The notes under the pieces are model-generated. The model worked only from the letters and a program-made list of their open reading frames with translations. It was not told the DNA's origin and ran no database searches. Source: Candidatus Binatia bacterium (GTDB taxonomy: Bacteria; Desulfobacterota; Binatia; Bin18). Taken from it: a stretch of 64,000 nucleotides of DNA. The DNA is taken from assembly GCA_963666315.2 (NCBI GenBank), contig CAXXHG010000041.1, positions 1 to 64,000 on the forward strand. Direction: 5' to 3'. Position numbers and translations under genes: made by a program. Positions 1 to 64,000 of this stretch are shown piece by piece; the first letter of the stretch is position 1; every line of letters starts with the position of its first letter.

Positions 1-1
1 C

Positions 2-619
2 CGGGCCTCCGGGACAGCCGGCCGCGAGGGTCTGGCGCTGTTTACGGTGAGCGCCGATGCCGCCGGCGTGACCCGGAGCCTCCTGCCATCCATGGATCTC
101 ACGCGCAAGCTCGCGCGCATTGATTTTAACGGCGTGCAGGCGCAGCGCCTTGGCCACGGGGAGGATGGCGTAACAGCCCTTGAGCGCACGCTGGACCAAG
201 CGGCCATCGCGCTGGCCAACGAAATGGTCGGCGGCGCCCAGGCGTTGTTCGACTCGGCCGTGGATTATGCCAAGCTGCGGGTGCAGTTCGGGCGCACGAT
301 CGGCTCGTTTCAGGCGATCAAACACAAATGCGCCGACATGTTGCTCGACATGGAACTGGCCAAGTCTGCCGCCTACTATGCAGCCCAAGCGGCTGCGGCG
401 GACGACCCGGAGTGGCCCGCGCTGGCGTGTTTGGCCAAAGCCGCGGCCTCGGACATGTACCTGCATATTGCAATCGAAACGATTCAGATCCACGGGGGCA
501 TCGGGTTTACCTGGGATAACAACACGCACCTGTGGTTCAAGCGCGCCAAAAGCTCAGAGGTCTTTCTTGGCGAGCCGTATTACCATCGGGAGCTGTTACT
601 GCAGCGCTGGGGAGTGTGA
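2..619 (+). CDS. acyl-CoA dehydrogenase, C-terminal part (5' end outside the window)
   Basis: Motifs RVQFGRTIGSFQAIKH and QIHGGIGFTW; frame open from base 2. Confidence 0.9.
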   Translation, partial: RASGTAGREGLALFTVSADAAGVTRSLLPSMDLTRKLARIDFNGVQAQRLGHGEDGVTALERTLDQAAIALANEMVGGAQALFDSAVDYAKLRVQFGRTIGSFQAIKHKCADMLLDMELAKSAAYYAAQAAAADDPEWPALACLAKAAASDMYLHIAIETIQIHGGIGFTWDNNTHLWFKRAKSSEVFLGEPYYHRELLLQRWGV

Positions 620-622
620 GTC

Positions 623-1867
623 ATGAGTCAGATCAGCGAAGCCGGCGTACGGGCCGAGGTGCGAACCTGGCTCTCGGCCAACTGGGATCCGGAACTGTCC
701 TTGGTAGCGTGGCGCAACAAGCTCGTTGACTCCGGCTGGGGCATGCCGCACTGGCCGGAGGAGTGGCACGGCCGGGGGCTACCGCTCGGTCTCGTGCGCG
801 CGGTGGAAGAGGAATTCGCAGCCATCGGAGCCGTCGGGGTGGCGAGATCCGGCGTACGACTGTTGGCCGCAGCGACGCTCCTGGAGCACGGAACGGATCG
901 GCAGAAAGAGCAGTTTCTGCGCCGTATTCTTACTGGGGAAGACACTTGGTGCCAGCTCTTCAGCGAGCCGGGCAGCGGTTCGGACCTCGCCGGTGCGACC
1001 ACCCGCGCGGATTTGCACGGCGACTATTGGCTGATAAACGGCCAAAAGGTGTGGACCACGAGCGCCCATCATGCCGATTACGGCCTGTTGTTAGCCCGCA
1101 CGGATTGGGATGTACCCAAGCATGAGGGCTTGTCGTATTTCGTGATCGCCATCAAGCAGCCGGGCGCGGAGGTGCAGCCGCTCAAACAGATGAATGGCCA
1201 CGCATCGTTTAATCAGGTGTTTTTCACCGACGCGCAAGTGCCGGCGGAAAATCGGATCGGCGAGGTCGGCGAGGGCTGGAAAGTGGCCATGACCACATTG
1301 GCTCACGAGCGCCGCGGGGCCGACGGGCTGCGGTCGCCATCGACGCGCGGCGAACGCACGGGCCGGATTTACGTTGAAAATCAGGCCGAACTGGAAACAG
1401 CCAATCAGCCCTACAAGTGGTATCCGCAGCGGACCGGCCGCGTCGATCTCGTCCTCGACCGGGCCAAGGAGACAGGGGCGAACACCGATCCGCACGCGCG
1501 TCAGGAGATCGCCAAGCTGATGATCCTGGCAAAGTCGGCCGAGTGGACCGCCCGCCGCGCCCGGGCTGCCCAACGACAGGGGCGCCCGCAGGGACCGGAA
1601 GGCTCGCTCGGAAAGCTCGCGGCCAGCCATGTGGCTCGCGCCGCTGCACATGTGCACACGGTGATTACGGGCGCAGAAGCGCTGCTCACCGGACCCGAGA
1701 GCCCCCGGAAAGGGACCATCGCTGAGATTTTGGTGTCGGTGCCGGCCATTTCTATTGCCGGCGGCACGGATGAGATTCAGCGCAACATTATCTCCGAGCG
1801 CGTGCTGGGTCTACCCAAGGAGCCGCGGTTCGACACGGGTCCGTTCCGCGAGGTACGAAAAAACTAG
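623..1867 (+). CDS. acyl-CoA dehydrogenase family protein
   Basis: Motifs WCQLFSEPGSGSDLA, NGQKVWTT and IAGGTDEIQRN; paired with the upstream ACAD. Confidence 0.92.
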   Translation: MSQISEAGVRAEVRTWLSANWDPELSLVAWRNKLVDSGWGMPHWPEEWHGRGLPLGLVRAVEEEFAAIGAVGVARSGVRLLAAATLLEHGTDRQKEQFLRRILTGEDTWCQLFSEPGSGSDLAGATTRADLHGDYWLINGQKVWTTSAHHADYGLLLARTDWDVPKHEGLSYFVIAIKQPGAEVQPLKQMNGHASFNQVFFTDAQVPAENRIGEVGEGWKVAMTTLAHERRGADGLRSPSTRGERTGRIYVENQAELETANQPYKWYPQRTGRVDLVLDRAKETGANTDPHARQEIAKLMILAKSAEWTARRARAAQRQGRPQGPEGSLGKLAASHVARAAAHVHTVITGAEALLTGPESPRKGTIAEILVSVPAISIAGGTDEIQRNIISERVLGLPKEPRFDTGPFREVRKN

Positions 1868-1966
1868 CCGAGGTCACGGCAGCATCATGCAGGTCTGTGC
1901 GGCCCCGTGCCTTGTCACTATCGTCGCGGTGGAAACGCTGATTCAATAACTTGACAGCACCGTCCA

Positions 1967-4900
1967 TCAGCGTCCCTCCGACAATGCGTCAAGCAACAAC
2001 TTAGCATCTTTGAGATCCGCCGTGTCAAAGCCCTCGGTGAACCAGTTGTAGACTGGAACGAGGAATGCGTGGGCCTCCGTTGTCTTGCCCTGTGATTGCC
2101 ACAGTCGCGCCAGGCTCGTGGCGGCGCGCAGTTCCCACGATTTGGCCTGTTGCTTTTGAGCAATCTCAATAGCTTTGTGAAAACAAGCTTCCGCCTCTTC
2201 TTCAACTTGCGCTCCTTCGACTCTGCTCAGGACAGGCTTGTGACTTTCGACTTTCGACTCCTGAAGCGTCAGCTCCCCCTTGAGCCGATACAGCTCCGCT
2301 TCGCAATACCACTCCCCAGTTTTCTCGACCCTTTCGAACGCCTCTGCCACCAGCCCCGCTTCCCCAACTTCCTGGAAGGCGAGCGCATGGCCATATCGTA
2401 TCAGGCCCTCCGCGGCCCAATCCGGAGACCCTTGCTCTGTTGCGCTCTCCAATAGCTTCGCTGCCCGCTCTTGCGCGGTCCGGACCTCGCCTCGCAGGTG
2501 GGACAGCTCGGCTGAAGCTCCCAAGGCGAAGACGTGGGTCGGTGGATGCGCCAACTGCCGACTTAATTCCAGCTGTTCCTGACTCCTCTGCCAGGCTTGG
2601 TCCGGATAGGCCCAGCCTATACAAGATAAATATCAACCAGGTTAAGCACGTGATGCGGGAGTCAAATCCATAGAGCGAGACCAATTGGTTGTGTATTTGA
2701 GAATCGTAGAGACGAATGCCTTGTTCTAAGTGCCTCTGAGCAGTCGTCAAATCGCCCAGGCAAAAGAGGGTCGTTCCCAGTGCATAACGGGCCTGTGTGA
2801 GGAGGGTCTCTTCTTTTTGGCTCTGGGCCAGGTTGAAAAACTGTTCTCCATGCGCGGGCAGTCTCATAGTTCCCCCGCATTATCTCAACGGTCCATAAGC
2901 CATTTATCGCTTGGAATAAGAGAGAACCCCTCTCCATCTGCTGACATAACTCTCTCGCGCGGACATAGGCACGCTTGACTTCCATCGCAGCCCGGCCCTT
3001 GGTGGCCATAAACGCCGGCCAAAGAGAGAGGTGGAGCGTCAGTTCCTGTTGGGCACGCTCAGCGGTATCCGGCAGACGCCCGAGCGCCTCAAGGGCGGCT
3101 ACCAGTAGATTGACCGCTTCTTCATTCGCAGCCTTCTGCACGGCCTGCTGCCCGGCCAACCCAGGATATTCCACGGCCTTATCAGCGTTTGCACTCCGCT
3201 GATAATGATGCGCCAACTCGCTGTAGTGGTCTTCGAGCTTATCCGTATACAGGACTTCTATCGCTTGCGCTGTCCGCTCATGCAAGGCTTTACGCTGCGC
3301 CTGGAGCACCGTCCCGTAGGCTACTTCCTGGGTCAGGGCGTGCTTGAACAGATATTCCGATTCAGGAAACGCCGGTTGTTCGTACAGAAATTCCTTGACC
3401 TGTGGCGAGGACAGAACCCGATACAATTCGTCTTCAGGTTGCAACACGACGCGCTTCACCAAGCTCGCCGGAAACTGCCGCCCGATAACGGCGAGCTGTT
3501 GGAGTAACTCTTTTTCTTCAGCCGCCAATCGGTCAATCCGAGCCGCCAGCACACCTTGCACGGTTGGCGAAATATGCAACTCCGTTGGCGTCGTCTCCAA
3601 GTGATAGCGGCCTCGCTCACCACTAAGCGCCCCTTCCTCCACCAAGGTCTGGACCATCTCTTCTATAAAGAATGGTGTGCCTTCCGTCTTCTCTAAAATC
3701 AGCGCCTTCAGCGCCTGAAGACTCACCTCACCGCCCAATTGGAAAGTGAGCAGTTCCTCTGCCTCGTTTTTCCCGAGCGGGGCAAGTCGCAGTTGGGCGT
3801 AGTAGGTCTTCTGCCCCCACTCATGTTTATATTCGGGCCGGCAGTTCACAAGAAGCAATACTCTGACTGACGCCACCCCCTCACTGAGGATGTCCAGGAA
3901 GCCCTGCGTTTCGCTGTCGATCCAGTGGAGGTCTTCAAAAATCAGGATGAGTGGCTGGTTGAGACTCTCCCGAAGGAACAGTTTCTTGAGCGCCTCAAAC
4001 GGCCACTGCCGCCGTATCTGGGCATCCATCTGCTGGAGGCTGGATTGCGGGTCTTCAATCCCCAGCAGAGAGAAGAGATACGGCAACGTGTCTTCGAGAT
4101 TCCGGTCCAGAATGAGCACTTGGCCCATCACCTTCGATTGGCGCTGGCGCTCACCATCCGTCGGCTCAATCTGAAAATACGTCTTGAGCAACTCAATAAC
4201 AGGCAGATAGGGTGACGCTTTGCCATGCGAAACCGCAAACGCTTCGAGCACCAGACAGCCAGTTTGGGACGTGAGCTTGAACTCGTAGAAGAGACGTGAT
4301 TTCTCCAAACCCCGGCTCGCCCAGTACCCCCACGATTTGCCCGTGGCCGTCCTTGGTGTGCTCCAACACGTCCTGTAGCTGGTCCATCTCTGAGTGCCGT
4401 CCCACAAAGCGCGAGAGGCCACGGCGGGCAGACACTTGGAGGCGGGTTCTGAGTGGACCTGCACCTGTGACCTCGTAGACCTTGAGGGGTTCTTCCACAC
4501 CTTTGACTTGAGTCTCACCGAGCGCGTTGAACTCAAAGTAGCCGTCCGTGAGCCTGTGCGTGTATTCCGTCACGACGATAGAACCAGGATTCGCCATCTG
4601 TTCCATCCGGGCCGCTATGTTGGTCGAATGCCCCACTGGGACGTAATCCGTGTGCTGGTCATCTTTGCGGATGGACCGGACAACCACCTCGCCCGTGTTG
4701 ATTCAAACCCGCATTGCAGCGGAGCACCGCCACTTAAGCGCAACCTGTTACTATACCCCCGCATCTCTTCCTGCATTATCAGCGCCGCATATAAGGCCCG
4801 TTGCGGGTGGTCCTCATGCGCGATGGGTGCCCCGAACAGCGCAAAGATCCCATCGCCTAGTGCTTGCGCCACATAGCCGTCATAGCGATGCACGGCATCC

Positions 4901-5331
4901 ATCATGAGTTGCAGGGCCGGGTCAATGATCGCCCGGGCGTCTTCGGGGTCAAGGCCTTCGATTAATGCCGTGGAGCCTTTGAGGTCAGCAAACAGCGCCG
5001 TGATGGTTTTGCGCTCCCCATCCGTTGCCCCACGGGATTCCATGGCCGCTTGTTCGGCTCGGATGCCTTCGGCCAGGTGGGGTGGGGTATAGGTGACGGG
5101 GGATTAGGGCCGAATTTTATCTAGTGCTGGTGTCGGCTCACCGTCGGCTGTCCAGATCAAGACCTTGCCATTTTTATTGACAGCGGTCTCTTGAGCCTCG
5201 ATGAGTTCTTCCTTGAGTGCTTCGAGTTGCTTGTCAGATAGATCAAACTCCACCTGCAAGGCGAGATAGGACATCCGCCCTTTACGCTGGAGCAACGCAC
5301 TGGCTTGATCAATAATCTCGGTGAATTTCAC
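1967..5331 (-). pseudogene. class III nucleotide cyclase / STAND AAA ATPase / TPR protein, copy 1, frameshifted
   Basis: Six ORF pieces together give ALFADLKGST, LGDG, NIAARM, a broken Walker A, Walker B LIFEDLHW and C-terminal WELRAATSLARLW...FTEGFDT. Confidence 0.85.
2214..2237. repeat. 24-nt REP-derived unit inserted in frame in a CDS
   Basis: ccttcgactctgctcaggacaggc encodes PVLSRVEG on the minus strand; next to GACTTTC heptamer repeats. Confidence 0.7.
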
Positions 5332-5609
5332 CGACCGGACTCCCCAGTATGAACTGGGGAGATAAGAGCATGAAATAAAGCACAGGACAACTCAACGCGG
5401 AGGGAAACGACGCATTCAGTACGACCACGTATGCTCTCATTTGATTCCCACCAGCCATCTCTAACAGCCGCCAGCCATTTCGGAGCCGAAATGGGACGGG
5501 GAGGGAAGTCTCTAAAAGGGATGTGTGGAAGTATCCGGCAGAACACGTTGTCAGTGGATGCCTGGGTGTCGTATACTTCTGCATGGCCCGGAACACAAAG
5601 GAGGCAGCT

Positions 5610-6842
5610 ATGACTGCGATCGCCGGACAGCAGGCCGTGACGCGGCCTGCGTCCCCACTGGACTTTTTGATGATTGATGCAGACCACCATTACTATGAGC
5701 CGGATGACTGCTTTACGCGCCACATGGAATCGGCGTATGCCGATCGGGCGGTGAACATTCGCCGAGGCGAAGCCCCGTTCGGTCGGGTATACATCGGCGA
5801 CGCGCGCATGCGGTTTTTTAGCGTTATTCCGGGCGATCACACCGGCGTGCCGGGCGCGCTGCAAGCCTACCTGAAGGACCATGCCGGTGAGGGCAACTCG
5901 CTCGTCCATGACGAGACCATCGCCGCGCACGACTTTCCAGAAGCAATGGACCGGACAACCCGGTTGCAAAAGATGGATGCGCAGGGCGTAGAAGCGGTAA
6001 TCATGATACCGACCCTGGGCGTTGGGGTGGCGCACGAGTTACGCCACGAACCGCCGGCTTTGTTCGCGAATCTGCGGGCGTTTAACCAGTGGCTGCAGGA
6101 GGACTGGGGCTTTGGTACGGACGGCCGCATCTATAGCCTGCCCGTGCTGTCGCTGGTCGATATCCACCTGGCCGTAGCCGAACTCGAACGTGTCCTGACC
6201 GAAGGAGCGCGGAGTGTAAATCTCACCCCTGGTCCGGTCAATGGCCACTCGCCGGCCGATCCGCTGTTCGATCCGTTTTGGGCGCGCTGCCAAGAGGCCA
6301 GCATTCCGGTAGTGTTCCACCTGGGCAACGATGGTCTCAGCGAGCTGTACTCAGCGCAGTGGGGAGAGAATCCGACGCCGCCCAGCCACCGCTTCAGCCC
6401 GTTCCAGCGCGTGACGGCCTCGACAGAACGCGCGACAGCCGACACGCTATGTGCCCTCGTGTTTCACAACCTGTTTGGCCGGTTTCCCGACCTCCAAGTG
6501 ATCAGCATCGAGAACGGCTCGAGCTGGGTTGCTCCGTTGCTTCGAGATATGGACCACGTGGCGCGCCTATCCGGACCGCGCGACTGGACGTATGGGCACT
6601 GTCCAGGCCGTCCGAGCGACATCTTCAAACAGCACATTAAAATCTCGCCGTTCCCTGAAGAGAATATTCCCGCGCTGGTCGAGCTGCTGGGAGCACCCAA
6701 TGTGCTGGCGGGCTCCGACTGGCCCCATCCTGAGGGCTGCGCGGAACCGATTGATTACCTGGACGGACTCTCAGGGGTATCACCTGATGTGGTGCGGGCA
6801 GTCATGCGGGACAACACTGCCAAGCTGTTGGGGCTGGCCTAA
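5610..6842 (+). CDS. amidohydrolase family protein
   Basis: Motifs IDADHHYYEP, VVFH and GSDWPHPEG; AGGAGG RBS before ATG 5610. Confidence 0.9.
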   Translation: MTAIAGQQAVTRPASPLDFLMIDADHHYYEPDDCFTRHMESAYADRAVNIRRGEAPFGRVYIGDARMRFFSVIPGDHTGVPGALQAYLKDHAGEGNSLVHDETIAAHDFPEAMDRTTRLQKMDAQGVEAVIMIPTLGVGVAHELRHEPPALFANLRAFNQWLQEDWGFGTDGRIYSLPVLSLVDIHLAVAELERVLTEGARSVNLTPGPVNGHSPADPLFDPFWARCQEASIPVVFHLGNDGLSELYSAQWGENPTPPSHRFSPFQRVTASTERATADTLCALVFHNLFGRFPDLQVISIENGSSWVAPLLRDMDHVARLSGPRDWTYGHCPGRPSDIFKQHIKISPFPEENIPALVELLGAPNVLAGSDWPHPEGCAEPIDYLDGLSGVSPDVVRAVMRDNTAKLLGLA

Positions 6843-6861
6843 CGCCCCTTTGTCCGGCGGA

Positions 6862-7128
6862 CTAAAGGGCGACGTTGGCGGGTCCGGGAACAAACTCCAC
6901 TGCCGAGTCCAGCCCCGTCTTCGTCGGCGAGAAGGGACGGGTTCGCCTCACCTCGCGAAATAATTCTGTCGCCCAGCCTCCTTGGCGTTCAGAAGACCAC
7001 ATAGGGTCATCACAGGCCCGGTTACACGCCGCCGCCCGTTGTCTTGTCACGCCCAACGGTTTCTCTCGGTGCACGGTCCGATTAATAATCTCTTTCGGGT
7101 TGGACGGCACTTGATGAAGGCGGCTCAT
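6862..7128 (-). mobile_element. possible transposase remnant(s)
   Basis: LFREVRRTRPF resembles an IS256-type C-terminal segment; short and degenerate, no termini found. Confidence 0.3.
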
Positions 7129-7130
7129 GC

Positions 7131-7610
7131 TTACTGATCTTGGAGGATGCCTTCGAGATAGCGACCATTGGCCTCATCTTTCACCGCGCAGGCCAGGAGC
7201 GCCTCCCGTGGATCGGGGTTCGTCTCGGCCTCACCAAAGTCACGCAACAAGCGTGCGCCGCCGAGTTCTCCTACGGATTGGACCTGCTATTGCTGGGGGT
7301 GCGAGAGTGGATGCATCGTATCCGCTTATAGCTCGCGCATATTCGGAAATCGCTTCCACAGGCTCTCGCCGATCTCTTTGGCCTGTGGGTCGAGGGCTTC
7401 CACAGCCTTGGCAATCTGCTCTTCGCGATCAGCACAGTCGAGGAAGCCTTATTTTTGTTGTGGATCGGCCAAGGTCTGGGCCCAGGCACGGTAATGCTCT
7501 GCGGCTCGGCGTTCGAGCACGGCCAGCAGGATGCGCTGTTCTTGCGGTTCGCATTGATCAAACAGTGGGGTCAGGATTCCAAGTAGATCGGGTAGGTTTT
7601 GGGTACTCAT
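7131..7610 (-). pseudogene. ferritin-like hypothetical protein with three in-frame stops
   Basis: 160-codon frame MSTQNLPDLL...LERRAAEHYRAW...DEANGRYLEGILQDQ interrupted by TAA, TAA and TAG; missing from the ORF track. Confidence 0.65.
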
Positions 7611-7669
7611 GAGATATGCTCCTTCTGGGTTGCAGCTTGCATTGTCAGCCGCTGAATCCCGCAGTGTTT

Positions 7670-9016
7670 TTAGCCCAGCACGGCTTTGGTGGCATCGGCC
7701 AAAATTTCCACCATCTGGTCGATAGTGGCCTCCTCGGTGACTATCGGTGGCGCGATGCAGTAGACGTCGCCCCGAGCCCGGCTGAACAGACCGCGCTCCA
7801 TGGTGGCAGAGTTGACCTTGGCTCCGATCCCCTCCGCAGCGTCGAATACTTCCTTGGTCGCTTTGTCTTTGACATACTCAACGCCGCACATCAGCCCCAG
7901 ACCTCGGATATCGCCGACGTGGGGATGGTCGCCCAGGGCAGCCTTCAGCCCCGAGAGCAGGCGCTTGCCTTTCGTGGCCGCCTGTCCTGGGAAATCTTCC
8001 TTTTCGATCAGGTCGAGCATCGCCACCGCAATCGCACACCCGGTCGGATGAGCGCTGTAGGTGTATGCGTGCATCCAGGGTTTGCCGCTGGCATGCATGA
8101 CGGCGGCGATCTCATCGCTCACGCCGATGCCGCCGAGCGGGAAGTAGCCCGAGGTAATCGCTTTGGCAAACTGAATCAAGTCGGGTTTCACCCCCCAGTG
8201 TTCTAGGCCGAACATCTTCCCGGTGCGCCCGAAGCCGGTAATGACTTCATCCGAGACGAGCAGGACATCATATTTATCGCAGATCTCGCGGATTCTCGGG
8301 AAGTAGTCATCCGGTGGAACGATCACCCCCCCCGCGCCCTGCACCGGCTCGGCGATGAACATCGCAATCGTCTCGGCGCCCTCGGCGAGAATTGCTTGCT
8401 CCAACTCGTCAGCAGCCGCGATCCCTGGACTAGCAGCACCTTCGGGTGCCTCGTAGAAGTACGGATAATGGCTGGGGATGTGGACGAAGCCGGGCACTCT
8501 CGGCTCGAACATGGGCCAGAAGGCATTGATGCCGGTCGCACTCATGGCCGCCAGGGTAACCCCATGATAACCCCAGACCAGGGAGATAACCTTGGTCTTC
8601 TCGGGCTTTCCCTTCAGCTTCCAATAATACCGCGCCATTTTAATGTTGCTATCGGTGGACTCACCGCCGCCCGAGGCAAAATAAAAATGATTGATATTCG
8701 GGTAGGTGATAGCGGCCAGTTTCTCTGCCAGCTCGATAGCCCGGGGGTTGGAGCTGCCCGTGTAACCCGACGCGTAGGCCAATGAACCGAGTTGCCGGCT
8801 ACCTGCCTCGATAAGCGCGCGACAACCGTTTCCGGCGGTATTGTTCCACAGGCCCGACAGACCATCAATGTAACGGTCTCCGTTGGCGTCGATAAGGAAG
8901 GCACCCTCGCCTCCTACCCATACCTTGCCACCGCTGTGCACGGCCGGATTGTGCAGGGGGTGAATCAGATGTGCGGCGTCTCTCTCAATATAGGCGGCTT
9001 CAGCGTTGTTGGCCAT
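7670..9016 (-). CDS. class III (omega) aminotransferase
   Basis: Motifs YIDGLSGLW, AEPVQGAGG, DEVITGFGRTG and AKAITSGY. Confidence 0.93.
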   Translation of the reverse strand: MANNAEAAYIERDAAHLIHPLHNPAVHSGGKVWVGGEGAFLIDANGDRYIDGLSGLWNNTAGNGCRALIEAGSRQLGSLAYASGYTGSSNPRAIELAEKLAAITYPNINHFYFASGGGESTDSNIKMARYYWKLKGKPEKTKVISLVWGYHGVTLAAMSATGINAFWPMFEPRVPGFVHIPSHYPYFYEAPEGAASPGIAAADELEQAILAEGAETIAMFIAEPVQGAGGVIVPPDDYFPRIREICDKYDVLLVSDEVITGFGRTGKMFGLEHWGVKPDLIQFAKAITSGYFPLGGIGVSDEIAAVMHASGKPWMHAYTYSAHPTGCAIAVAMLDLIEKEDFPGQAATKGKRLLSGLKAALGDHPHVGDIRGLGLMCGVEYVKDKATKEVFDAAEGIGAKVNSATMERGLFSRARGDVYCIAPPIVTEEATIDQMVEILADATKAVLG

Positions 9017-9048
9017 CGTGTTACCTCCGCGGGAATATAGACGTACGG

Positions 9049-10452
9049 TTACTGCTTGGTCGGTGTTTCCTGAATGGGTACCAGGCTCGCCGGGGCCAGC
9101 CCGGCAATGCCGACGGTTAGCGCATCAGGACGTCGGCCTGCATCCTCTGCTCGTTCTTTGCGGGCCACCGCCGCCCGCACGATAAGTCCACCAACGAAAC
9201 GGGCCGGCTCGGGCGGAAAGTTACTGGCAGGCGCCTGTACGAGCCCGGACGAATCCCACTCATCTTTCAACTCTAACGTCAAAGATGCCAGAATGCGACC
9301 GCCCACAAACGACGGCCCCACCCCGTTGCCTGAGTAGCCTAGACCATACAGAATATCTGGTCGTTTTCCGAGCTGACCAAAGATCGGCATCCCGCTCATC
9401 GTTCGATCGATCGGCCCAGTCCAACTTGAATGGATAGGCACCTCGGCGAGGGATGGATACAGGGCACGCAGGCTGGCCGTGACTTCCGCCGCGCGCGGGG
9501 AGGCTCCCTCAAAGGCCGCGCCAACGCGCCCGCCAAAAGCCAGCGTTCCGCCCCCTTTCCCAAAGGCAATCCGACCATCGTGCGTGGTGCGGTAGTAGTT
9601 GACCAACAGCCGCGAGTCAGAGATCGCCAGCCCGTCGCGCCAGCCTATCTCAGCAAGCCGATTCGGAATCGGCGCTGTGGCGATAATGTCGCTTGAAATG
9701 ACAATAATCTTACGGCGGAACTCGCGTAAGCGGGCGGCCCACGCATTCAGCGCCAGCACAACCCGCTCGGCTGTCACCGAGCCCCGGGCGGTCCGCGCCT
9801 GGGGTGGGGTGCGCCGTTCAAGGGCCACCATCGGGGAGCGCTCAAAAATACGCACCCCTTGTTCGAGAGCAACGCGACGCAGACCACGGGCAAGCAGTGC
9901 AGGCTGGACAATGGCCGCTGTTGGTTCAAAGATACCGCCCAGGTGCAGGGGTGATCCAGATCGCTGCGCTACGTCATCCGGGCTGAGCTCCATGAACGGC
10001 TGCAGCCCATGCTGATCCAGTTCGGTGATGACACTCCCCCATGCCCCGATCTGGGCTGGACTCGTGGCGGCCCATAACCAGCCGTCGTAGCGGTAATGAG
10101 CGTCAATGCCATGGGTGTCACAAAACGTTCCAATTTCTCTCACAGCCTCTGCTGACGCCTGCGCCAACCGCAGCGCCTCTTCATCGCCACACAGTTTCTT
10201 GAGCGTCGAGAATTTCGCCCACCAGCTGAGGATAAATCCGCCATTGCGTCCACTTGCCCCACCCCCGCAGATGTCTGATTCTATCAGCACAACATCCAGA
10301 GATGGATCATGTTCCTTGAGGCGAATCGCCGTCCACAGACCCGTATACCCCCCACCAACAATGCACACGTCCGCCCGCATATCCCCTGCAAGCTGGGGGG
10401 CTATATCAGTATCCGTAGCAAGGGCTTCCTCAAGCCAGTGACTTCGCAGCAT
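9049..10452 (-). CDS. FAD-dependent oxidoreductase (DAO / gamma-glutamylputrescine oxidase-like)
   Basis: Motifs VGGGYTGLW, GASGRNGG and GYSGNGV; next to an omega-aminotransferase. Confidence 0.85.
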   Translation of the reverse strand: MLRSHWLEEALATDTDIAPQLAGDMRADVCIVGGGYTGLWTAIRLKEHDPSLDVVLIESDICGGGASGRNGGFILSWWAKFSTLKKLCGDEEALRLAQASAEAVREIGTFCDTHGIDAHYRYDGWLWAATSPAQIGAWGSVITELDQHGLQPFMELSPDDVAQRSGSPLHLGGIFEPTAAIVQPALLARGLRRVALEQGVRIFERSPMVALERRTPPQARTARGSVTAERVVLALNAWAARLREFRRKIIVISSDIIATAPIPNRLAEIGWRDGLAISDSRLLVNYYRTTHDGRIAFGKGGGTLAFGGRVGAAFEGASPRAAEVTASLRALYPSLAEVPIHSSWTGPIDRTMSGMPIFGQLGKRPDILYGLGYSGNGVGPSFVGGRILASLTLELKDEWDSSGLVQAPASNFPPEPARFVGGLIVRAAVARKERAEDAGRRPDALTVGIAGLAPASLVPIQETPTKQ

Positions 10453-10629
10453 TCTTCAATCTCCATGAAATACGCGGGTACGGGTTGTGCAAAAACCGGC
10501 ATTATAGCTGAAAACAGATGCGCCTTTCCGGAAAATCTACGTTCCGCTGATTCGTACCCCGTTTCATCCCCTTTAATCGCGTCTGTACACTTTCTGTCCG
10601 GTTGCTCGTCATACCCCGACTCTAGTGGG

Positions 10630-11685
10630 TTAGCCAGCGCCTACATGCGCCGGACGTCGAGAGGGGCGGGCGTCCTCCTCACGAAACAGGAACGAGAGTA
10701 GGACAAAGCGCTGCCCCCTCGTGACCGCAAGGGCTTCATGTAAGAGCGCGCCAGAGAACACAATGGCGCCCCCGGCGTCGGGGCGGTAGAGATGGGGGCC
10801 GTATTCGGGAAACCGTAGATGTCCGCCTTCATATCCTGCATTGAGATTCAACGTGAGCGCAAAGCGGCGATGGGCCGTCGCAGGACTTAAATTGTCGCGA
10901 TGAGCGCGAAAAAATCCCCCCATTGCCGCGTCGTAGCAAGCAATCTTGAATCCTTCAAATCGCGTCGCTTTAAACGAGAATGCCTTGTGCAGCTCCGGCA
11001 TCAGGCGACGGCCCACTTGAGCGGTGAGCGTGCGCAGCAGCTCGGCATCCGTCACAATATGATCGCGCCGTCGCTTGGCGCCGGGCATGAGGGTATCCTC
11101 ACGCTGCCCTGCGCGGGAGTGCTCCACCCCCGTCTCCACGTTGCCTTGGGTTCTCCACACTTCGATCAAACGCTCGCAAAAATCCCTTTCTAGTAGTTCC
11201 GGAACCAAGAGTACCGGCGCCTGCATCACTACCCCGACGGGCTCGCACTGCGGGATCGCCTCCAAGGTTGCGCGGATCTTCTGCAGCGCAGCCTCTCGCT
11301 CTGATACGTGATGCACATCGAGCACCCGCAGGTTGGGGCCCAGGACAAAAATTGTCATCGTCTCGCGAGGATCTGCCCCATACAACGCACGCACCGACCC
11401 TGCTGTGTCTGAAAAAATAGGAAAGGAAATCCCGCGCTTGACCGCATTCTGCTCGTTTACGGAAGGCGCGTCCTGGTTTACTGCGAAAATCGCTATCGCA
11501 TCCGGTCCACCTTTCGTGAGTGCGTCCCAGAACCATACAAGCGTGTCTAATGACTCCGTGCTCCCCTGCCTGGTATAGAAGCAAAGAACTGTAGGCCTGC
11601 CACCTGCCCACCCATAGAAGCGCGTCGGTGTTCCCTCCTGCCGCGGCAAGACGAAATCAGGTGCCCAGTCTCCTCGAACCAGCAA
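10630..11685 (-). CDS. redoxin-like domain fused to a 2OG-Fe(II) oxygenase
   Basis: N-terminal GDWAPDFVLP; C-terminal HRD...LLHEA...R metal triad; start uncertain because of an upstream G run. Confidence 0.8.
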   Translation of the reverse strand: MLVRGDWAPDFVLPRQEGTPTRFYGWAGGRPTVLCFYTRQGSTESLDTLVWFWDALTKGGPDAIAIFAVNQDAPSVNEQNAVKRGISFPIFSDTAGSVRALYGADPRETMTIFVLGPNLRVLDVHHVSEREAALQKIRATLEAIPQCEPVGVVMQAPVLLVPELLERDFCERLIEVWRTQGNVETGVEHSRAGQREDTLMPGAKRRRDHIVTDAELLRTLTAQVGRRLMPELHKAFSFKATRFEGFKIACYDAAMGGFFRAHRDNLSPATAHRRFALTLNLNAGYEGGHLRFPEYGPHLYRPDAGGAIVFSGALLHEALAVTRGQRFVLLSFLFREEDARPSRRPAHVGAG

Positions 11686-11774
11686 TTGTTCCCCCCCCCC
11701 TGCCTTCCGTTGGTTTATTAATGGACGTGGAAAAAGAAATAGGTATCAGTTCTCTTGGAGGATGAAGTAGTGTT

Positions 11775-14700
11775 TCAGGTTAATTGTTCTAGCAACACTT
11801 TGGCATCTTTCAAATCCGCTGTATCAAAGCCTTCGGTGAACCAGTTGTAGATTGGGGCGAGAAGGTCACGGGCTTCAACAACTTTCCCCTGCTGCTGCCA
11901 CAGCCGGGCGAGGCTCGTGGCGGCGCGGAGTTCCCAGGATTTGGCTTCTTGCTTCTGAGCAATCGCAATGGTCTTCTGAAAATACACCTCCACCTCTTCA
12001 GCGTTGAACTTTGAACCTTGAACCTTGAACTTTTGTAATATCAGCTCCCCCTTGACCCGATACAGCTCCGCCTCAACGGATCGCTCTGCGGTGCGCCCCA
12101 CGAAAGCCAACGCTTTGGCCACCGTCCTGAGCCCTTCCTCAACCTGCGCGTCTTGCCCGTACGCCTCGGCCAATAAGGCAAGAAACTGCGACCGCTCCAC
12201 CTCCGCCCCCGTGGCCTGCAAGGCAGCCAGTCCCTCGCGTATCTGGCTGAGGCCTTCCGCTCCGTGTCCCTGCTCGGTCGAAAGGGCAATCAGGGCCTCG
12301 GCCCGGTCCTGGACGGCCTGCCCCTCCCGGCGCGACTGACGAAGCCAGGCAGTGTAGATCAGAGCAAAAGCCACACTAAAGGGGTGAGACAGTTCGTGGG
12401 CCAGGGTCAACGCCTCACGGCTGCTCTTCAGCGCCTGCTCCGGAAAGCCAAGAAGCCACAGGACCCTGCTGGTGATGGAGAGACAGATGACCCCAGGGTC
12501 ATAAGACCCATAGCTGAATGCCAACGCGTGGTGCTGCGGGGAATCGTACAGGGCACTCCGCGCTCCAGGTGGGTATGGGCCGGGGCCGGATGTCCGAGAG
12601 CGTACAAAGTGGCCCCCATCGCCAAATGAGCCTCTAGCAGCAGAGCGGAGTCCTCCTGATTTTGGGCCAAGCGCAGCAGTTGCTCCCCCATCTCGTGCGC
12701 TGTCTTGTACTCCGCCCGTACAAAATAATACGCCCACAGCACCGGAAACACCTCAGGGGTGTCCCCCACTTGCTCACACAGCTCCTGTGCCCGGGTGTAC
12801 AAAGTCCCCACTTCCGGGGCACCAAAGCCCGTGGTGGCTATGAGCGGCACGCCCAAGGCCACGTGCAGCGTGAGTTCTTGCTGGCTGCGCTCTGGACTGT
12901 CCGGCAGGGTCTGCAGGACCTCAAGCGCCGTGGTGAAGTGCTCAATCGCTTCGTCATTGGCCGACCGCCGCGCCGCCTGATGGCCGGCCAGTCCGAGATA
13001 CTCCACGGCCTTCTCCGCGTTCCCACTGCGACTGTAGTGATGCGCGAGGTCAGTGTAGTGGTCGCGCAGATTCGTACGATACAGCCCTTCCGTCGCCTGG
13101 CCCGTCCGTCCGTGTAACAGTTTACGCTGCTCGTGGAGCACAGTGCCGTAGGCCACGTCCTGGGTCAGTGCATGCTTGAAGAGATATTCCGATTCGGGGA
13201 ATGCCGGCTGTTCATACAGCAACTCTTTGCTCTGGAGGGACGCTAGGACCCGATACAGCTCATCTTCCGACTGCGGAACAACTTGCTTGACCAGACTGAC
13301 AGGAAACTGACGACCGATGACCGAGAGCTGCTGGAGCAGGGCTTTCTCTTCTCCCGTGAGCCGGTCAATGCGGGCGGCGAGCACCCCCTGCACGGTGGGG
13401 GAAATATGGAGTTCGCTCGGGGTGGTCTCTAAGCGGTAGTGCCCCCGCGCGCCACTGAGTGCCCCTTCCTCAACCAGGGTCTGCACCACCTCTTCCATAA
13501 AGAAGGGGGTGCCTTCCGTTTTCTCCAGAATGAGCGGCTTCAGGGAGGAGAGGCTCGCGTCAGTCCCCAGCAGAAACGTCAATAGCTCTTCGGCCTCTTC
13601 TTTTCCCAACGGGGTAAGCCGGAGCTGCGTATAATACGTCTTCTGCCCCCACTCGTGTCGATACCCGGGTCGATAGTTCACCAGGAGGAGCACCTGTGTT
13701 GAAGCGATACTCTCGCCCAGGACATCCAGAAAGCCTTGGGTCTCGCTGTCGATCCAGTGCAGGTCCTCGAAGATGAGAAGGAGCAGTTGATTGAGGCTCT
13801 CGCGCAGCAATAGTTTCTTGAGCGCGTCAAACATCCGGCGTCGTCGTATCTGGGCGTCCATCTGTTGCAGGGATGAGCTGGGGTCTTCGATGCCAAGGAG
13901 TGAAAAGAGATACGGGAGTATGTCTTCCAGGCTGCGGTCGAGTTCGAGATTTGGCCAATGACTTTCTGCCGATGTGTCCGCTCGTCATCGGTTGGCTCAA
14001 TCTGAAAATACGTTTTCAGCAGTTCGATAATCGGCAGATACGGGGACGCCTTGCCGTGAGAAACCGAGAACGCTTCCAAGACTAAGCAACCACTCTGTGA
14101 CGTAAGCTTGAACTCATAGAACAGCCGTGACTTCCCCAGCCCCGGCTCCCCCATGACCCCCACAATCTGTCCATGCCCAGCTTTCGCTTGCGCCAACGCC
14201 TGCTGGATCTGCTCCATCTCGCTGTGACGGCCTACAAAGCGCGTGAGCCCTCGTCTGGCTGAGACTTGCAGTCGAGTGCGGAGCGGCCCAGCGCCGAGCA
14301 CTTCAACCACGTTGAGCGGCTCTTCCACCCCTTTGATGTCAGCCGCACCGAGCGCCTTCAGCTCGAAATACCCTTCCGTCAGTTTCTGGGTGTGTGCGCT
14401 AATCACAATAGAGCCCGGCGTGGCCATCTGCTCCATACGGGCGGCGAGGTTGGTCGAGTGGCCAACAGGAACATAGTCGGTATGCAGATCGTCTTTGCGA
14501 ATGGACCGCACCACGACTTCGCCCGTGTTGATGCCGACGCGCATATGCAGCGGCACTCCATGTTTCAGCCGGACTTGGTCGCCGTACCCCCGCATCTCTT
14601 CTTGCATCCGTAGCGCGGAATACAGTGTCCGCTGGGGATGATCCTCATGCGCAATCGGCGCACCAAACAAGGCAAAGATGCCGTCGCCTAACGCCTCGGC

Positions 14701-15153
14701 CACATAGCCGTCATAGCGATGGACCGCATCCATCATCAGTTGGAGCGCCGGATCGATAATGGCTCTAGGGTCTTCGGGTCGAGGCCTTCGATGAGCGCAG
14801 TCGAGCCTTTGAGGTCGGCAAACAGAGCAGTGATGGTTTTGCGTTCACCGTCTGCCGCACCACGGGATTCCATGGCCTCTTGCTCGGCGCGAATGCGCTC
14901 GGCCAGGTGTGGGGGAGTGTAGCTCGAAGGGGGTTGACGGCTGGGAAGTAGAGGAGGCTGCGTCGTCGCCGGTCCAGACTAAGACCTTGCCGTTTTCGTC
15001 AGCTGCGACGCGCTCGGCTTCAATGAGTTCGTCCTTGAGGTCTTCCAACGCCTCGTCGTCAAGCGCAAACTGCCGCTTCAGGATACGGTACGTCACCCGC
15101 CCCTTTTGCCGCAACAACTCGCGGACCTGGTCTAAAACCTCAAGAATATCCAT
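11775..15153 (-). pseudogene. cyclase / STAND ATPase / TPR protein, copy 2, frameshifted
   Basis: ORF pieces contain GEPGLGKS, IFEDLHW and FTEGFDT; several frameshifts and an internal deletion. Confidence 0.85.
12004..12031. repeat. 4x heptamer TTGAACY tandem repeat inside the TPR loop
   Basis: ttgaact ttgaacc ttgaacc ttgaact. Confidence 0.75.
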
Positions 15154-15342
15154 CGTCTACACCTGCCGCGGAATTGTATAAGAGAGAGACCCTGGGGGAT
15201 AGACGCAACCACAGCCGGGCTGTCAGACGGAGTCGCATTCTCGAAACCGTCACGTTCTGTTAAACTGCGCCCGATGGTCCAATACCTGTCTCACGACATC
15301 GCATGCTGTTTCTCCTTGATGACTGTACATTACTCGTCATGT

Positions 15343-15430
15343 CGCTCGCCCTTCGACAAGCTCAGGGTGAGCGGAACAAGCCCTGCCAGTGGGGGGACCC
15401 GTTCGTACTGAGCCTGTCGAAACATGAACG
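15343..15430. repeat. inverted pair of REP-like elements (CTGAGCxxGTCGAA family)
   Basis: cccttcgacaagctcagggtgagcg ... ccgttcgtactgagcctgtcgaaacatgaacg; related copies at 18.8, 35.4 and 54.3 kb. Confidence 0.75.
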
Positions 15431-15483
15431 CGACTGGATAACGATCAAGCTGAAACCATAGGGTGAAGCCGGAGGAAGTAAGA

Positions 15484-16245
15484 ATGGCAGAGCCAAATGA
15501 ACCTGACACCCTGTGTGGCTGGGGCGAACAAAGCCGTGTGGACACCTTCGTTGAGAAGAGTGATTTTATTATTCCTAAGCGATATGAGCAGTTGCATACA
15601 CTCGTGGATCTGTTCCCGTGGGCAACGGATGATCCGATTCGGGTCCTGGATTTAGGCGCTGGTTATGGCGCTGTCACCGAAACTATTCTCAGCCGCTATC
15701 CGCACGCGACGGTCGTCTGGGTCGATGGGTCGTACGCCATGCTGGAACACGCCCAAGCGCGCTTAGCTCACTATGGTCACCAGGTCCAGCTGCTGGTGCG
15801 CGATCTCGCCGATCCCCTGTGGGCCGTGGACCTCTCGGATCCCTTCCATGCAGCCGTCTCGGCGATTGCCCTGCACCATCTAACCGATACCCGCAAGCGG
15901 CAACTGTGTCGCGAGGTCTTTGATCTGCTCCAGCCGGGTGGCCTGTTTCTCAATAATGATGTCATCGAAGGTGCGCCTGAAATGCGCCGGTATTTTATGC
16001 CAGTCGCGGACCGGGCGATTCAAGACCAGATTCAACAGCGGACTGGGGCCACTCGATCGCGAGAGGAGATACAGGCCGAAATTGAACGGATACGCACCGG
16101 CATGCAACGGCCTGAGGGCAAACGCAGCCACATCGCTCCACTCGAAACGCAGTTGGACTGGTGGCGGGAGGCCCGGTTCGGCATAGTGGATTGTTACTGG
16201 AGGTTTCTTAATTTTGCGATTTGGGGCGGGGTCAAGCCGGACTGA
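15484..16245 (+). CDS. class I SAM-dependent methyltransferase
   Basis: Motifs VLDLGAGYG, ALHHL and LQPGGLF. Confidence 0.88.
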   Translation: MAEPNEPDTLCGWGEQSRVDTFVEKSDFIIPKRYEQLHTLVDLFPWATDDPIRVLDLGAGYGAVTETILSRYPHATVVWVDGSYAMLEHAQARLAHYGHQVQLLVRDLADPLWAVDLSDPFHAAVSAIALHHLTDTRKRQLCREVFDLLQPGGLFLNNDVIEGAPEMRRYFMPVADRAIQDQIQQRTGATRSREEIQAEIERIRTGMQRPEGKRSHIAPLETQLDWWREARFGIVDCYWRFLNFAIWGGVKPD

Positions 16246-16287
16246 GGCAGTGCCACAGTAACAGATAGTTTCGTTTGAGTAAGGAGA

Positions 16288-17478
16288 ATGACGATGGCGA
16301 CGATGCCTTTGAGCAGCCAATTCAGTTTAACCCAAGATCAACAGGCTTTGCTGGAGCACGCTGATCGCTTTGCGCGCGAGCAGCTGTATCCCTTGGCCCA
16401 AAAAATGGATGACGAAGAATGGTGGCCGGAAGATATCTTCAAGCAAATGGGTGGGCTAGGGATGCTGGGGACGACTGTTGATCCCAAGTATGGGGGCGCG
16501 GGCATGGATTTGTTATCCTCCGGTTTGATCTGCCAGGCGTTTGGCCGCTGGAATCACGCCTTGGCTCTGAGTTGGGTGGCTCATGACAATTTGTGCACGA
16601 ATAATATCTATCGGAACGGCTCTGAATTGATCCGTAAAAAATACTTACCCAGACTCTGCTCGGGTGAATATATCGGCGCGCTGGGCCTGACTGAGCCCGG
16701 AGCGGGGTCGGATGCCTTGGGTTCCATGCGCACGACCGCAAAGCGCGCAGGGGATTATTACCTGCTCAATGGCGGCAAGCTTTTTATCACGAATGGGCCG
16801 GTTGCGGATGTGTTGCTGATCTATGCCAAGACCGATGTGAATGCCGGCTCCAAAGGTATTTCCGCCTTCGTGGTTGAGAAAGACTTTCCCGGCTTCCAGG
16901 TCGCCCAGAAGTTAGTGAAGATGGGTTTTCGGGGGAGTCAGACTGCAGAGCTGGTTTTCGAGGACTGTCCAGTCCCGGTGGAAAACCTGGTCGGTGAAGA
17001 AAACCAAGGTCACAAAGTGGTAATGAGTGGACTGGATCTTGAGCGGGCAATGATTGCACCGATCTCTCTCGGGATTAGTGAGCGCGCGCTGGACATCGCC
17101 GTTGAGTATGCAAAGACGCGCGAGCAATTCGGCAAGCCCATTGCCAGTTTCCAGATGATACAGTCCAAACTCGCCGATATGTACGTCTGGATTGAGACCA
17201 TGCGGACCTTTACGTATCAGGTGTTGGCTGAGTCTTCCCAGGTAGAGGCAGGGGAAGGCGGCCGGGGACGGATTCATATGCAAACCGCCGCATCCGTCAT
17301 GTACGCCGCCAATACCTCAAACCGTGTGCTGGACGAAATGGTCCAGATTCACGGCGGCAGTGGGTATATTTGGGAGTCAGAAGCCAACCGTCTTTTCCGC
17401 GCCATCAAGCTGCTCGAAATTGGCGCCGGGACCACCGAAGTCCGTAAAATTATTATCAGCGCAGGCTTGCTCAGCTAA
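16288..17478 (+). CDS. isovaleryl-CoA dehydrogenase-like acyl-CoA dehydrogenase
   Basis: Motifs LTEPGAGSD, FITNGPVAD and EIGAGTTEVR. Confidence 0.88.
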   Translation: MTMATMPLSSQFSLTQDQQALLEHADRFAREQLYPLAQKMDDEEWWPEDIFKQMGGLGMLGTTVDPKYGGAGMDLLSSGLICQAFGRWNHALALSWVAHDNLCTNNIYRNGSELIRKKYLPRLCSGEYIGALGLTEPGAGSDALGSMRTTAKRAGDYYLLNGGKLFITNGPVADVLLIYAKTDVNAGSKGISAFVVEKDFPGFQVAQKLVKMGFRGSQTAELVFEDCPVPVENLVGEENQGHKVVMSGLDLERAMIAPISLGISERALDIAVEYAKTREQFGKPIASFQMIQSKLADMYVWIETMRTFTYQVLAESSQVEAGEGGRGRIHMQTAASVMYAANTSNRVLDEMVQIHGGSGYIWESEANRLFRAIKLLEIGAGTTEVRKIIISAGLLS

Positions 17479-17503
17479 GAAATTGCGACAAAGGGAAAAC
17501 ACT

Positions 17504-18694
17504 ATGGCACAAGCTCCAACCGACATCGAGACCACTACGGCAGCCAGAATTGCCCGCTGGATCGAGCAAGAAGAACAGGCCAATGTAAAGGCGAAACGTG
17601 CTGGAGATATATTGCCGTCGGTGGATGCGGTCACGACGGACTGGCTGACCGACGTCGTGTGCCGGAACGCTCCTGGGGCCCAAGTCAGTGATTTCCGCAT
17701 CGAGGCTGTGAGTTCCGGTACGCATGCACGCCACCGGCTGCATGTGACCTATAATGAGGCGGGCGAAAACGCTCGTCTGCCGAAAACCCTGTTTACGAAG
17801 ACGCTGCCCACTGTCGAGACTCGTTTGTTTGTAGGCATTACCGGGCACGCAAGAACAGAGGGACGATTTTATACGCAACTGCGGCCGGAGCTCGATTTGG
17901 AGATCCCGCTTTGTTATCAGTCCACCGTTGATCGGGAATCACTTGCGGCCCTACATCTGCTCGAAGATGTCGTTGCGACGACAGGGGCCGTTTTCTGTGA
18001 CTACGAAACATACGTGACACGCGAGATGGCCGAAGACATGCTTGATCTTCTCGCCGTGCTGCACGGCCGTTTTTATAACGACCCAAGACTCCAAAATGAG
18101 TTCAAATGGGTAGTACCCTATGTCAACTGGTTTACCGGCGGCATCAAGAAGTTCAGGATAGACCACTATACCGATGAGGCACTCACCCAAGCGGCGGACG
18201 TGATTCCGGCTACATTGTTGAAACGGCGCGATCAGATTTGGCCGGCAACGGTGAAGGCATTACAGGTACATAAGGAGCTGCCCCTCACTTTCCTCCACTC
18301 GGACGTGCACATTGGCAACTGGTATCAGACAGCCGCGGGCCGCATGGGACTGTGCGACTGGCAATGCGCGGCCAAGGGCCACTGGTCACGAGATGTCGCC
18401 TATGTCATTTCGGCAGGACTGCAAATTGAAGATCGGCGGGCATGGGAGCAAGATCTGGTGCGGCGTTATCTTGATCGGTTGCAGCACGCGTGCGGGCAGC
18501 GATTCGATTTTGACGACAGCTGGAATCTCTACCGCCAACAGATATTTCACGCCCTCCTGATGTGGACGCCCACACTATGCCACTCCGAGCATCTGCCCAG
18601 TATGCAGCCGGAAGCAGCCTCGCTGGCTATGATCGAGCGGATGACAGCCGCGATCGATGATTTGGATTCGATAGGCAGTTGCAACGAAGTGTGA
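17504..18694 (+). CDS. APH / EcKinase-like phosphotransferase
   Basis: Kinase motifs HSDVHIGN and CDWQ. Confidence 0.85.
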   Translation: MAQAPTDIETTTAARIARWIEQEEQANVKAKRAGDILPSVDAVTTDWLTDVVCRNAPGAQVSDFRIEAVSSGTHARHRLHVTYNEAGENARLPKTLFTKTLPTVETRLFVGITGHARTEGRFYTQLRPELDLEIPLCYQSTVDRESLAALHLLEDVVATTGAVFCDYETYVTREMAEDMLDLLAVLHGRFYNDPRLQNEFKWVVPYVNWFTGGIKKFRIDHYTDEALTQAADVIPATLLKRRDQIWPATVKALQVHKELPLTFLHSDVHIGNWYQTAAGRMGLCDWQCAAKGHWSRDVAYVISAGLQIEDRRAWEQDLVRRYLDRLQHACGQRFDFDDSWNLYRQQIFHALLMWTPTLCHSEHLPSMQPEAASLAMIERMTAAIDDLDSIGSCNEV

Positions 18695-18711
18695 TCCGAA
18701 GGAAAGGAGAC

Positions 18712-18754
18712 GCACGCCCTGGAAGATTCGAACCTCCGCCCTACAGCTTCGGAG
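18712..18754 (-). tRNA. 3' half of tRNA-Arg(CCG), a fragment resembling an att site
   Basis: Minus strand CTCCGAA GCTGT AGGGC GGAGG TTCGAAT CTTCC AGGGCGTG gives the anticodon loop, T-arm and acceptor 3' strand; the 5' half is absent. Confidence 0.7.
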
Positions 18755-18823
18755 TGTAAGGGTACTTCTCCTATGGAGAACGGCTTATACGATCCCCATT
18801 TGATCGTTGCACATTCGGGTTCC

Positions 18824-18929
18824 TGCTTCGACAGAGCCTGTCCTGAGCTTGCCGAAGGGCTCAGCACGAACGGAGGTAGCCCACGGACTAAACCGACCCT
18901 GCTCACCCCGAGCCTGTCGAAGGGCGAGC
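18824..18929. repeat. REP-like cluster with a nested insertion
   Basis: ttcgacaga[gcctgtcctgagcttgccgaagg]gctcagcacgaacgg ... ccccgagcctgtcgaagggcgagc. Confidence 0.75.
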
Positions 18930-19009
18930 TGCAAAAACATTATTAATGGATAGGCATCAAATGGAAACGATATTATGTGACCGATACCTCGTGTCCCGTC
19001 TCTGGGAGT

Positions 19010-19570
19010 TCAGTCAGGCTTGCCCTGGTCTGGCAAGACGCAGAACCCCTGCGCTTCGACTAAGAACGCATGATTAAACTTACTCAGCAAATCCTCGATC
19101 ACGATCGTGGCATTTAATTCTACCAACGCGCGGTCAGAAAAGAGTGTTCTCAACTCGGTGAAGAATTCGTCTGAGACATCATCATCTGTGCGCACCATCT
19201 GCTCGGCAAATGCCAAGGCTGCTTTCTCGCGCTCCGTAAAGAGTGTACTGCCTTGATAGTTGTTCACCGCTTGTATTTTTTCGATCGCGGCCCCCGCTTT
19301 CATCCCCCCGGATGAATTGATGTCAATTCAAAAGGGACACCCATTGATGGAAGCGACACGCACCCGCACGAGGGAGCGCAGCTGCGCGTCGATCTCCTGC
19401 GCTTCTTCCAACGCCGCCGTTAATCCCCCCACGGCTTTCAAAAACGCGGGGAAGTGCACCATCAGCTTGGTCGGGTTGAGGACTGTGCCGAAGTTCTTCT
19501 CCATGGCGGCATACGCCCCCTGCAATTCTGGGCTGAGCTCGTCCTTTTCCAAATATCTGAGTCGCGGCAT
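19010..19570 (-). CDS. CMD/AhpD-family selenoprotein (CPFU), 186 aa, Sec at residue 81
   Basis: Track ORFs 19328-19570 and 19010-19303 are in frame across TGA 19330-19328: RVASINGCPF-U-IDINSSGGMKAG; SECIS-like hairpin follows. Confidence 0.88.
19299..19316 (-). promoter_or_regulatory. bacterial SECIS-like hairpin
   Basis: Starts 11 nt after the UGA: TTCATCC-GGGG-GGATGAA, a perfect 7-bp stem. Confidence 0.8.
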
Positions 19571-19647
19571 ACTGGCCTCCTTCTTTCTGACGCTCAGGGA
19601 GCGCCGCTCTTGATGGTATCAACCATCTATTCGTTGGCGTGTACGGC

Positions 19648-22600
19648 TCATGACAAGTCTGCCAGCAACGTTTTGGCGTCCTTCAAATCCGCCGTGTCAA
19701 ACCCTTCCGTGAACCAGTTGTAGACCGGGGCGAGGAGGTCGCAGGCTTCGGCTGTCTCGCTCTGCTTTTGCCACAGCCGGGCGAGGCTCGTCGCGGCGCG
19801 CAGTTCCAAGGATTTCGCTTGTTGGCTGCGGGCAATATCGAGAGCTTGCCGAAAATATTCTTCCGCTTCTTCTTCGCCGTTGAACCCTTCGACTTCGCTC
19901 AGGACAGGCTTGGAACTTTGAACCATTCGGCTCAGCTCAGGACCGGCTTTGAACTTTTGTAATATCAGCGCGCCCTTGAGCCGGTATAACTCCGCTTCGT
20001 AGAAGCGTTCCCCAGTTCTGTGCACGATCTCCATCGCCTCGGCCAACAAGGCAAGGCCCTCCTCAGCCTGTCCTGCCGGCCTACACGCTTCGACCAGCAG
20101 GGCAAGCCAATAGGAGTCAGACCCTTCTGCTCCCGTGGCCCGCCAACCGGCTCGGCCCTGGCGCATCTGCGCGATGCCAGCTTCGAACTGCCCACGCTCG
20201 GCCAGCGTCATGGCCTGGTGAATGCGCTCCAGGGCATGCGCCGCCATTGTTCGGATGGCCACGCCAGGGTCGAGGCCGTGGACAAACGCCTGACCGCGAT
20301 GCTGTTCAGGATTGTAGAGGCTACTCCCGTGCTCTAAGTGGTCACGCGCCCGGGAAAACTCACCCAACCATAACAGCGGCTCCCCCAGCGCCCGCTGAGC
20401 TGCCGACTGGAGCGCCAGGTCCGGTGCTGTCTGGGCGAGCGTGAAGAGCTGCTCCCCGAGCGCGCGCGCCTTCTGGTGCTCCGCGCGCAGGATGCACAGC
20501 TGCCACAGACCGTACAGCGCCGGGGCGAGCTGGGTCGGCTCGCCCACCTGCTCACACAAATCTCGCGCGCGTGTATAGGCCTGTTCTACTTCCGGATTCG
20601 TAAAGCCTTTGGTGGCCTGCAGCACTGATCCCAAGGTGATTTGGAGGGGGAGTTCGTGTTGGCTCCGGTCAGACGTGTCCGGCAGCGTCCGGAGCACCTC
20701 TATCGCGCTGGTCAGATGCCTCAGGGCTTCGTCATACGCGGAGCGTTGAAATGCCTGTTGCCCGGCGAAACCGAGATATACCACAGCCTTTTCCGCATTG
20801 TCTGTGTGGCTGTAGTGATGGGCCAGCTCGCTATAACGGTCTTCTACGTTGGCGCGGTAGAGCGCCTCAATCGCCTGTCCGGTTCGTTCGTGCAAGGTTT
20901 TGCGTTGCTCGTGGAGCACCGTCCCATACGCCACTTCCTGTGTCAGGGCATGCTTGAAGAGATAGTCTGATTCCGGGAATGCCGGCTGTTCGTACACAAA
21001 TTCTTTGGCCTGCAGGAAAGCTAAGATTCGATACAGTTCATCTTCAGACTGGGGAACAACCTGCTTCACCAGGCTCACGGGAAACTGCCGCCCAATAACG
21101 GAGAGCTGTTGCAGGAGTTCTTTTTCGTCGGCAGTTAAGCGGTCAATACGGGCGGCTAAGACTCCCTGCACGGTCGGTGAAATATGCAGTTCGGTTGGTG
21201 TTGTCTCTAAGCGATAGCCGCCTCTTTCTCCGACAAGTGCCCCTTCCTCAGCTAGGGTTTGGACGACTTCCTCCATAAAGAACGGCGTACCTTCCGTCTT
21301 GTCCAGAATGAGCGGCTTCAGAGCGGTCAGGCTCGCATCACTGCCGAGCAGAAACGTCAACAGTTCTTCTGCTTCGTCTTTGCCGAGCAGCGCTAATCGC
21401 AGTTGCGTGTAATATGTCTTCCGGCCCCACTCGTGCCGATACTCGGGCCGATAGTTCACCAAGAGCAGCACCTGAGTCGAAGCCACACTTTCCGCCAAGG
21501 TGTCCAAGAACCCCTGCGTTTCCGTATCGATCCAGTGTAGATCCTCAAAGATCAGCAGCACCGGTTGGTTCAGACTCTCGCGCAGGAACAATTGCTTGAG
21601 TGCCTCAAATGTCCGCCGCCGCCGGATCTGCGCGTCCATCTGCTGCAGCGAGGAGCCCGGGTCTTCAATGCCGAGCACCGCAAACAGATACGGCAGGACC
21701 TGTTCCAAACTCCGGTCCAGTTCCAGGACTTGGGCAATGACTTTCTGGCGGCGGGTGCGCTCCTCATCCTGCCGCTCGATCTGAAAGTAGTCCTTGAGCA
21801 GCTCAATGAGGGGCAGGCACGTCGAGGCCTTGCCATGCGAGACTGAGAACGCTTCGAGCACGAGACAGCCGTTCCGGGACGTGGGCTTGAACTCATAAAA
21901 CAGCCGTGACTTGCCGAGGCCTGCCTCTAATATCACACCCACGATCTGACCGTCGCCTTCTTTGGCTTGCGCCAACGCGCCTTGCATCTGGTCCAGCTCG
22001 CTGTGCCGCCCCACGAAACGGGTGAGGCCACGACGGGCCGAGACTTGCAGTCGGGTGCGGAGCGGCCCAGCGCCTAAGACCTCATACACGTTGAGCGGCT
22101 CTTCGACTCCTTTGATCTCCGCCTCCCCCAGCGCCTTGAGGTCAAAATATCCTTCGGTCAACTTGCGCGTATACTCGCTAATCACAATCGACCCCAGGTT
22201 CGCCATCTGTTCCATGCGAGCCGCAAGGTTCGTTGAGTGGCCCGCGGGGACGTAGTCGGTATGGAGATCATCTTTACGAATGGACCGTACTACCACTTCC
22301 CCAGTGTTAATGCCGACCCGCATCTACAGTGGGATGCCGTGTTTGAGTCAGACCTGGTCCGAATAGCCCCGCATCTCTTCCTGCATCCGCAGTGCCGCAT
22401 ACCGTGCCCGCTGCGGGTGATCTTCGTGCGCTATCGGCGCGCCAAATAGCGCAAAGATGCCGCAACCTAACATAGCCCTCATACCGATGCACCGCATCCA
22501 TCATCAGCTGCAGTGCTGGGTCGATAATGGCCCGGGCGTCTTCCGGGTCGAGTCCTTCGATGAGCGCCGTGGACCCCTTGAGATCCGCAAACAGCGCGGT

Positions 22601-22922
22601 GATGGTTTTGCGTTCACCGTCAGCACTGCCACGGGACTCCATGGTTTGCTGTTCGGCTCGGATACGCTCGGCCAGGTGTTGGGGCGTGTAGGTGGAGGGG
22701 GGTTGGGGACCGGGGGGAGGGTAATGTTCCTCCGTCGCCCGCCCAGACCAAGATCTTCGCACCTTCATCCACGGCTACTGCTTGTCCTTCGATCAGTTCA
22801 TCTCTGAGGTCTTCCAGGGTCTCGTCGTCCAACTCGAACTTACGCTGCAGAGAGCGATATCTCAGGCGTCCCTTACGCTGGAGCAACCCAGTGGCTTGAT
22901 CAATCAGTTCAGAAAATTTCAC
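19648..22922 (-). pseudogene. cyclase / STAND ATPase / TPR protein, copy 3, disrupted
   Basis: Frameshifts near 22.73 and 22.46 kb with the AQALGDG segment lost; altered Walker A (ILEAGLGKS); deletions in the TPR region. Confidence 0.85.
19886..19947. repeat. two 24-nt REP-derived units inserted in frame among TTGAAC heptamers
   Basis: 19886-19909 ccttcgacttcgctcaggacaggc and 19924-19947 cattcggctcagctcaggaccggc. Confidence 0.75.
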
Positions 22923-22982
22923 GGGCCGGACTCCCCCCCCCTGACAGGCCAACTCCGCATATCAAGGCTCAAAACCTTTCCA

Positions 22983-23059
22983 GATTCCCGTTTCCACGGA
23001 GTGACAATCCTCCCTATCATACCTGCGAAAGCAGGTATCCAGGTCTACGGGACAAGACG
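22983..23059. repeat. REP-like element (ATTCCC / CCTGCGAAAGCAGG family), copy 1
   Basis: Closely similar ~78-bp copy at 62916-62995. Confidence 0.8.
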
Positions 23060-23081
23060 AGCCGACGGTCCGGGTTTGACT

Positions 23082-23105
23082 TTTTTACAACCAGAGGTGT
23101 AAAAA
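23082..23105 (+). promoter_or_regulatory. probable TetR operator overlapping the promoter
   Basis: Palindrome TTTTTACA-N8-TGTAAAAA just after TTGACT and 5 nt before the tetR ATG; related site at about 23724-23743. Confidence 0.6.
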
Positions 23106-23110
23106 CAAGT

Positions 23111-23692
23111 ATGGTTCGACCACGAGAATTTGATGCCGACGTCGTCACTGACCGCGCCCTGAACCTGTTCTGGCACAAGGGGTATCAGGGCGCGTCGTTA
23201 GCCGACCTGGAGCGCGAGACCGGCGTCGGGCGCAAAGGGCTGTATAACACGTTCGGCAGCAAACAAGGCTTGTTTCTCGAAGCCCTCACCCGATATGAAA
23301 CGCGCGCTATTGAGCTAATCCTGGCACCGCTAGAATCGGAGGGCGCCGGGCGGGCCGCAATCGAACACGTCTTCCATATGCTCACGTCTCAAGAGGGACA
23401 GCTGAAAGGAAACCGCGGCTGCCTGTTCTGTCTGACGGCGGAGAGCGAGGTTACGAGTTCGCCGGAGGTCGCCAAGCGCGTCCGGGGCTATTTACGACGG
23501 CTCCAGCAGGGCTTCGCCAGCGCACTGCGGGGTGCACGGACAGCCGGAGACCTTGGCACGCAGAAAGATCTCGAAGCCTTGGCCGATTTTTTGATGGGCA
23601 CGGTGATGGGCCTGTCCGCGATGGCGCGCGCCGGCCGGCCTCGGACGCAGATTGTGCACTATATTGACACTGCCTTGGCCGCACTCGACTGA
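23111..23692 (+). CDS. TetR/AcrR family regulator (NemR/ComR-like)
   Basis: MVRPREFD...FWHKGY...LYNTFGSKQGLF and RGC. Confidence 0.92.
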   Translation: MVRPREFDADVVTDRALNLFWHKGYQGASLADLERETGVGRKGLYNTFGSKQGLFLEALTRYETRAIELILAPLESEGAGRAAIEHVFHMLTSQEGQLKGNRGCLFCLTAESEVTSSPEVAKRVRGYLRRLQQGFASALRGARTAGDLGTQKDLEALADFLMGTVMGLSAMARAGRPRTQIVHYIDTALAALD

Positions 23693-23775
23693 GTCTCGAC
23701 GGGGGAAATTTTTTTGCCTGATAAAACACCAGTCAGTGTAAAAAAGCTGAGATTTCGAAAGAGACGATAAAAATC

Positions 23776-24456
23776 ATGATTGATCTGTATACCGATTCCA
23801 CCCCGAACGGCTGGAAAGCCTCGGTGATGCTCGAGGAAATCGGCATGGAGTACACCACCCATCATGTTGACATCATGAGCGGCGCACAGAAGGAAGAGTG
23901 GTTCCTCAAGCTGTGCCCCAACGGCCGCATTCCGGTCATCGTCGACCGTGACAATGATGATTTGGCGATCTTCGAATCGGGCGCCATCATGCTCTACCTT
24001 GCAAAAAAGTCTGGCCAGCTCATGCCGCAGGATGACAAGGGCGAATCTCGCGTCACCCAGTGGCTCATGTTCCAGATGGCGGGGATCGGCCCGATGATGG
24101 GCCAGTCCAATATATTCTATCGCTACTTTCCCGAAAAACTGCCGTCCGTGATCCAGCGTTACCACAACGAGTGTCGTCGTTTATACGAAGTGCTCGACGG
24201 TCAGCTCGCAGGCCGCGATTACCTGTGCGACGAATACTCAATCGCCGATATCGCGAATTGGTGCTGGGTACGCATCCATTTCTGGGGCGGTACCAGCGTC
24301 GACGGCCTCGACAATCTCAAGACCTGGATGGAACGGCTCGAAGCCCGCCCAGCCTGCCAGCGCGGTGTTGTCGTGCCTTACGCTCCGGATTTCGCCAAGC
24401 TGGAAGCCGATCTCGAAAAAGAGGATAGCAGCGTACGTTCGCTCGTGACAAAGTAG
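23776..24456 (+). CDS. glutathione S-transferase (YfcG-like)
   Basis: Motifs TPNG, PNGRIP, FESGAI, QWLMFQM and YSIADI. Confidence 0.92.
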
Positions 24457-24545
24457 GAAACGGATAACGGGCAGGACGGCGGCCCTCGATTGAGCAGCGC
24501 CTGGGAAAATTTTTTGTCTAATAAAACACCAAGAGGAAGTGGATC

Positions 24546-25229
24546 GTGACTCAACAATTTCCACCGGTACAGCCGCATGGATCCCTTGAAGCCATTTTTG
24601 AAGACGCTTGGTATGTCACTGGATCCGTTGTATTTAAACCCTTGCTCAGGTTGCCACGCAATATGGTGATCCTGCGCCACGGGGGCGAACTCACAGTAAT
24701 CAACAGTGTTCGTCTCGATGCTGAAGGTGAGTCCGCCTTGGATGCATTGGGCAAGGTTACCCATGTCATGAAAATTGGCTTCCACAGCATGGATGACGCC
24801 TATTATGTCGACCGTTACGAGGCCAAAATGTGGACCGTTGGTGACGGCTCGCTTTCAGAAGATTCCCAACTCCCGTTTCCCGATGCGCGCGTGTTTATGT
24901 TTAAGCAAACGGTCGTACCAGAAGCGGCATTATTGGTCGAGCGTGAGGGGGGACTATTGATCACCTGTGACAGTGTTCAGCACTGGGTCCCCAAGGAGGT
25001 GATGTCTCGGGCTGCCAAGATCGTCACTCGTTTAATAGGCTTTCAACAGCCAGCCCAAATTGGGCCACCGTGGCGTAAAAAGCAAACACCCCCTGACGGC
25101 AGCCTAAAATCAGATTTCGAACGCCTGGCAGATCTACCGTTTCAGTGCCTGATTGGTGGACACGGTGGCCAACTGGAAAGTAACGGACCAACGCTATCAA
25201 GGGCATCGATCCAGCGAGAGCTGACCTAG
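24546..25229 (+). CDS. hypothetical protein (metallo-beta-lactamase-like / DUF4336-like)
   Basis: Motif spacing FHSMDD, LITCD, GHG. Confidence 0.65.
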   Translation: MTQQFPPVQPHGSLEAIFEDAWYVTGSVVFKPLLRLPRNMVILRHGGELTVINSVRLDAEGESALDALGKVTHVMKIGFHSMDDAYYVDRYEAKMWTVGDGSLSEDSQLPFPDARVFMFKQTVVPEAALLVEREGGLLITCDSVQHWVPKEVMSRAAKIVTRLIGFQQPAQIGPPWRKKQTPPDGSLKSDFERLADLPFQCLIGGHGGQLESNGPTLSRASIQRELT

Positions 25230-25439
25230 AGACTGAGGCTTATCCACGCGACGTGTGGACTGCGTTTAAACAGCAGCGCTGATTGTGGGCAAGAAAAACA
25301 ACAATGGGATTCGTACCGAGTCAAGAGGAGCGGCGGCAGTTCCGTGCACGAAGGAGGTCCGAGTTTTCCAGGGCTTCTCGTTGTAACTAACCGTTAGGCC
25401 AACTGGTCCCATTTCCACACGAACCGAGAGGAGAGGAAC

Positions 25440-26189
25440 ATGACAACAGAGGTAGCCCTGATCGTTGGGGGCGGTCCGGGAATCAGTGCGAGTTGTGCCA
25501 GACTCTTTTCCCAGGAGGGCATGCAGGTCGCAGTCGCCGCGCGAACCCCGGATAAACCTGTGCTCAAGAAACTGGAGAGCGAGCATGGCGTACGTTGCTA
25601 TGCGTGCGACGCGGGACAGCCCGAGGCTGTCGTGGAACTGTTTCAATCGGTGAGCGAAGACCTCGGACGTCCCACGCTTGTAGTACACAACATTGACGGA
25701 CGGACGATGGACATTTTCCGCAAAGATATCACCGAAGCTGACCCTGGGATCGTACTCGACACCTTACGCAACTCTACGTATAGCGCCTTCCTCGTAGGAC
25801 AACAGGCAGCGAAGAGCATGCTCTCTGCTCCTCCCAGTGATGATGGCCACCGGGGCACTATTATCTTCACCAACGCGAGCGCAGCATTTAAGGGCTACCC
25901 GCAGAGTGGCGCCTTTGCGATGGCGTGCCACGGCAAGTCGGGTCTGGCACAGAGTATGGCGAGAGAACTCATGCCAAAAGGCATCCATATCGCTCACGTT
26001 CCCATTGACGCGGCGATTGGTTGGACTCAAGACGACGGAACCCGCTGGCACCGCCTGGCCGGGACGACGGCGGATGACAACATGGCCGACCCGGAATCCA
26101 TTGCCGAGACCTATCTCCACCTCCACCGTCAGCCCCGGTCGACGTGGGCCTTCGAGATCGTGCTGCGGCCATGGGGTGAAACGTGGTAA
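25440..26189 (+). CDS. atypical SDR family oxidoreductase
   Basis: Motifs VGGGPGIS, IFTNASA and LHRQPRSTWAFE. Confidence 0.87.
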   Translation: MTTEVALIVGGGPGISASCARLFSQEGMQVAVAARTPDKPVLKKLESEHGVRCYACDAGQPEAVVELFQSVSEDLGRPTLVVHNIDGRTMDIFRKDITEADPGIVLDTLRNSTYSAFLVGQQAAKSMLSAPPSDDGHRGTIIFTNASAAFKGYPQSGAFAMACHGKSGLAQSMARELMPKGIHIAHVPIDAAIGWTQDDGTRWHRLAGTTADDNMADPESIAETYLHLHRQPRSTWAFEIVLRPWGETW

Positions 26190-26221
26190 CGGAGACAAGG
26201 AAAGGATGCCAGGAGGTAACG

Positions 26222-27457
26222 ATGGCACATATTCGAATCGTTAATGAAGACGAAGCCCAGGGGCAACTGGCGGAGGATTACGCCTATCTGTCCCGCTCGT
26301 ACTCCAATATGGTGGGGTCGGAGGTGACCACCCCCAACGTGTATCGCACGCACAGCATCGTGCCTGCTTACTTCCGCCTGGGCACCGTGACGAACCGGGT
26401 CCTGACCAACGACGGGCGTTTCGATCGGCCCAGTTGGCAGCAGGGGCCCGCGCCGGAATTCTTGGTCAACTTTGCCGTTGCCCTGCATAGCTCATGTTAC
26501 TATTGAACGGAAACAATTGGGGCCGTGATGCCCGAGCTCTACAGTGCCGAGGTCGGGCAGCAGATTCTCGACAACTATCAGGAAGCGGAGATTCCCGAGG
26601 TCCATAAGGAACTCTTTCATTGGGCGGAACTCTTTACGCAGCGCTCCTGGGACATGAGCGCCCAAGACCTCCAGCGTTTGCATACATATGGCCTCACGGA
26701 TGCAAACATCGTCGGCTGGGCGCAGGCGGCGTGTCTCCAGACGTGGTTTACGATGGGCGCGGAGGGCGGCGGCGTTCCGCTGGACAGCGACGCGGGGATG
26801 CAGCCCGTGTTCCAGAAGCCCCGCGAGTTTTACACCCAGGCCCCAGAAGGATTGACCGCGGCCGAGCCCAAACGCCCCAATTTTCATGCGCCGGACAGTG
26901 CAGAAGCCGTTGCCTGGGTGGCGACCGACGGCGACTCAGAAGAATATCAGCAAGCCGCGGCCTGGGCCGAGGCGCGCTACGGTTTCGTGCCCAATCTCCT
27001 CCAGGCGCTCTCGCTGCCGCCGGAATTCTTCCGGCGGCACACGTTGGCACTGGAACTTCTGGAGCGTCCCCAGACTGAGTCCCTAAGCCCACGCCAGCAT
27101 GCCATGGTGCGCGCGTTGGTGTCGACTCTGACGCGCTGCCAGTACAGTGCCGACACCACGCGTCGGCTCGTCGCGTCGGCCTGCGCGGAGCCCGGTCTGT
27201 ACGAGCGGCTAACGGAGGATTACCGCCAGCGCGAATGGGCGCCAGTGGATCGGGTCATCCTGGACTTTGCTACCAAGGTGGCCCGCAATGCGTACAAAGT
27301 GACGGAAGACGACGCTCAGCGGTTCCATGAGGTCGGGCTAGACGATGAGGCATATGTCGACGTGCTGAATACGGTGGCGATTCAAACGTCCTTCGACCGC
27401 CTCGCCAACAGTCTCGGCGTGCGCCCCGATCCGCGGCCGCTGTTGCCCCGAGTGTGA
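26222..27457 (+). CDS. two-domain AhpD-like selenoprotein (CYYU), 411 aa, Sec at residue 95
   Basis: AGGAGG RBS and ATG 26222; in-frame TGA 26504-26506 joins track ORFs 26183-26506 and 26525-27457 (VALHSSCYY-U-TETIGAV); second domain has RCQYS. Confidence 0.82.
26517..26535 (+). promoter_or_regulatory. SECIS-like hairpin (weak)
   Basis: TT(G)GGGC-CGTGAT-GCCCGA, loop G at +19 from the UGA. Confidence 0.55.
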
Positions 27458-27515
27458 GCAATCGAGCATTGACTTTTTATAGCAGCGTAAGGCCGACAGA
27501 AAGGGAAGAGTCTTC

Positions 27516-28649
27516 ATGGCAACTATTTCTTATGCAGCAGCCAGCACCCCAGTGCGGGCAGATCTTGTCGAGGCGCATCAAAAGTTATGGCAAAACCTGG
27601 CTGAGCCGGGCACCTGGTGGACGGGGGCTGAGCGGGTCGCGATTGCCGCCGAGGTGCGCAAAGCGTGGACGTGTACCCTGTGCACGGACCGCAAAGCGGC
27701 GCTGTCGCCCTCAGCAGTCACCGGTGAGCACGATACCCACGGTGTCCTTCCGTCCGCCGTAGTCGAAATGATCCACCGCATCACCACCGATCCGGGCCGG
27801 CTGAGTAAGGACTGGTATGAGCGGCTCTTAGCCGAGGGTGTAGAGGATACCCATTATGTCGAGGCGCTGGGGGTCGTCGTGCGCACGGTCAGTATCGATT
27901 CGTTTTGTCGCGGCCTGGGTGTTCCCCTACATCCATTACCGACACCAATCCCAGGCGAACCGTCCCGTCGGCGGCCGCCGCAGGCCCACATGGAGGCTTC
28001 CTGGGTGCCGATGATTCCCAGCGGGCAAGAAACCGGCCCCGATGCTGATATCTACTGGGGCCAGCCTGCTCCAAATGTCATCCGGGCAATGAGTCTGGTC
28101 CCAGACGAAGTGCGCGCCAGTATCCATACTCTTATAGTGACGCACTACATGGAATTCGCCCAAGCCATGGATCCGACGACTAACGGCGGACGGGCTATTA
28201 GCCGCGCCCAAATCGAACTCTTGGCGTCGCGCGTCTCCGCACTCAATCAGTGCTTCTATTGAACGGCTGCCCATGTGATGCAGCTCCGGGGGAGCAGCCC
28301 AACAAGTGAAATTGATCTACATGCAGCCGTGAATGCTAACACAGAGAACGGCGTCCCTCACGGCGCCCTGCTGAATACGTTTGCCGAAGCCGTACTAGGC
28401 ACGGATGACGTGCAGCTCGACACGGTCCGAAACGCTATCGTCACAGAACTCGGCCCAGCCGCACTGGTCGATGCCGCCGCCGTGATCGGTGGATTTATGC
28501 AGATGGACCGCATCGCCGATGCTGCCGGAGTTCCGCTGGATGACTTTGTGGTCGAGGCCACGAATGATGTCCGTGAAGACCTCGGCCTCCACAATTTTGC
28601 TTCCGCGCGGAATACGCTAGGGGTCGCCGGAACTCCGGGAACTCTTTGA
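27516..28649 (+). CDS. alkylhydroperoxidase (AhpD)-related selenoprotein (CFYU), 377 aa, paralog A
   Basis: In-frame TGA 28260-28262 in IELLASRVSALNQCFY-U-TAAH matches the AhpD E...CxxC-xxx-H motif; joins track ORFs 27516-28262 and 28275-28649. Confidence 0.9.
28280..28298 (+). promoter_or_regulatory. SECIS-like hairpin
   Basis: GC(A)GCTCC-GGG-GGAGC(A)GC, loop at +26. Confidence 0.72.
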
Positions 28650-28748
28650 TGACGTCGAGGTGTTCCGGCCAGAAGGGTTTCGCAGTGTGAGTAATCGCGC
28701 GGCGACTTTTTATATCGGCGTAGGGCCGACAGAAAGGGAGGGAGTATC

Positions 28749-29879
28749 ATGACCACTATCTCGTATGCCAGCGCTAGCACCCCAGTGCGGGCCGATCTTG
28801 TCGAGGCGCACCAACAGTTGTGGCAAAAACTGGCTGAGCCGGGCGCCTGGTGGACGGGGGCCGAGCGGGTGGCGATTGCCGCGGAGGTGCGTAAAGCCTG
28901 GACATGCACCCTGTGCACGGACCGCAAAGCGGCGCTGTCGCCCTCTGCAGTCACCGGTGAGCACGATAATACCCACGGTGTTCTTCCGTCCGCCGTAGTC
29001 GAAATGATCCACCGCGTCACCACCGATCCGGGCCGGCTGAGTAAAGACTGGTATGAGCGGCTCGTCGCCGATGGTGTAGAGGACACTCATTATATCGAGG
29101 CACTCGGCGTTGTCGTCCGGACGGTCAGTGTCGATTCGTTTTGTCGGGGCGTGGGCATTCTCCCACATCCATTACCGACACCAATCCCAGGCGAACCGTC
29201 CCATCGGCGGCCACCACAGGCCCACATGGATGTCTCCTGGGTGCCCATGATTACTAGTGGTCAGGAAACCGGCCCCGAGGCCGATCTGTACTGGGGCCAG
29301 CCCGCCCCAAATGTCCTGCGGTCAATGAGTCTGGTCCCGGATGAGGTGCGTGCAAGTATGCATATTCTTATGGGGGCGCATTACATGGGACTCGCCCAGG
29401 CTATGGATCCGACGAGCAACGGAGGACGGGCCATCAGCAGAGCCCAGATCGAACTCTTAGCGTCGCGCGTCTCCGCGCTCAATGAGTGCTTCTATTGAAC
29501 AACCTTCCATGGCATGCTGCTCCGGGGGAGCAGCCCAACAGGTGAGATTGATCTGGATGCAGCCGTGAATGCGAGCACGGAGAACGGCGTCCCTCACGGC
29601 GCCCTGCTGAATACGTTTGCCGAAGCCGTGCTAGGCACGGACGACAAGAAGCTCGACACGGCTCGCAACGCCATCGTCGACGCCCTTGGCCCGGCAGCGC
29701 TGGTCGATGCCTCGGCTGTTATTGCGGCATTTATGCAAATGGACCGGATGGCCGATGCCACCGGAGTTCCGTTGGATGACTTTGTGGTCGAGGCCACGAA
29801 TGATTTCCGTGAAGACATCGGCCTCCACGCCTTTGACTCAGCACGGAATACGGTGGGGGACGCGGCAACTCTTCGTTGA
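28749..29879 (+). CDS. AhpD-related selenoprotein (CFYU), 376 aa, paralog B
   Basis: In-frame TGA 29496-29498 (NECFY-U-TTFHGML); the TGA is conserved with paralog A although flanking codons differ. Confidence 0.9.
29516..29534 (+). promoter_or_regulatory. SECIS-like hairpin
   Basis: Perfect 8-bp stem GCTGCTCC-GGG-GGAGCAGC, loop at +26. Confidence 0.8.
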
Positions 29880-29943
29880 TGCAAGGTGTTCGGCTTCGAA
29901 TTACATCCGCAGATCTTTTTTTAATGAGGGGAGTAACACCAGT

Positions 29944-30996
29944 ATGGATTTAGGGATTTTATTCATCGCCGATACCACCGTCCATCAACAGGCAACCCTC
30001 GCCCAGCAGGCTGAGAGCAGCGGATTCGCTTCGCTGTACATGGCCGAGGCCTACCGCAGCTGTTGGGTCCCGTTGACGGCTATGGCCGCCGCGACGAGTA
30101 CAATCCGGCTCGGCCCCTACATCCTCAATGCGTACGGCCACAGTCCATTGATGACGGGTATGGCGGCGGTCGACTTCAACGAATTTAGCGGCGGGCGCCT
30201 GTTACTCGGTATCGGCGCCGGGAATCGCCAGATCAATGAACAGTGGCATGGGGTCCCTCACGAGCGTGCGCTCACAAAGATGCGCGAATATGTGACCCTG
30301 CTGAAACTAATCGCACGCACACGCCGCGGTGAAACGCTTAAATATGCAGGCAAGATCCACCACATGGACTGGACCCCCACCGCCGATCCGGGCGACCAAC
30401 CGTTTCCGGTCTATCTCGCCGCAGTCTTCCCGCGCATGACGCGCATAGCAGCGCAGGTCGCGGACGGGATTGCTGGGGGCGGAACCTTATCTGCAGAGTA
30501 TTTGCGCGATGTGGTGAAGCCTCAGGCCGCCACCGCCGCCGCGGACGTTGACCGGGACCCGGCGACCATAGGCTGGAAGGCAGTGTCATTGATTGCAGTC
30601 AACCACGATCGTGAACGCGCCCGCCGCACCGCACGCGAAGCAATCTGTCATCTGTATGCGCCGCTGCCGCATCCCTATTACGAGTACACCATGCGTGAAC
30701 AGGGATTCGGTGAGGCAGCCGACGCACTGTTAAAACTCATGCCGGCGGGCAAACTGGAGGCGGCTGTGGACGCTATCCCAGACGAGTGTGTCGACCGACT
30801 GACGATCGCGGGGACGCTTGAGGACTGCCGGGAACGGATTGCTTCTTACGAGGGAGTGGTGGATGAACTCATACTCGCTAATGTGGCACCTGCAGCCGAC
30901 GGTGACATGATGCGCGTCTATGCGCCACTGATGCAACTCGCCGGAGCGGCCTCTTTGGCGTCGGCGCCGCGCCCAGGGAACGGAACAAGCCCTTGA
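29944..30996 (+). CDS. LLM class flavin/F420-dependent oxidoreductase
   Basis: Motifs GFASLYMAE, AAATSTIRLG and SGGRLLLGIGAG. Confidence 0.9.
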   Translation: MDLGILFIADTTVHQQATLAQQAESSGFASLYMAEAYRSCWVPLTAMAAATSTIRLGPYILNAYGHSPLMTGMAAVDFNEFSGGRLLLGIGAGNRQINEQWHGVPHERALTKMREYVTLLKLIARTRRGETLKYAGKIHHMDWTPTADPGDQPFPVYLAAVFPRMTRIAAQVADGIAGGGTLSAEYLRDVVKPQAATAAADVDRDPATIGWKAVSLIAVNHDRERARRTAREAICHLYAPLPHPYYEYTMREQGFGEAADALLKLMPAGKLEAAVDAIPDECVDRLTIAGTLEDCRERIASYEGVVDELILANVAPAADGDMMRVYAPLMQLAGAASLASAPRPGNGTSP

Positions 30997-31185
30997 GTTT
31001 CTTTGCGGGCGGAAGATGCGTGCAGAACAGAAAAGCCCACGAGCCGAATTCGCTCGTGCTCGCACAAACGATCTTCGATGATCTTTGATGATCTTTATTG
31101 ACACTCCGGAATTGACTTGGACACTACTCGTTAAAAAAGGAATGCCTGGTAGGATGCTCCCATTCGTTCCAGAAAGGAGCTGTGT

Positions 31186-32347
31186 ATGCAAAACGGCAAT
31201 GGCGCAATCACCACAGGGGCAATCGACGCGGATGGCCATGTTTTAGAGCCACCTGATTTATGGGAAACCTATTTAGAGCCCAAATATCGCGACCGGGCCC
31301 TACGGATTCGCACCAATAGGGATGCTGGAAATCCTTGAAATCGACGGCAAGCAATCCTGGACCGGTTATCCCGGTTTTCCCGGTCAGCTCGGTGGGATGG
31401 GCAAGGAGGACATCGATCCCCGGCCCGACCGAACATACTTGCGTGGCGCGCCGGCGGGTTCAATGGACCCCAAAGAACGGGTCGCCAGGTTAGATGAAGA
31501 AGGTTTGGCCAAGGCGATCTTATATCCTACTCTGGGACTCTTCTTGGGTGAGATTAAAGATCCCGAACTGGCCACGGCCCACTGTCGCGCCTACAACCGC
31601 TGGATCCTTGATTTCTGCTCAGAGTCTGGTGGACGGCTAATCCCTATCGCCCAAGTCACACTGGACGACGATCCGCATAACGCGGCTGCGGAGTGAGAAC
31701 GAGCAGTGAAAGACGGGGCCAAAGGAGGATTCTTTTTACCCTTTACTTGGAAAAAGCAGTCGCCCGGCCACCCACACTTCGATCCGTTGTGGGCGAAGGC
31801 CGAAGAACTCGGCGTTCCATTAGGCATCCATCCCACAGCCGATCCACCTGAACTCGATGTACATAAGAGGTTTTCCGAACTCGCGCAAGGTGATCAGTTC
31901 GACTTCACCTGGTATATGGACGTGCTCGTTTCCCAGGGCATGGTTCAGTCGTTTGTATCGCTCTTTCACTATGGCCTGTTCGATCGTTTTCCTCAGGTTA
32001 AATTGGTCGTGCTGGAATCCCAAGCAGGTTGGACCGGCCATATTTTGGACCGGATGGATGCCGTCTGGCGTAGCCCCTTAGGCAAAACCACCCGCATGAA
32101 GGAATCGCCCAAAACGTATTTTAATCGCCAGTGCTGGGTTTCTGCCGATCCGGATGAGCAGATGGCCTCGGCGGTGATTAACGCGGTGGGGAGCGATCGT
32201 TTCTTCTGGGCGTCGGATTTTCCGCATCCGGATCATATCAGCCATTACATGCAAGCCTTAGGCGATATGATCGCTCCGCTGTCGGAAGAATCACAACACC
32301 AGATTCTGTGGGAGAATGTGAGTAAGGCGTATAATTTGGGCGAGTAA
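31186..32347 (+). pseudogene. amidohydrolase with a frameshift (~31320) and a nonsense TGA (31694-31696)
   Basis: IDADGHVLEPPDLW at the start, WASDFPHPD near the end; AAAE*ERAVKDG. Confidence 0.8.
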
Positions 32348-32397
32348 AAAATGTACGCAGAAACACCTTACGGCGTAGAGCGCGCAGACGATCCAGA

Positions 32398-32450
32398 CCA
32401 GCAGCGCTGGTCGATGTAGCCACCGTTATTGCGGCATTTATGCAGATGGA
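32398..32450 (+). repeat. remnant of a third AhpD-related selenoprotein paralog
   Basis: cagcagcgctggtcgatg...gttattgcggcatttatgcagatgga matches ~29691-29743. Confidence 0.7.
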
Positions 32451-32463
32451 AAGGAGGCAAGCC

Positions 32464-32620
32464 ATGGAATCCCAAGCCATCTCAGCTGACTTTCCGTATG
32501 CGGCCCACTTCGTGGACGTGCACGGCTCACAGATACACTACGTCGAAGCGGGAGCGGGAGATCCCATCTTATTTCTGCACGGCAATCCCATCTCGCCGTA
32601 GTGGTATTGCGACAAACCAA
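32464..32620 (+). pseudogene. haloalkane dehalogenase (DhaA-like) N-terminal fragment
   Basis: AGGAGG RBS, then MESQAISADFPY...IHYVEAGAGDPILFLHGNP followed by TAG. Confidence 0.7.
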
Positions 32621-32652
32621 AAAGATTGAGAATTAGGGATTGGGGATAGACG

Positions 32653-33868
32653 ATGCACGACAACGACCAAGCCATGCGCGATTTTGCAGCGACCCTAGCG
32701 GTACCGGAATTCGAAGACACCGCTTTCACCACACCGCCGGCGCTCCGGGAGGCGCGCGTGGCAATCGTGACGAGCGCCGCGCTCAGCAGCAGCGGCTGGA
32801 TCTCACAGTGGCAGGCCGAAAAGTGGGATTTCGCAGATTTCCACTTCGAGACTCTCCCGCACGACGTACGCGATCTGGAGCTCGGCCACGTGAGTCCGAA
32901 CTTTGATCGCGCTGGCTTTGCCGCCGACCTGAACGTCGTTTACCCAGTCGACCGTCTGCAGGAACTGGCTGACCAGGGCGTGATCGGCAGTGTCGCGGCC
33001 TCCCATTACTCGTTCGCCGGCAACCAACCCGAGGGGCTGTCCGCGCTGCGGCTGGATACCGGACCGGCCTGCGCCAAAAAGATGCTCGAGGACGGAGTCG
33101 ACGTCGTTCTGCTCACCCCCGTCTGACCCCTGTGCCCGCGTACCGGGTGTACGCTCGCCCACGTCTTCGAGGCTGCTGGCCTGTCAACGGTCATAATCGC
33201 GTCGATACGCGACGTCGCCGAACGCATGCACCCACCGCGGGCGCTGTATGTGGAGTACCCGTTGGGGCTGCCCCTCGGAAAGCCGCGCGACGCCATGTTT
33301 CAGCACCGCGTACTCGAAGCGGCCTTTGCGCTGTTGGAGCAGCCCACGGGACCGGTCCTCGTGGACTTTCCGGAGACGATCCAAAGCAAGGGCGGTGAGC
33401 CGTTGGCGTGCGCCCTCCCCCCCCCCCCGCTACGACCCGAACTTGCACCCGGCCATCGACGAAGCACAGGCGCTGCGCGGTGCATATAATCGAGCCGTGG
33501 CGAAAAATGGGCGGACCAGCGTGGGACGGGCGATCACTGCGGAACAGATTCCTGGAGCCATTGAGAAGTTTGTTCAAATCACCGACGGCCAAGCCTGGGA
33601 TCAGGTTGGGTTTAACGCCCCGCTGATGCAGGTGACGACTGATATCCGGGCGTACTACGAAGAGCTAGCTGTCGAGTTGGTGGACGGTGGTCCGATTGCG
33701 GCATGGGGCGCCGAGCGCTGGTTCTACGATAAGACCGAGGCGGGTAAGGTGTTGTTAGCGGCGCGCGAGGAGCTAAAGAAGGCCGGCGCACCGTTCCTGA
33801 TCTGGTGGCATATGGCGCCGGGGTCGCGCCAGTCCGGTATGGAGCAAATGAAGAATGTCTCGGTGTGA
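32653..33868 (+). CDS. GrdB/PrdB (selenoprotein B)-like selenoprotein, UxxC, Sec at residue 158; frameshift in a C12 run at 33417-33428
   Basis: DLNVVYPVDRLQEL...GVIG...DGVDVVLLTPV-U-PLCPRTGCTLAHVFEAAGLSTV...HPPRAL...PLGLPLG; TGA 33124-33126 is in frame with ORF 33226. Confidence 0.85.
33138..33154 (+). promoter_or_regulatory. SECIS-like hairpin
   Basis: Starts 11 nt after the UGA: GCGTAC-CGGGT-GTACGC. Confidence 0.78.
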
Positions 33869-34003
33869 TACCCGTTCAAGAAATCAGACGAGCCAGCGAT
33901 GCGCACCACTATAACGGCAACGAGGTCATCCTCAGGGGCGGAGTGGGGATAGATCATTCAAGCGAGTAATAAATAAACACAAGATCGAGAAGAAGGAGAA
34001 GAT

Positions 34004-34858
34004 ATGGCAGAAAACAGTACGTATACACCAGCGAAAGTTTGGCAGTGGAATAAAAAGAATGGCGGCCGGTTTGCCAACATCAACCGGCCCACGGCGGGCG
34101 CGACGCACGACAAAGAACTCCCGGTCGGCGAGCACGCCTTGCAGCTCTATTCTCTGGCCACGCCCAATGGCGTCAAGGTCACCGTCCTGCTGGAAGAGCT
34201 CCTCGAGCTCGGCATCAAAGAGGCCGAGTACGATGCCTACCTGATCGACATCGGCGAGGGGGATCAATTCGGCAGTGGCTTTGTGGCCATCAACCCCAAT
34301 TCCAAAATCCCCGCGCTCCTTGACCGTAGCACTACCCCACCCACCCGCGTCTTTGAGTCAGGTGCCATGCTCGTCTATCTGGCGGAAAAATTTGGCGCCT
34401 TCCTGCCGACCGAGCCTTCCGCTCGCGCGGAATGCATGTCGTGGTTGTTCTGGCAGATGGGCAGCGCGCCCTACCTCGGCGGCGGGTTTGGGCATTTTTA
34501 TGCCTACGCCCCGGAAAAGTTCGAGTACCCTATTGATCGCTATACGATGGAGGTGAAACGCCTATTAGATGTGTTGGACCGCCATCTCAGCGAACAGCAG
34601 TATTTGTGTGGTGACGACTATACGATCGCAGACATGGCCAACTACGCCTGGTATGGCATGTTAGTAGCACACAATGGCTATGAAGCCGCAGAGTTTCTTG
34701 ACGTCGGAACGTATACGCATGTGCTCCGGTGGGTGAAGGAGATTGAAGCCAGGCCTGCCGTACAACGAGGCCGACGCGTGAACAAGTCCTGGGGACCAGA
34801 GGAAGAGCAGCTCATCGAGCGACACAGCGCAAGCGATTTCGATGCGCCGACTGCCTAA
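34004..34858 (+). CDS. yghU: glutathione-dependent disulfide-bond oxidoreductase YghU
   Basis: Motifs YTPAKVWQW, INRPTAGATH, LYSLATPNGVKV and ERHSASDF. Confidence 0.92.
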   Translation: MAENSTYTPAKVWQWNKKNGGRFANINRPTAGATHDKELPVGEHALQLYSLATPNGVKVTVLLEELLELGIKEAEYDAYLIDIGEGDQFGSGFVAINPNSKIPALLDRSTTPPTRVFESGAMLVYLAEKFGAFLPTEPSARAECMSWLFWQMGSAPYLGGGFGHFYAYAPEKFEYPIDRYTMEVKRLLDVLDRHLSEQQYLCGDDYTIADMANYAWYGMLVAHNGYEAAEFLDVGTYTHVLRWVKEIEARPAVQRGRRVNKSWGPEEEQLIERHSASDFDAPTA

Positions 34859-34879
34859 GAATTGGAAGGAAACAGTCAT

Positions 34880-35365
34880 ATGGCAGAAGAAAAAGCAGAG
34901 CTGGGTTGGGCAGATCTAATGAAAATGGTCGCAGAAGTCGGTTCCGACAACGGCCCAGGCTCAAAAGCATGGAAGGCGGAAGGGTCGGAGACCAAGCGCG
35001 ACAACAACGGCAAAGTACCCGGCGAACTCGCAGATATGCCGGCATTGATCATCACCACTACCGGCTCGAAGACGGGCGAAAAGCGCGCCGTGCCTTTGGG
35101 CTATCAGCTCGTGGACGGTCGGCTTCTGGTTATCGCGTCGATGGCCGGCGCAGAGAGAAACCCGCCGTGGTTCAACAATCTGGTTAAAACCTCTGAGGTC
35201 TTAGTTGAAAAAGATGGTGAAAGCTTTTCAGCCAATGCTGTCGTGACACAAGGCGACGATAGGAACTATTTGTTCCAGAAAATCTGCGCGAGCGAGCCCA
35301 CGTTTGCGGCATATGAAGCGCGCACAGATCGCGTCATTCCAGTCGTAGAGTTGCGGCGCAAATAG
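34880..35365 (+). CDS. deazaflavin (F420)-dependent nitroreductase family (Ddn-like)
   Basis: Motifs TTTGSKTGEKR, ASMAGAERNPPWFNNL and RVIPVVEL. Confidence 0.88.
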   Translation: MAEEKAELGWADLMKMVAEVGSDNGPGSKAWKAEGSETKRDNNGKVPGELADMPALIITTTGSKTGEKRAVPLGYQLVDGRLLVIASMAGAERNPPWFNNLVKTSEVLVEKDGESFSANAVVTQGDDRNYLFQKICASEPTFAAYEARTDRVIPVVELRRK

Positions 35366-35421
35366 CAAGAAGTCTGTCCGATCGCAGTAAAGTGTACATT
35401 GTATTGCCACTGTTCCCCCCC

Positions 35422-35522
35422 CCTTCGACCCTGCTCAGGGCAGGCTTCGACAGGCTCAGGGCGAATGGGAAGAGCGGCGCTGGCCCAGGCCCGTTCGTGC
35501 TGAGCTCGTCGAAGCATGAACG
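35422..35522. repeat. REP-like cluster preceded by the 24-nt unit
   Basis: ccttcgaccctgctcagggcaggc ttcgacaggctcagggcgaatgg ... ccgttcgtgctgagctcgtcgaagcatgaacg. Confidence 0.75.
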
Positions 35523-35576
35523 CGTACTGGTGTTCAATGAGGAAGCCAGCCCGTTTGTTAAGAGGGAGGGGCGGGC

Positions 35577-36044
35577 ATGGAACGAATGACTCCTGAAGAA
35601 TGTCGAAGTTTCCTGCGCAGTCCGGTGCGGACCGGAAAGCTGGCCACCGTGCGGAAGGATGGCCGGCCCCTTATCGTGCCCGTGTGGTATGACCTTGAGG
35701 AGGAGACGCTCGTCTTTATGACTGGGCGGGACTCGGCCAAGGCAAGGAATATGCGCCGCGATCCCCGTGTCAGTGTGTGCGTAGATGATGAGGTGACACC
35801 ATTCGCGTATGTCGAACTCGCGGGCACAGTCGTCCTGTCCAACGATGCAGACCAAATGCGCTATTGGGCAACGCGGATTGGCGGGCGCTATATGGGGCAG
35901 GAGTTAGCCGAGACCTACGGGAAAATAAACAGCGGTGCAGGAGAACTGATCGTGCACGTCACGCCGACGCATCTGCATGGCTATAAAGATCTGACAGGTC
36001 GGTACCCACAGCCAGCGCAGCTGCAAGGGAGGGATGTCGTGTGA
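35577..36044 (+). CDS. PPOX class F420-dependent oxidoreductase
   Basis: Motifs LATVRKDGRP...PVW and KARNMRRDPRVS. Confidence 0.9.
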   Translation: MERMTPEECRSFLRSPVRTGKLATVRKDGRPLIVPVWYDLEEETLVFMTGRDSAKARNMRRDPRVSVCVDDEVTPFAYVELAGTVVLSNDADQMRYWATRIGGRYMGQELAETYGKINSGAGELIVHVTPTHLHGYKDLTGRYPQPAQLQGRDVV

Positions 36045-36049
36045 CTCAC

Positions 36050-39000
36050 TCACGGACATTGCGACTCGGCGCGTTCTTCTTCCCGCTTGCCCTGTTGCTG
36101 CCACAGTCGTGCGAGACTCGTTGCAGCGCGCAGTTCCCACGATTTGGCGGCTTGCCTCTGCGCAATGGCTATCGCCTGCAGAAAGCAGGCTTCAGTCTCG
36201 GCGGCGTTGGAGTGTGACTGCTTGAGCAACAGCTCTCCCTTGAGGCGATACAGCTCTGCCTCATAGTAACGCTCCTCAGTGCTCTCGACAAAAGCCAACC
36301 CCTCGACCACCGCTCCGAGCCCTTCCTCAACCTGCCTGTCTTGCCCGTAGGCCTCGGCCAATAAGGCAAGAAAATGCGGCCGCAAGAACTCTGCCCCGAT
36401 AGCCCGCCAGGCAGCCAGATTCTCGTGGATCTGCTTGAGGCCTTCCGCTGGGTGTCCTTGCTCGGCCAGCGCCCAGCCCCGGAAGATCGTGCCTTCTCCC
36501 AAGAAGAACGGAAACCCCCGCTCGGTGGACAGCGCGATGACCTCCTCCGTCCGGCCCTGGGCAGCCTGCGCCTCCCGGCGCAACTGATGGAGCCGGACAG
36601 CAAAGGTCAAGGCAAACGCGAGACTAAAGGGGGGAGACAGGTCATGGGCCAGACGCTGGGCCTCGTGGCTTGTCTTTAGGGCCTGGTCCGGATAGCCCAG
36701 AAGCCATAAGACCTCGGTCCTATAGGTGAGACACGCGACCCCAGGGTCAAACGACCCATAGCTGAACGCCAAAGAGTGGTGCTGCTGCGCGTCGTAGAGT
36801 GGACTCCCGTGCTCCAGGTGGGGGCGGGCCGGGGCCAGTTCTCCCAGGTGGGCCAAAGAGAGTCCTACCGCATAATGAGCCTCTACGAGAAGAGCGGAGT
36901 CGGACCCGGTTTGAGCCAAGTGCAGCAGTTGCTCGGCCAGTTCGTGCGCCTCCTTGTGCTCCGCCCGGACGAGATAAAACGCCCACAGCCCCCACAGCAC
37001 CGGGAAAAGTTCAGGCGTGTCCCCCACTTGTTCACACAGCTCCCGGGCCCTCAGGTAGATACTCCCCACTTCTGGGGCCGCGTAACTCTGGGTGGCCGTG
37101 AGCGACGGGCCCAAGGCCACGTGCAGCGCGAGTTCGTGCTGCCAGCGCGCTGGACTGTCCGGCTGGGTCTGGAGCAGCTCGAGGGCCGTGGTGAAGTGTC
37201 TAATCGCTTCGTCATTCGCCGCCCGCTGCACGGCCTGGTGACCGGCTAATTCGAGATACTCGACGGCCTTCTCCGTGTTCCCACTGCGGCTATAGTGATG
37301 CGCCAGTTCACTGTAGTGATCGACCACACTCGTTCGATACAACCCCTCCATCGCCTGGCCCGTCCGCTCATGCAAGGTCTTGCGCTGCTCCTGCAGCACG
37401 GTGCCATACGCCACATCTTGGGTCAGCGCATGCTTGAAGAGATATTCCGATTCGGGGAAGGCGGGTTGTTCATACAGAAACTCTTTCGCTTGCAGAGACG
37501 CTAAGATCTGATGCAGCTCGTCCTCCGTTTGCGGCACCACCGCGTGTACCAGGCTCACGGGAAACTGCCGACCTATCACCGAGAGCTGTTGCAGCAACTC
37601 TTTTTCCGCTGCCGTCAGCCGGTCAATCCGGGCAGCCAATACGCCTTGAACAGTGGGAGAGATATGAAACTCAGTTGGCGCCGTCTCCAACCGATAATGA
37701 CCTGGCTCACCGCTGAGAGCCCCGTCTTCCGCCAACGTCTGCACCACCTCTTCCATGAAGAATGGCGTCCCTTCCGTCTTCTCTAAGATGAGCGGCTTGA
37801 GCGGCGCCAGACTGGCATCGTTTCCAAGTAAGAAGGAGAGCAGCTCTTCCGCCTCTTCTTTTCCCAGGGGCGTCAGGCGCAGCTGGGTGTAATACGTCTT
37901 CCCACCCCACTCATGTCGATACTCAGGCCGGTAGTTTGTGAGCAGTAAGAGCTGGGCTGAGGCAATATTTTCACTCAGCGTATTCAGGGCGCCCTCTGTC
38001 TCAGTGTCGAGCCAATGCAAGTCCTCACAGATGAGAATAAGCGGCTGGTTAAGGCTCTCGCGCAAAAACAGTTTCTTGAGCGCTTCAAACGTGCGCTGGC
38101 GCCGAATCTGGGCATCCATTTGCTGCAGGCTCAACTGTTCATCTTCAATGCCAAGCAGAGAAAAGAGATACGGTAGGGTCTCTTCGAGACTGCGGTCTAA
38201 GCCTAGGACCTTCCCAATGAGGCGTTCGCGCCGACTCCGTGCATCGTCCTGAGGCTCGATCTGACAATAATTTTTAAGCAGTTCAATGAGTGGGAGATAG
38301 GGCGATGATTTGCCGTGCGAGACGGCAAACGCTTCCAGCACCAGACAGCCACTTGGTGACGTGAGCTTGAACTCGTGGAACAGTCGAGACTTGCCTAGCC
38401 CCGGCTCACCCATCACCCCGACGATTTGCCCGTGGCCCGCTTTCGGCTGCGCGAGTGCCTGCTGGATCTGGTCCATCTCGGTATGGCGCCCTACAAAGCG
38501 GCTGAGTCCGCGCCGCGCGGACTCAGCCGCGTCCTCAACGGACCCGCGCCGATGACCTCGTATACGTTGAGCGGTTCTTCGACGCCTTTGATTTCAGCAG
38601 CACCGAGCGCCTTCAGGTCAAAATACCCCTCCGTTAACTTCCGGGTGTATTCGCTGATCACAATCGACCCGGGGTTGGCCATCTGTTCCATGCGAGCGGC
38701 GAGGTTTGTTGAGTGGCCCACGGGCACGTAGTCGGTATGCAAGTCGTCTTTGCGAATGGACCGCACCACGACTTCCCCCGTGTTGATGCCTACTCGCATG
38801 TGGAGGGGAACACCGTGTTTGAGGCGGACTTGATCGCTATACCCCCGCATCTCTTCCTGCATCCGCCAACGCCGCATACAATGCCCGTTGCGGATGATCC
38901 TCATGCGCTATCGGCGCCCCAAACAACGAAAAGATGCCGTCCCCCAACGCCTGCGCCACGTAGCCGTCATACCGATGCACGGCGTCCATCATGAGTTGCA

Positions 39001-39424
39001 GTGCAGGGTCAATGATGGCTCGTGCGTCTTCGGGGTCTAAGCCTTCGATAAGAGCAGTGGAGCCTTTGAGGTCGGCAAACAACGCCGTGATTGTTTTGCG
39101 CTCACCGTCTGCTGCGCCACGGGATTCCATGGCCGCTTGTTCGGCGCGGATACGCTCGGCCAGGTGGTGTCGCGTGTACGTTGAGGGGGATTGGGGTTGC
39201 GGCTCGGGTCTGGACGATACTGGGGCTGGCTCCCCGTTACCAGTCCAAACGAGGATTTCTCCGCCTTCGTCCGTGGCTACCCGCTCCGCTTTGATCAGCT
39301 CATCCTTCAAGACGTCCAGGCGTTCGTCGTCCAAGTCAAATTCTAACTTGAGCGCGCGATACGTTACCCGCCCCTTCCCCTGGAGCAGTTCCTTCGCTTC
39401 TTTGACGATCTCCGAAAATCTCAC
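36050..39424 (-). pseudogene. cyclase / STAND ATPase / TPR protein, copy 4, disrupted
   Basis: Frameshifts at ~38870 and ~38520; the C-terminal FTEGFDT tail is missing. Confidence 0.85.
38498..38530. repeat. perfect 15-bp inverted repeat at a frameshift site
   Basis: GCGGCTGAGTCCGCG-CCG-CGCGGACTCAGCCGC. Confidence 0.85.
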
Positions 39425-39628
39425 AGACGGGACTCCCCTTACAGACAGACTGAGCCGATAAGAGCAGGAAATGGGCGAGAGGAGAACTCGACGCGCGGTG
39501 TCTCGATTCTGTTGACCTTGACCCTTCGCCACGCCATACTCAGTTCTATACGCAGCCTTGCGGCCCGTCGTCTTTTAAACGGTATGCGCGTTTGGAGTAG
39601 ATAATCGTCCGGTTATGAGAGGAGAACG

Positions 39629-40399
39629 ATGACCATGAAACCTGTGTGTTTAGTGATTGGTGCGGGTGCGGGCATTGGAGGACATGTTGGAAAACGCTTT
39701 GCGCGTGAAGGCTACCATGCCTGCCTGTGCCGCCGGACTGATACAGATGGACTCGACACCATCGTGAAAGACATAGAGACCGCAGGCGGTTCAGCAACCG
39801 GTTTCATGCTGAATGCGATCGAAGAGAACAGCATCGAGGATCTCGTTACCACCATCGAGTCCGATATTGGACCGATCGAAGTCGCCGTGTACAACCTGGG
39901 CGCGCAGATTGGCGATCGCGCACTGAAGGAGACGAGTTATAAGGCGTTTGAGGGGGGGTGGCGAATGGCTACCTTTGGCCTGTTTCGACTGGCTTCGACT
40001 CTGTGTCCACGCATGGAAGAGCGCGGTCAGGGAACGCTCCTGGTCACCTCTGCGACCGCAGCCGTCCGGGGCAATGCGGGCCAACACTCTCACGCGGCGG
40101 CCATGGGTGGGCGACGCTTATTATGCCAATCGCTCAACGCCGAGTTTGGGCCAAAGGGGATCCACGTCGCACACATACTTGTCGATGGGTCCGTGGATGC
40201 ACCGGATACGCTCGGCAAGATGCTTGGCCCGGAGAAGTTTCAGGCATTGCGAGAGAGCAAAGGCTTGACGCACGATGGACTCATCCTGCCGGCTGAGATT
40301 GCGAACACCTATTTCCATCTTGCTCAGCAGCATCGCTCAACCTGGACGCACGAAATCGATGTGCGCGCCTATTCTGATCGCCCCTGGTGGAATCATTAA
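39629..40399 (+). CDS. atypical SDR family oxidoreductase
   Basis: Motifs IGAGAGIG, YNLGAQ, TSATAAVRG and QHRSTWTHE. Confidence 0.88.
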   Translation: MTMKPVCLVIGAGAGIGGHVGKRFAREGYHACLCRRTDTDGLDTIVKDIETAGGSATGFMLNAIEENSIEDLVTTIESDIGPIEVAVYNLGAQIGDRALKETSYKAFEGGWRMATFGLFRLASTLCPRMEERGQGTLLVTSATAAVRGNAGQHSHAAAMGGRRLLCQSLNAEFGPKGIHVAHILVDGSVDAPDTLGKMLGPEKFQALRESKGLTHDGLILPAEIANTYFHLAQQHRSTWTHEIDVRAYSDRPWWNH

Positions 40400-40408
40400 A
40401 TCGCAAGA

Positions 40409-40900
40409 TTACAATTGAACGGACTTATTCTTATGGCCCGCCCACTTCGGCAGACCATCGGTCATATCCATCACCCGCATCCCATAGAAAATATGACACG
40501 TGGGTTTGAAGCTCGGTGGCACCTGGGGCGGGTGCCCAAAATCAAATAGGGAGGGAAACGCCAGCCACATCGTGCGGCCTTCATCCGCAATCAGCGTTCC
40601 ACACCCGGCACAACTGACTTTGCAGGGCAAAATACGCTCACGCTGATCAAGCTCGCTATTGTAGAAACGGAGCTGATCGAGGCCTTGCGTAATGCGAACG
40701 TGGCGTTTGTGAAAGATGGCCGCCCACTGCATGGGCGCGCCGTGCAGCTTCTGGCAGACCACGCAGTGGCAGATTTTCGCGTCCACCGGATCTGCGCTCA
40801 CTTCGTACTGGACGGCCTGACACTGACACCTGGCGTGGTATTTTGCCGTAAACGTCTCATCCCCAATCGATGCAAATACTACTCCAAATTCTTTTTGCAT
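40409..40900 (-). CDS. GFA / CENP-V family Zn-dependent protein
   Basis: Motifs CQC, CHCVVCQK and CAGCGT; the track's longer N-terminus is repeat sequence. Confidence 0.85.
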   Translation of the reverse strand: MQKEFGVVFASIGDETFTAKYHARCQCQAVQYEVSADPVDAKICHCVVCQKLHGAPMQWAAIFHKRHVRITQGLDQLRFYNSELDQRERILPCKVSCAGCGTLIADEGRTMWLAFPSLFDFGHPPQVPPSFKPTCHIFYGMRVMDMTDGLPKWAGHKNKSVQL

Positions 40901-40917
40901 AGTGACGCTGCCATCTA

Positions 40918-41047
40918 GAAGGTGTTTGGAAAAGGGAGAGGTGGTGTCATTGCGAGGAGCCGTAGGCGACGAAGCAATCTCTTTTCCCGCTACGGATTGC
41001 TTCGCTTCGCTCGCAATGACGTGTACCGCGACTTTCCAAACACCCTC
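40918..41047. mobile_element. MITE-like element with 15-bp TIRs enclosing a REP-like doublet
   Basis: GAAGGTGTTTGGAAA ... TTTCCAAACACCCTC with TA on both flanks; second copy at 48481. Confidence 0.7.
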
Positions 41048-41178
41048 TATCAAGTTTTGCACGGGTCGCAGATGCGGTGTGAGAGAGACTTCATCATTCC
41101 TCACACTACGTGAGGTTTATACTCCGTCTTGACTACGTGACACTACCTAACGAAGGCATGCCGCGAAGGCCCATGCGG

Positions 41179-42834
41179 TCAGTCCATGGCGAGGCCCTCG
41201 TAGCCACTTTCCTGCACGGCGTCGCGGATCTGGCGGTAGTCGCCCACCCCGCCGATGTATGACAACAGGCGACGTGGTTTGCCGGCGACATTCGAACCCA
41301 TATACCAAGAGTGGGTCTTGACGACGAGGGTAGCGTTGGCAGTTTCATCGTGGTGCTTCACCCACTCTGCTTCCTTCTCCGCAGTCGGTTCGATGACGGT
41401 GTGGCCATGTTCACGTACGTAATGGATACAGTCGGTGACCCAGTCGACCTGCTGCTGCAGGCAGGTCGTCATGTTGCACAAGGCCGTCGCAGGTGCCAAC
41501 GGGCCGGCTACGGTGAACAGGTTTGGGTAGCCGTGCACCTGCAGCCCGAGGGTTGACCGAATGTCCTGCTGCCACTGCTCAGTGAGCGAGCGGCCATCGC
41601 GTCCGTAAATATTCATGCGTGACAGCGACCCGGTGCCGGCATCGAAGCCGGTCGCCAGGATGATCACGTCGAAGTCGTACTCGCCCTCTTGCGTCTTGAG
41701 CCCAGCCTCGGTGAAGCACACAATCGGAGCAGCGTTGACGTCGACGAGCTCGACATTGTCGCGGTTGTAGGCTTCGAAATACTTGGTTTCCAGCGGCACG
41801 CGATGCAAGCCGAAACCGTGAGTTTTCGGCATCAACTTTTCGGCGATCTTCGGGTCGTTGACACGCGCGCGGATCTTCCCGCGTACGAACTCGGAGATCT
41901 CCTCGTTGACGTCCGCTTCAAAGAATAACTCCTGGAAACTGCCATGCCAGAAACTGAGAGAGCCGTCCGCCCAGATCTCCTCGAGCGCCTCGGTGCGCTC
42001 CTCAGGCGTAAGGTCACGGTACACCCGGCGGTCGAAGTCGTGATCGAATCCACCAAACGTATGGTGCACCCGCTTCTTGAGTTCCGGGTACCGGGCGCGG
42101 TAGGCGGCGCGGTCGGCATCGGTGAAGGCCGGGTTACGCATGGGAATCGCGTACTGGGCCGTGCGTTGAAAGACCGTGAGATGGCTGACCTCGCTGGCGA
42201 TAGTCTGGATCACTTGGATGCCGGTCGCACCGGTACCGATGACGCCAACGCGCTTCCCTGCCAGCTCCAGGCCGTCCTTCGGCCAGCGGGCGGTGTGGGC
42301 GATCTCGCCCTTAAAGTTTTCATGGCCCGGAAAGGGCGGCACGAGCGGCGCAGACAGCATGCCGGTGCAGCTCACGAAGAACCGAGTGCTGACTGTGTCG
42401 CCGCGATCAGTCTTGATGATCCAACGCTTACCGGCCTCGTCGTACTCCGCCGCGGTGACGACGGTGTCGAACTGGATGTCCTTGCGCAGATCGCACTTGT
42501 CGGCCACGAAATTGAGGTAGCGATCGATTTCCGGCTGGGCGGGGAATCGCTGGCTCCAGTCCCATTCGTCCAGAATTTCGTCAGAAAACCAGTACTGATA
42601 GATATAGGATGGAGAATCGACACGTGCGCCGGGATACCGGTTCCAGTACCACGTTCCACCGACGCCGGAGGCCGCTTCGAAGATCCGGACCTTCAGGTCC
42701 AGATTGCGCAGACGATAGAGCTGATACATGCCAGCTATACCAGCCCCTACGATGATCGCGTCAAAACCGTTCTGGCCTGTGTCGGAGTTCGCGCCAGCGT
42801 GTTGAGAAACGACATCACTCATTGTAATCTCCAT
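41179..42834 (-). CDS. Baeyer-Villiger monooxygenase
   Basis: GGTWYWNRYPGAR, BVMO fingerprint FKGEIAHTARWP and GTGATGIQ. Confidence 0.93.
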   Translation of the reverse strand: MEITMSDVVSQHAGANSDTGQNGFDAIIVGAGIAGMYQLYRLRNLDLKVRIFEAASGVGGTWYWNRYPGARVDSPSYIYQYWFSDEILDEWDWSQRFPAQPEIDRYLNFVADKCDLRKDIQFDTVVTAAEYDEAGKRWIIKTDRGDTVSTRFFVSCTGMLSAPLVPPFPGHENFKGEIAHTARWPKDGLELAGKRVGVIGTGATGIQVIQTIASEVSHLTVFQRTAQYAIPMRNPAFTDADRAAYRARYPELKKRVHHTFGGFDHDFDRRVYRDLTPEERTEALEEIWADGSLSFWHGSFQELFFEADVNEEISEFVRGKIRARVNDPKIAEKLMPKTHGFGLHRVPLETKYFEAYNRDNVELVDVNAAPIVCFTEAGLKTQEGEYDFDVIILATGFDAGTGSLSRMNIYGRDGRSLTEQWQQDIRSTLGLQVHGYPNLFTVAGPLAPATALCNMTTCLQQQVDWVTDCIHYVREHGHTVIEPTAEKEAEWVKHHDETANATLVVKTHSWYMGSNVAGKPRRLLSYIGGVGDYRQIRDAVQESGYEGLAMD

Positions 42835-42907
42835 CTTGACAGTACCTGGCTGGGTGCTTGATCCTCGTATCCCCTGGTAAATTCCGGTTGCTCACCTAGC
42901 TCGCGAC

Positions 42908-43342
42908 TTAGGCCCGGCGGGCCATATGCTCGTCAAATAGGGACTCTTTCCCGCGGACTCTCTTCATTTCTACCATCAGCGGCTCCAGAACCTCGCGATC
43001 CCAATAGTCGTGCCAGCGGCAGATCTTCCCCTCACTATTAAATTCAAACATGCCCATGCAGGGGAGGTGAATGGTGACGTCGCCTAAAGCCCACGTTTCG
43101 AGCCGGACGTTCATGACGATATTCCCCGAGGACGCGGTGTGCTTGATATCCATTTTTTGCAGCATCCCCGCGTCAATCCATTCGCCTAACATCTCCTGGA
43201 CACCGGCATGCCCGGTCGACTGCGACGTGCCGATATTTTGATAATCCACATCCTCTGACAGATGTTGTACGCTCTTGGCCGGATTAGCCTCTTCTAAAGA
43301 ATGACAGTAATCCGTTACTTTCTTTTCGTTCTCAGCGCTCAT
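42908..43342 (-). CDS. limonene-1,2-epoxide hydrolase / SnoaL-like protein
   Basis: YQN, VMNVRLE and LPCMGMFE...GKICRWHDYWD. Confidence 0.8.
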   Translation of the reverse strand: MSAENEKKVTDYCHSLEEANPAKSVQHLSEDVDYQNIGTSQSTGHAGVQEMLGEWIDAGMLQKMDIKHTASSGNIVMNVRLETWALGDVTIHLPCMGMFEFNSEGKICRWHDYWDREVLEPLMVEMKRVRGKESLFDEHMARRA

Positions 43343-43443
43343 AAGGTCCTCCTGTATTGCCTTTTGCCCTCGTGCCCGGGTGTGACCCATTAAATTCCGG
43401 TGAAACTTTCCCCCTCGTTTGTTTACTTGCACCCTCGCTGCCG

Positions 43444-44148
43444 CTACAGGCTTTTTCCCGGTACGACCAGTTCATTGGCCCACTGGTCAAGCTCTCGCTT
43501 TACGTCATCTAGCGTGTCGCGGCTGGCAACTAAATTAATCTGGTCGGCCCCGGCATCCCGATACTGTTTGACGGTGTCCAAGGTCACATCTTGCAATGGC
43601 GCCGCATGAATTTTGATCTCGTCCATCGTTCGACCGTATTCGGCGAGCAGCGGTTTCAGTTTATCGACACCCGCCTGTACCTCGTCGGGCCGGTCTACGC
43701 CGTACCAACCGTCGCAATGCTTCGCCACACGCCGCAACGCCGCGAGGGATTCGCCGCCAGAATAAATCGGCGGATGGGGGTGCTGGATCGGTTTTGGGTA
43801 CAGGTGACATTCGGGCAGGGTGTAGAATTCTCCCTTAAACTGGGACGGTCCCTCGGACCACAGGGTTTTCACGATCTCGATATATTCATTGGCACGCGCG
43901 CCGCGTCTCTGCCACGGAATCCCAAGGGCATCGAATTCTTCCCTCAGCCAACCGATCCCAATGCCGAAGTCGAACCGTCCGCCGGAGAGGACATCCAAGT
44001 CGGCAACGTGTTTGGCGGTATAAACCGGATTGCGCTGGGGTATGAGGCAGATACCCGTGGCTAACCGCAGGGTGGTCGTCGTCGCCGCGATAAAGGAGAG
44101 CGCGGTAACCGGCTCTAGAAAATTAACAGCTGGCGAAGAAAAAGGCAT
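43444..44148 (-). pseudogene. LLM class F420-dependent oxidoreductase, 5'-truncated
   Basis: Motifs LDVLSGGRFDFGIGIGW and PKPIQHPHPP; the N-terminal strand and ExH motif are missing. Confidence 0.75.
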
Positions 44149-45002
44149 TCCTGAACGAAATGACCTGCGTGTTCCAAATAGAGTGGCGGTGGACAACCAC
44201 GAATGACGCTATGTAGCTCGTCCATAACGGGTTTGCCCAAGACAGGGTCTTACAGCCCCACGGCCATGAAACTTTTACCGGTCCATTCCTCCGCCCAGAA
44301 CTGTCTCGCGCGTTGGCATTCTTCAACGCCTTGCATCTCCGGCTCCACGGGGACGAGCTGCGGAAAGCGCCGTACGCCGGCCTGATAGCTCGCGTCGGGG
44401 AAGGGAGCCGCGTACGCAGCGATGTCCATCCAGTCGAGTGCGTCCGGACAACTCACACCCATCAGGCCGGAAACAGGAAGGTCGGTGAACTGAGCGGCAT
44501 AGGCTTTCCATTGGGCAAAACCATCGCTGATGGGTTTACCGACAGGCAGACCGGTATTCATAACGATCAGACGCTTGAATCGTTCCGGCATGTCGAGCGG
44601 GAAGGTTAGCCCCAATATGCCACCCCAGTCCTGGCAGACCAGCGTAATATTTCGTAAGTCAAGGTGTTCGATGAGCCGTAGCAGCGAGTTGCGGTGAAAC
44701 GAAAAGGTGATGTCGTGGTCGTTGACGGGTTTATCCGACCTACCAAAACCGAACCAATCAGGTGCAACAATTCGGCCGCCCGCGCTCAGAAAGGGCGGGA
44801 TCATTTTTCGATACAGGTAACTCCAAGTTGGCTCACCATGCAGACACAGGTAGACATCCTTCGCTATTGGAGACCCTTCGTCGATGTAGTGCATGCGACA
44901 GCCTTCGTATCCCGGCAGTGTTTCTACGTAGTGCGGGGCGTACGAAAAATTCGGCAAGTTCGCAAAGCGTTCTTCTGGCGTTCGTTTGCATAGAATACTC
45001 AT
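44146..45002 (-). pseudogene. haloalkane dehalogenase (DhlA-like) with an in-frame TAA and truncated end
   Basis: Motifs HGEPTWSY and QDWGG; continues VGL*DPVLG...AGHFVQE and runs directly into LLM sequence. Confidence 0.8.
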
Positions 45003-45105
45003 AGCGCAGCCTCCCAATGATACGACAACGTAGACACAACACCGGTTCTTCTCGATCTTGGGCTCGTCTGTTACTCGCCTGGATGATCTCCCACCGCTCC
45101 AGGGT

Positions 45106-45501
45106 TCATCCGTAATTGCCGAACGTCTTACGGCCGGGCCAGTCTGTAAAGTCGGCGTAGGTGCGGTCCAGGACGATTTTGCCGTCGCGCATGGTCAACA
45201 CGGCCACGAATGGGATCGACCAATCGTCACCCTTGTCCGGGTCGAGGAGGGTGACTTCAAGAATCACGACATCGCCGCTGACGTGCATGTGTTCGAGCCG
45301 CATATAGCGTTTAGGCGCCGCGGCATGAATGGCCTGCTCGAGTTGCAGCCAATCCTCAGTGTTGGCAGGCGCGACGGCGCCCATCCCGTACACTGTGCAA
45401 TCCGGGGTGTAGCATTCGCGCACGTAGCGATCGATGTCGGTGTTGTACAGCTCGATGTGGCGCTTGGCGTTTTCGATATTGCGTTGTTCCTCTTCCGTCA
45501 T
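45106..45501 (-). CDS. SnoaL-like / NTF2 family protein
   Basis: VLTMRDGKIVLDRTY. Confidence 0.78.
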   Translation of the reverse strand: MTEEEQRNIENAKRHIELYNTDIDRYVRECYTPDCTVYGMGAVAPANTEDWLQLEQAIHAAAPKRYMRLEHMHVSGDVVILEVTLLDPDKGDDWSIPFVAVLTMRDGKIVLDRTYADFTDWPGRKTFGNYG

Positions 45502-45559
45502 GGGATATCTCCTGTGTGGAACAGACCTCCTCTCGGTCCTGTTCCGCTGATGCGGCGGG

Positions 45560-45931
45560 TTAATTCCAGCCCGCATTATCAATCATATATTCCCAACTCC
45601 CGTCCGCTTGGCGTCGTACCACCTCCGTCCCATTGCCCGACATCGAAACCGCCTGCCCATCCGGAGTCGTGCCCGACAGCGTCCACGGAGAGTTCAAGAG
45701 CGCAATATCGCCGTTCTGCGTCACCGTGGCTTCAATCGTGAAATGAAGCTTCTGCGCGAAAAACCCGCGCATAATTTCCCGAATGGCAGCCCTTCCTCTG
45801 GCGACCCGGCCCCCCTCCTGCACAAAGGCGGCGTCCTCCTCGTAGAGCGACACTAAGCCCTCAAGGTCGCCGGTATTAAACGCTTCCATAAAGAGGCGGT
45901 CACAATCTTCGGGTTTATGTGCCACTGCCAT
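45560..45931 (-). CDS. DUF4440 / SgcJ-like NTF2 protein
   Basis: AFNTGDLEGLVSLYEEDA and EVVRRQADGSW. Confidence 0.85.
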   Translation of the reverse strand: MAVAHKPEDCDRLFMEAFNTGDLEGLVSLYEEDAAFVQEGGRVARGRAAIREIMRGFFAQKLHFTIEATVTQNGDIALLNSPWTLSGTTPDGQAVSMSGNGTEVVRRQADGSWEYMIDNAGWN

Positions 45932-45949
45932 CGGACACCACCGTTCGTG

Positions 45950-47106
45950 TTACGAGTCTTCCTGTCGGCATGCCACCAGTTGGGCCATATACGCTCCGGT
46001 CTGGACCGGGCTGACCCGCAGGCCCCTGTCTTGGAACGGCGGCAAGTCGGGAACAATGCCCTGGGCAAGCGGCAACTCTAGCGAGACGTTTACGGTGCGC
46101 TGCAGAAAACACTCACGCTTACTACACGATTGGTAGCCGATGGTGAGATCAAGCCTGATTGTCTTCTGGTCTAGAGGCTTGAGCACGTTGAGCAGTTCAG
46201 TCGTCGCGGTAATGGGGATCCCAATATCGACCGTCCCTTCCCAGGCAGGCAATTCCAGCCCCAGTTCCTCCATCACCAGCGGCGTGGCAGCTGGATACAC
46301 CGGCTGCCCGAGACGTATCCCAGGCACTGCCTTGACAGTCACCTGCGTTGCCACAAAACCACTGGGAACTGGTTCGGCGTAGATATGCAGGCCTTCCCGA
46401 ATGTCGAGCCGACAGTACAGTCGACGGGTCAACTCGATCTTCAGATCTCCCCCAGAGAGAAAGACGGAGACACGAACGTCGCCGTCTCGATATTCCTGCT
46501 GCGGCGCATCTGGGCTCAGGACAATCTGCCCACCCGCTTCTTCGAGGAAGCGTTCGGGCACGTCACGGGTGGCGAGATGTTGGTTGAAATATTTCCTGAC
46601 AACTATCCCCGACGCATCCACGATATAGGTTCCGGGGAACGGGATGCCGTAGAACACCTCGGCGTCCGCTCCGTCGGATCGATCAAGGTGTTCAGGATGC
46701 CAAAGCGCGTAATGACCGCGGAGTCGCTGTCTGACAACAGATCGTAGGTAATACCGTACGTCCGGGCAAAATCCGCCAGCCCGTCTTGGGGATCATAGCT
46801 CACCGCAAAGACTTTCATCCCGGCGGCCTCAAAGTCCGGCAAGCGACGTTGCAACTCCACGAGTTGCGTCATGCAGGACGGTCACCACACGGCCGAGCGT
46901 TGAAAACTGAGCACGGCTTTGTGCTGGCCGCGGGCGGCGTGGAAGTCGATCAGCTCGCCGTGTTGATTCGGGAGCCGGAACTCCGGTAGGCGGTCTCCTA
47001 CCGCTGGGCCGGTTGAGAAATCCGGATCCGGAATGCGCCGGGCAGGATGCTCCACAGGCGCAGGACCAACAAAGCCAAACTCATCTTGGAAGCCTTCACT
47101 CTCCAT
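45950..47106 (-). CDS. peroxiredoxin-like (AhpC/TSA) selenoprotein, UxxC, Sec at residue 75, fused to a DsbD N-terminal-like domain; one frameshift at ~46665
   Basis: GPAVGDRLPEFRLPNQ...FQRSAVW-U-PSCMTQLVELQ...AVSYD...LLSD, then GIPFPGTYIVD...GLHIY...YQSCSKRECF; TGA 46884-46882. Confidence 0.83.
46845..46870 (-). promoter_or_regulatory. SECIS-like hairpin
   Basis: Starts 11 nt after the UGA: GAC-GCAACTC-GTG-GAGTTGC-(AAC)-GTC. Confidence 0.8.
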
Positions 47107-47152
47107 ATTCCGTTCTCCGTTCCAGCGCCCCATGCGTGTCATATGACGATCC

Positions 47153-48265
47153 CTACAAATTATATAACCGCTTGGCATTCTCGCTGAGGATTTGTTGTTG
47201 GGCGTGCGCCGGGAGTTTGGCACACGCCTCCTTCACCTCGTCAACAACACCCGGAAACGTGCAATCAAAATGCGGGTAGTCCGACCCCCAAATCACACGC
47301 TCTTCCAGCCCCCACTCCACGATGCCACTCATACTCTTCTCGTCCGTTTCCATCCCGATATAGCATTGCTCGCGAAAGTGCTCGCTGGGTTTCTTTTTGA
47401 GCCATGGCACGTAGTGGCCCATGCTCTCAAAGTGACTGTCCATCCGCTCCAGCCAATAGCCCAGCCACCCTACTCCGGATTCCAGAAACGCCACTTTGAG
47501 TTTGGGGAATTTCGTCAACACGCCGCCACAAATAATATCCATGCACGCGCCCTGCTGTTCCCAGGGGTGACATACCATATGGAAAAAGAACGGGTCTTTG
47601 TATCGCTCTTGGCCCAGGGTTGGCATCTTGGTGCCGAAGCTACTATGGATGGCCACTGGAACATTGAGCTCCTGGGCTTCTTGCCACAAAGGATCATAAG
47701 CCGCGTCGTTGAGCCGGCGACCATTAAACGGATTGGGCCGCACAAACACGGCCCGCATGCCCAAATCTTTAACCACGCGCCGCATTTCTGTGATGGACTC
47801 CTCAACACTCTGCAAGGGCAGAGGAGCCACTCCGTAAAAGCGATGCGGATAGGCTTTGCAGAAGTCGGCCAACCAATTGTTATAGGCCCGGCAAGCTGCG
47901 GCTGCGACCTGCGGGTCGGTGATATCACCGTAGAGGAGCCACAAGGTCGGATAGAAAAAGGCGATCTCAATGCCTTCAAGATCCATATCTTTGATCCGTT
48001 GGTGCGGATCGTAGCCGCCGAGAACAATCTCGTCCCAGGACATGGTACGTGCTTTGTGGGCGTCGGACATCCCGCCCGGCGTACAGGCAGCAGCGATGGC
48101 CATATTGCGATCACGCCTTATCTCTCCATTGATTTTGAGACAGTCGATGCCTTCCGCATCTTTGGCAATCTGAATCACCTGCTCACGATAGGCCGGTTCG
48201 GTGTACTCTTCCCAAACACTCGGCGGCTCCAGCAGATGGCCATCGGAATCAATGATGCTTGCCAT
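47153..48265 (-). CDS. amidohydrolase family protein
   Basis: Motifs IDSDGHLLEP, FLESGVGW and WGSDYPHFD. Confidence 0.92.
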   Translation of the reverse strand: MASIIDSDGHLLEPPSVWEEYTEPAYREQVIQIAKDAEGIDCLKINGEIRRDRNMAIAAACTPGGMSDAHKARTMSWDEIVLGGYDPHQRIKDMDLEGIEIAFFYPTLWLLYGDITDPQVAAAACRAYNNWLADFCKAYPHRFYGVAPLPLQSVEESITEMRRVVKDLGMRAVFVRPNPFNGRRLNDAAYDPLWQEAQELNVPVAIHSSFGTKMPTLGQERYKDPFFFHMVCHPWEQQGACMDIICGGVLTKFPKLKVAFLESGVGWLGYWLERMDSHFESMGHYVPWLKKKPSEHFREQCYIGMETDEKSMSGIVEWGLEERVIWGSDYPHFDCTFPGVVDEVKEACAKLPAHAQQQILSENAKRLYNL

Positions 48266-48480
48266 GACTCCCTCCTCTCTCGGTGTGAGGCCCTTTTATA
48301 ATAAGGGCGTTATGTGATCATTCCGTCATGACCTGGGCGGCTGATGACGACGTCAGTGTCGACACTGCCTTGGCGTGACCTGAGCTTGAATTTACAATGG
48401 CTAGTGTAAAACAGTCAATCCCCCAGAAAGGGGCTGTCAGAGTAAGGTCTCTTGCCGGCCAGCCATCAGCCGCACCCTAT

Positions 48481-48593
48481 GAGGGTGTTTGGAAATTCAC
48501 CGTACACGTCATTGCGAGCATAGCGAAGCAATCTGAGACGGTACAAGAGATGGCTTCGTCGCCTCCAGCTCCTCGCAATGACAGGGCCTCTCC
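48481..48593. mobile_element. second, one-ended copy of the MITE-like element
   Basis: gagggtgtttggaaa...gtacacgtcattgcgag...ctcctcgcaatgac, colinear with the reverse complement of 40918-41047. Confidence 0.68.
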
Positions 48594-48598
48594 ACTCA

Positions 48599-48874
48599 TC
48601 AGGTACCGGCCCAATAACAAGCGATTATTGTTCCTCCTACAATCAGCGTCCATACCTCGAACGTAAGGCGCAACGGCAGCGGCGCATGGCGCAATTCCAT
48701 GAAATCAAGAAACACCAGGCGGACCTTGATGAAAGCGATGATCACGATTGCGACTGTGGCGTACGTGTAACGATCGCCGAAGCCAAAGCCGTGTCCGAGT
48801 TGCCACGACAGTGCAGTCGCCAGGATCAACCCTAGCCACACGAACGTAATTTTGCGCCGTAGGAGGGAGGGCAT
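48599..48874 (-). CDS. cytochrome c oxidase subunit IV family protein
   Basis: VWLGLILAT and AFIKVRLVFLDFMELRHAP; three predicted TM helices. Confidence 0.82.
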   Translation of the reverse strand: MPSLLRRKITFVWLGLILATALSWQLGHGFGFGDRYTYATVAIVIIAFIKVRLVFLDFMELRHAPLPLRLTFEVWTLIVGGTIIACYWAGT

Positions 48875-48877
48875 TCG

Positions 48878-49465
48878 TTATCTCATCAGATACAACAGTG
48901 CGAACAGGACGATCCACACGATATCCACCAGGTGCCAGTAGCTCGCGCCACTTTCAAGAGTGCCAATACATTTTTCATCCAGCGAGTCCGTGCGCGCGGT
49001 GTGCCACAGAAACGTCAGGACCCCCAGACCAATGACGACATGCATCAAATGGATACCGGTCAGCATGTAGTAATACATATAAAAATCGTTGCTCGTGATG
49101 AAATATCCCGCGCTGATCTTTTCGCTGTATTCGAACGATTTCACCACCACAAAGGCGACCCCACAGGCACCGGCCAGCAGTATGAGGCGGCTGGTGATTT
49201 TTGCGAGATTGTCGCGGGCGGCGTGAACGGCCAGCGCAACAAACCAGGAACTGGACAGCATCAAGAAGGTGTTCACGGCGCCGTAGGTCTGATTCAAGGT
49301 TGCCTGCGAGTGCGTGTAGAGCGGCACATCCAGCGACCGGTGATACATAAACACCACGAAAAACAGACCAAAAACGAACAGGTCGCCGATGATGAAAACC
49401 CACACCCCGGATTCGCCAGGCAAATGGGTTTTTGCCTGGCGCGTGGGGCTGGTCAAAGCTGCCAT
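48878..49465 (-). CDS. cytochrome c oxidase subunit III family protein
   Basis: NTFLMLSSS, YYMLTGIHLMHV and YWHLVDIVW. Confidence 0.88.
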   Translation of the reverse strand: MAALTSPTRQAKTHLPGESGVWVFIIGDLFVFGLFFVVFMYHRSLDVPLYTHSQATLNQTYGAVNTFLMLSSSWFVALAVHAARDNLAKITSRLILLAGACGVAFVVVKSFEYSEKISAGYFITSNDFYMYYYMLTGIHLMHVVIGLGVLTFLWHTARTDSLDEKCIGTLESGASYWHLVDIVWIVLFALLYLMR

Positions 49466-49496
49466 GGGCTTACTGCTCGCTCGCGCTGGTCTCTCG

Positions 49497-50180
49497 TCAG
49501 GCCAGAGCTTCTTGCCAATGTCGAAGGATACTGGTGCGTACCACCACGAACGTCACAGTGTACCAGCCAAAAAACGCGAGCACGCCTAACCAGAAGACGA
49601 GCAGGCCATTCCAGGCAAAGGGGCCGGTCTTGAAGAATATCAGCATGACGCCCGGCAGAAACAGCATTGCGCACCACAGGCAAAAGAAACCGAACCAACG
49701 CGGGAAGATGGGTCGCTCGTTCTTGTCGCCGAGGGTGGCCAGACCGGTCGCGACCACTTGCACGACAAATGTTCCAACCGGCCACAAGAATGTGATCCAG
49801 GCCATGTCATTGAAAACCCGGATTATTTCCGGATTCTGCTCCGGGCGGAAGGCGGCCGTGGCCCACAACAATTCCGGGATGATCGTAAGCACCGCGTTAC
49901 TCGAGCCGCTCACCAACTGGGTGTAGGACAAGGCCGATGGCCCACCCTCTATACGATTGAGTTGAATAGAAATGACAGCGGCGAACGGGATAATCAACGC
50001 CCACGCGATCACCATGAGCACTAATCCCAGGCGAATTTGCAACGTATGTTGCTGGTACATCGCGGCTATTTCCGTGGCACTAACACTCGGCAGGGGCGGC
50101 GGCAGGAAATTCGCGAGCGGCCAGAATCCCGCGAAAAAGACGAGCAAGAAAACGACCCCGCTCCATGCGCACGCTTGTCT
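49497..50180 (-). CDS. multi-pass membrane protein; start apparently lost
   Basis: QACAWSG...PPPLPS...AAFRPE...PIFPRW...FFKTGPFAWNG; no ATG upstream in frame. Confidence 0.7.
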   Translation of the reverse strand, partial: RQACAWSGVVFLLVFFAGFWPLANFLPPPLPSVSATEIAAMYQQHTLQIRLGLVLMVIAWALIIPFAAVISIQLNRIEGGPSALSYTQLVSGSSNAVLTIIPELLWATAAFRPEQNPEIIRVFNDMAWITFLWPVGTFVVQVVATGLATLGDKNERPIFPRWFGFFCLWCAMLFLPGVMLIFFKTGPFAWNGLLVFWLGVLAFFGWYTVTFVVVRTSILRHWQEALA

Positions 50181-50586
50181 CGGGTGAGCAGCACAAGCTC
50201 CCGTTTGTCAATGATATAGGAGCAGCGGAGGGCATCAGGCAGGCGATCCGGACTGTCTATCTGAACGATATTCGAATCGACCAGATATTGGAGACTGACC
50301 TCAAGCGGAAAATTGTCCCGAATAGTTTCGCATTTGTCCGACTGCTGCTCTGGTGTGTTCGTTTCCGTACGATGGAGAAAAGCGCTTCCAAGATTTGAGG
50401 TATTGAGTGCCATACGGCCCTTACTGTTCTTAAAATTACCGCAATTTATCCATCGTAGCGGTGTACTGGCAGCCCCGCTTTAACCACAATCGATCATAGA
50501 GAGAAATAGCAGCGAAGCAGACGCGGGTGAGGGGTTCTTTACTTCTGCTATTATGAGAGGCCAGAGAGGGCACAACGATCATCACT

Positions 50587-51141
50587 ATGCTACTCATCCT
50601 CGACGTTGATTACACCCTGAATCAATTCTATCCACCTTCCTTACAAGACATCGCTCCAGCAGGCTTGATTGGACAAAGCGGACCGCCCATGTGGGAGTGG
50701 ATTATCCAGCACCTCAGAGAGGTCGAATATCCTGTTTGGGAAAAAGCGGTCGAGATCGTCCACTGGCTGCATCAGTGCCGGCCTACGGTCGTTGTCAGCA
50801 CAGGTCGACCCGAAGCCCTTCGCTCTGAGACCGAGCGCTGGCTGCATCGGTATTTTCGCTTCGATACACTGCTGATGCGACAACCGAACGACTTTCGCCC
50901 GAATGCCGAGATTAAACAGGACGCTTTGCATAAAGACATTGTGCCGCGCATTGGCGATAAACGGGCCTACGCATTTGAGGATGATGCGACCACGCTGACA
51001 ATGTACCAACAAGAGGGGATTCAAACATTGACTGCCCCAGCCTGTTGGGAACAACTCCAGCCGCATATCGAAGAGACCGAACCAACAGCGATTCACTCCG
51101 TCCTTGCGTCGTACACGAGGCTGGACACGGAGGACGTTTAG
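50587..51141 (+). CDS. HAD-family phosphatase (PNKP 3'-phosphatase-like)
   Basis: Motifs LDVDYTL, STGRPE, LLMR..NDFRP..IK and FEDD. Confidence 0.8.
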   Translation: MLLILDVDYTLNQFYPPSLQDIAPAGLIGQSGPPMWEWIIQHLREVEYPVWEKAVEIVHWLHQCRPTVVVSTGRPEALRSETERWLHRYFRFDTLLMRQPNDFRPNAEIKQDALHKDIVPRIGDKRAYAFEDDATTLTMYQQEGIQTLTAPACWEQLQPHIEETEPTAIHSVLASYTRLDTEDV

Positions 51142-51395
51142 GCCTGCGGAGAGACGAGGTTGAGCAACTCGGCCTTCATCTCTCGGCAGCGTTGCTCTTC
51201 AAAACTGAAATCCCCGGCACACTGCTCATACGCCAGCTTCACCACACGAAACCGCGGCATGAAGGCATCCGGAGGCAGAAAGCGCGACTTTGTATACTGC
51301 GTCCGAATCGAGATGTCCGGATTCAGTGCAGCCGGCTCTTTCTGCGTTAGAAAAAGGGAGTTGAAAATCAGCCCAACCAGCAGCAGACTGTTCAC
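51138..51395 (-). CDS. small hypothetical protein with a hydrophobic N-terminus
   Basis: ORF only; possible signal peptide and two Cys. Confidence 0.4.
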   Translation of the reverse strand: MNSLLLVGLIFNSLFLTQKEPAALNPDISIRTQYTKSRFLPPDAFMPRFRVVKLAYEQCAGDFSFEEQRCREMKAELLNLVSPQA

Positions 51396-51626
51396 AACGG
51401 CCTAGGTCATCCGATTTGTCACCACGGCGTTTCTCACACTCCACGACTCTCAAGTGCCAGGACAACAGCTCAATGCGTGTGCCAGTGCAATAGTGGGAAA
51501 CCGGTGTATATCAGGCAGTTTTTTCTGAGCGACACCTGATCGACACCTGGGGTAGGAAATTTTAGCCGGGTGTTTTAGGAAGGAAATGACAGTCGTGCCC
51601 ATATCATTTTTTCCGCCTCACACATT

Positions 51627-52262
51627 ATGAAAAATCTCAGCCACGAAGAAGCCGCCCAAACCGCCCGCACGACACTGGACTTCTACGATCAGTTTGCCGA
51701 AGCATTCTGGCGCGGCACACAAGACCATGACGTCAGTCAGAATCGGGCGGCGTTACTTGATCATCTACACGGTCCAGGCCCGTACCACATCCTCGACTTT
51801 GGCTGCGGTCCGGGCCGTGATCTCAAGGTCTTTCGCGAACTGGGCCATATCGCTATCGGCCTCGACGGCGCTGAACGCTTTGTCAGCATGGCCAAACAGT
51901 ACACGGGCTGCGAGGTGTGGCAGCAAGACTTTCTGCAGCTCGATCTCCCTGCCGCATACTTTGATGGTGTTTTTGCCAATGCCGCTCTCTTCCATATTCC
52001 CAGTCAGGAACTACCGCACGTGCTGACCCAGCTGTGGGAAACGCTCAAGCCGAACGGCGTGCTGTTTAGCTCCAATCCACGCGGCAACGATCACGAAGGC
52101 TGGCAAGATGGACGCTATGCGAGTTTTTATACGTTTGAGACCTGGCAGCGTCTACTTATTGATGCCGGCTACCAAGAAGTCATGCATTATTACCGCCCGC
52201 CAGGCCGACCACGTCACCAGCAACCCTGGTTGGCGACGGTGTTGCGGAAGGCGGCGGAATAG
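51627..52262 (+). CDS. class I SAM-dependent methyltransferase
   Basis: Motifs ILDFGCGPGRD, FANAALFH and SSNPRG. Confidence 0.9.
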   Translation: MKNLSHEEAAQTARTTLDFYDQFAEAFWRGTQDHDVSQNRAALLDHLHGPGPYHILDFGCGPGRDLKVFRELGHIAIGLDGAERFVSMAKQYTGCEVWQQDFLQLDLPAAYFDGVFANAALFHIPSQELPHVLTQLWETLKPNGVLFSSNPRGNDHEGWQDGRYASFYTFETWQRLLIDAGYQEVMHYYRPPGRPRHQQPWLATVLRKAAE

Positions 52263-52327
52263 CGGCAGCTACTCATGTCGTCTGGCGTTTGTTATGCAGT
52301 GGATATTCTGCAACTCGCGAAGGGAGA

Positions 52328-52825
52328 ATGCATATGCACAGAAGACAATGGACTGGCTGTATTGGGGGTCTTGGCGGTCTCGTGTTGCTGCTCGGTCTGA
52401 CAGGTCCGACCTGGGCGCAGGAGTCACAGCGAACGGTCGTGAGCTTTCTGGCCGAGAAGCGCAACGCCACCATGGCCACCATTCGAGAGGATGGGACATC
52501 CCAGCTCACGCCGGTGTGGTTTGTGTGGGACGGCGAACAGTTTTTCATCTCCACCACAAGCGAGCGCGCCAAGTATAAAAACCTGGTCCGTGACGCACGT
52601 ATGAGTCTGTGTATCGATGATGTGACAGGTTTCGGCTACGTCACGGCAGAAGGGAAGGCGGAAATTAGGGAAAAGGACATTTGGGACGATACACGAAAAA
52701 TCCTTGTCAAATACCGAGGCGAGGAAGGCGGGGACGCCTCCCTCAAGGACATGAAAACACAGCCCCGTATTCTGGTTGTGATGAAACCCACCCGCATGGA
52801 AACGCAGGGCCTGGCGAAGAAGTAA
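52328..52825 (+). CDS. PPOX class F420-dependent oxidoreductase with an N-terminal signal-like peptide
   Basis: ATIREDGTSQLTPVWF and KYKNLVRDARMS; N-terminus HRRQW...LVLLLGLTGPTWA-Q. Confidence 0.85.
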   Translation: MHMHRRQWTGCIGGLGGLVLLLGLTGPTWAQESQRTVVSFLAEKRNATMATIREDGTSQLTPVWFVWDGEQFFISTTSERAKYKNLVRDARMSLCIDDVTGFGYVTAEGKAEIREKDIWDDTRKILVKYRGEEGGDASLKDMKTQPRILVVMKPTRMETQGLAKK

Positions 52826-52832
52826 TCAGATA

Positions 52833-53162
52833 CTACGACAGCGGTCGGATCGCGCCGCATTTCCAGCAGGCGGTGAATTGGCCTTCGAGCCCTTCTCCGC
52901 ACTGTGGACAGTGCCACGACTTGGGCGGTAACGGTCCGGAGAGGAAGCCCTGGTCATACGCTGTAGCAGTGCTTCGTGCCTGGTCGAAGTCCGCATCGTT
53001 GACCACCCACACAGAAGGATTGGTGTCAGCAGTCACCGGGATAATGCCGCGCAGGGGGAACAGGTGTTCGCCCTGTACGACGGTCTCAATGCCTTCGGCT
53101 TCGAGCAAGCCTTTGACCAGATGCGCTTCGGTTGGATTGTGAGCTGTATACACACACTTCAT
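52833..53162 (-). CDS. DUF2007-like protein with a RanBP2-type zinc ribbon
   Basis: EAHLVKGLLEAEGI and WHCPQCGE...CWKCG. Confidence 0.85.
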   Translation of the reverse strand: MKCVYTAHNPTEAHLVKGLLEAEGIETVVQGEHLFPLRGIIPVTADTNPSVWVVNDADFDQARSTATAYDQGFLSGPLPPKSWHCPQCGEGLEGQFTACWKCGAIRPLS

Positions 53163-53163
53163 A

Positions 53164-54204
53164 TCATAACCACCTGCTATGTGTCTGTTGTAGCAAGCTG
53201 TCCTGATCCAAAACAGCGTGGGGTTGTGGGAAAATGCCTAACTCCATATATGAGACAGCGATCTTATCGATTGCGTCAACGAATGCCGCGGTGCGGAGAT
53301 CAGGGATGTCAGGCTTGCTTTTCCAGACCTCATGAATGTGTTGATAGGCGTTGATCATCGTCTCCTCTAAGCCCGAATTCACGAGATCGATTTCGTCCGT
53401 CCCGTGCACCACTTCTGCGCGTTCTGCGGCAGACAGAGTTTTACCGGTCAAGCGTTCGACCGTATGCATCAGCCGGTCAAAAGCCGACTGTTCGAAGCGC
53501 TTCCCCATGCGCCCGAGACGGACGTGCGACAGGTTTTTGAGCCATTCAAAATACGAGACTGTTACCCCACCCGCGTTGAGGTAGACGTCAGGAATGATCA
53601 GGACGCCTTTGTCTAACAGAATTTCTTCTGCCTGGGCAGTCACCGGACCATCGGCAGCCTCAGCCACAATTTTCGCTTGAATGCGGGGCGCATTGTCCTC
53701 CGTAATTTGGTTTTCAATCGCAGCGGGAATCAGGATGTCGCATTCCCGCTCTAAAACCGTCTTGCTGTTGGGAATGTTCTCCACGCCGGGGAAATTCAGA
53801 ACCGACTGCGTCTCTCTTCGGTGCGCCACGACAGCCTCAACGTCCAGACCCTGCGGATGGTACAGCGCGCCCTCATACTCGGCGATGCCAACGATCCGAC
53901 ACCCACCTTCTTGGCAGAACTTTGCGGCATGATAGCTGACATTTCCCAACCCCTGCACGATCACCGTTTTACCGGCCAGCCCCCGAGCTAAGCCGATCTT
54001 TTTCATATCCTCGGCACTATCGCAAGCTTCACGCAGACCAAAGTATACGCCTCGTTCAGTTGCCTCGACTCGTCCGCGTATGCCCCCTTGCGCGACTGGC
54101 TTGCCGATCACACAGGCGGCAGCGTCGATCTGCCCAGGGCTGAAGGTCGCATAGGTATCAAAGATCCAGGCCATCTCCCGCCCACTAGTCCCGTAGTCAG
54201 GCGC
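53164..54204 (-). pseudogene. Glu/Leu/Phe/Val dehydrogenase, 5' third missing
   Basis: Starts at APDYGT; has [15 protein letters not shown]; degenerate motifs ATERG, GNVSY and EAADGP; reads on past GIFP. Confidence 0.82.
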
Positions 54205-54311
54205 GCGGTTTCATCATTCACGGCATTGCGCCGTTCCGGCCGGTTGAGGATGAGGGTGGTCACCGGGCCGTCTTTTTCTACGAGAATTTTCATGCCAGAT
54301 TCCTTACTCAT
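54204..54311 (-). pseudogene. enoyl-CoA hydratase N-terminal fragment
   Basis: VEKDGPVTTLILNRPERRNAV. Confidence 0.75.
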
Positions 54312-54336
54312 CTACAAAGATACAGAGACGTAGCCC

Positions 54337-54368
54337 CCGTTCGCCCTGAGCCTGTCGAAGGGGAACGG
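54337..54368. repeat. single REP-like element
   Basis: ccgttcgccctgagcctgtcgaaggggaacgg. Confidence 0.72.
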
Positions 54369-54398
54369 ATAAGTCACCCGACACCCCACATCGACCTC

Positions 54399-55307
54399 CT
54401 ACCGAAACGCTGCGATCACTTCCTGCAACGCAACCATTTGGTTGCCGTTGGCCGACGACGGCACCAGGATGGGCGTCTTCAGGCCCGTGTCGTACCAGGC
54501 TTCTACCCCTTCCCGCACTTCAGACACACTGCCGTATAGCGTGACCTGACTCAGCCAGCGGTCAGACATCAAAGACGGAATCTTATCGTCTTCTTTGTTG
54601 GCCATGGCTTTTTGGATGGCCCGCATTTCCTCTTCATACCCGGCTTCGATCCAGTATTTTTGGTAATTCGGCAGCCGGACATAGGTACTGAGCGTTCGGC
54701 GATGTACTTTTGCTGCGGTTTCTTTATCGTCTGTAATCACGGTCGGGATCATATTGCCGACAAAGAAATCGTCATCCTGCATTTTCTCCTGAGGCAGAAA
54801 ACTTAGCGAGGTAGACATATGAGACAGAGCGGCATTGGCCCACACCGCGCCTTGGGAAATCTCAGCCGACAGCTTGACCATGGCCTTGCGTAAGGTGGCC
54901 AGAATAATAGGCGGCAGAGCGTCTTTTCTGCCCACGCTGGCCTGCAGGTCTGAAACAAACTGGCGCATGTCGGCCAGCGACTTGTTAGCCTGCACCTTGA
55001 GCCGATTCAGCATAGGCCCGTGACTCACCCCAACCCCGAACCGAAAACGGCCACCAGAGACCTCATGAATAAAGGCCGCCGTCTGGGCATAGTCATACGG
55101 ATGGCGCGTATACATATTGGCGATGCTGGTGCCGAGCGGAATCTCGTGAGTGGCAAAGGCCAGGGCCTCACACAGGCCCAAGCCATCCCCAACGCTTTGG
55201 CAAAAAATACCGCTAAAGCCTTCTTTTTCGATCTGGGCTGCAACTTCCAAAGTTGCCTTTCGCCGTCCCGCCACTGCCACTAGTGCGATTGCCGGTTTTT
55301 GGGCCAT
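54399..55307 (-). CDS. LLM class flavin-dependent oxidoreductase
   Basis: GTSIANMYTRHP and SGGRFRFGVGVSH. Confidence 0.88.
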   Translation of the reverse strand: MAQKPAIALVAVAGRRKATLEVAAQIEKEGFSGIFCQSVGDGLGLCEALAFATHEIPLGTSIANMYTRHPYDYAQTAAFIHEVSGGRFRFGVGVSHGPMLNRLKVQANKSLADMRQFVSDLQASVGRKDALPPIILATLRKAMVKLSAEISQGAVWANAALSHMSTSLSFLPQEKMQDDDFFVGNMIPTVITDDKETAAKVHRRTLSTYVRLPNYQKYWIEAGYEEEMRAIQKAMANKEDDKIPSLMSDRWLSQVTLYGSVSEVREGVEAWYDTGLKTPILVPSSANGNQMVALQEVIAAFR

Positions 55308-55507
55308 AGGTCCTCCTTCTGCGTGCTTGTCAGAACAATGCGTTCTTTACAGTAGTCGCCGGATTGTATCTGGTGTGAGCGGGAGTGGCTATCGGTGAGA
55401 GGCAGGCCCTAGAGCCGCCTGGTGCAGATACACCCTCACCCACGTTCGCGAAGCGAACGACACCCCCGTATGTTGACGTAGAGGACAAGTGAGAGCATCG
55501 TTTTCTT

Positions 55508-55536
55508 TTGACATACACACCCGTGATGTGTACCCT
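55508..55536 (+). promoter_or_regulatory. sigma70 promoter with a probable TA autoregulatory operator
   Basis: TTGACA-17-TACCCT with an embedded TACACA-N7-TGTGTA palindrome. Confidence 0.6.
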
Positions 55537-55558
55537 GGGCTAAGAAAAAGTGCTGTGT

Positions 55559-55807
55559 ATGCATCAGCGTATTAACATCACCCTGCCGGAGGACACCATA
55601 CGGTTACTAGACCGGACGGTTACTGCTGGCAGCCGGAGCCGGTTCATCGACCAGGCGATTAAGCATTATGTGCAGACGCAGTCCAAAAAGCGGCTGCGGA
55701 CCTTACTCAAGGAAGGCGCAATCGCTCGAGCCGAGCGCGATCTTGCCGTAGCAGGGGAGTGGTTTCCCGTGGATGACGAGACATGGCAGCACGGCAACAA
55801 CGAGTAA
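55559..55807 (+). CDS. ribbon-helix-helix antitoxin
   Basis: QRINITLPE...RSRFIDQAI...LKEGA; overlaps the toxin gene. Confidence 0.85.
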   Translation: MHQRINITLPEDTIRLLDRTVTAGSRSRFIDQAIKHYVQTQSKKRLRTLLKEGAIARAERDLAVAGEWFPVDDETWQHGNNE

Positions 55808-56157
55808 GTTTCATCAAACGCGGCGAAATCTATCTGGTCAATTTTGATCCGACCCTGGGCGCAGAAATCAAGAAAACCCGTCCGGCCCTGATTCTGCAAA
55901 ATAATATTGCCAACCGTCATAGCCCGGTGACAATTGTCGCAGCGATCAGCTCACAGTTTGGCGAGACGCTGTATCCGACCGAAGTTCTGATCACAGCCCC
56001 GGAGGGCGGGTTAAGTGTCGATTCCGTGGCGCTGCTGAACCAGATGCGCTCCATTGACCACCGCCGCTTAGTCAAACGGTTAGGCGCCATCCGCTCCGAG
56101 ACCTTGCGCCAGGTTGAACACGCCTTGCTTATCAGCCTGGGCATGATGGAGGTCTGA
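55783..56157 (+). CDS. mazF: PemK/MazF family toxin
   Basis: RGEIYLVNFDPTLGAEIKKTRPALILQN and NQMRSIDHRRL. Confidence 0.92.
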   Translation: MAARQQRVSFIKRGEIYLVNFDPTLGAEIKKTRPALILQNNIANRHSPVTIVAAISSQFGETLYPTEVLITAPEGGLSVDSVALLNQMRSIDHRRLVKRLGAIRSETLRQVEHALLISLGMMEV

Positions 56158-56278
56158 ACCTTAAAACCCTCTGCGTGGGAGGTAGTCGTTCAGGAAAGAG
56201 AGAGGGAGATCTATTCCCAAACAGATATCTTGAATCTGGAGAAAAAGAACAGTTCTGACAGGTCCAGTTTCGCGGAAC

Positions 56279-56304
56279 AAAAAAGGGCCGGCAGAGCCGG
56301 CCCT
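56279..56304 (-). terminator. intrinsic terminator
   Basis: 9-bp stem AGGGCCGGC / GCCGGCCCT with a T run on the minus strand. Confidence 0.8.
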
Positions 56305-56334
56305 AAGAGCGCATCCAACTGAGAGTGGGTCGCC

Positions 56335-56631
56335 TTACACATCAATCCGGTCGTAATACCGAATACTCGGCTCTTTAGACAATTTGGAACCGAGCTCCTT
56401 GAGCACGCCGGTTTCCTCCCGCCAGCTCAGATATTTTTCGTAATGGCCACGCGACTCCCAGCGTTCGTAAAAAATCAGGTTGGTCGACTCGTCGAGGTTG
56501 CCATAGATATCAACCCCCTGGCAGCCGGCGTAGGCACGTGTGTCTGGGAGCGCTTCTTTCAGAAAGGCTTTGACCTCGTCCACACATTCGGGCTTGATCT
56601 GTATTTCAAGCATCACAACAGTTGTACCCAT
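56335..56631 (-). CDS. antibiotic biosynthesis monooxygenase family protein
   Basis: LPDTRAYAGC...ERWESRGHYEKYLSWR. Confidence 0.88.
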   Translation of the reverse strand: MGTTVVMLEIQIKPECVDEVKAFLKEALPDTRAYAGCQGVDIYGNLDESTNLIFYERWESRGHYEKYLSWREETGVLKELGSKLSKEPSIRYYDRIDV

Positions 56632-56783
56632 TCTGGTATCCTCCCTTTCTAGAGCTTCGTATGCATATTGAGTCGCACAGCCACAGCGGGAGATCAACCC
56701 CTAGACGAGGCAATGCCTCTTGCGATAAAAGAAAGGCTCCAGAATCAATCGAAACATTTCATTGCCGTTCAAAGGAGGTCGAT

Positions 56784-56990
56784 ATGCCACAAGTTATAGG
56801 TGGAGAAATTGGCAAAATCCAAGAGGAAGAATGGAGCTGCGGCGAATGCAAAGACGCTGGAGCCGAGCACAAAGACACCTTAGCCAAGGTGCTCATGCAT
56901 TGTGCACTCAGGCACGATGCGTGGGAAACCAACCAGGACAAGGACAATAAAGTTGTCCAGGTCAAGTCAAAAAAGGCGGATCAGGCCTAG
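56784..56990 (+). CDS. 68-aa protein with a C2H2-like zinc-binding motif
   Basis: AAGGAGGT RBS; WSCGEC-x16-H-x4-H; terminator downstream. Confidence 0.65.
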   Translation: MPQVIGGEIGKIQEEEWSCGECKDAGAEHKDTLAKVLMHCALRHDAWETNQDKDNKVVQVKSKKADQA

Positions 56991-57042
56991 CATCAGCTTG
57001 CTTGGCTGCATGTTTGGCCGCATGTTCAGCCGAACTGTTTGA

Positions 57043-57079
57043 GAAAAGCCCATCGTCATCCGGTGGGCTTTCTTTTTTT
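57043..57079 (+). terminator. intrinsic terminator
   Basis: gaaaagcccatcg...cggtgggcttttc followed by a T run. Confidence 0.78.
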
Positions 57080-57131
57080 AACCTCCTTCCCTGCGCCTCA
57101 TCTCCCACCTTTTTTGTCCAACCTTTTCTGC

Positions 57132-57171
57132 TTGACAGCGTGATTTTATAAAAATAGACTTATCAGTCTAT
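57132..57171 (+). promoter_or_regulatory. sigma70 promoter with a palindromic operator over the -10 box
   Basis: TTGACA-17-TAGACT; perfect arms ATAGACT-TATC-AGTCTAT. Confidence 0.7.
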
Positions 57172-57238
57172 AATAGTTCAAAAAATCACGACAGAGCAGT
57201 CATGTTTCGCATGCATCACGAAAAGGGAGGGTCAGCGC

Positions 57239-58492
57239 ATCGCACCAGAAAGCCTATCGTTTTACTCCGCACTGAGTCACGCACCTATTCGGTCAGCCGG
57301 AAACCACGTTGATCTTACGATCTATCGTGATGCTGGGGACACGACCTACGGCACGTTCAAATACAAGGCCCCGGCGGAGGGGTTGGTTCAGGTCGGCGGT
57401 CCACACAGCACCGAGACAGCCTGGAGCGACGATTTCGAAATTGCCTACACCAAAGTCGGCACCACCGGGCCGTTGGTACTACTACTGCACGGCGTGCCGT
57501 GTAATCGCGCCCAATGGGAAGACGTGCAGCGCTCTCTCGGCCGCTTCTGCGAGACGATTGCGATAGACATGCTCGGCATGGGCGAAAGCACCCAGCCCCG
57601 CATGTACGGCAAAAAAGACGACCCGAATAACGGCACCCAGTGGCACTGGATCAACGACGTGGACTACGTCGAGCAGCTCATGCAGCATGAGTATCCGGAT
57701 CGCAAGTTCATCTTTATCGCCGATGACTGGGGCAGCGGCGTCGCTTCACATTATGCGGCCGCCTACAACGACCGTTTGCATGCCTTGATCCAGCTTGATG
57801 CCATCACTTTCGATGGCTATCCGGGCAACGAGATCCAAGCTATCGGTCGAGCGTCACAGATTCCGAACACGCCTGAGGGTGACGCCATGTTTCCCGCAGG
57901 CTTTGCCGCGTTTGATCAGACTTTGGTCCAGATCCTCAAAACCATGGTGTATGACCCCAGCGTCTATAACCAGTACAACTTGCGCAAGCTCATCTGTACC
58001 TATGTAGACGTGGATTACGAGCGCAACGGCGCACACGATGGGGTGACTGGTGTCGCCAGCTCAACCACCCTCCGCCTTCACCTGCATAACCTGCGGGTGC
58101 TGGCCGACCGGGCGGCTATCTTGAGCCCAGCACTCCTCTTGCGCTACCACCCGCAACACAACCCGCGCGGCGTCGATTACCAGGCAATCACAGTTCCAAC
58201 GCTGATTGCCTGGGGTGAGTACGATAATATGATGCCTGCCGTCCAAACGCAGCGTTTTGCCGACGTGCTCGGCACTGACGACGTGCAAATCACCTATATT
58301 CCGAATGCGGGCCATTTCGCTCACACCGACCGGCCACTGTTTGTTGCAGACACGATTGTCAACTTCATCCGCCGCGTCATGGGACGCAGCGCCATGGCCG
58401 ACATCAATCTCGGCCATGAGGGCATCTGGAAGGACGATGAACGCTTAGTCATTGCAGAACTGCGCCAATTACATGGAATACACGTGGATTAA
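57239..58492 (+). CDS. alpha/beta hydrolase (epoxide hydrolase / dehalogenase-like)
   Basis: Motifs LLHGVP, DMLGMGES, ADDWGSG and NAGHF; frame open back to an ATC codon behind GGAGG, so the start is uncertain. Confidence 0.8.
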   Translation: MAPESLSFYSALSHAPIRSAGNHVDLTIYRDAGDTTYGTFKYKAPAEGLVQVGGPHSTETAWSDDFEIAYTKVGTTGPLVLLLHGVPCNRAQWEDVQRSLGRFCETIAIDMLGMGESTQPRMYGKKDDPNNGTQWHWINDVDYVEQLMQHEYPDRKFIFIADDWGSGVASHYAAAYNDRLHALIQLDAITFDGYPGNEIQAIGRASQIPNTPEGDAMFPAGFAAFDQTLVQILKTMVYDPSVYNQYNLRKLICTYVDVDYERNGAHDGVTGVASSTTLRLHLHNLRVLADRAAILSPALLLRYHPQHNPRGVDYQAITVPTLIAWGEYDNMMPAVQTQRFADVLGTDDVQITYIPNAGHFAHTDRPLFVADTIVNFIRRVMGRSAMADINLGHEGIWKDDERLVIAELRQLHGIHVD

Positions 58493-58648
58493 GTCCACGG
58501 CACCGTGGCCCAGCCATTATCGACGGATACACGACATGCTCTTTTCATACCGCTGACACACTCCAGCGTTTCAGATATTCTACGAAGACCAACTGACATT
58601 CGATTTTTAGTACGCCAGCAAGAAGAGCAGGAAGCGAAGGGATCCTCT

Positions 58649-59094
58649 ATGCACGTCACGGGCATGATGCACGTCAACGTCAACTGCTGCGACTATGAGC
58701 GCTCGCGCAAATTTTACGAACTGCTCGGGTTCAAGGTGATGTGGGAAGTGCCGGAGCGGAATACGCCGGAAGTAGCCGCCGCCGTGGGCATGCCGCCTTA
58801 CCTCGTGCGAGGCGCACTCCTGCAGCTAGAGGGATCACCGACGACGACGCTCATCGATCTGCTGGAGTGGAAAGAGCCACGCGACAACGAGCCGCCGTAT
58901 CCTCATCTGTATCACCCGGGGATCGCGCGGATCGCACTGCTCACCAGTGATCTGGCTGCAGACGTGCAAACGCTGAAAGCGTACGGGGTAGAGTTCATTT
59001 CTGAGCCCGTCCTGCTCGATCCGCCGGACGCTTTGTGTGTTTCAAAGATCCAGACGGCACTGTGCTGGAGTTGGTCGATACGGAGCAACCCTAG
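58649..59094 (+). pseudogene. VOC / glyoxalase family protein, frameshifted near 59028
   Basis: HVNVNC...FYELLGF...IDLLEW; RFVCFKDPDGTVLELV lies in another frame. Confidence 0.78.
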
Positions 59095-59154
59095 TTTCCA
59101 GAATCAGCGGATCAATCGTTCGGGATAATTCCAACTCACAAAGGAGGACGGCAT

Positions 59155-59976
59155 ATGAGTTATTGGCAAACGGAATTCAGCGATGGAGTTGTGATCGCAA
59201 AGTACAACAATCCACCCATGAACTATTTCTGTGCTGAAGGCACGCAAGAGTTATGGAAGCTGATCGAAGAATGGCGCGATCCTTCCATTCGAGCCGTTGT
59301 TTTGACCGGCGCGATGGAAGGCAAGTTTATCACCCACTACAGCGTGGAGGAGCTGGTTGATCTGGCCAAGGATCGCGAAGCCATGCGGCTGGCGGGCACT
59401 TCGCTCACCGCTTCCTATCACGCCATGCTCAAAAACCTGAGCGACTTACCCAAGGCCATCATCGTGGCCATGAACGGCGATACCATGGGCGGCGGCTTTG
59501 AGCTGAGTCTCTCGTGTGATCTGCGCATTGGACAAAAAGGCGACTACCGCTTTGGATTTCCAGAAGTCAAACTCGGTATTCTGCCCGGTGGCAGCGGCAC
59601 CCAGCGGCTCTCACGGTTGATTGGCGTCGGACGGGCGCTTGAGTTTGTCATTCGCTCGCGCGTGGTCCGGCCGGAAGTAGCACTCTCTTTTGGGCTGGTG
59701 CACGAAGTTGTGGATGATGCCCTCGCGCGGGCGACGGAAATCGCGCGTGAGATTGCCAATTTCCCGCCGATCGCGGTAGCCCGGGCCAAACACGCGGTCT
59801 ATGCGGGCAGTGACGCCCACCTCGCGGCTGGACTGGATATCGAAAGTTCAGCGTTTTTGGAGACCATGCTGTCCGAAGACGGCCTACTGGCCATGCAAAC
59901 GTATATCGGTCTGCCGTATGACATGCGCCGCGACTGGCTCGATAACCCCACCAACCCTGGCTATACGGGCAAGTAG
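59155..59976 (+). CDS. enoyl-CoA hydratase/isomerase
   Basis: MGGGFELSLSCDLR and PEVKLGILPGGSGTQRL. Confidence 0.92.
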   Translation: MSYWQTEFSDGVVIAKYNNPPMNYFCAEGTQELWKLIEEWRDPSIRAVVLTGAMEGKFITHYSVEELVDLAKDREAMRLAGTSLTASYHAMLKNLSDLPKAIIVAMNGDTMGGGFELSLSCDLRIGQKGDYRFGFPEVKLGILPGGSGTQRLSRLIGVGRALEFVIRSRVVRPEVALSFGLVHEVVDDALARATEIAREIANFPPIAVARAKHAVYAGSDAHLAAGLDIESSAFLETMLSEDGLLAMQTYIGLPYDMRRDWLDNPTNPGYTGK

Positions 59977-59999
59977 CAGAATCTCTCCTCTGAGAGAAA

Positions 60000-60034
60000 T
60001 CTCCCCATACCCCCCTTTAGGATAAAGGGGGGAA
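60000..60034. repeat. palindromic CCCCCCTTT-AAAGGGGGG element
   Basis: Hairpin between convergent genes. Confidence 0.5.
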
Positions 60035-60050
60035 TTCTCCTCGTTCTGTC

Positions 60051-60389
60051 TCAGAGGCGTCTTTCGAGCACTTCACGCTGCGGCGTGACCTGAAAGCGGA
60101 TGCCTTCGTGCTTTTGCAGCAGCGCCATGAGATCGAAGAGATTGCGAGCGGCGGGATTGCCCTTGGGGCCAAGCATGCGCATCAAACTCGTGTCTTTCTT
60201 CCCGGTCACACGCACAAGCTCCTGAAAGCCGATGGTCGCGTTGATGTAGTCCCGCAGGATAATCGTCCCGGTCGTAAGATCTCCGCCGAGAAAGCACTCA
60301 ATGGCTTCCGTCAGCAACCCTTCCCGGAATTCCAGATCACGCCGCGCCCGGGCCATGACGGTGCCTTTGAAATCACGAGTAAGAGCCAT
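60051..60389 (-). CDS. addiction module antidote (HTH antitoxin)
   Basis: MALTRDFK...LRDYINATIGF...SLMRMLGPKGNP. Confidence 0.87.
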   Translation of the reverse strand: MALTRDFKGTVMARARRDLEFREGLLTEAIECFLGGDLTTGTIILRDYINATIGFQELVRVTGKKDTSLMRMLGPKGNPAARNLFDLMALLQKHEGIRFQVTPQREVLERRL

Positions 60390-60390
60390 C

Positions 60391-60612
60391 TCACCGTTCC
60401 TTTCTCTTGCGGGCCTGATACAGAGTCCACCGCTCCCGCGCTGCGACGATATCCTGTTGCTGGCGTTTCTTTATCCCGCCGGCAAGGAGGATAATCAGTT
60501 GCGTCCCAGCTTTAGCAAAATACACCCGGTAGCGGGGGCCAAAATCAATCTTGCATTCCGAGACTCCGCCGCCGGCGCATCCAAACATAAATGTTAGCAT
60601 TTGCCAGATCAA
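60391..60612 (-). pseudogene. RelE/ParE-type addiction killer toxin, 5'-truncated
   Basis: GGGVSECKIDFGPRYRVYF...LLAGG.K..QQQDI; the N-terminal half is missing. Confidence 0.78.
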
Positions 60613-60753
60613 GAGAAAGAAATCTGAGGGGGATGAGAACTTTCAAATGATTCTGGCCAAGAATTTCCCCCAAAACAGAAAAATATACGGCGCTATAGTC
60701 TAATCATAATATTATTTATTGTGAATATATCATAACTCTAGTATGCTGCATCC

Positions 60754-61044
60754 ATGCCTACCCAGTCAGCAGAAAAGAAAATCCTCAGCGTACCCATCCC
60801 CTCCGCTTTGAATATATTCATTCAGGAGCGCCTCAAAACCAAGGGGTTTCACACGGTCAGCGAGTATGTGCGCTCCTTGATCCGGGCCGATCAGGAAGCC
60901 GCATCCCGTCATGAGGTTGAGGCGACGCTCTTGGAAGCGGTTGAGCGGGGCGATTACCGCGAGGTCACCCCGGAATTCTTGCAACGCATAGAAGCAGCAG
61001 CCACCGGGAAATCCGCGCGGAAACGTAAGCCGAGGAAGTCGTGA
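60754..61044 (+). CDS. ParD-like RHH antitoxin
   Basis: SVPIP...GFHTVSEYVRSLIRADQ; the overlapping GTG (61041) of a cognate toxin runs into unrelated sequence. Confidence 0.8.
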   Translation: MPTQSAEKKILSVPIPSALNIFIQERLKTKGFHTVSEYVRSLIRADQEAASRHEVEATLLEAVERGDYREVTPEFLQRIEAAATGKSARKRKPRKS

Positions 61045-61145
61045 AGCGGCGTCTTTTCATTGAGCGACTAAAATTTCACGCTTTTAGTTCTCATACGCTT
61101 ATTCGAGCGTTTGCGAGACTTACAAAAAGTAATACAAGAAACTCC

Positions 61146-61885
61146 TTATTTCTTTCCCACTTGCTTGTTCAGGGCATTCAAGATAAATCCCGGGGCAATG
61201 CGAGACATCAGTTTCATTTGAGAAGCTTGCCCAGGCGTTATTTCATGTTTATTCTTCGAAAAAGCAGCCATAAATTTTGTTACCAGTTGCTCCGGCTCCA
61301 TCATTGGAAATTCTTGGTAATCTTCCACTATCTCCGTCCTCACAAGGGGACGGATTAGTTCGAATACTTTTACCGAGCTATTTTTAAGTTGATAGCGCAG
61401 CGAACGGCTCCAAGAGTGCATTGCTGCCTTTGTCGCACAATATATCGGGGTTAGGGCGAGTGGCACGAAGGCTAAGACATACCCGACATTCACGATAGCA
61501 GCTGAAGGGTGTTTTAGAAGAAAAGGGAGAAAAAAGTGAGCCATCCGAACAGGCCCACTGAAATCAATGTCGATTTCCCCTAGCTGCTGTTCCAGACTCG
61601 CTCCGCCTTCGGAGTAATCGGTCTCTTGAAGAATGCCCGCATTATTGACGAGGACATTGATAATCTTACCGTGTTCCTCTGCCAACGTTTTAATTTGTCG
61701 TTGATCGGTAACATCACAGACCCTGTACTCAGCCTTTCCGAGTTTCTGACAAGCAGTCTGTAACTTTGACTCACTTCTCCCTGTAATCAAAACAGTGCTA
61801 CCGTTTTGGACGAAAGCCAGCGCTAACTGGAAACCGATTCCAGAGTCCCCTCCTGTAACGAGCACGCTATTTCCAGATATTTTCT
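61146..61885 (-). pseudogene. SDR oxidoreductase (DltE-like), AT-rich, start codon damaged
   Basis: KISGNSVLVTGGDSGIG, NNAG and YCATK; no ATG in frame; atypical NVGYV and ELIRP. Confidence 0.7.
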
Positions 61886-62319
61886 ATAATTTCATCTTCT
61901 TATCGGGCCAGTGAGGGAATCTCAACAAAGGCCTATGGTTCTGAATTTTGGCTGAGGCGATTACCAGAACAAATTTTCGCCTGATTTGGTTTTTTCCTTG
62001 ATTTTTGCAGGGTTAGCCACGACTGCCAGAAAAATAGACGGATCCTGTTAGCCAACCCCAAAAGAGAGAAAAATTCGACAGAGGAATAGCTTCATCGAAC
62101 GAAGGGGAGCCGCGAAATCCTATGCAGGAAGGCAGTTTACCGACGTGAAAATAGGCTCGCCAAGGTATCTGCCCGTTCTTTGGAATTGGATGGATAAATG
62201 GATGGAAACAGATGACTTATTGGATAACGGCCCGAAAACATCAACGTCCGCAATGAATTATAGACGAGATTGCTGCATGCTTTTGCGACCCCTGGGACGA
62301 TTGGCGGAGGGAATTCGCC

Positions 62320-62823
62320 TCACCACGGGCGCCGGAACTCACACTTCGGCAGCTTACCCTGAAGTGCATCGATGCCACCCCGGCTCGCTAGCGTACTGCG
62401 CAGATTGAGTACGCGTAGGCCGGATAGCCCCTGCAGATGGACCAAGCCCGCGTCACTAATACGAGTGTCATAGAGCCACAGCACCCGCAGGCCAGTCAGA
62501 TGCTCCAAATGCGCAAGGCTGATGTTATTTACGCGCGAGGCAGAAAGCTGAAGGAATTGGATAGCGTTCGGGTCGATCGCGCCGAAGGGCGATAGATCGG
62601 TTGACGCTTGTGGGTTGACATTGAGCCGGAGCTCTTTACCCGCCGGAATCGCACTGCCGCCCTGCGCCCGACCAATGGATTCCCAAAAGGCGTAGGCGTC
62701 CGCATGGTGGACGCCATCTCGGACAAAGAGTTCCCCCATTGAACGATCCGTAGGAAACTGGATGGTTCGGGCAGGGAGTAGCACACTCTCTTCGGCAGTA
62801 TTTCCGTTGTTCACACCAATCAC
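62320..62823 (-). CDS. leucine-rich repeat protein
   Basis: LEHLTGLRVLWLYDTRISDAGLVHLQGLSGLRVLNL. Confidence 0.75.
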   Translation of the reverse strand: MIGVNNGNTAEESVLLPARTIQFPTDRSMGELFVRDGVHHADAYAFWESIGRAQGGSAIPAGKELRLNVNPQASTDLSPFGAIDPNAIQFLQLSASRVNNISLAHLEHLTGLRVLWLYDTRISDAGLVHLQGLSGLRVLNLRSTLASRGGIDALQGKLPKCEFRRPW

Positions 62824-62915
62824 GGCCAGGATACTATCTTCCTATGTAGGCGACCTTAGAATGCATAACAAAACTGCCTGGAGTACGTTGTCAGCGCCCC
62901 AACCCTGCCCCCCTG

Positions 62916-62995
62916 GATTCCCGTTTCCACGGGAATGACAGTCCTTCTTGTATCATATCTGCGAAAGCAGGTATCCAGGCCTACGGGACAAGACG
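62916..62995. repeat. REP-like element, copy 2
   Basis: Matches 22983-23059. Confidence 0.8.
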
Positions 62996-63013
62996 GGAGT
63001 TCGTTAGTGGCCC

Positions 63014-64000
63014 TTAGGCATTCACGTCAATCACGACGCGGCCGCGGACTTGCCCCTTTAAGATTTGCGGAGCGAGCTCCAATACTTTCGATATGGGTTC
63101 AACAACCGTCATGGCATCCAGCTTTTCAATCGGCAAGTCTTGAGCCAACCGATCCCAGGCAGTCTGCCGCTTGGGATTCGGACATACGACCGAGTCTACA
63201 CCTATCAAACTCACATTACGCAGGATAAACGGCAGGACCGACGTTGGTAGATCGGTTCCCCCGGCCAGACCGCAGGCGGCAACCGCCCCACCATAACAGG
63301 TCCCGCGCAGGACCGATGCCAAGGTCTCCCCACCAACCGAGTCCACTCCGCCCGCCCAGCGTTCGGCATCAAGCGGACGGCCCGACGGCGTGGCGAGTTC
63401 AGCCCGTTCAACTATCGTGGCTGCACCGAGTCCGGTCAGATAGTCGCACAACTCAGTTCGACCGGTTGAGGCCGCAACCTGATAGCCGAGCTTGGCCAGC
63501 ACGGCAACGGCCACGCTACCGACCCCACCCGCGGCCCCAGTCACAATAACTTCTTTGTCTCCAGGTCTGACGCCCATGCGTTCAAGATCCAAGATGCACA
63601 GCATGGCGGTATAACCAGCGGTCCCCACGGCCATCGCTTGTTTGAGACTGAAGGCTGCAGGGACACGGGTCAACCATTCGGATTTGACGCGCTGTTTCTG
63701 GGCATAGCCACCGCCGTGAGTCATGCTCAGCTCCCAGCCGGTGATGAGGACTTGATCGCCCGGCTTATAATCCGGCGAGCGTGAGGACTCGACCGTCCCA
63801 GCCAGGTCGATGCCACAGATCATCGGGTAGGTGCGTGCAATGGGCGCTGTGCCTGTTACGGCCAAGCCGTCTTTATAGTTGAGGGTTGAATAAGCGACGC
63901 TGACCGTGACATCACCCTCCGGCAAGTCGTCTATTGTAATTTCTTGCAGTGAGGCAGAGATTTTTTTCTCAACTCTGTTTATAATAACCGCTTGTATGGT
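63014..64000 (-). CDS. acuI: YhdH/AcuI family acryloyl-CoA reductase (MDR); start just outside the window
   Basis: YSTLNYKDGLA, GTAGYTAMLC, TGAAGGVGS, LPFILRNV and GQVRGRVVIDV; frame open to the window edge. Confidence 0.88.
   Translation of the reverse strand, partial: TIQAVIINRVEKKISASLQEITIDDLPEGDVTVSVAYSTLNYKDGLAVTGTAPIARTYPMICGIDLAGTVESSRSPDYKPGDQVLITGWELSMTHGGGYAQKQRVKSEWLTRVPAAFSLKQAMAVGTAGYTAMLCILDLERMGVRPGDKEVIVTGAAGGVGSVAVAVLAKLGYQVAASTGRTELCDYLTGLGAATIVERAELATPSGRPLDAERWAGGVDSVGGETLASVLRGTCYGGAVAACGLAGGTDLPTSVLPFILRNVSLIGVDSVVCPNPKRQTAWDRLAQDLPIEKLDAMTVVEPISKVLELAPQILKGQVRGRVVIDVNA

Follow-up and report, generated by a model that had tools for sequence, protein, structure and literature searches.

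The window analyzed here is a stretch of 64,000 nucleotides from contig CAXXHG010000041.1 of a Candidatus Binatia bacterium of marine source, and between positions 19,010 and 47,106 it carries six genes that are each split by an in-frame TGA (Table 1). When this codon is read as selenocysteine (Sec, U), two ORFs in the same frame join into one protein at all six sites, as re-checked on the individual triplets. Coding-potential scores are above zero both upstream and downstream of every TGA, and profile searches place Pfam or NCBIfam domains across or abutting each of the six codons. These results reproduce the reading of an initial annotation, in which six genes at these positions were split by TGA and continued in the same domain and frame beyond it.

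Table 1. Predicted selenoprotein genes, downstream hairpins and associated features in the window (all Sec residues are predicted).
Feature	Position	Strand	Details
AhpD/CMD-family gene, CPFU	19010..19570	-	186 aa, Sec at residue 81; TGA 19330..19328
SECIS-like hairpin, CPFU gene	19299..19316	-	7 bp, loop GGGG, 11 nt after UGA
Two-domain AhpD-like gene, CYYU	26222..27457	+	~411 aa from ATG 26222; TGA 26504-26506
Short hairpin, CYYU gene	26520..26533	+	4 bp, loop CGUGAU, 13 nt after UGA
CFYUT-type AhpD-related gene, copy a	27516..28649	+	377 aa, Sec at residue 249; TGA 28260-28262
SECIS-like hairpin, CFYUT copy a	28280..28298	+	7 pairs, one A-A mismatch in copy a, loop CGGGG
CFYUT-type gene, copy b	28749..29879	+	376 aa; TGA 29496-29498
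SECIS-like hairpin, CFYUT copy b	29516..29534	+	7-8 bp
In-frame TGA in amidohydrolase gene 31322..32347	31694..31696	+	negative control
PrdB/GrdB-like gene	32653..33868	+	TGA 33124-33126, motif VUPLC; frameshifted in assembly
SECIS-like hairpin, PrdB-like gene	33138..33154	+	6 bp, loop CGGGU, 11 nt after UGA
Run of 12 C	33417..33428	+	frame break in PrdB-like gene
Prx-like gene (AhpC/TSA, WUPSC) with DsbD_N-like domain	45950..47106	-	TGA 46884..46882
SECIS-like hairpin, Prx-like gene	46851..46867	-	7 bp, loop GUG, 14 nt after UGA

Family assignment and integrity of the six genes

The single-domain CPFU protein matches the Pfam CMD family (PF02627) with 50.5 bits (cut-off 23), and scores below the cut-offs of NF053654, a YciW-related (seleno)protein model (130.8 bits; cut-off 310), and of the peroxidase-related enzyme model TIGR01926 (44.6 bits; cut-off 81.8). 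The latter model forms the C-terminal domain of the CYYU protein, at 131 bits, and a Pfam profile search with this protein gave no match to PF02627. The two CFYUT copies are 85% identical, both contain the CFYUT motif, and they reach 473.4 bits (copy a) and 458.9 bits (copy b) with NF041238 (cut-off 175), with PF02627 scores of 25.9 and 20.1 bits, respectively. Together with the CYYU gene they form an adjacent array of three AhpD-like paralogs, two of which are a tandem duplicate.

The PrdB-like protein reaches 43.4 bits with Pfam GRDB (cut-off 22). An identity as D-proline or glycine reductase is not supported: only this Pfam cut-off is reached, and the scores with TIGR04483 (111.8 against 300), TIGR01917 (47.2 against 602) and TIGR01918 (57.5 against 65.45) all fall short; the protein is probably neither a proline nor a glycine reductase. 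Searches for PF09338 (Gly_reductase, PrdA/GrdE type) and PF04723 (GrdA) gave no match in the 92%-complete genome, and the control genomes gave none either. Orthologs of this gene have open frames of ~395 aa; compared with these, the coding sequence runs in frame 1 over 32653-33399 and in frame 2 over 33422-33832, with the break at the run of 12 C. Contigs of runs X1 and X2 are 4 bases shorter at this stretch of C, which restores the frame.

The Prx-like protein matches PF00578 (83.3 bits; cut-off 26), and the ORF at 45950..46657 matches DsbD_N with 27.7 bits. Mapping of homologs locates a 1-nt deletion at ~46667 that splits this gene in the assembly, and the missing base is present in contigs of runs X1 and X2. 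Disruptions of this gene take three different forms, one in G000, one in G009, X1 and X2, and one in G024; G037 has an intact copy. The PrdB-like and Prx-like frameshifts, both downstream of the TGA, are either assembly errors or real decay. With two of the six genes broken in the assembly, not all six need yield full-length proteins here.

Conservation of the TGA columns, downstream hairpins and Sec machinery

Genome searches and alignments reveal that the TGA columns are retained in homologs from other species, genera and families, all six remaining TGA across many species and down to 36-47% protein identity. The aligned CPFU homologs present U at the Sec column in 9 of 11 cases and Cys in the other two, and the column is uniformly U in the aligned homologs of the CFYUT (13/13), PrdB-like (8/8, and 12/12 loci by motif scan) and Prx-like proteins (10/10, WUPSC aligning against WUPxC). 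Exactly one TGA is found in each of the 30 CFYUT matches with E <= 7e-30 (41 genomes), and in an alignment with the solved AhpD structure 6k40 the CFYUT Sec falls on the second Cys of CxxC. Among 301 genomes in the class, three contain the CYYU gene (two of the 300 others besides this one), with one TGA each at the same column. A stop/TGA occupies this column in L104 and L105, two full-length genomic homologs, and P0058 and P0108 are Cys forms. Cys thus replaces the predicted Sec in genomic or database homologs of the CPFU and CYYU proteins. Our genome searches returned no Cys homolog for the PrdB-like and CFYUT proteins, whose pairing with Cys comes from the PDB alignment and from the available portion of the GOS table, the latter being the only source of PrdB-like Cys forms. 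The columns are occupied by U or Cys, the pairing in homologs that the initial annotation had proposed to check, and its placement of each TGA in the Cys slot of a redox motif (CPF-U, CYY-U, CFY-U twice, U-PLC and U-PSC) is borne out by the motifs themselves.

Among the 120 listed homologs of the CYYU protein, 117 span only 64-74% of the query and are mostly ~310 aa long, a pattern that gene calling terminated at the TGA would produce, and one aligned database homolog begins directly past this codon. These partial entries corroborate the claim that standard annotation fragments Sec genes: automatic annotation is again seen to split or truncate selenoprotein genes, and the relatives of the CYYU protein are mostly database fragments.

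A hairpin with G in the loop, as had been proposed, lies 11-20 nt past the UGA in all six genes. In the CPFU gene, compensatory changes occur at 6 of the 7 pairs among nine homologs, and comparison of the CFYUT family shows two of seven pairs in which both sides change, plus further G-U changes. The stem of the PrdB-like hairpin is invariant in 11 of 12 homolog loci, L055 differing by one stem base, and no covariation is seen among these 12 loci because the stem barely varies. L059 and L060, read by eye, retain the Prx-like hairpin with a G-C pair in place of A-U. The CYYU hairpin is the weakest of all (z +0.71); at its position homolog L105 has a 5-bp GGGGC/GCCCC hairpin. The folding energies of the six hairpins are not better than those of dinucleotide shuffles (z -1.81 to +0.71), and what gives them weight is that homologs conserve their position and show compensatory changes, not their energy.

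The genome encodes the components sought for Sec insertion: selA, the SelB wing domain, selD and tRNA-Sec (anticodon tca) are all present, with tRNA-Sec adjoining selA. A scan identified at least 29 Sec genes, in line with the description of this organism as selenoprotein-rich, though below the 46-63 per genome of the published records in the portions of the literature available. With ~30 Sec genes per genome, this uncultured marine lineage joins the Sec-rich bacteria. Our literature search found no link between Binatota/Binatia and selenoproteins other than one entry in a reference list, and none between SAR202 and selenoproteins; judging from the accessible part of its description, the BSepDB database may already contain such genomes.

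The six genes therefore combine frame continuation, Sec machinery in the genome, a SECIS-like hairpin and a conserved UGA column with Cys pairing, as required of a bacterial selenoprotein gene. By analogy with the canonical mechanism in bacteria, SelB loaded with Sec-tRNA(Sec) would bind the hairpin behind each UGA and Sec would then be inserted at that codon, while the same genes would terminate at ordinary UGA stops lacking a hairpin. Sec would thereby take the place of one of the two Cys residues that make up the redox motif, and the products are accordingly predicted to be thiol/selenol oxidoreductases.

Two other readings of the TGA codons were weighed. The many in-frame TGAs found across the genus could suggest a general reassignment of TGA in this organism, for instance to Trp or Gly. 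This is extremely improbable, given that four of the six genes (CPFU, CYYU and both CFYUT copies) end at a TGA, that in-frame TGAs in the six genes are confined to Cys-type positions, and that tRNA-Sec, selA, selB and selD are present. The genes might also be decaying, the codons then being nonsense mutations or errors of assembly, as the same window contains two frameshifted Sec genes, cyclase and luciferase-like genes in fragments, numerous 1-nt indels relative to other contigs, and a true nonsense TGA at 31694. The latter was rejected as a Sec codon: it aligns with Leu in all eight paralog alignments shown, it reads TTA in contigs of runs X1, X2, X3 and X5, and no hairpin was found downstream of it (-3.2 kcal/mol, z +1.76). 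The six TGAs, in contrast, occupy columns that remain TGA in numerous species, each coincides with a Cys position of a redox motif, and conserved hairpins follow them, none of which applies to 31694, so that decay has next to no chance of accounting for them. The initial annotation had likewise argued against random decay, noting that the remaining in-frame stops are at positions other than Cys, which holds for the one such stop examined, TGA 31694.

Grouping of the genes and their neighborhood

The predicted selenoprotein genes are interspersed with genes for two GSTs, a GFA protein, an F420H2 quinone reductase, a PNPOx-like protein, luciferase-like and FMO monooxygenases, SDRs and a TetR regulator. 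Six Sec genes within 28 kb exceed chance: when 29 loci were placed at random 20,000 times, six were never reached, and four, the count with the three-gene array collapsed, were reached in 158 of the 20,000 trials. Since this grouping is statistically unusual, there is room for some functional or regulatory link, and the region could be conceived as a co-regulated, Se-dependent redox or detoxification island comprising the GSTs, F420/flavin enzymes, SDRs and monooxygenases. Besides gene density and the nature of the neighbors, this proposal draws on the adjacency of the CFYUT gene to FMO genes and an SDR ortholog in three congeners (G001, G018 and G004), and on metagenomic neighbor pairs of Prx-like and AhpD-like genes on record in the available parts of two publications (PMC2398784; PMC13188914 section 9).

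Several observations nonetheless make such an island unlikely. The six genes lie on both strands, with broken cyclase-AAA-TPR genes, pseudogene-like fragments and unrelated genes between them. In the corresponding regions of the three congeners, the CFYUT and PrdB-like genes are the only members of the set to recur, with 33-46 kb between them, and across families no neighbor within 1.5 kb of the CFYUT gene is conserved (9 loci). The CYYU gene is itself sporadic in the class, and with ~50 amidohydrolase paralogs in the genome, oxidoreductase neighbors may be common genome-wide. A selenoprotein operon or system was rejected as the genes are not co-directional and neither synteny nor CFYUT neighbors are conserved; with genes on both strands, a three-paralog array and a grouping not conserved in the congener regions examined, the selenium-based redox or detoxification system suggested in the initial annotation is unsupported. 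Its observation that Sec oxidoreductases occur among GSTs and F420/flavin enzymes stands as interspersion, but not as a clustered system. Slightly less likely still is the idea that this 28-kb stretch, as a lineage-specific accretion zone assembling Sec-dependent thiol oxidoreductases next to flavin/F420 oxygenases, GSTs and a GFA, constitutes a co-regulated peroxide- and electrophile-quenching module for the oxidative breakdown of refractory organic matter, with the variable PrdB-like poly-C tract as an on/off switch for one member.

Taken together, the sequence data make it very probable that the six TGAs are Sec codons in genes of known selenoprotein types, grouped by lineage-specific accretion and duplication rather than as an operon or dedicated selenium system. 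Their local concentration would have arisen where oxidoreductase and xenobiotic-type genes abound in paralogs, within a genome of ~30 Sec genes.

Comparison with known selenoprotein families and operons

The six genes represent four known selenoprotein types, in families already catalogued as AhpD/CMD-like CxxU proteins (including NF041238, "CFYUT"), PrdB-like UxxC and Prx-like UxxC proteins, and reveal neither a new mechanism nor a new family. AhpD-like, PrdB and Prx-like 1 proteins are listed among the main marine Sec families in the accessible sections of earlier publications (PMC2398784; PMC13188914). As these families have long been known from marine surveys, the description of the genes as hidden selenoproteins fits their annotation, but not the state of knowledge.

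The AhpD/CMD-type proteins share with AhpD-like 1 and 2 of the GOS and Sargasso Sea surveys a marine origin and the CxxU motif, Sec standing where the CxxC of AhpD has its second Cys. Both CFYUT copies fall within NF041238 ("AhpD_rel_CFYUT", listed as "hypothetical protein 1, Sargasso Sea"). In contrast, the CPFU protein lies outside the cut-offs of NF053654 and TIGR01926, and the CYYU protein, sporadic in the class, differs from known AhpD/CMD selenoproteins in carrying its predicted Sec in an extra N-terminal AhpD-like domain that precedes the TIGR01926 domain. The PrdB-like protein has the same Pfam GRDB domain and UxxC motif as selenoprotein B of the PrdB/GrdB type, with Sec likewise positioned at the end of the Pfam model, but it remains under the PrdB, GrdB and TIGR01918 cut-offs and bears an additional C-terminal segment of ~150 aa without family match. 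The thioredoxin-fold Prx-like protein presents the AhpC/TSA fold and WUPxC motif of Prx-like 1 (pfam00578, UxxC), the motif lying at the Trx-fold active-site position. Fusions of Trx-fold selenoproteins to extra Cys-bearing domains are on record in the part of PMC2398784 available; the fused domain here is DsbD_N-like, with a C-x4-C pair.

Multi-selenoprotein operons such as grdAB, prdBC, frhA-frhD-hdrA, SAO and Tso also bring several Sec genes close together, and the SAO operon, according to the accessible text of PMC13188914 (section 9), likewise has six. Unlike these operons, the Binatia genes show no common strand, conserved order or shared pathway, and three of the six constitute a paralog array.

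In-frame TGA codons and their reading as selenocysteine

The initial annotation had proposed that six genes are split by an in-frame TGA encoding selenocysteine (Sec, U). All six codons were confirmed when we listed the ORFs of the window twice, once with TGA as a stop and once with TGA as U, and translated the six stretches (table). Codon-usage scores exceed zero on both sides of the TGA in every gene. The Pfam CMD domain extends across the TGA of the CPFU gene and the AhpC/TSA domain across that of the Prx-like gene; the CFYU (CFYUT) pair presents weaker CMD matches, and the GRDB domain stops just ahead of the TGA in the PrdB-like gene.

Location of the Sec genes and other features discussed in the text
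Feature	Extent	Strand	TGA or site	Context
CPFU gene (AhpD-type)	19010..19570	-	19330..19328	...NGCPF-U-IDIN
CYYU gene (AhpD-type)	26222..27457	+	26504	...SSCYY-U-TETI
CFYUT copy a (AhpD-type)	27516..28649	+	28260	...QCFY-U-TAAH
CFYUT copy b (AhpD-type)	28749..29879	+	29496	...ECFY-U-TTFH
PrdB-like gene	32653..33868	+	33124	...TPV-U-PLCP
Prx-like gene	45950..47106	-	46884..46882	...AVW-U-PSCM
Amidohydrolase_2 gene	31322-32347		31694-31696
12-C run, PrdB-like gene	33417-33428
Segment skipped in one X2 contig	28514-29751
Cyclase gene, two ORFs	19648-22768
Cyclase gene, three ORFs	36050-39532		36151, 37009, 38271, 38866	1-nt indels
Palindromic repeat, first copy	~40915-41050
Palindromic repeat, second copy	48481-48593
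selD (L003)	G000:C28:39602-40519
Alpha/beta hydrolase gene (L103)	G000:C15:199319-200275			HGFPQC-TGA-YLWR

The genome (4.99 Mb in 47 contigs, 92% complete) encodes all four components of the Sec machinery that were sought: SelA, SelD, a SelB-specific wing domain in a 645-aa frame, and a tRNA-Sec with anticodon tca adjoining selA. The selD gene lies inside a 761-aa open frame without stops, which suggests a putative fused Cys-type SelD resembling the Ndh-SelD of the GOS paper.

In six-frame searches of 40 relatives, each of the 30 matches to the CFYU protein down to E 7e-30 contains exactly one TGA. The Sec column is occupied by U in 13 of 13 aligned CFYU sequences, in 8 of 8 PrdB-like sequences (from 12 loci, omitting the near-duplicates L047, L049, L051 and L052; the motif is present in all 12) and in 10 of 10 Prx-like sequences (from 12 loci, omitting the fragmented L058 and L066, a duplicate of L065). 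The CPFU alignment, which comprises 11 of 12 loci after exclusion of L023 (a fragment with four TAG codons), shows U in nine and Cys in two. No full-length relative of the CYYU protein was found by six-frame search among the 40 relatives, and just 2 of the class's 300 other genomes contain the protein, each with one TGA at the same column. Among the matches listed from a large protein collection, 117 of 120 CYYU homologs cover just 64-74% of the query and most are about 310 aa long, the pattern to be expected of gene callers halting at the TGA, and in agreement with the proposal that standard annotation fragments these genes. Two of the three near-full-length forms among these matches (P0058 and P0108) carry Cys at the Sec column, and the third (P0067) lacks the segment containing it. 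The CFYU family profile also matches the solved AhpD structure 6k40, in which the Sec column corresponds to the second Cys of a CVYC motif. The TGA column is hence kept in relatives, and UGA/Cys pairing is seen for the CPFU, CYYU and CFYU proteins.

As initially described, each of the six UGA codons precedes a G-looped hairpin, which has 4-8 bp and lies 11-20 nt behind the codon. The single-sequence folding energies are no better than those of shuffled controls (z from -1.81 to +0.71), so that by themselves the hairpins prove little; they gain weight from comparison with homologs. The CPFU hairpin presents compensatory changes in six of seven pairs, keeping its stem position while its sequence varies, and the CFYU hairpin has both sides changed in two of seven pairs, with several further pairs going from G-C to G-U. 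An A-U to G-C change is seen in the Prx-like hairpin of two homologous loci (L059 and L060), and the CYYU hairpin recurs at equal distance in the homologous locus L105. The PrdB-like hairpin is uninformative because its stem is nearly invariant among homologs.

A seventh in-frame TGA, which splits an amidohydrolase_2 gene, served as a control. Its column holds Leu in each of the eight paralog alignments listed, it reads TTA in the contigs of all four sequencing runs compared, including contigs nearly identical to the window, and folding revealed no hairpin behind it. On these three grounds it was rejected as a Sec codon; its behaviour is that of a nonsense change or an error, whereas the other six differ from it in every respect. 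Taken together, the Sec machinery, the U or Cys occupancy of the homologous column and the conserved hairpins bear out the initial reading of the six TGAs, which are predicted from sequence to be selenocysteine codons.

Gene integrity and variation between assemblies

Variation was assessed by comparing a stretch of the window that includes four of the Sec TGAs with Logan contigs, rather than reads, of four sequencing runs (X1, X2, X3 and X5); near 46667, coverage is sparse or lacking in X3 and X5. The reading frame of the PrdB-like gene shifts within a 12-C run coding for a Pro stretch, and four bases fewer in the contigs of two runs restore it; this run may represent either a homopolymer tract of variable length or an artefact of sequencing. 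One near-identical contig shows two gap letters around it. At about 46667 the Prx-like gene is one base short, and the contigs of the same two runs have that base. In turn, two bases are missing at 46501 from those contigs and from genome G009 (L057), disrupting the DsbD-N-like part of the protein. The gene is broken elsewhere in genome G024 (L058) and intact, as a 412-aa frame, in G037 (L059). The disruptions thus fall at different sites in three genomes or populations, and a fourth keeps the gene intact. Either decay of the gene is under way in the lineage or the assemblies contain indel errors; the Prx-like/DsbD_N fusion may be a selenoprotein gene in the course of being lost.

Several further irregularities were observed in the window. 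In one X2 contig, 1236 bases between the CFYUT copies are missing, which may reflect a single copy in some populations or a duplicate collapsed by the assembler. Two large adenylate/guanylate cyclase-AAA_16-TPR genes are apparently split, and the second differs from the contigs of other runs by several 1-nt indels (positions in the table). A palindromic repeat of about 115-135 nt occurs twice, with 14 further matching stretches (82-97% identity) on 11 contigs of the genome, including C4, C8, C15, C16, C17, C21, C28, C38, C39 and C43. This repeat accounts for a 10-15-fold depth peak and many loose contig ends at 40990-41050 in the runs compared, and it overlaps the 5' part of the called GFA ORF, so that the GFA gene probably begins further in.

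Size of the selenoproteome and grouping of its genes

The genome-wide scan for Sec genes, based on coding potential and self-homology, returned 130 rows, mostly off-frame paralog noise, of which 26 were chosen by motif for NCBIfam analysis and 23 retained. These comprise five UGSC-family, five AhpD/CMD-like, four WUPxC Prx-like, three GUT-motif Prx and three PrdB-like genes, together with one each of WAxxUGC ResA-like, DsbA-like and rhodanese genes. The least certain is L087 (WUPPC), which has no NCBIfam match and was retained on its motif and U-U alignment. Candidates L101 and L102 were rejected for lack of a family match and garbage-like sequence, and the alpha/beta hydrolase L103 because its alignments present 18 non-Cys versus 2 Cys residues; we take its in-frame TGA to be, probably, a Trp codon turned stop. 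A motif-plus-hairpin scan yielded 28 candidates, 19 of them already in the self-homology list; the redox context of the other nine was not convincing and they were set aside.

With the six genes of the window, the genome encodes at least 29 Sec genes, a lower bound because the scan misses singletons without paralogs. The largest selenoproteome is given as 39 in the parts seen of a 2022 review (PMC9312934), and the top ten span 46-63 in the portion consulted of the BSepDB paper. The organism is thus selenoprotein-rich, as first proposed, but not exceptionally so.

None of 20,000 random placements of 29 loci put six within 28 kb, and 158 of 20,000 put four there, the number obtained when the three adjacent AhpD-like genes are counted once. 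The grouping is real but modest. Its neighbours include the expected GST and F420/flavin enzymes: two GSTs, an F420H2-dependent quinone reductase, a PNPOx-like protein, GFA and an LEH-like protein, as well as luciferase-like and FMO-type monooxygenases, SDRs, hydrolases and TetR. The six genes are spread over both strands, with the two broken cyclase genes and truncated genes between them. In three congeners only CFYUT (beside an SDR ortholog and FMO genes) and PrdB-like genes recur, 33-46 kb apart, and the CPFU, CYYU and Prx-like genes are absent from the corresponding regions; across nine loci from several families, no conserved gene lies within 1.5 kb of CFYUT. Amidohydrolase_2 forms an unusually large paralog family, with about 50 tblastn matches across the genome. 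Given the mixed strands, the intervening broken genes, the synteny not kept in congeners and the lack of a conserved CFYUT neighbour, we read the cluster as the product of accretion and duplication at this site in a genome rich in paralogs. The selenium-based redox or detoxification system first suggested is unsupported by this arrangement; a weak functional link among the grouped genes may exist.

Protein families, habitat and published surveys

The stretch occurs in metagenome contigs of seawater, marine and marine-sediment origin that come from many studies. Its named relatives disagree on phylum: the CFYUT protein has a 95%-identical match on a contig titled Chloroflexota, SelA is nearest (about 80%) to Candidatus Binatia and 'Deltaproteobacteria' MAGs, and ribosomal protein L2 to Methylomirabilota (78%) and 'Deltaproteobacteria' (75%).

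NCBIfam assigns both CFYUT copies to NF041238 (AhpD_rel_CFYUT, alkylhydroperoxidase-related (seleno)protein), whose cut-off of 175 bits they exceed with scores of 473 and 459. In the CYYU protein a TIGR01926 domain above cut-off forms the C-terminal part and Sec falls in an additional N-terminal AhpD-like domain. The CPFU protein is similar to the model for YciW-related (seleno)proteins but scores below its cut-off. The likeness of the PrdB-like protein to PrdB/GrdB is confined to Pfam, below all NCBIfam cut-offs; the open frames of its orthologs run to about 395 aa and include a C-terminal part without known family, and no solved structure matched it by sequence. PrdA/GrdE or GrdA were not found in the genome by a search that gave no match in control genomes either and so had no positive control. 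The Prx-like protein combines an AhpC/TSA fold and a thioredoxin-like WUPSC motif with a DsbD-N-like domain bearing a C-x4-C pair.

In the parts seen of a marine survey (PMC2398784) and a 2026 review (PMC13188914), the most abundant marine selenoprotein families include AhpD-like 1 and 2 (CxxU), PrdB (UxxC) and Prx-like 1 (UxxC), and NF041238 appears under the name 'hypothetical protein 1, Sargasso Sea'. As far as these sections go, all protein types of the six genes are already in marine selenoproteome surveys, and the exact subfamilies may be listed in the family tables of the PMC2398784 supplements and BSepDB. The set is useful for annotation and its scientific surprise modest: these genes add new members, from a marine bacterium rich in Sec genes, to selenoprotein families already known.
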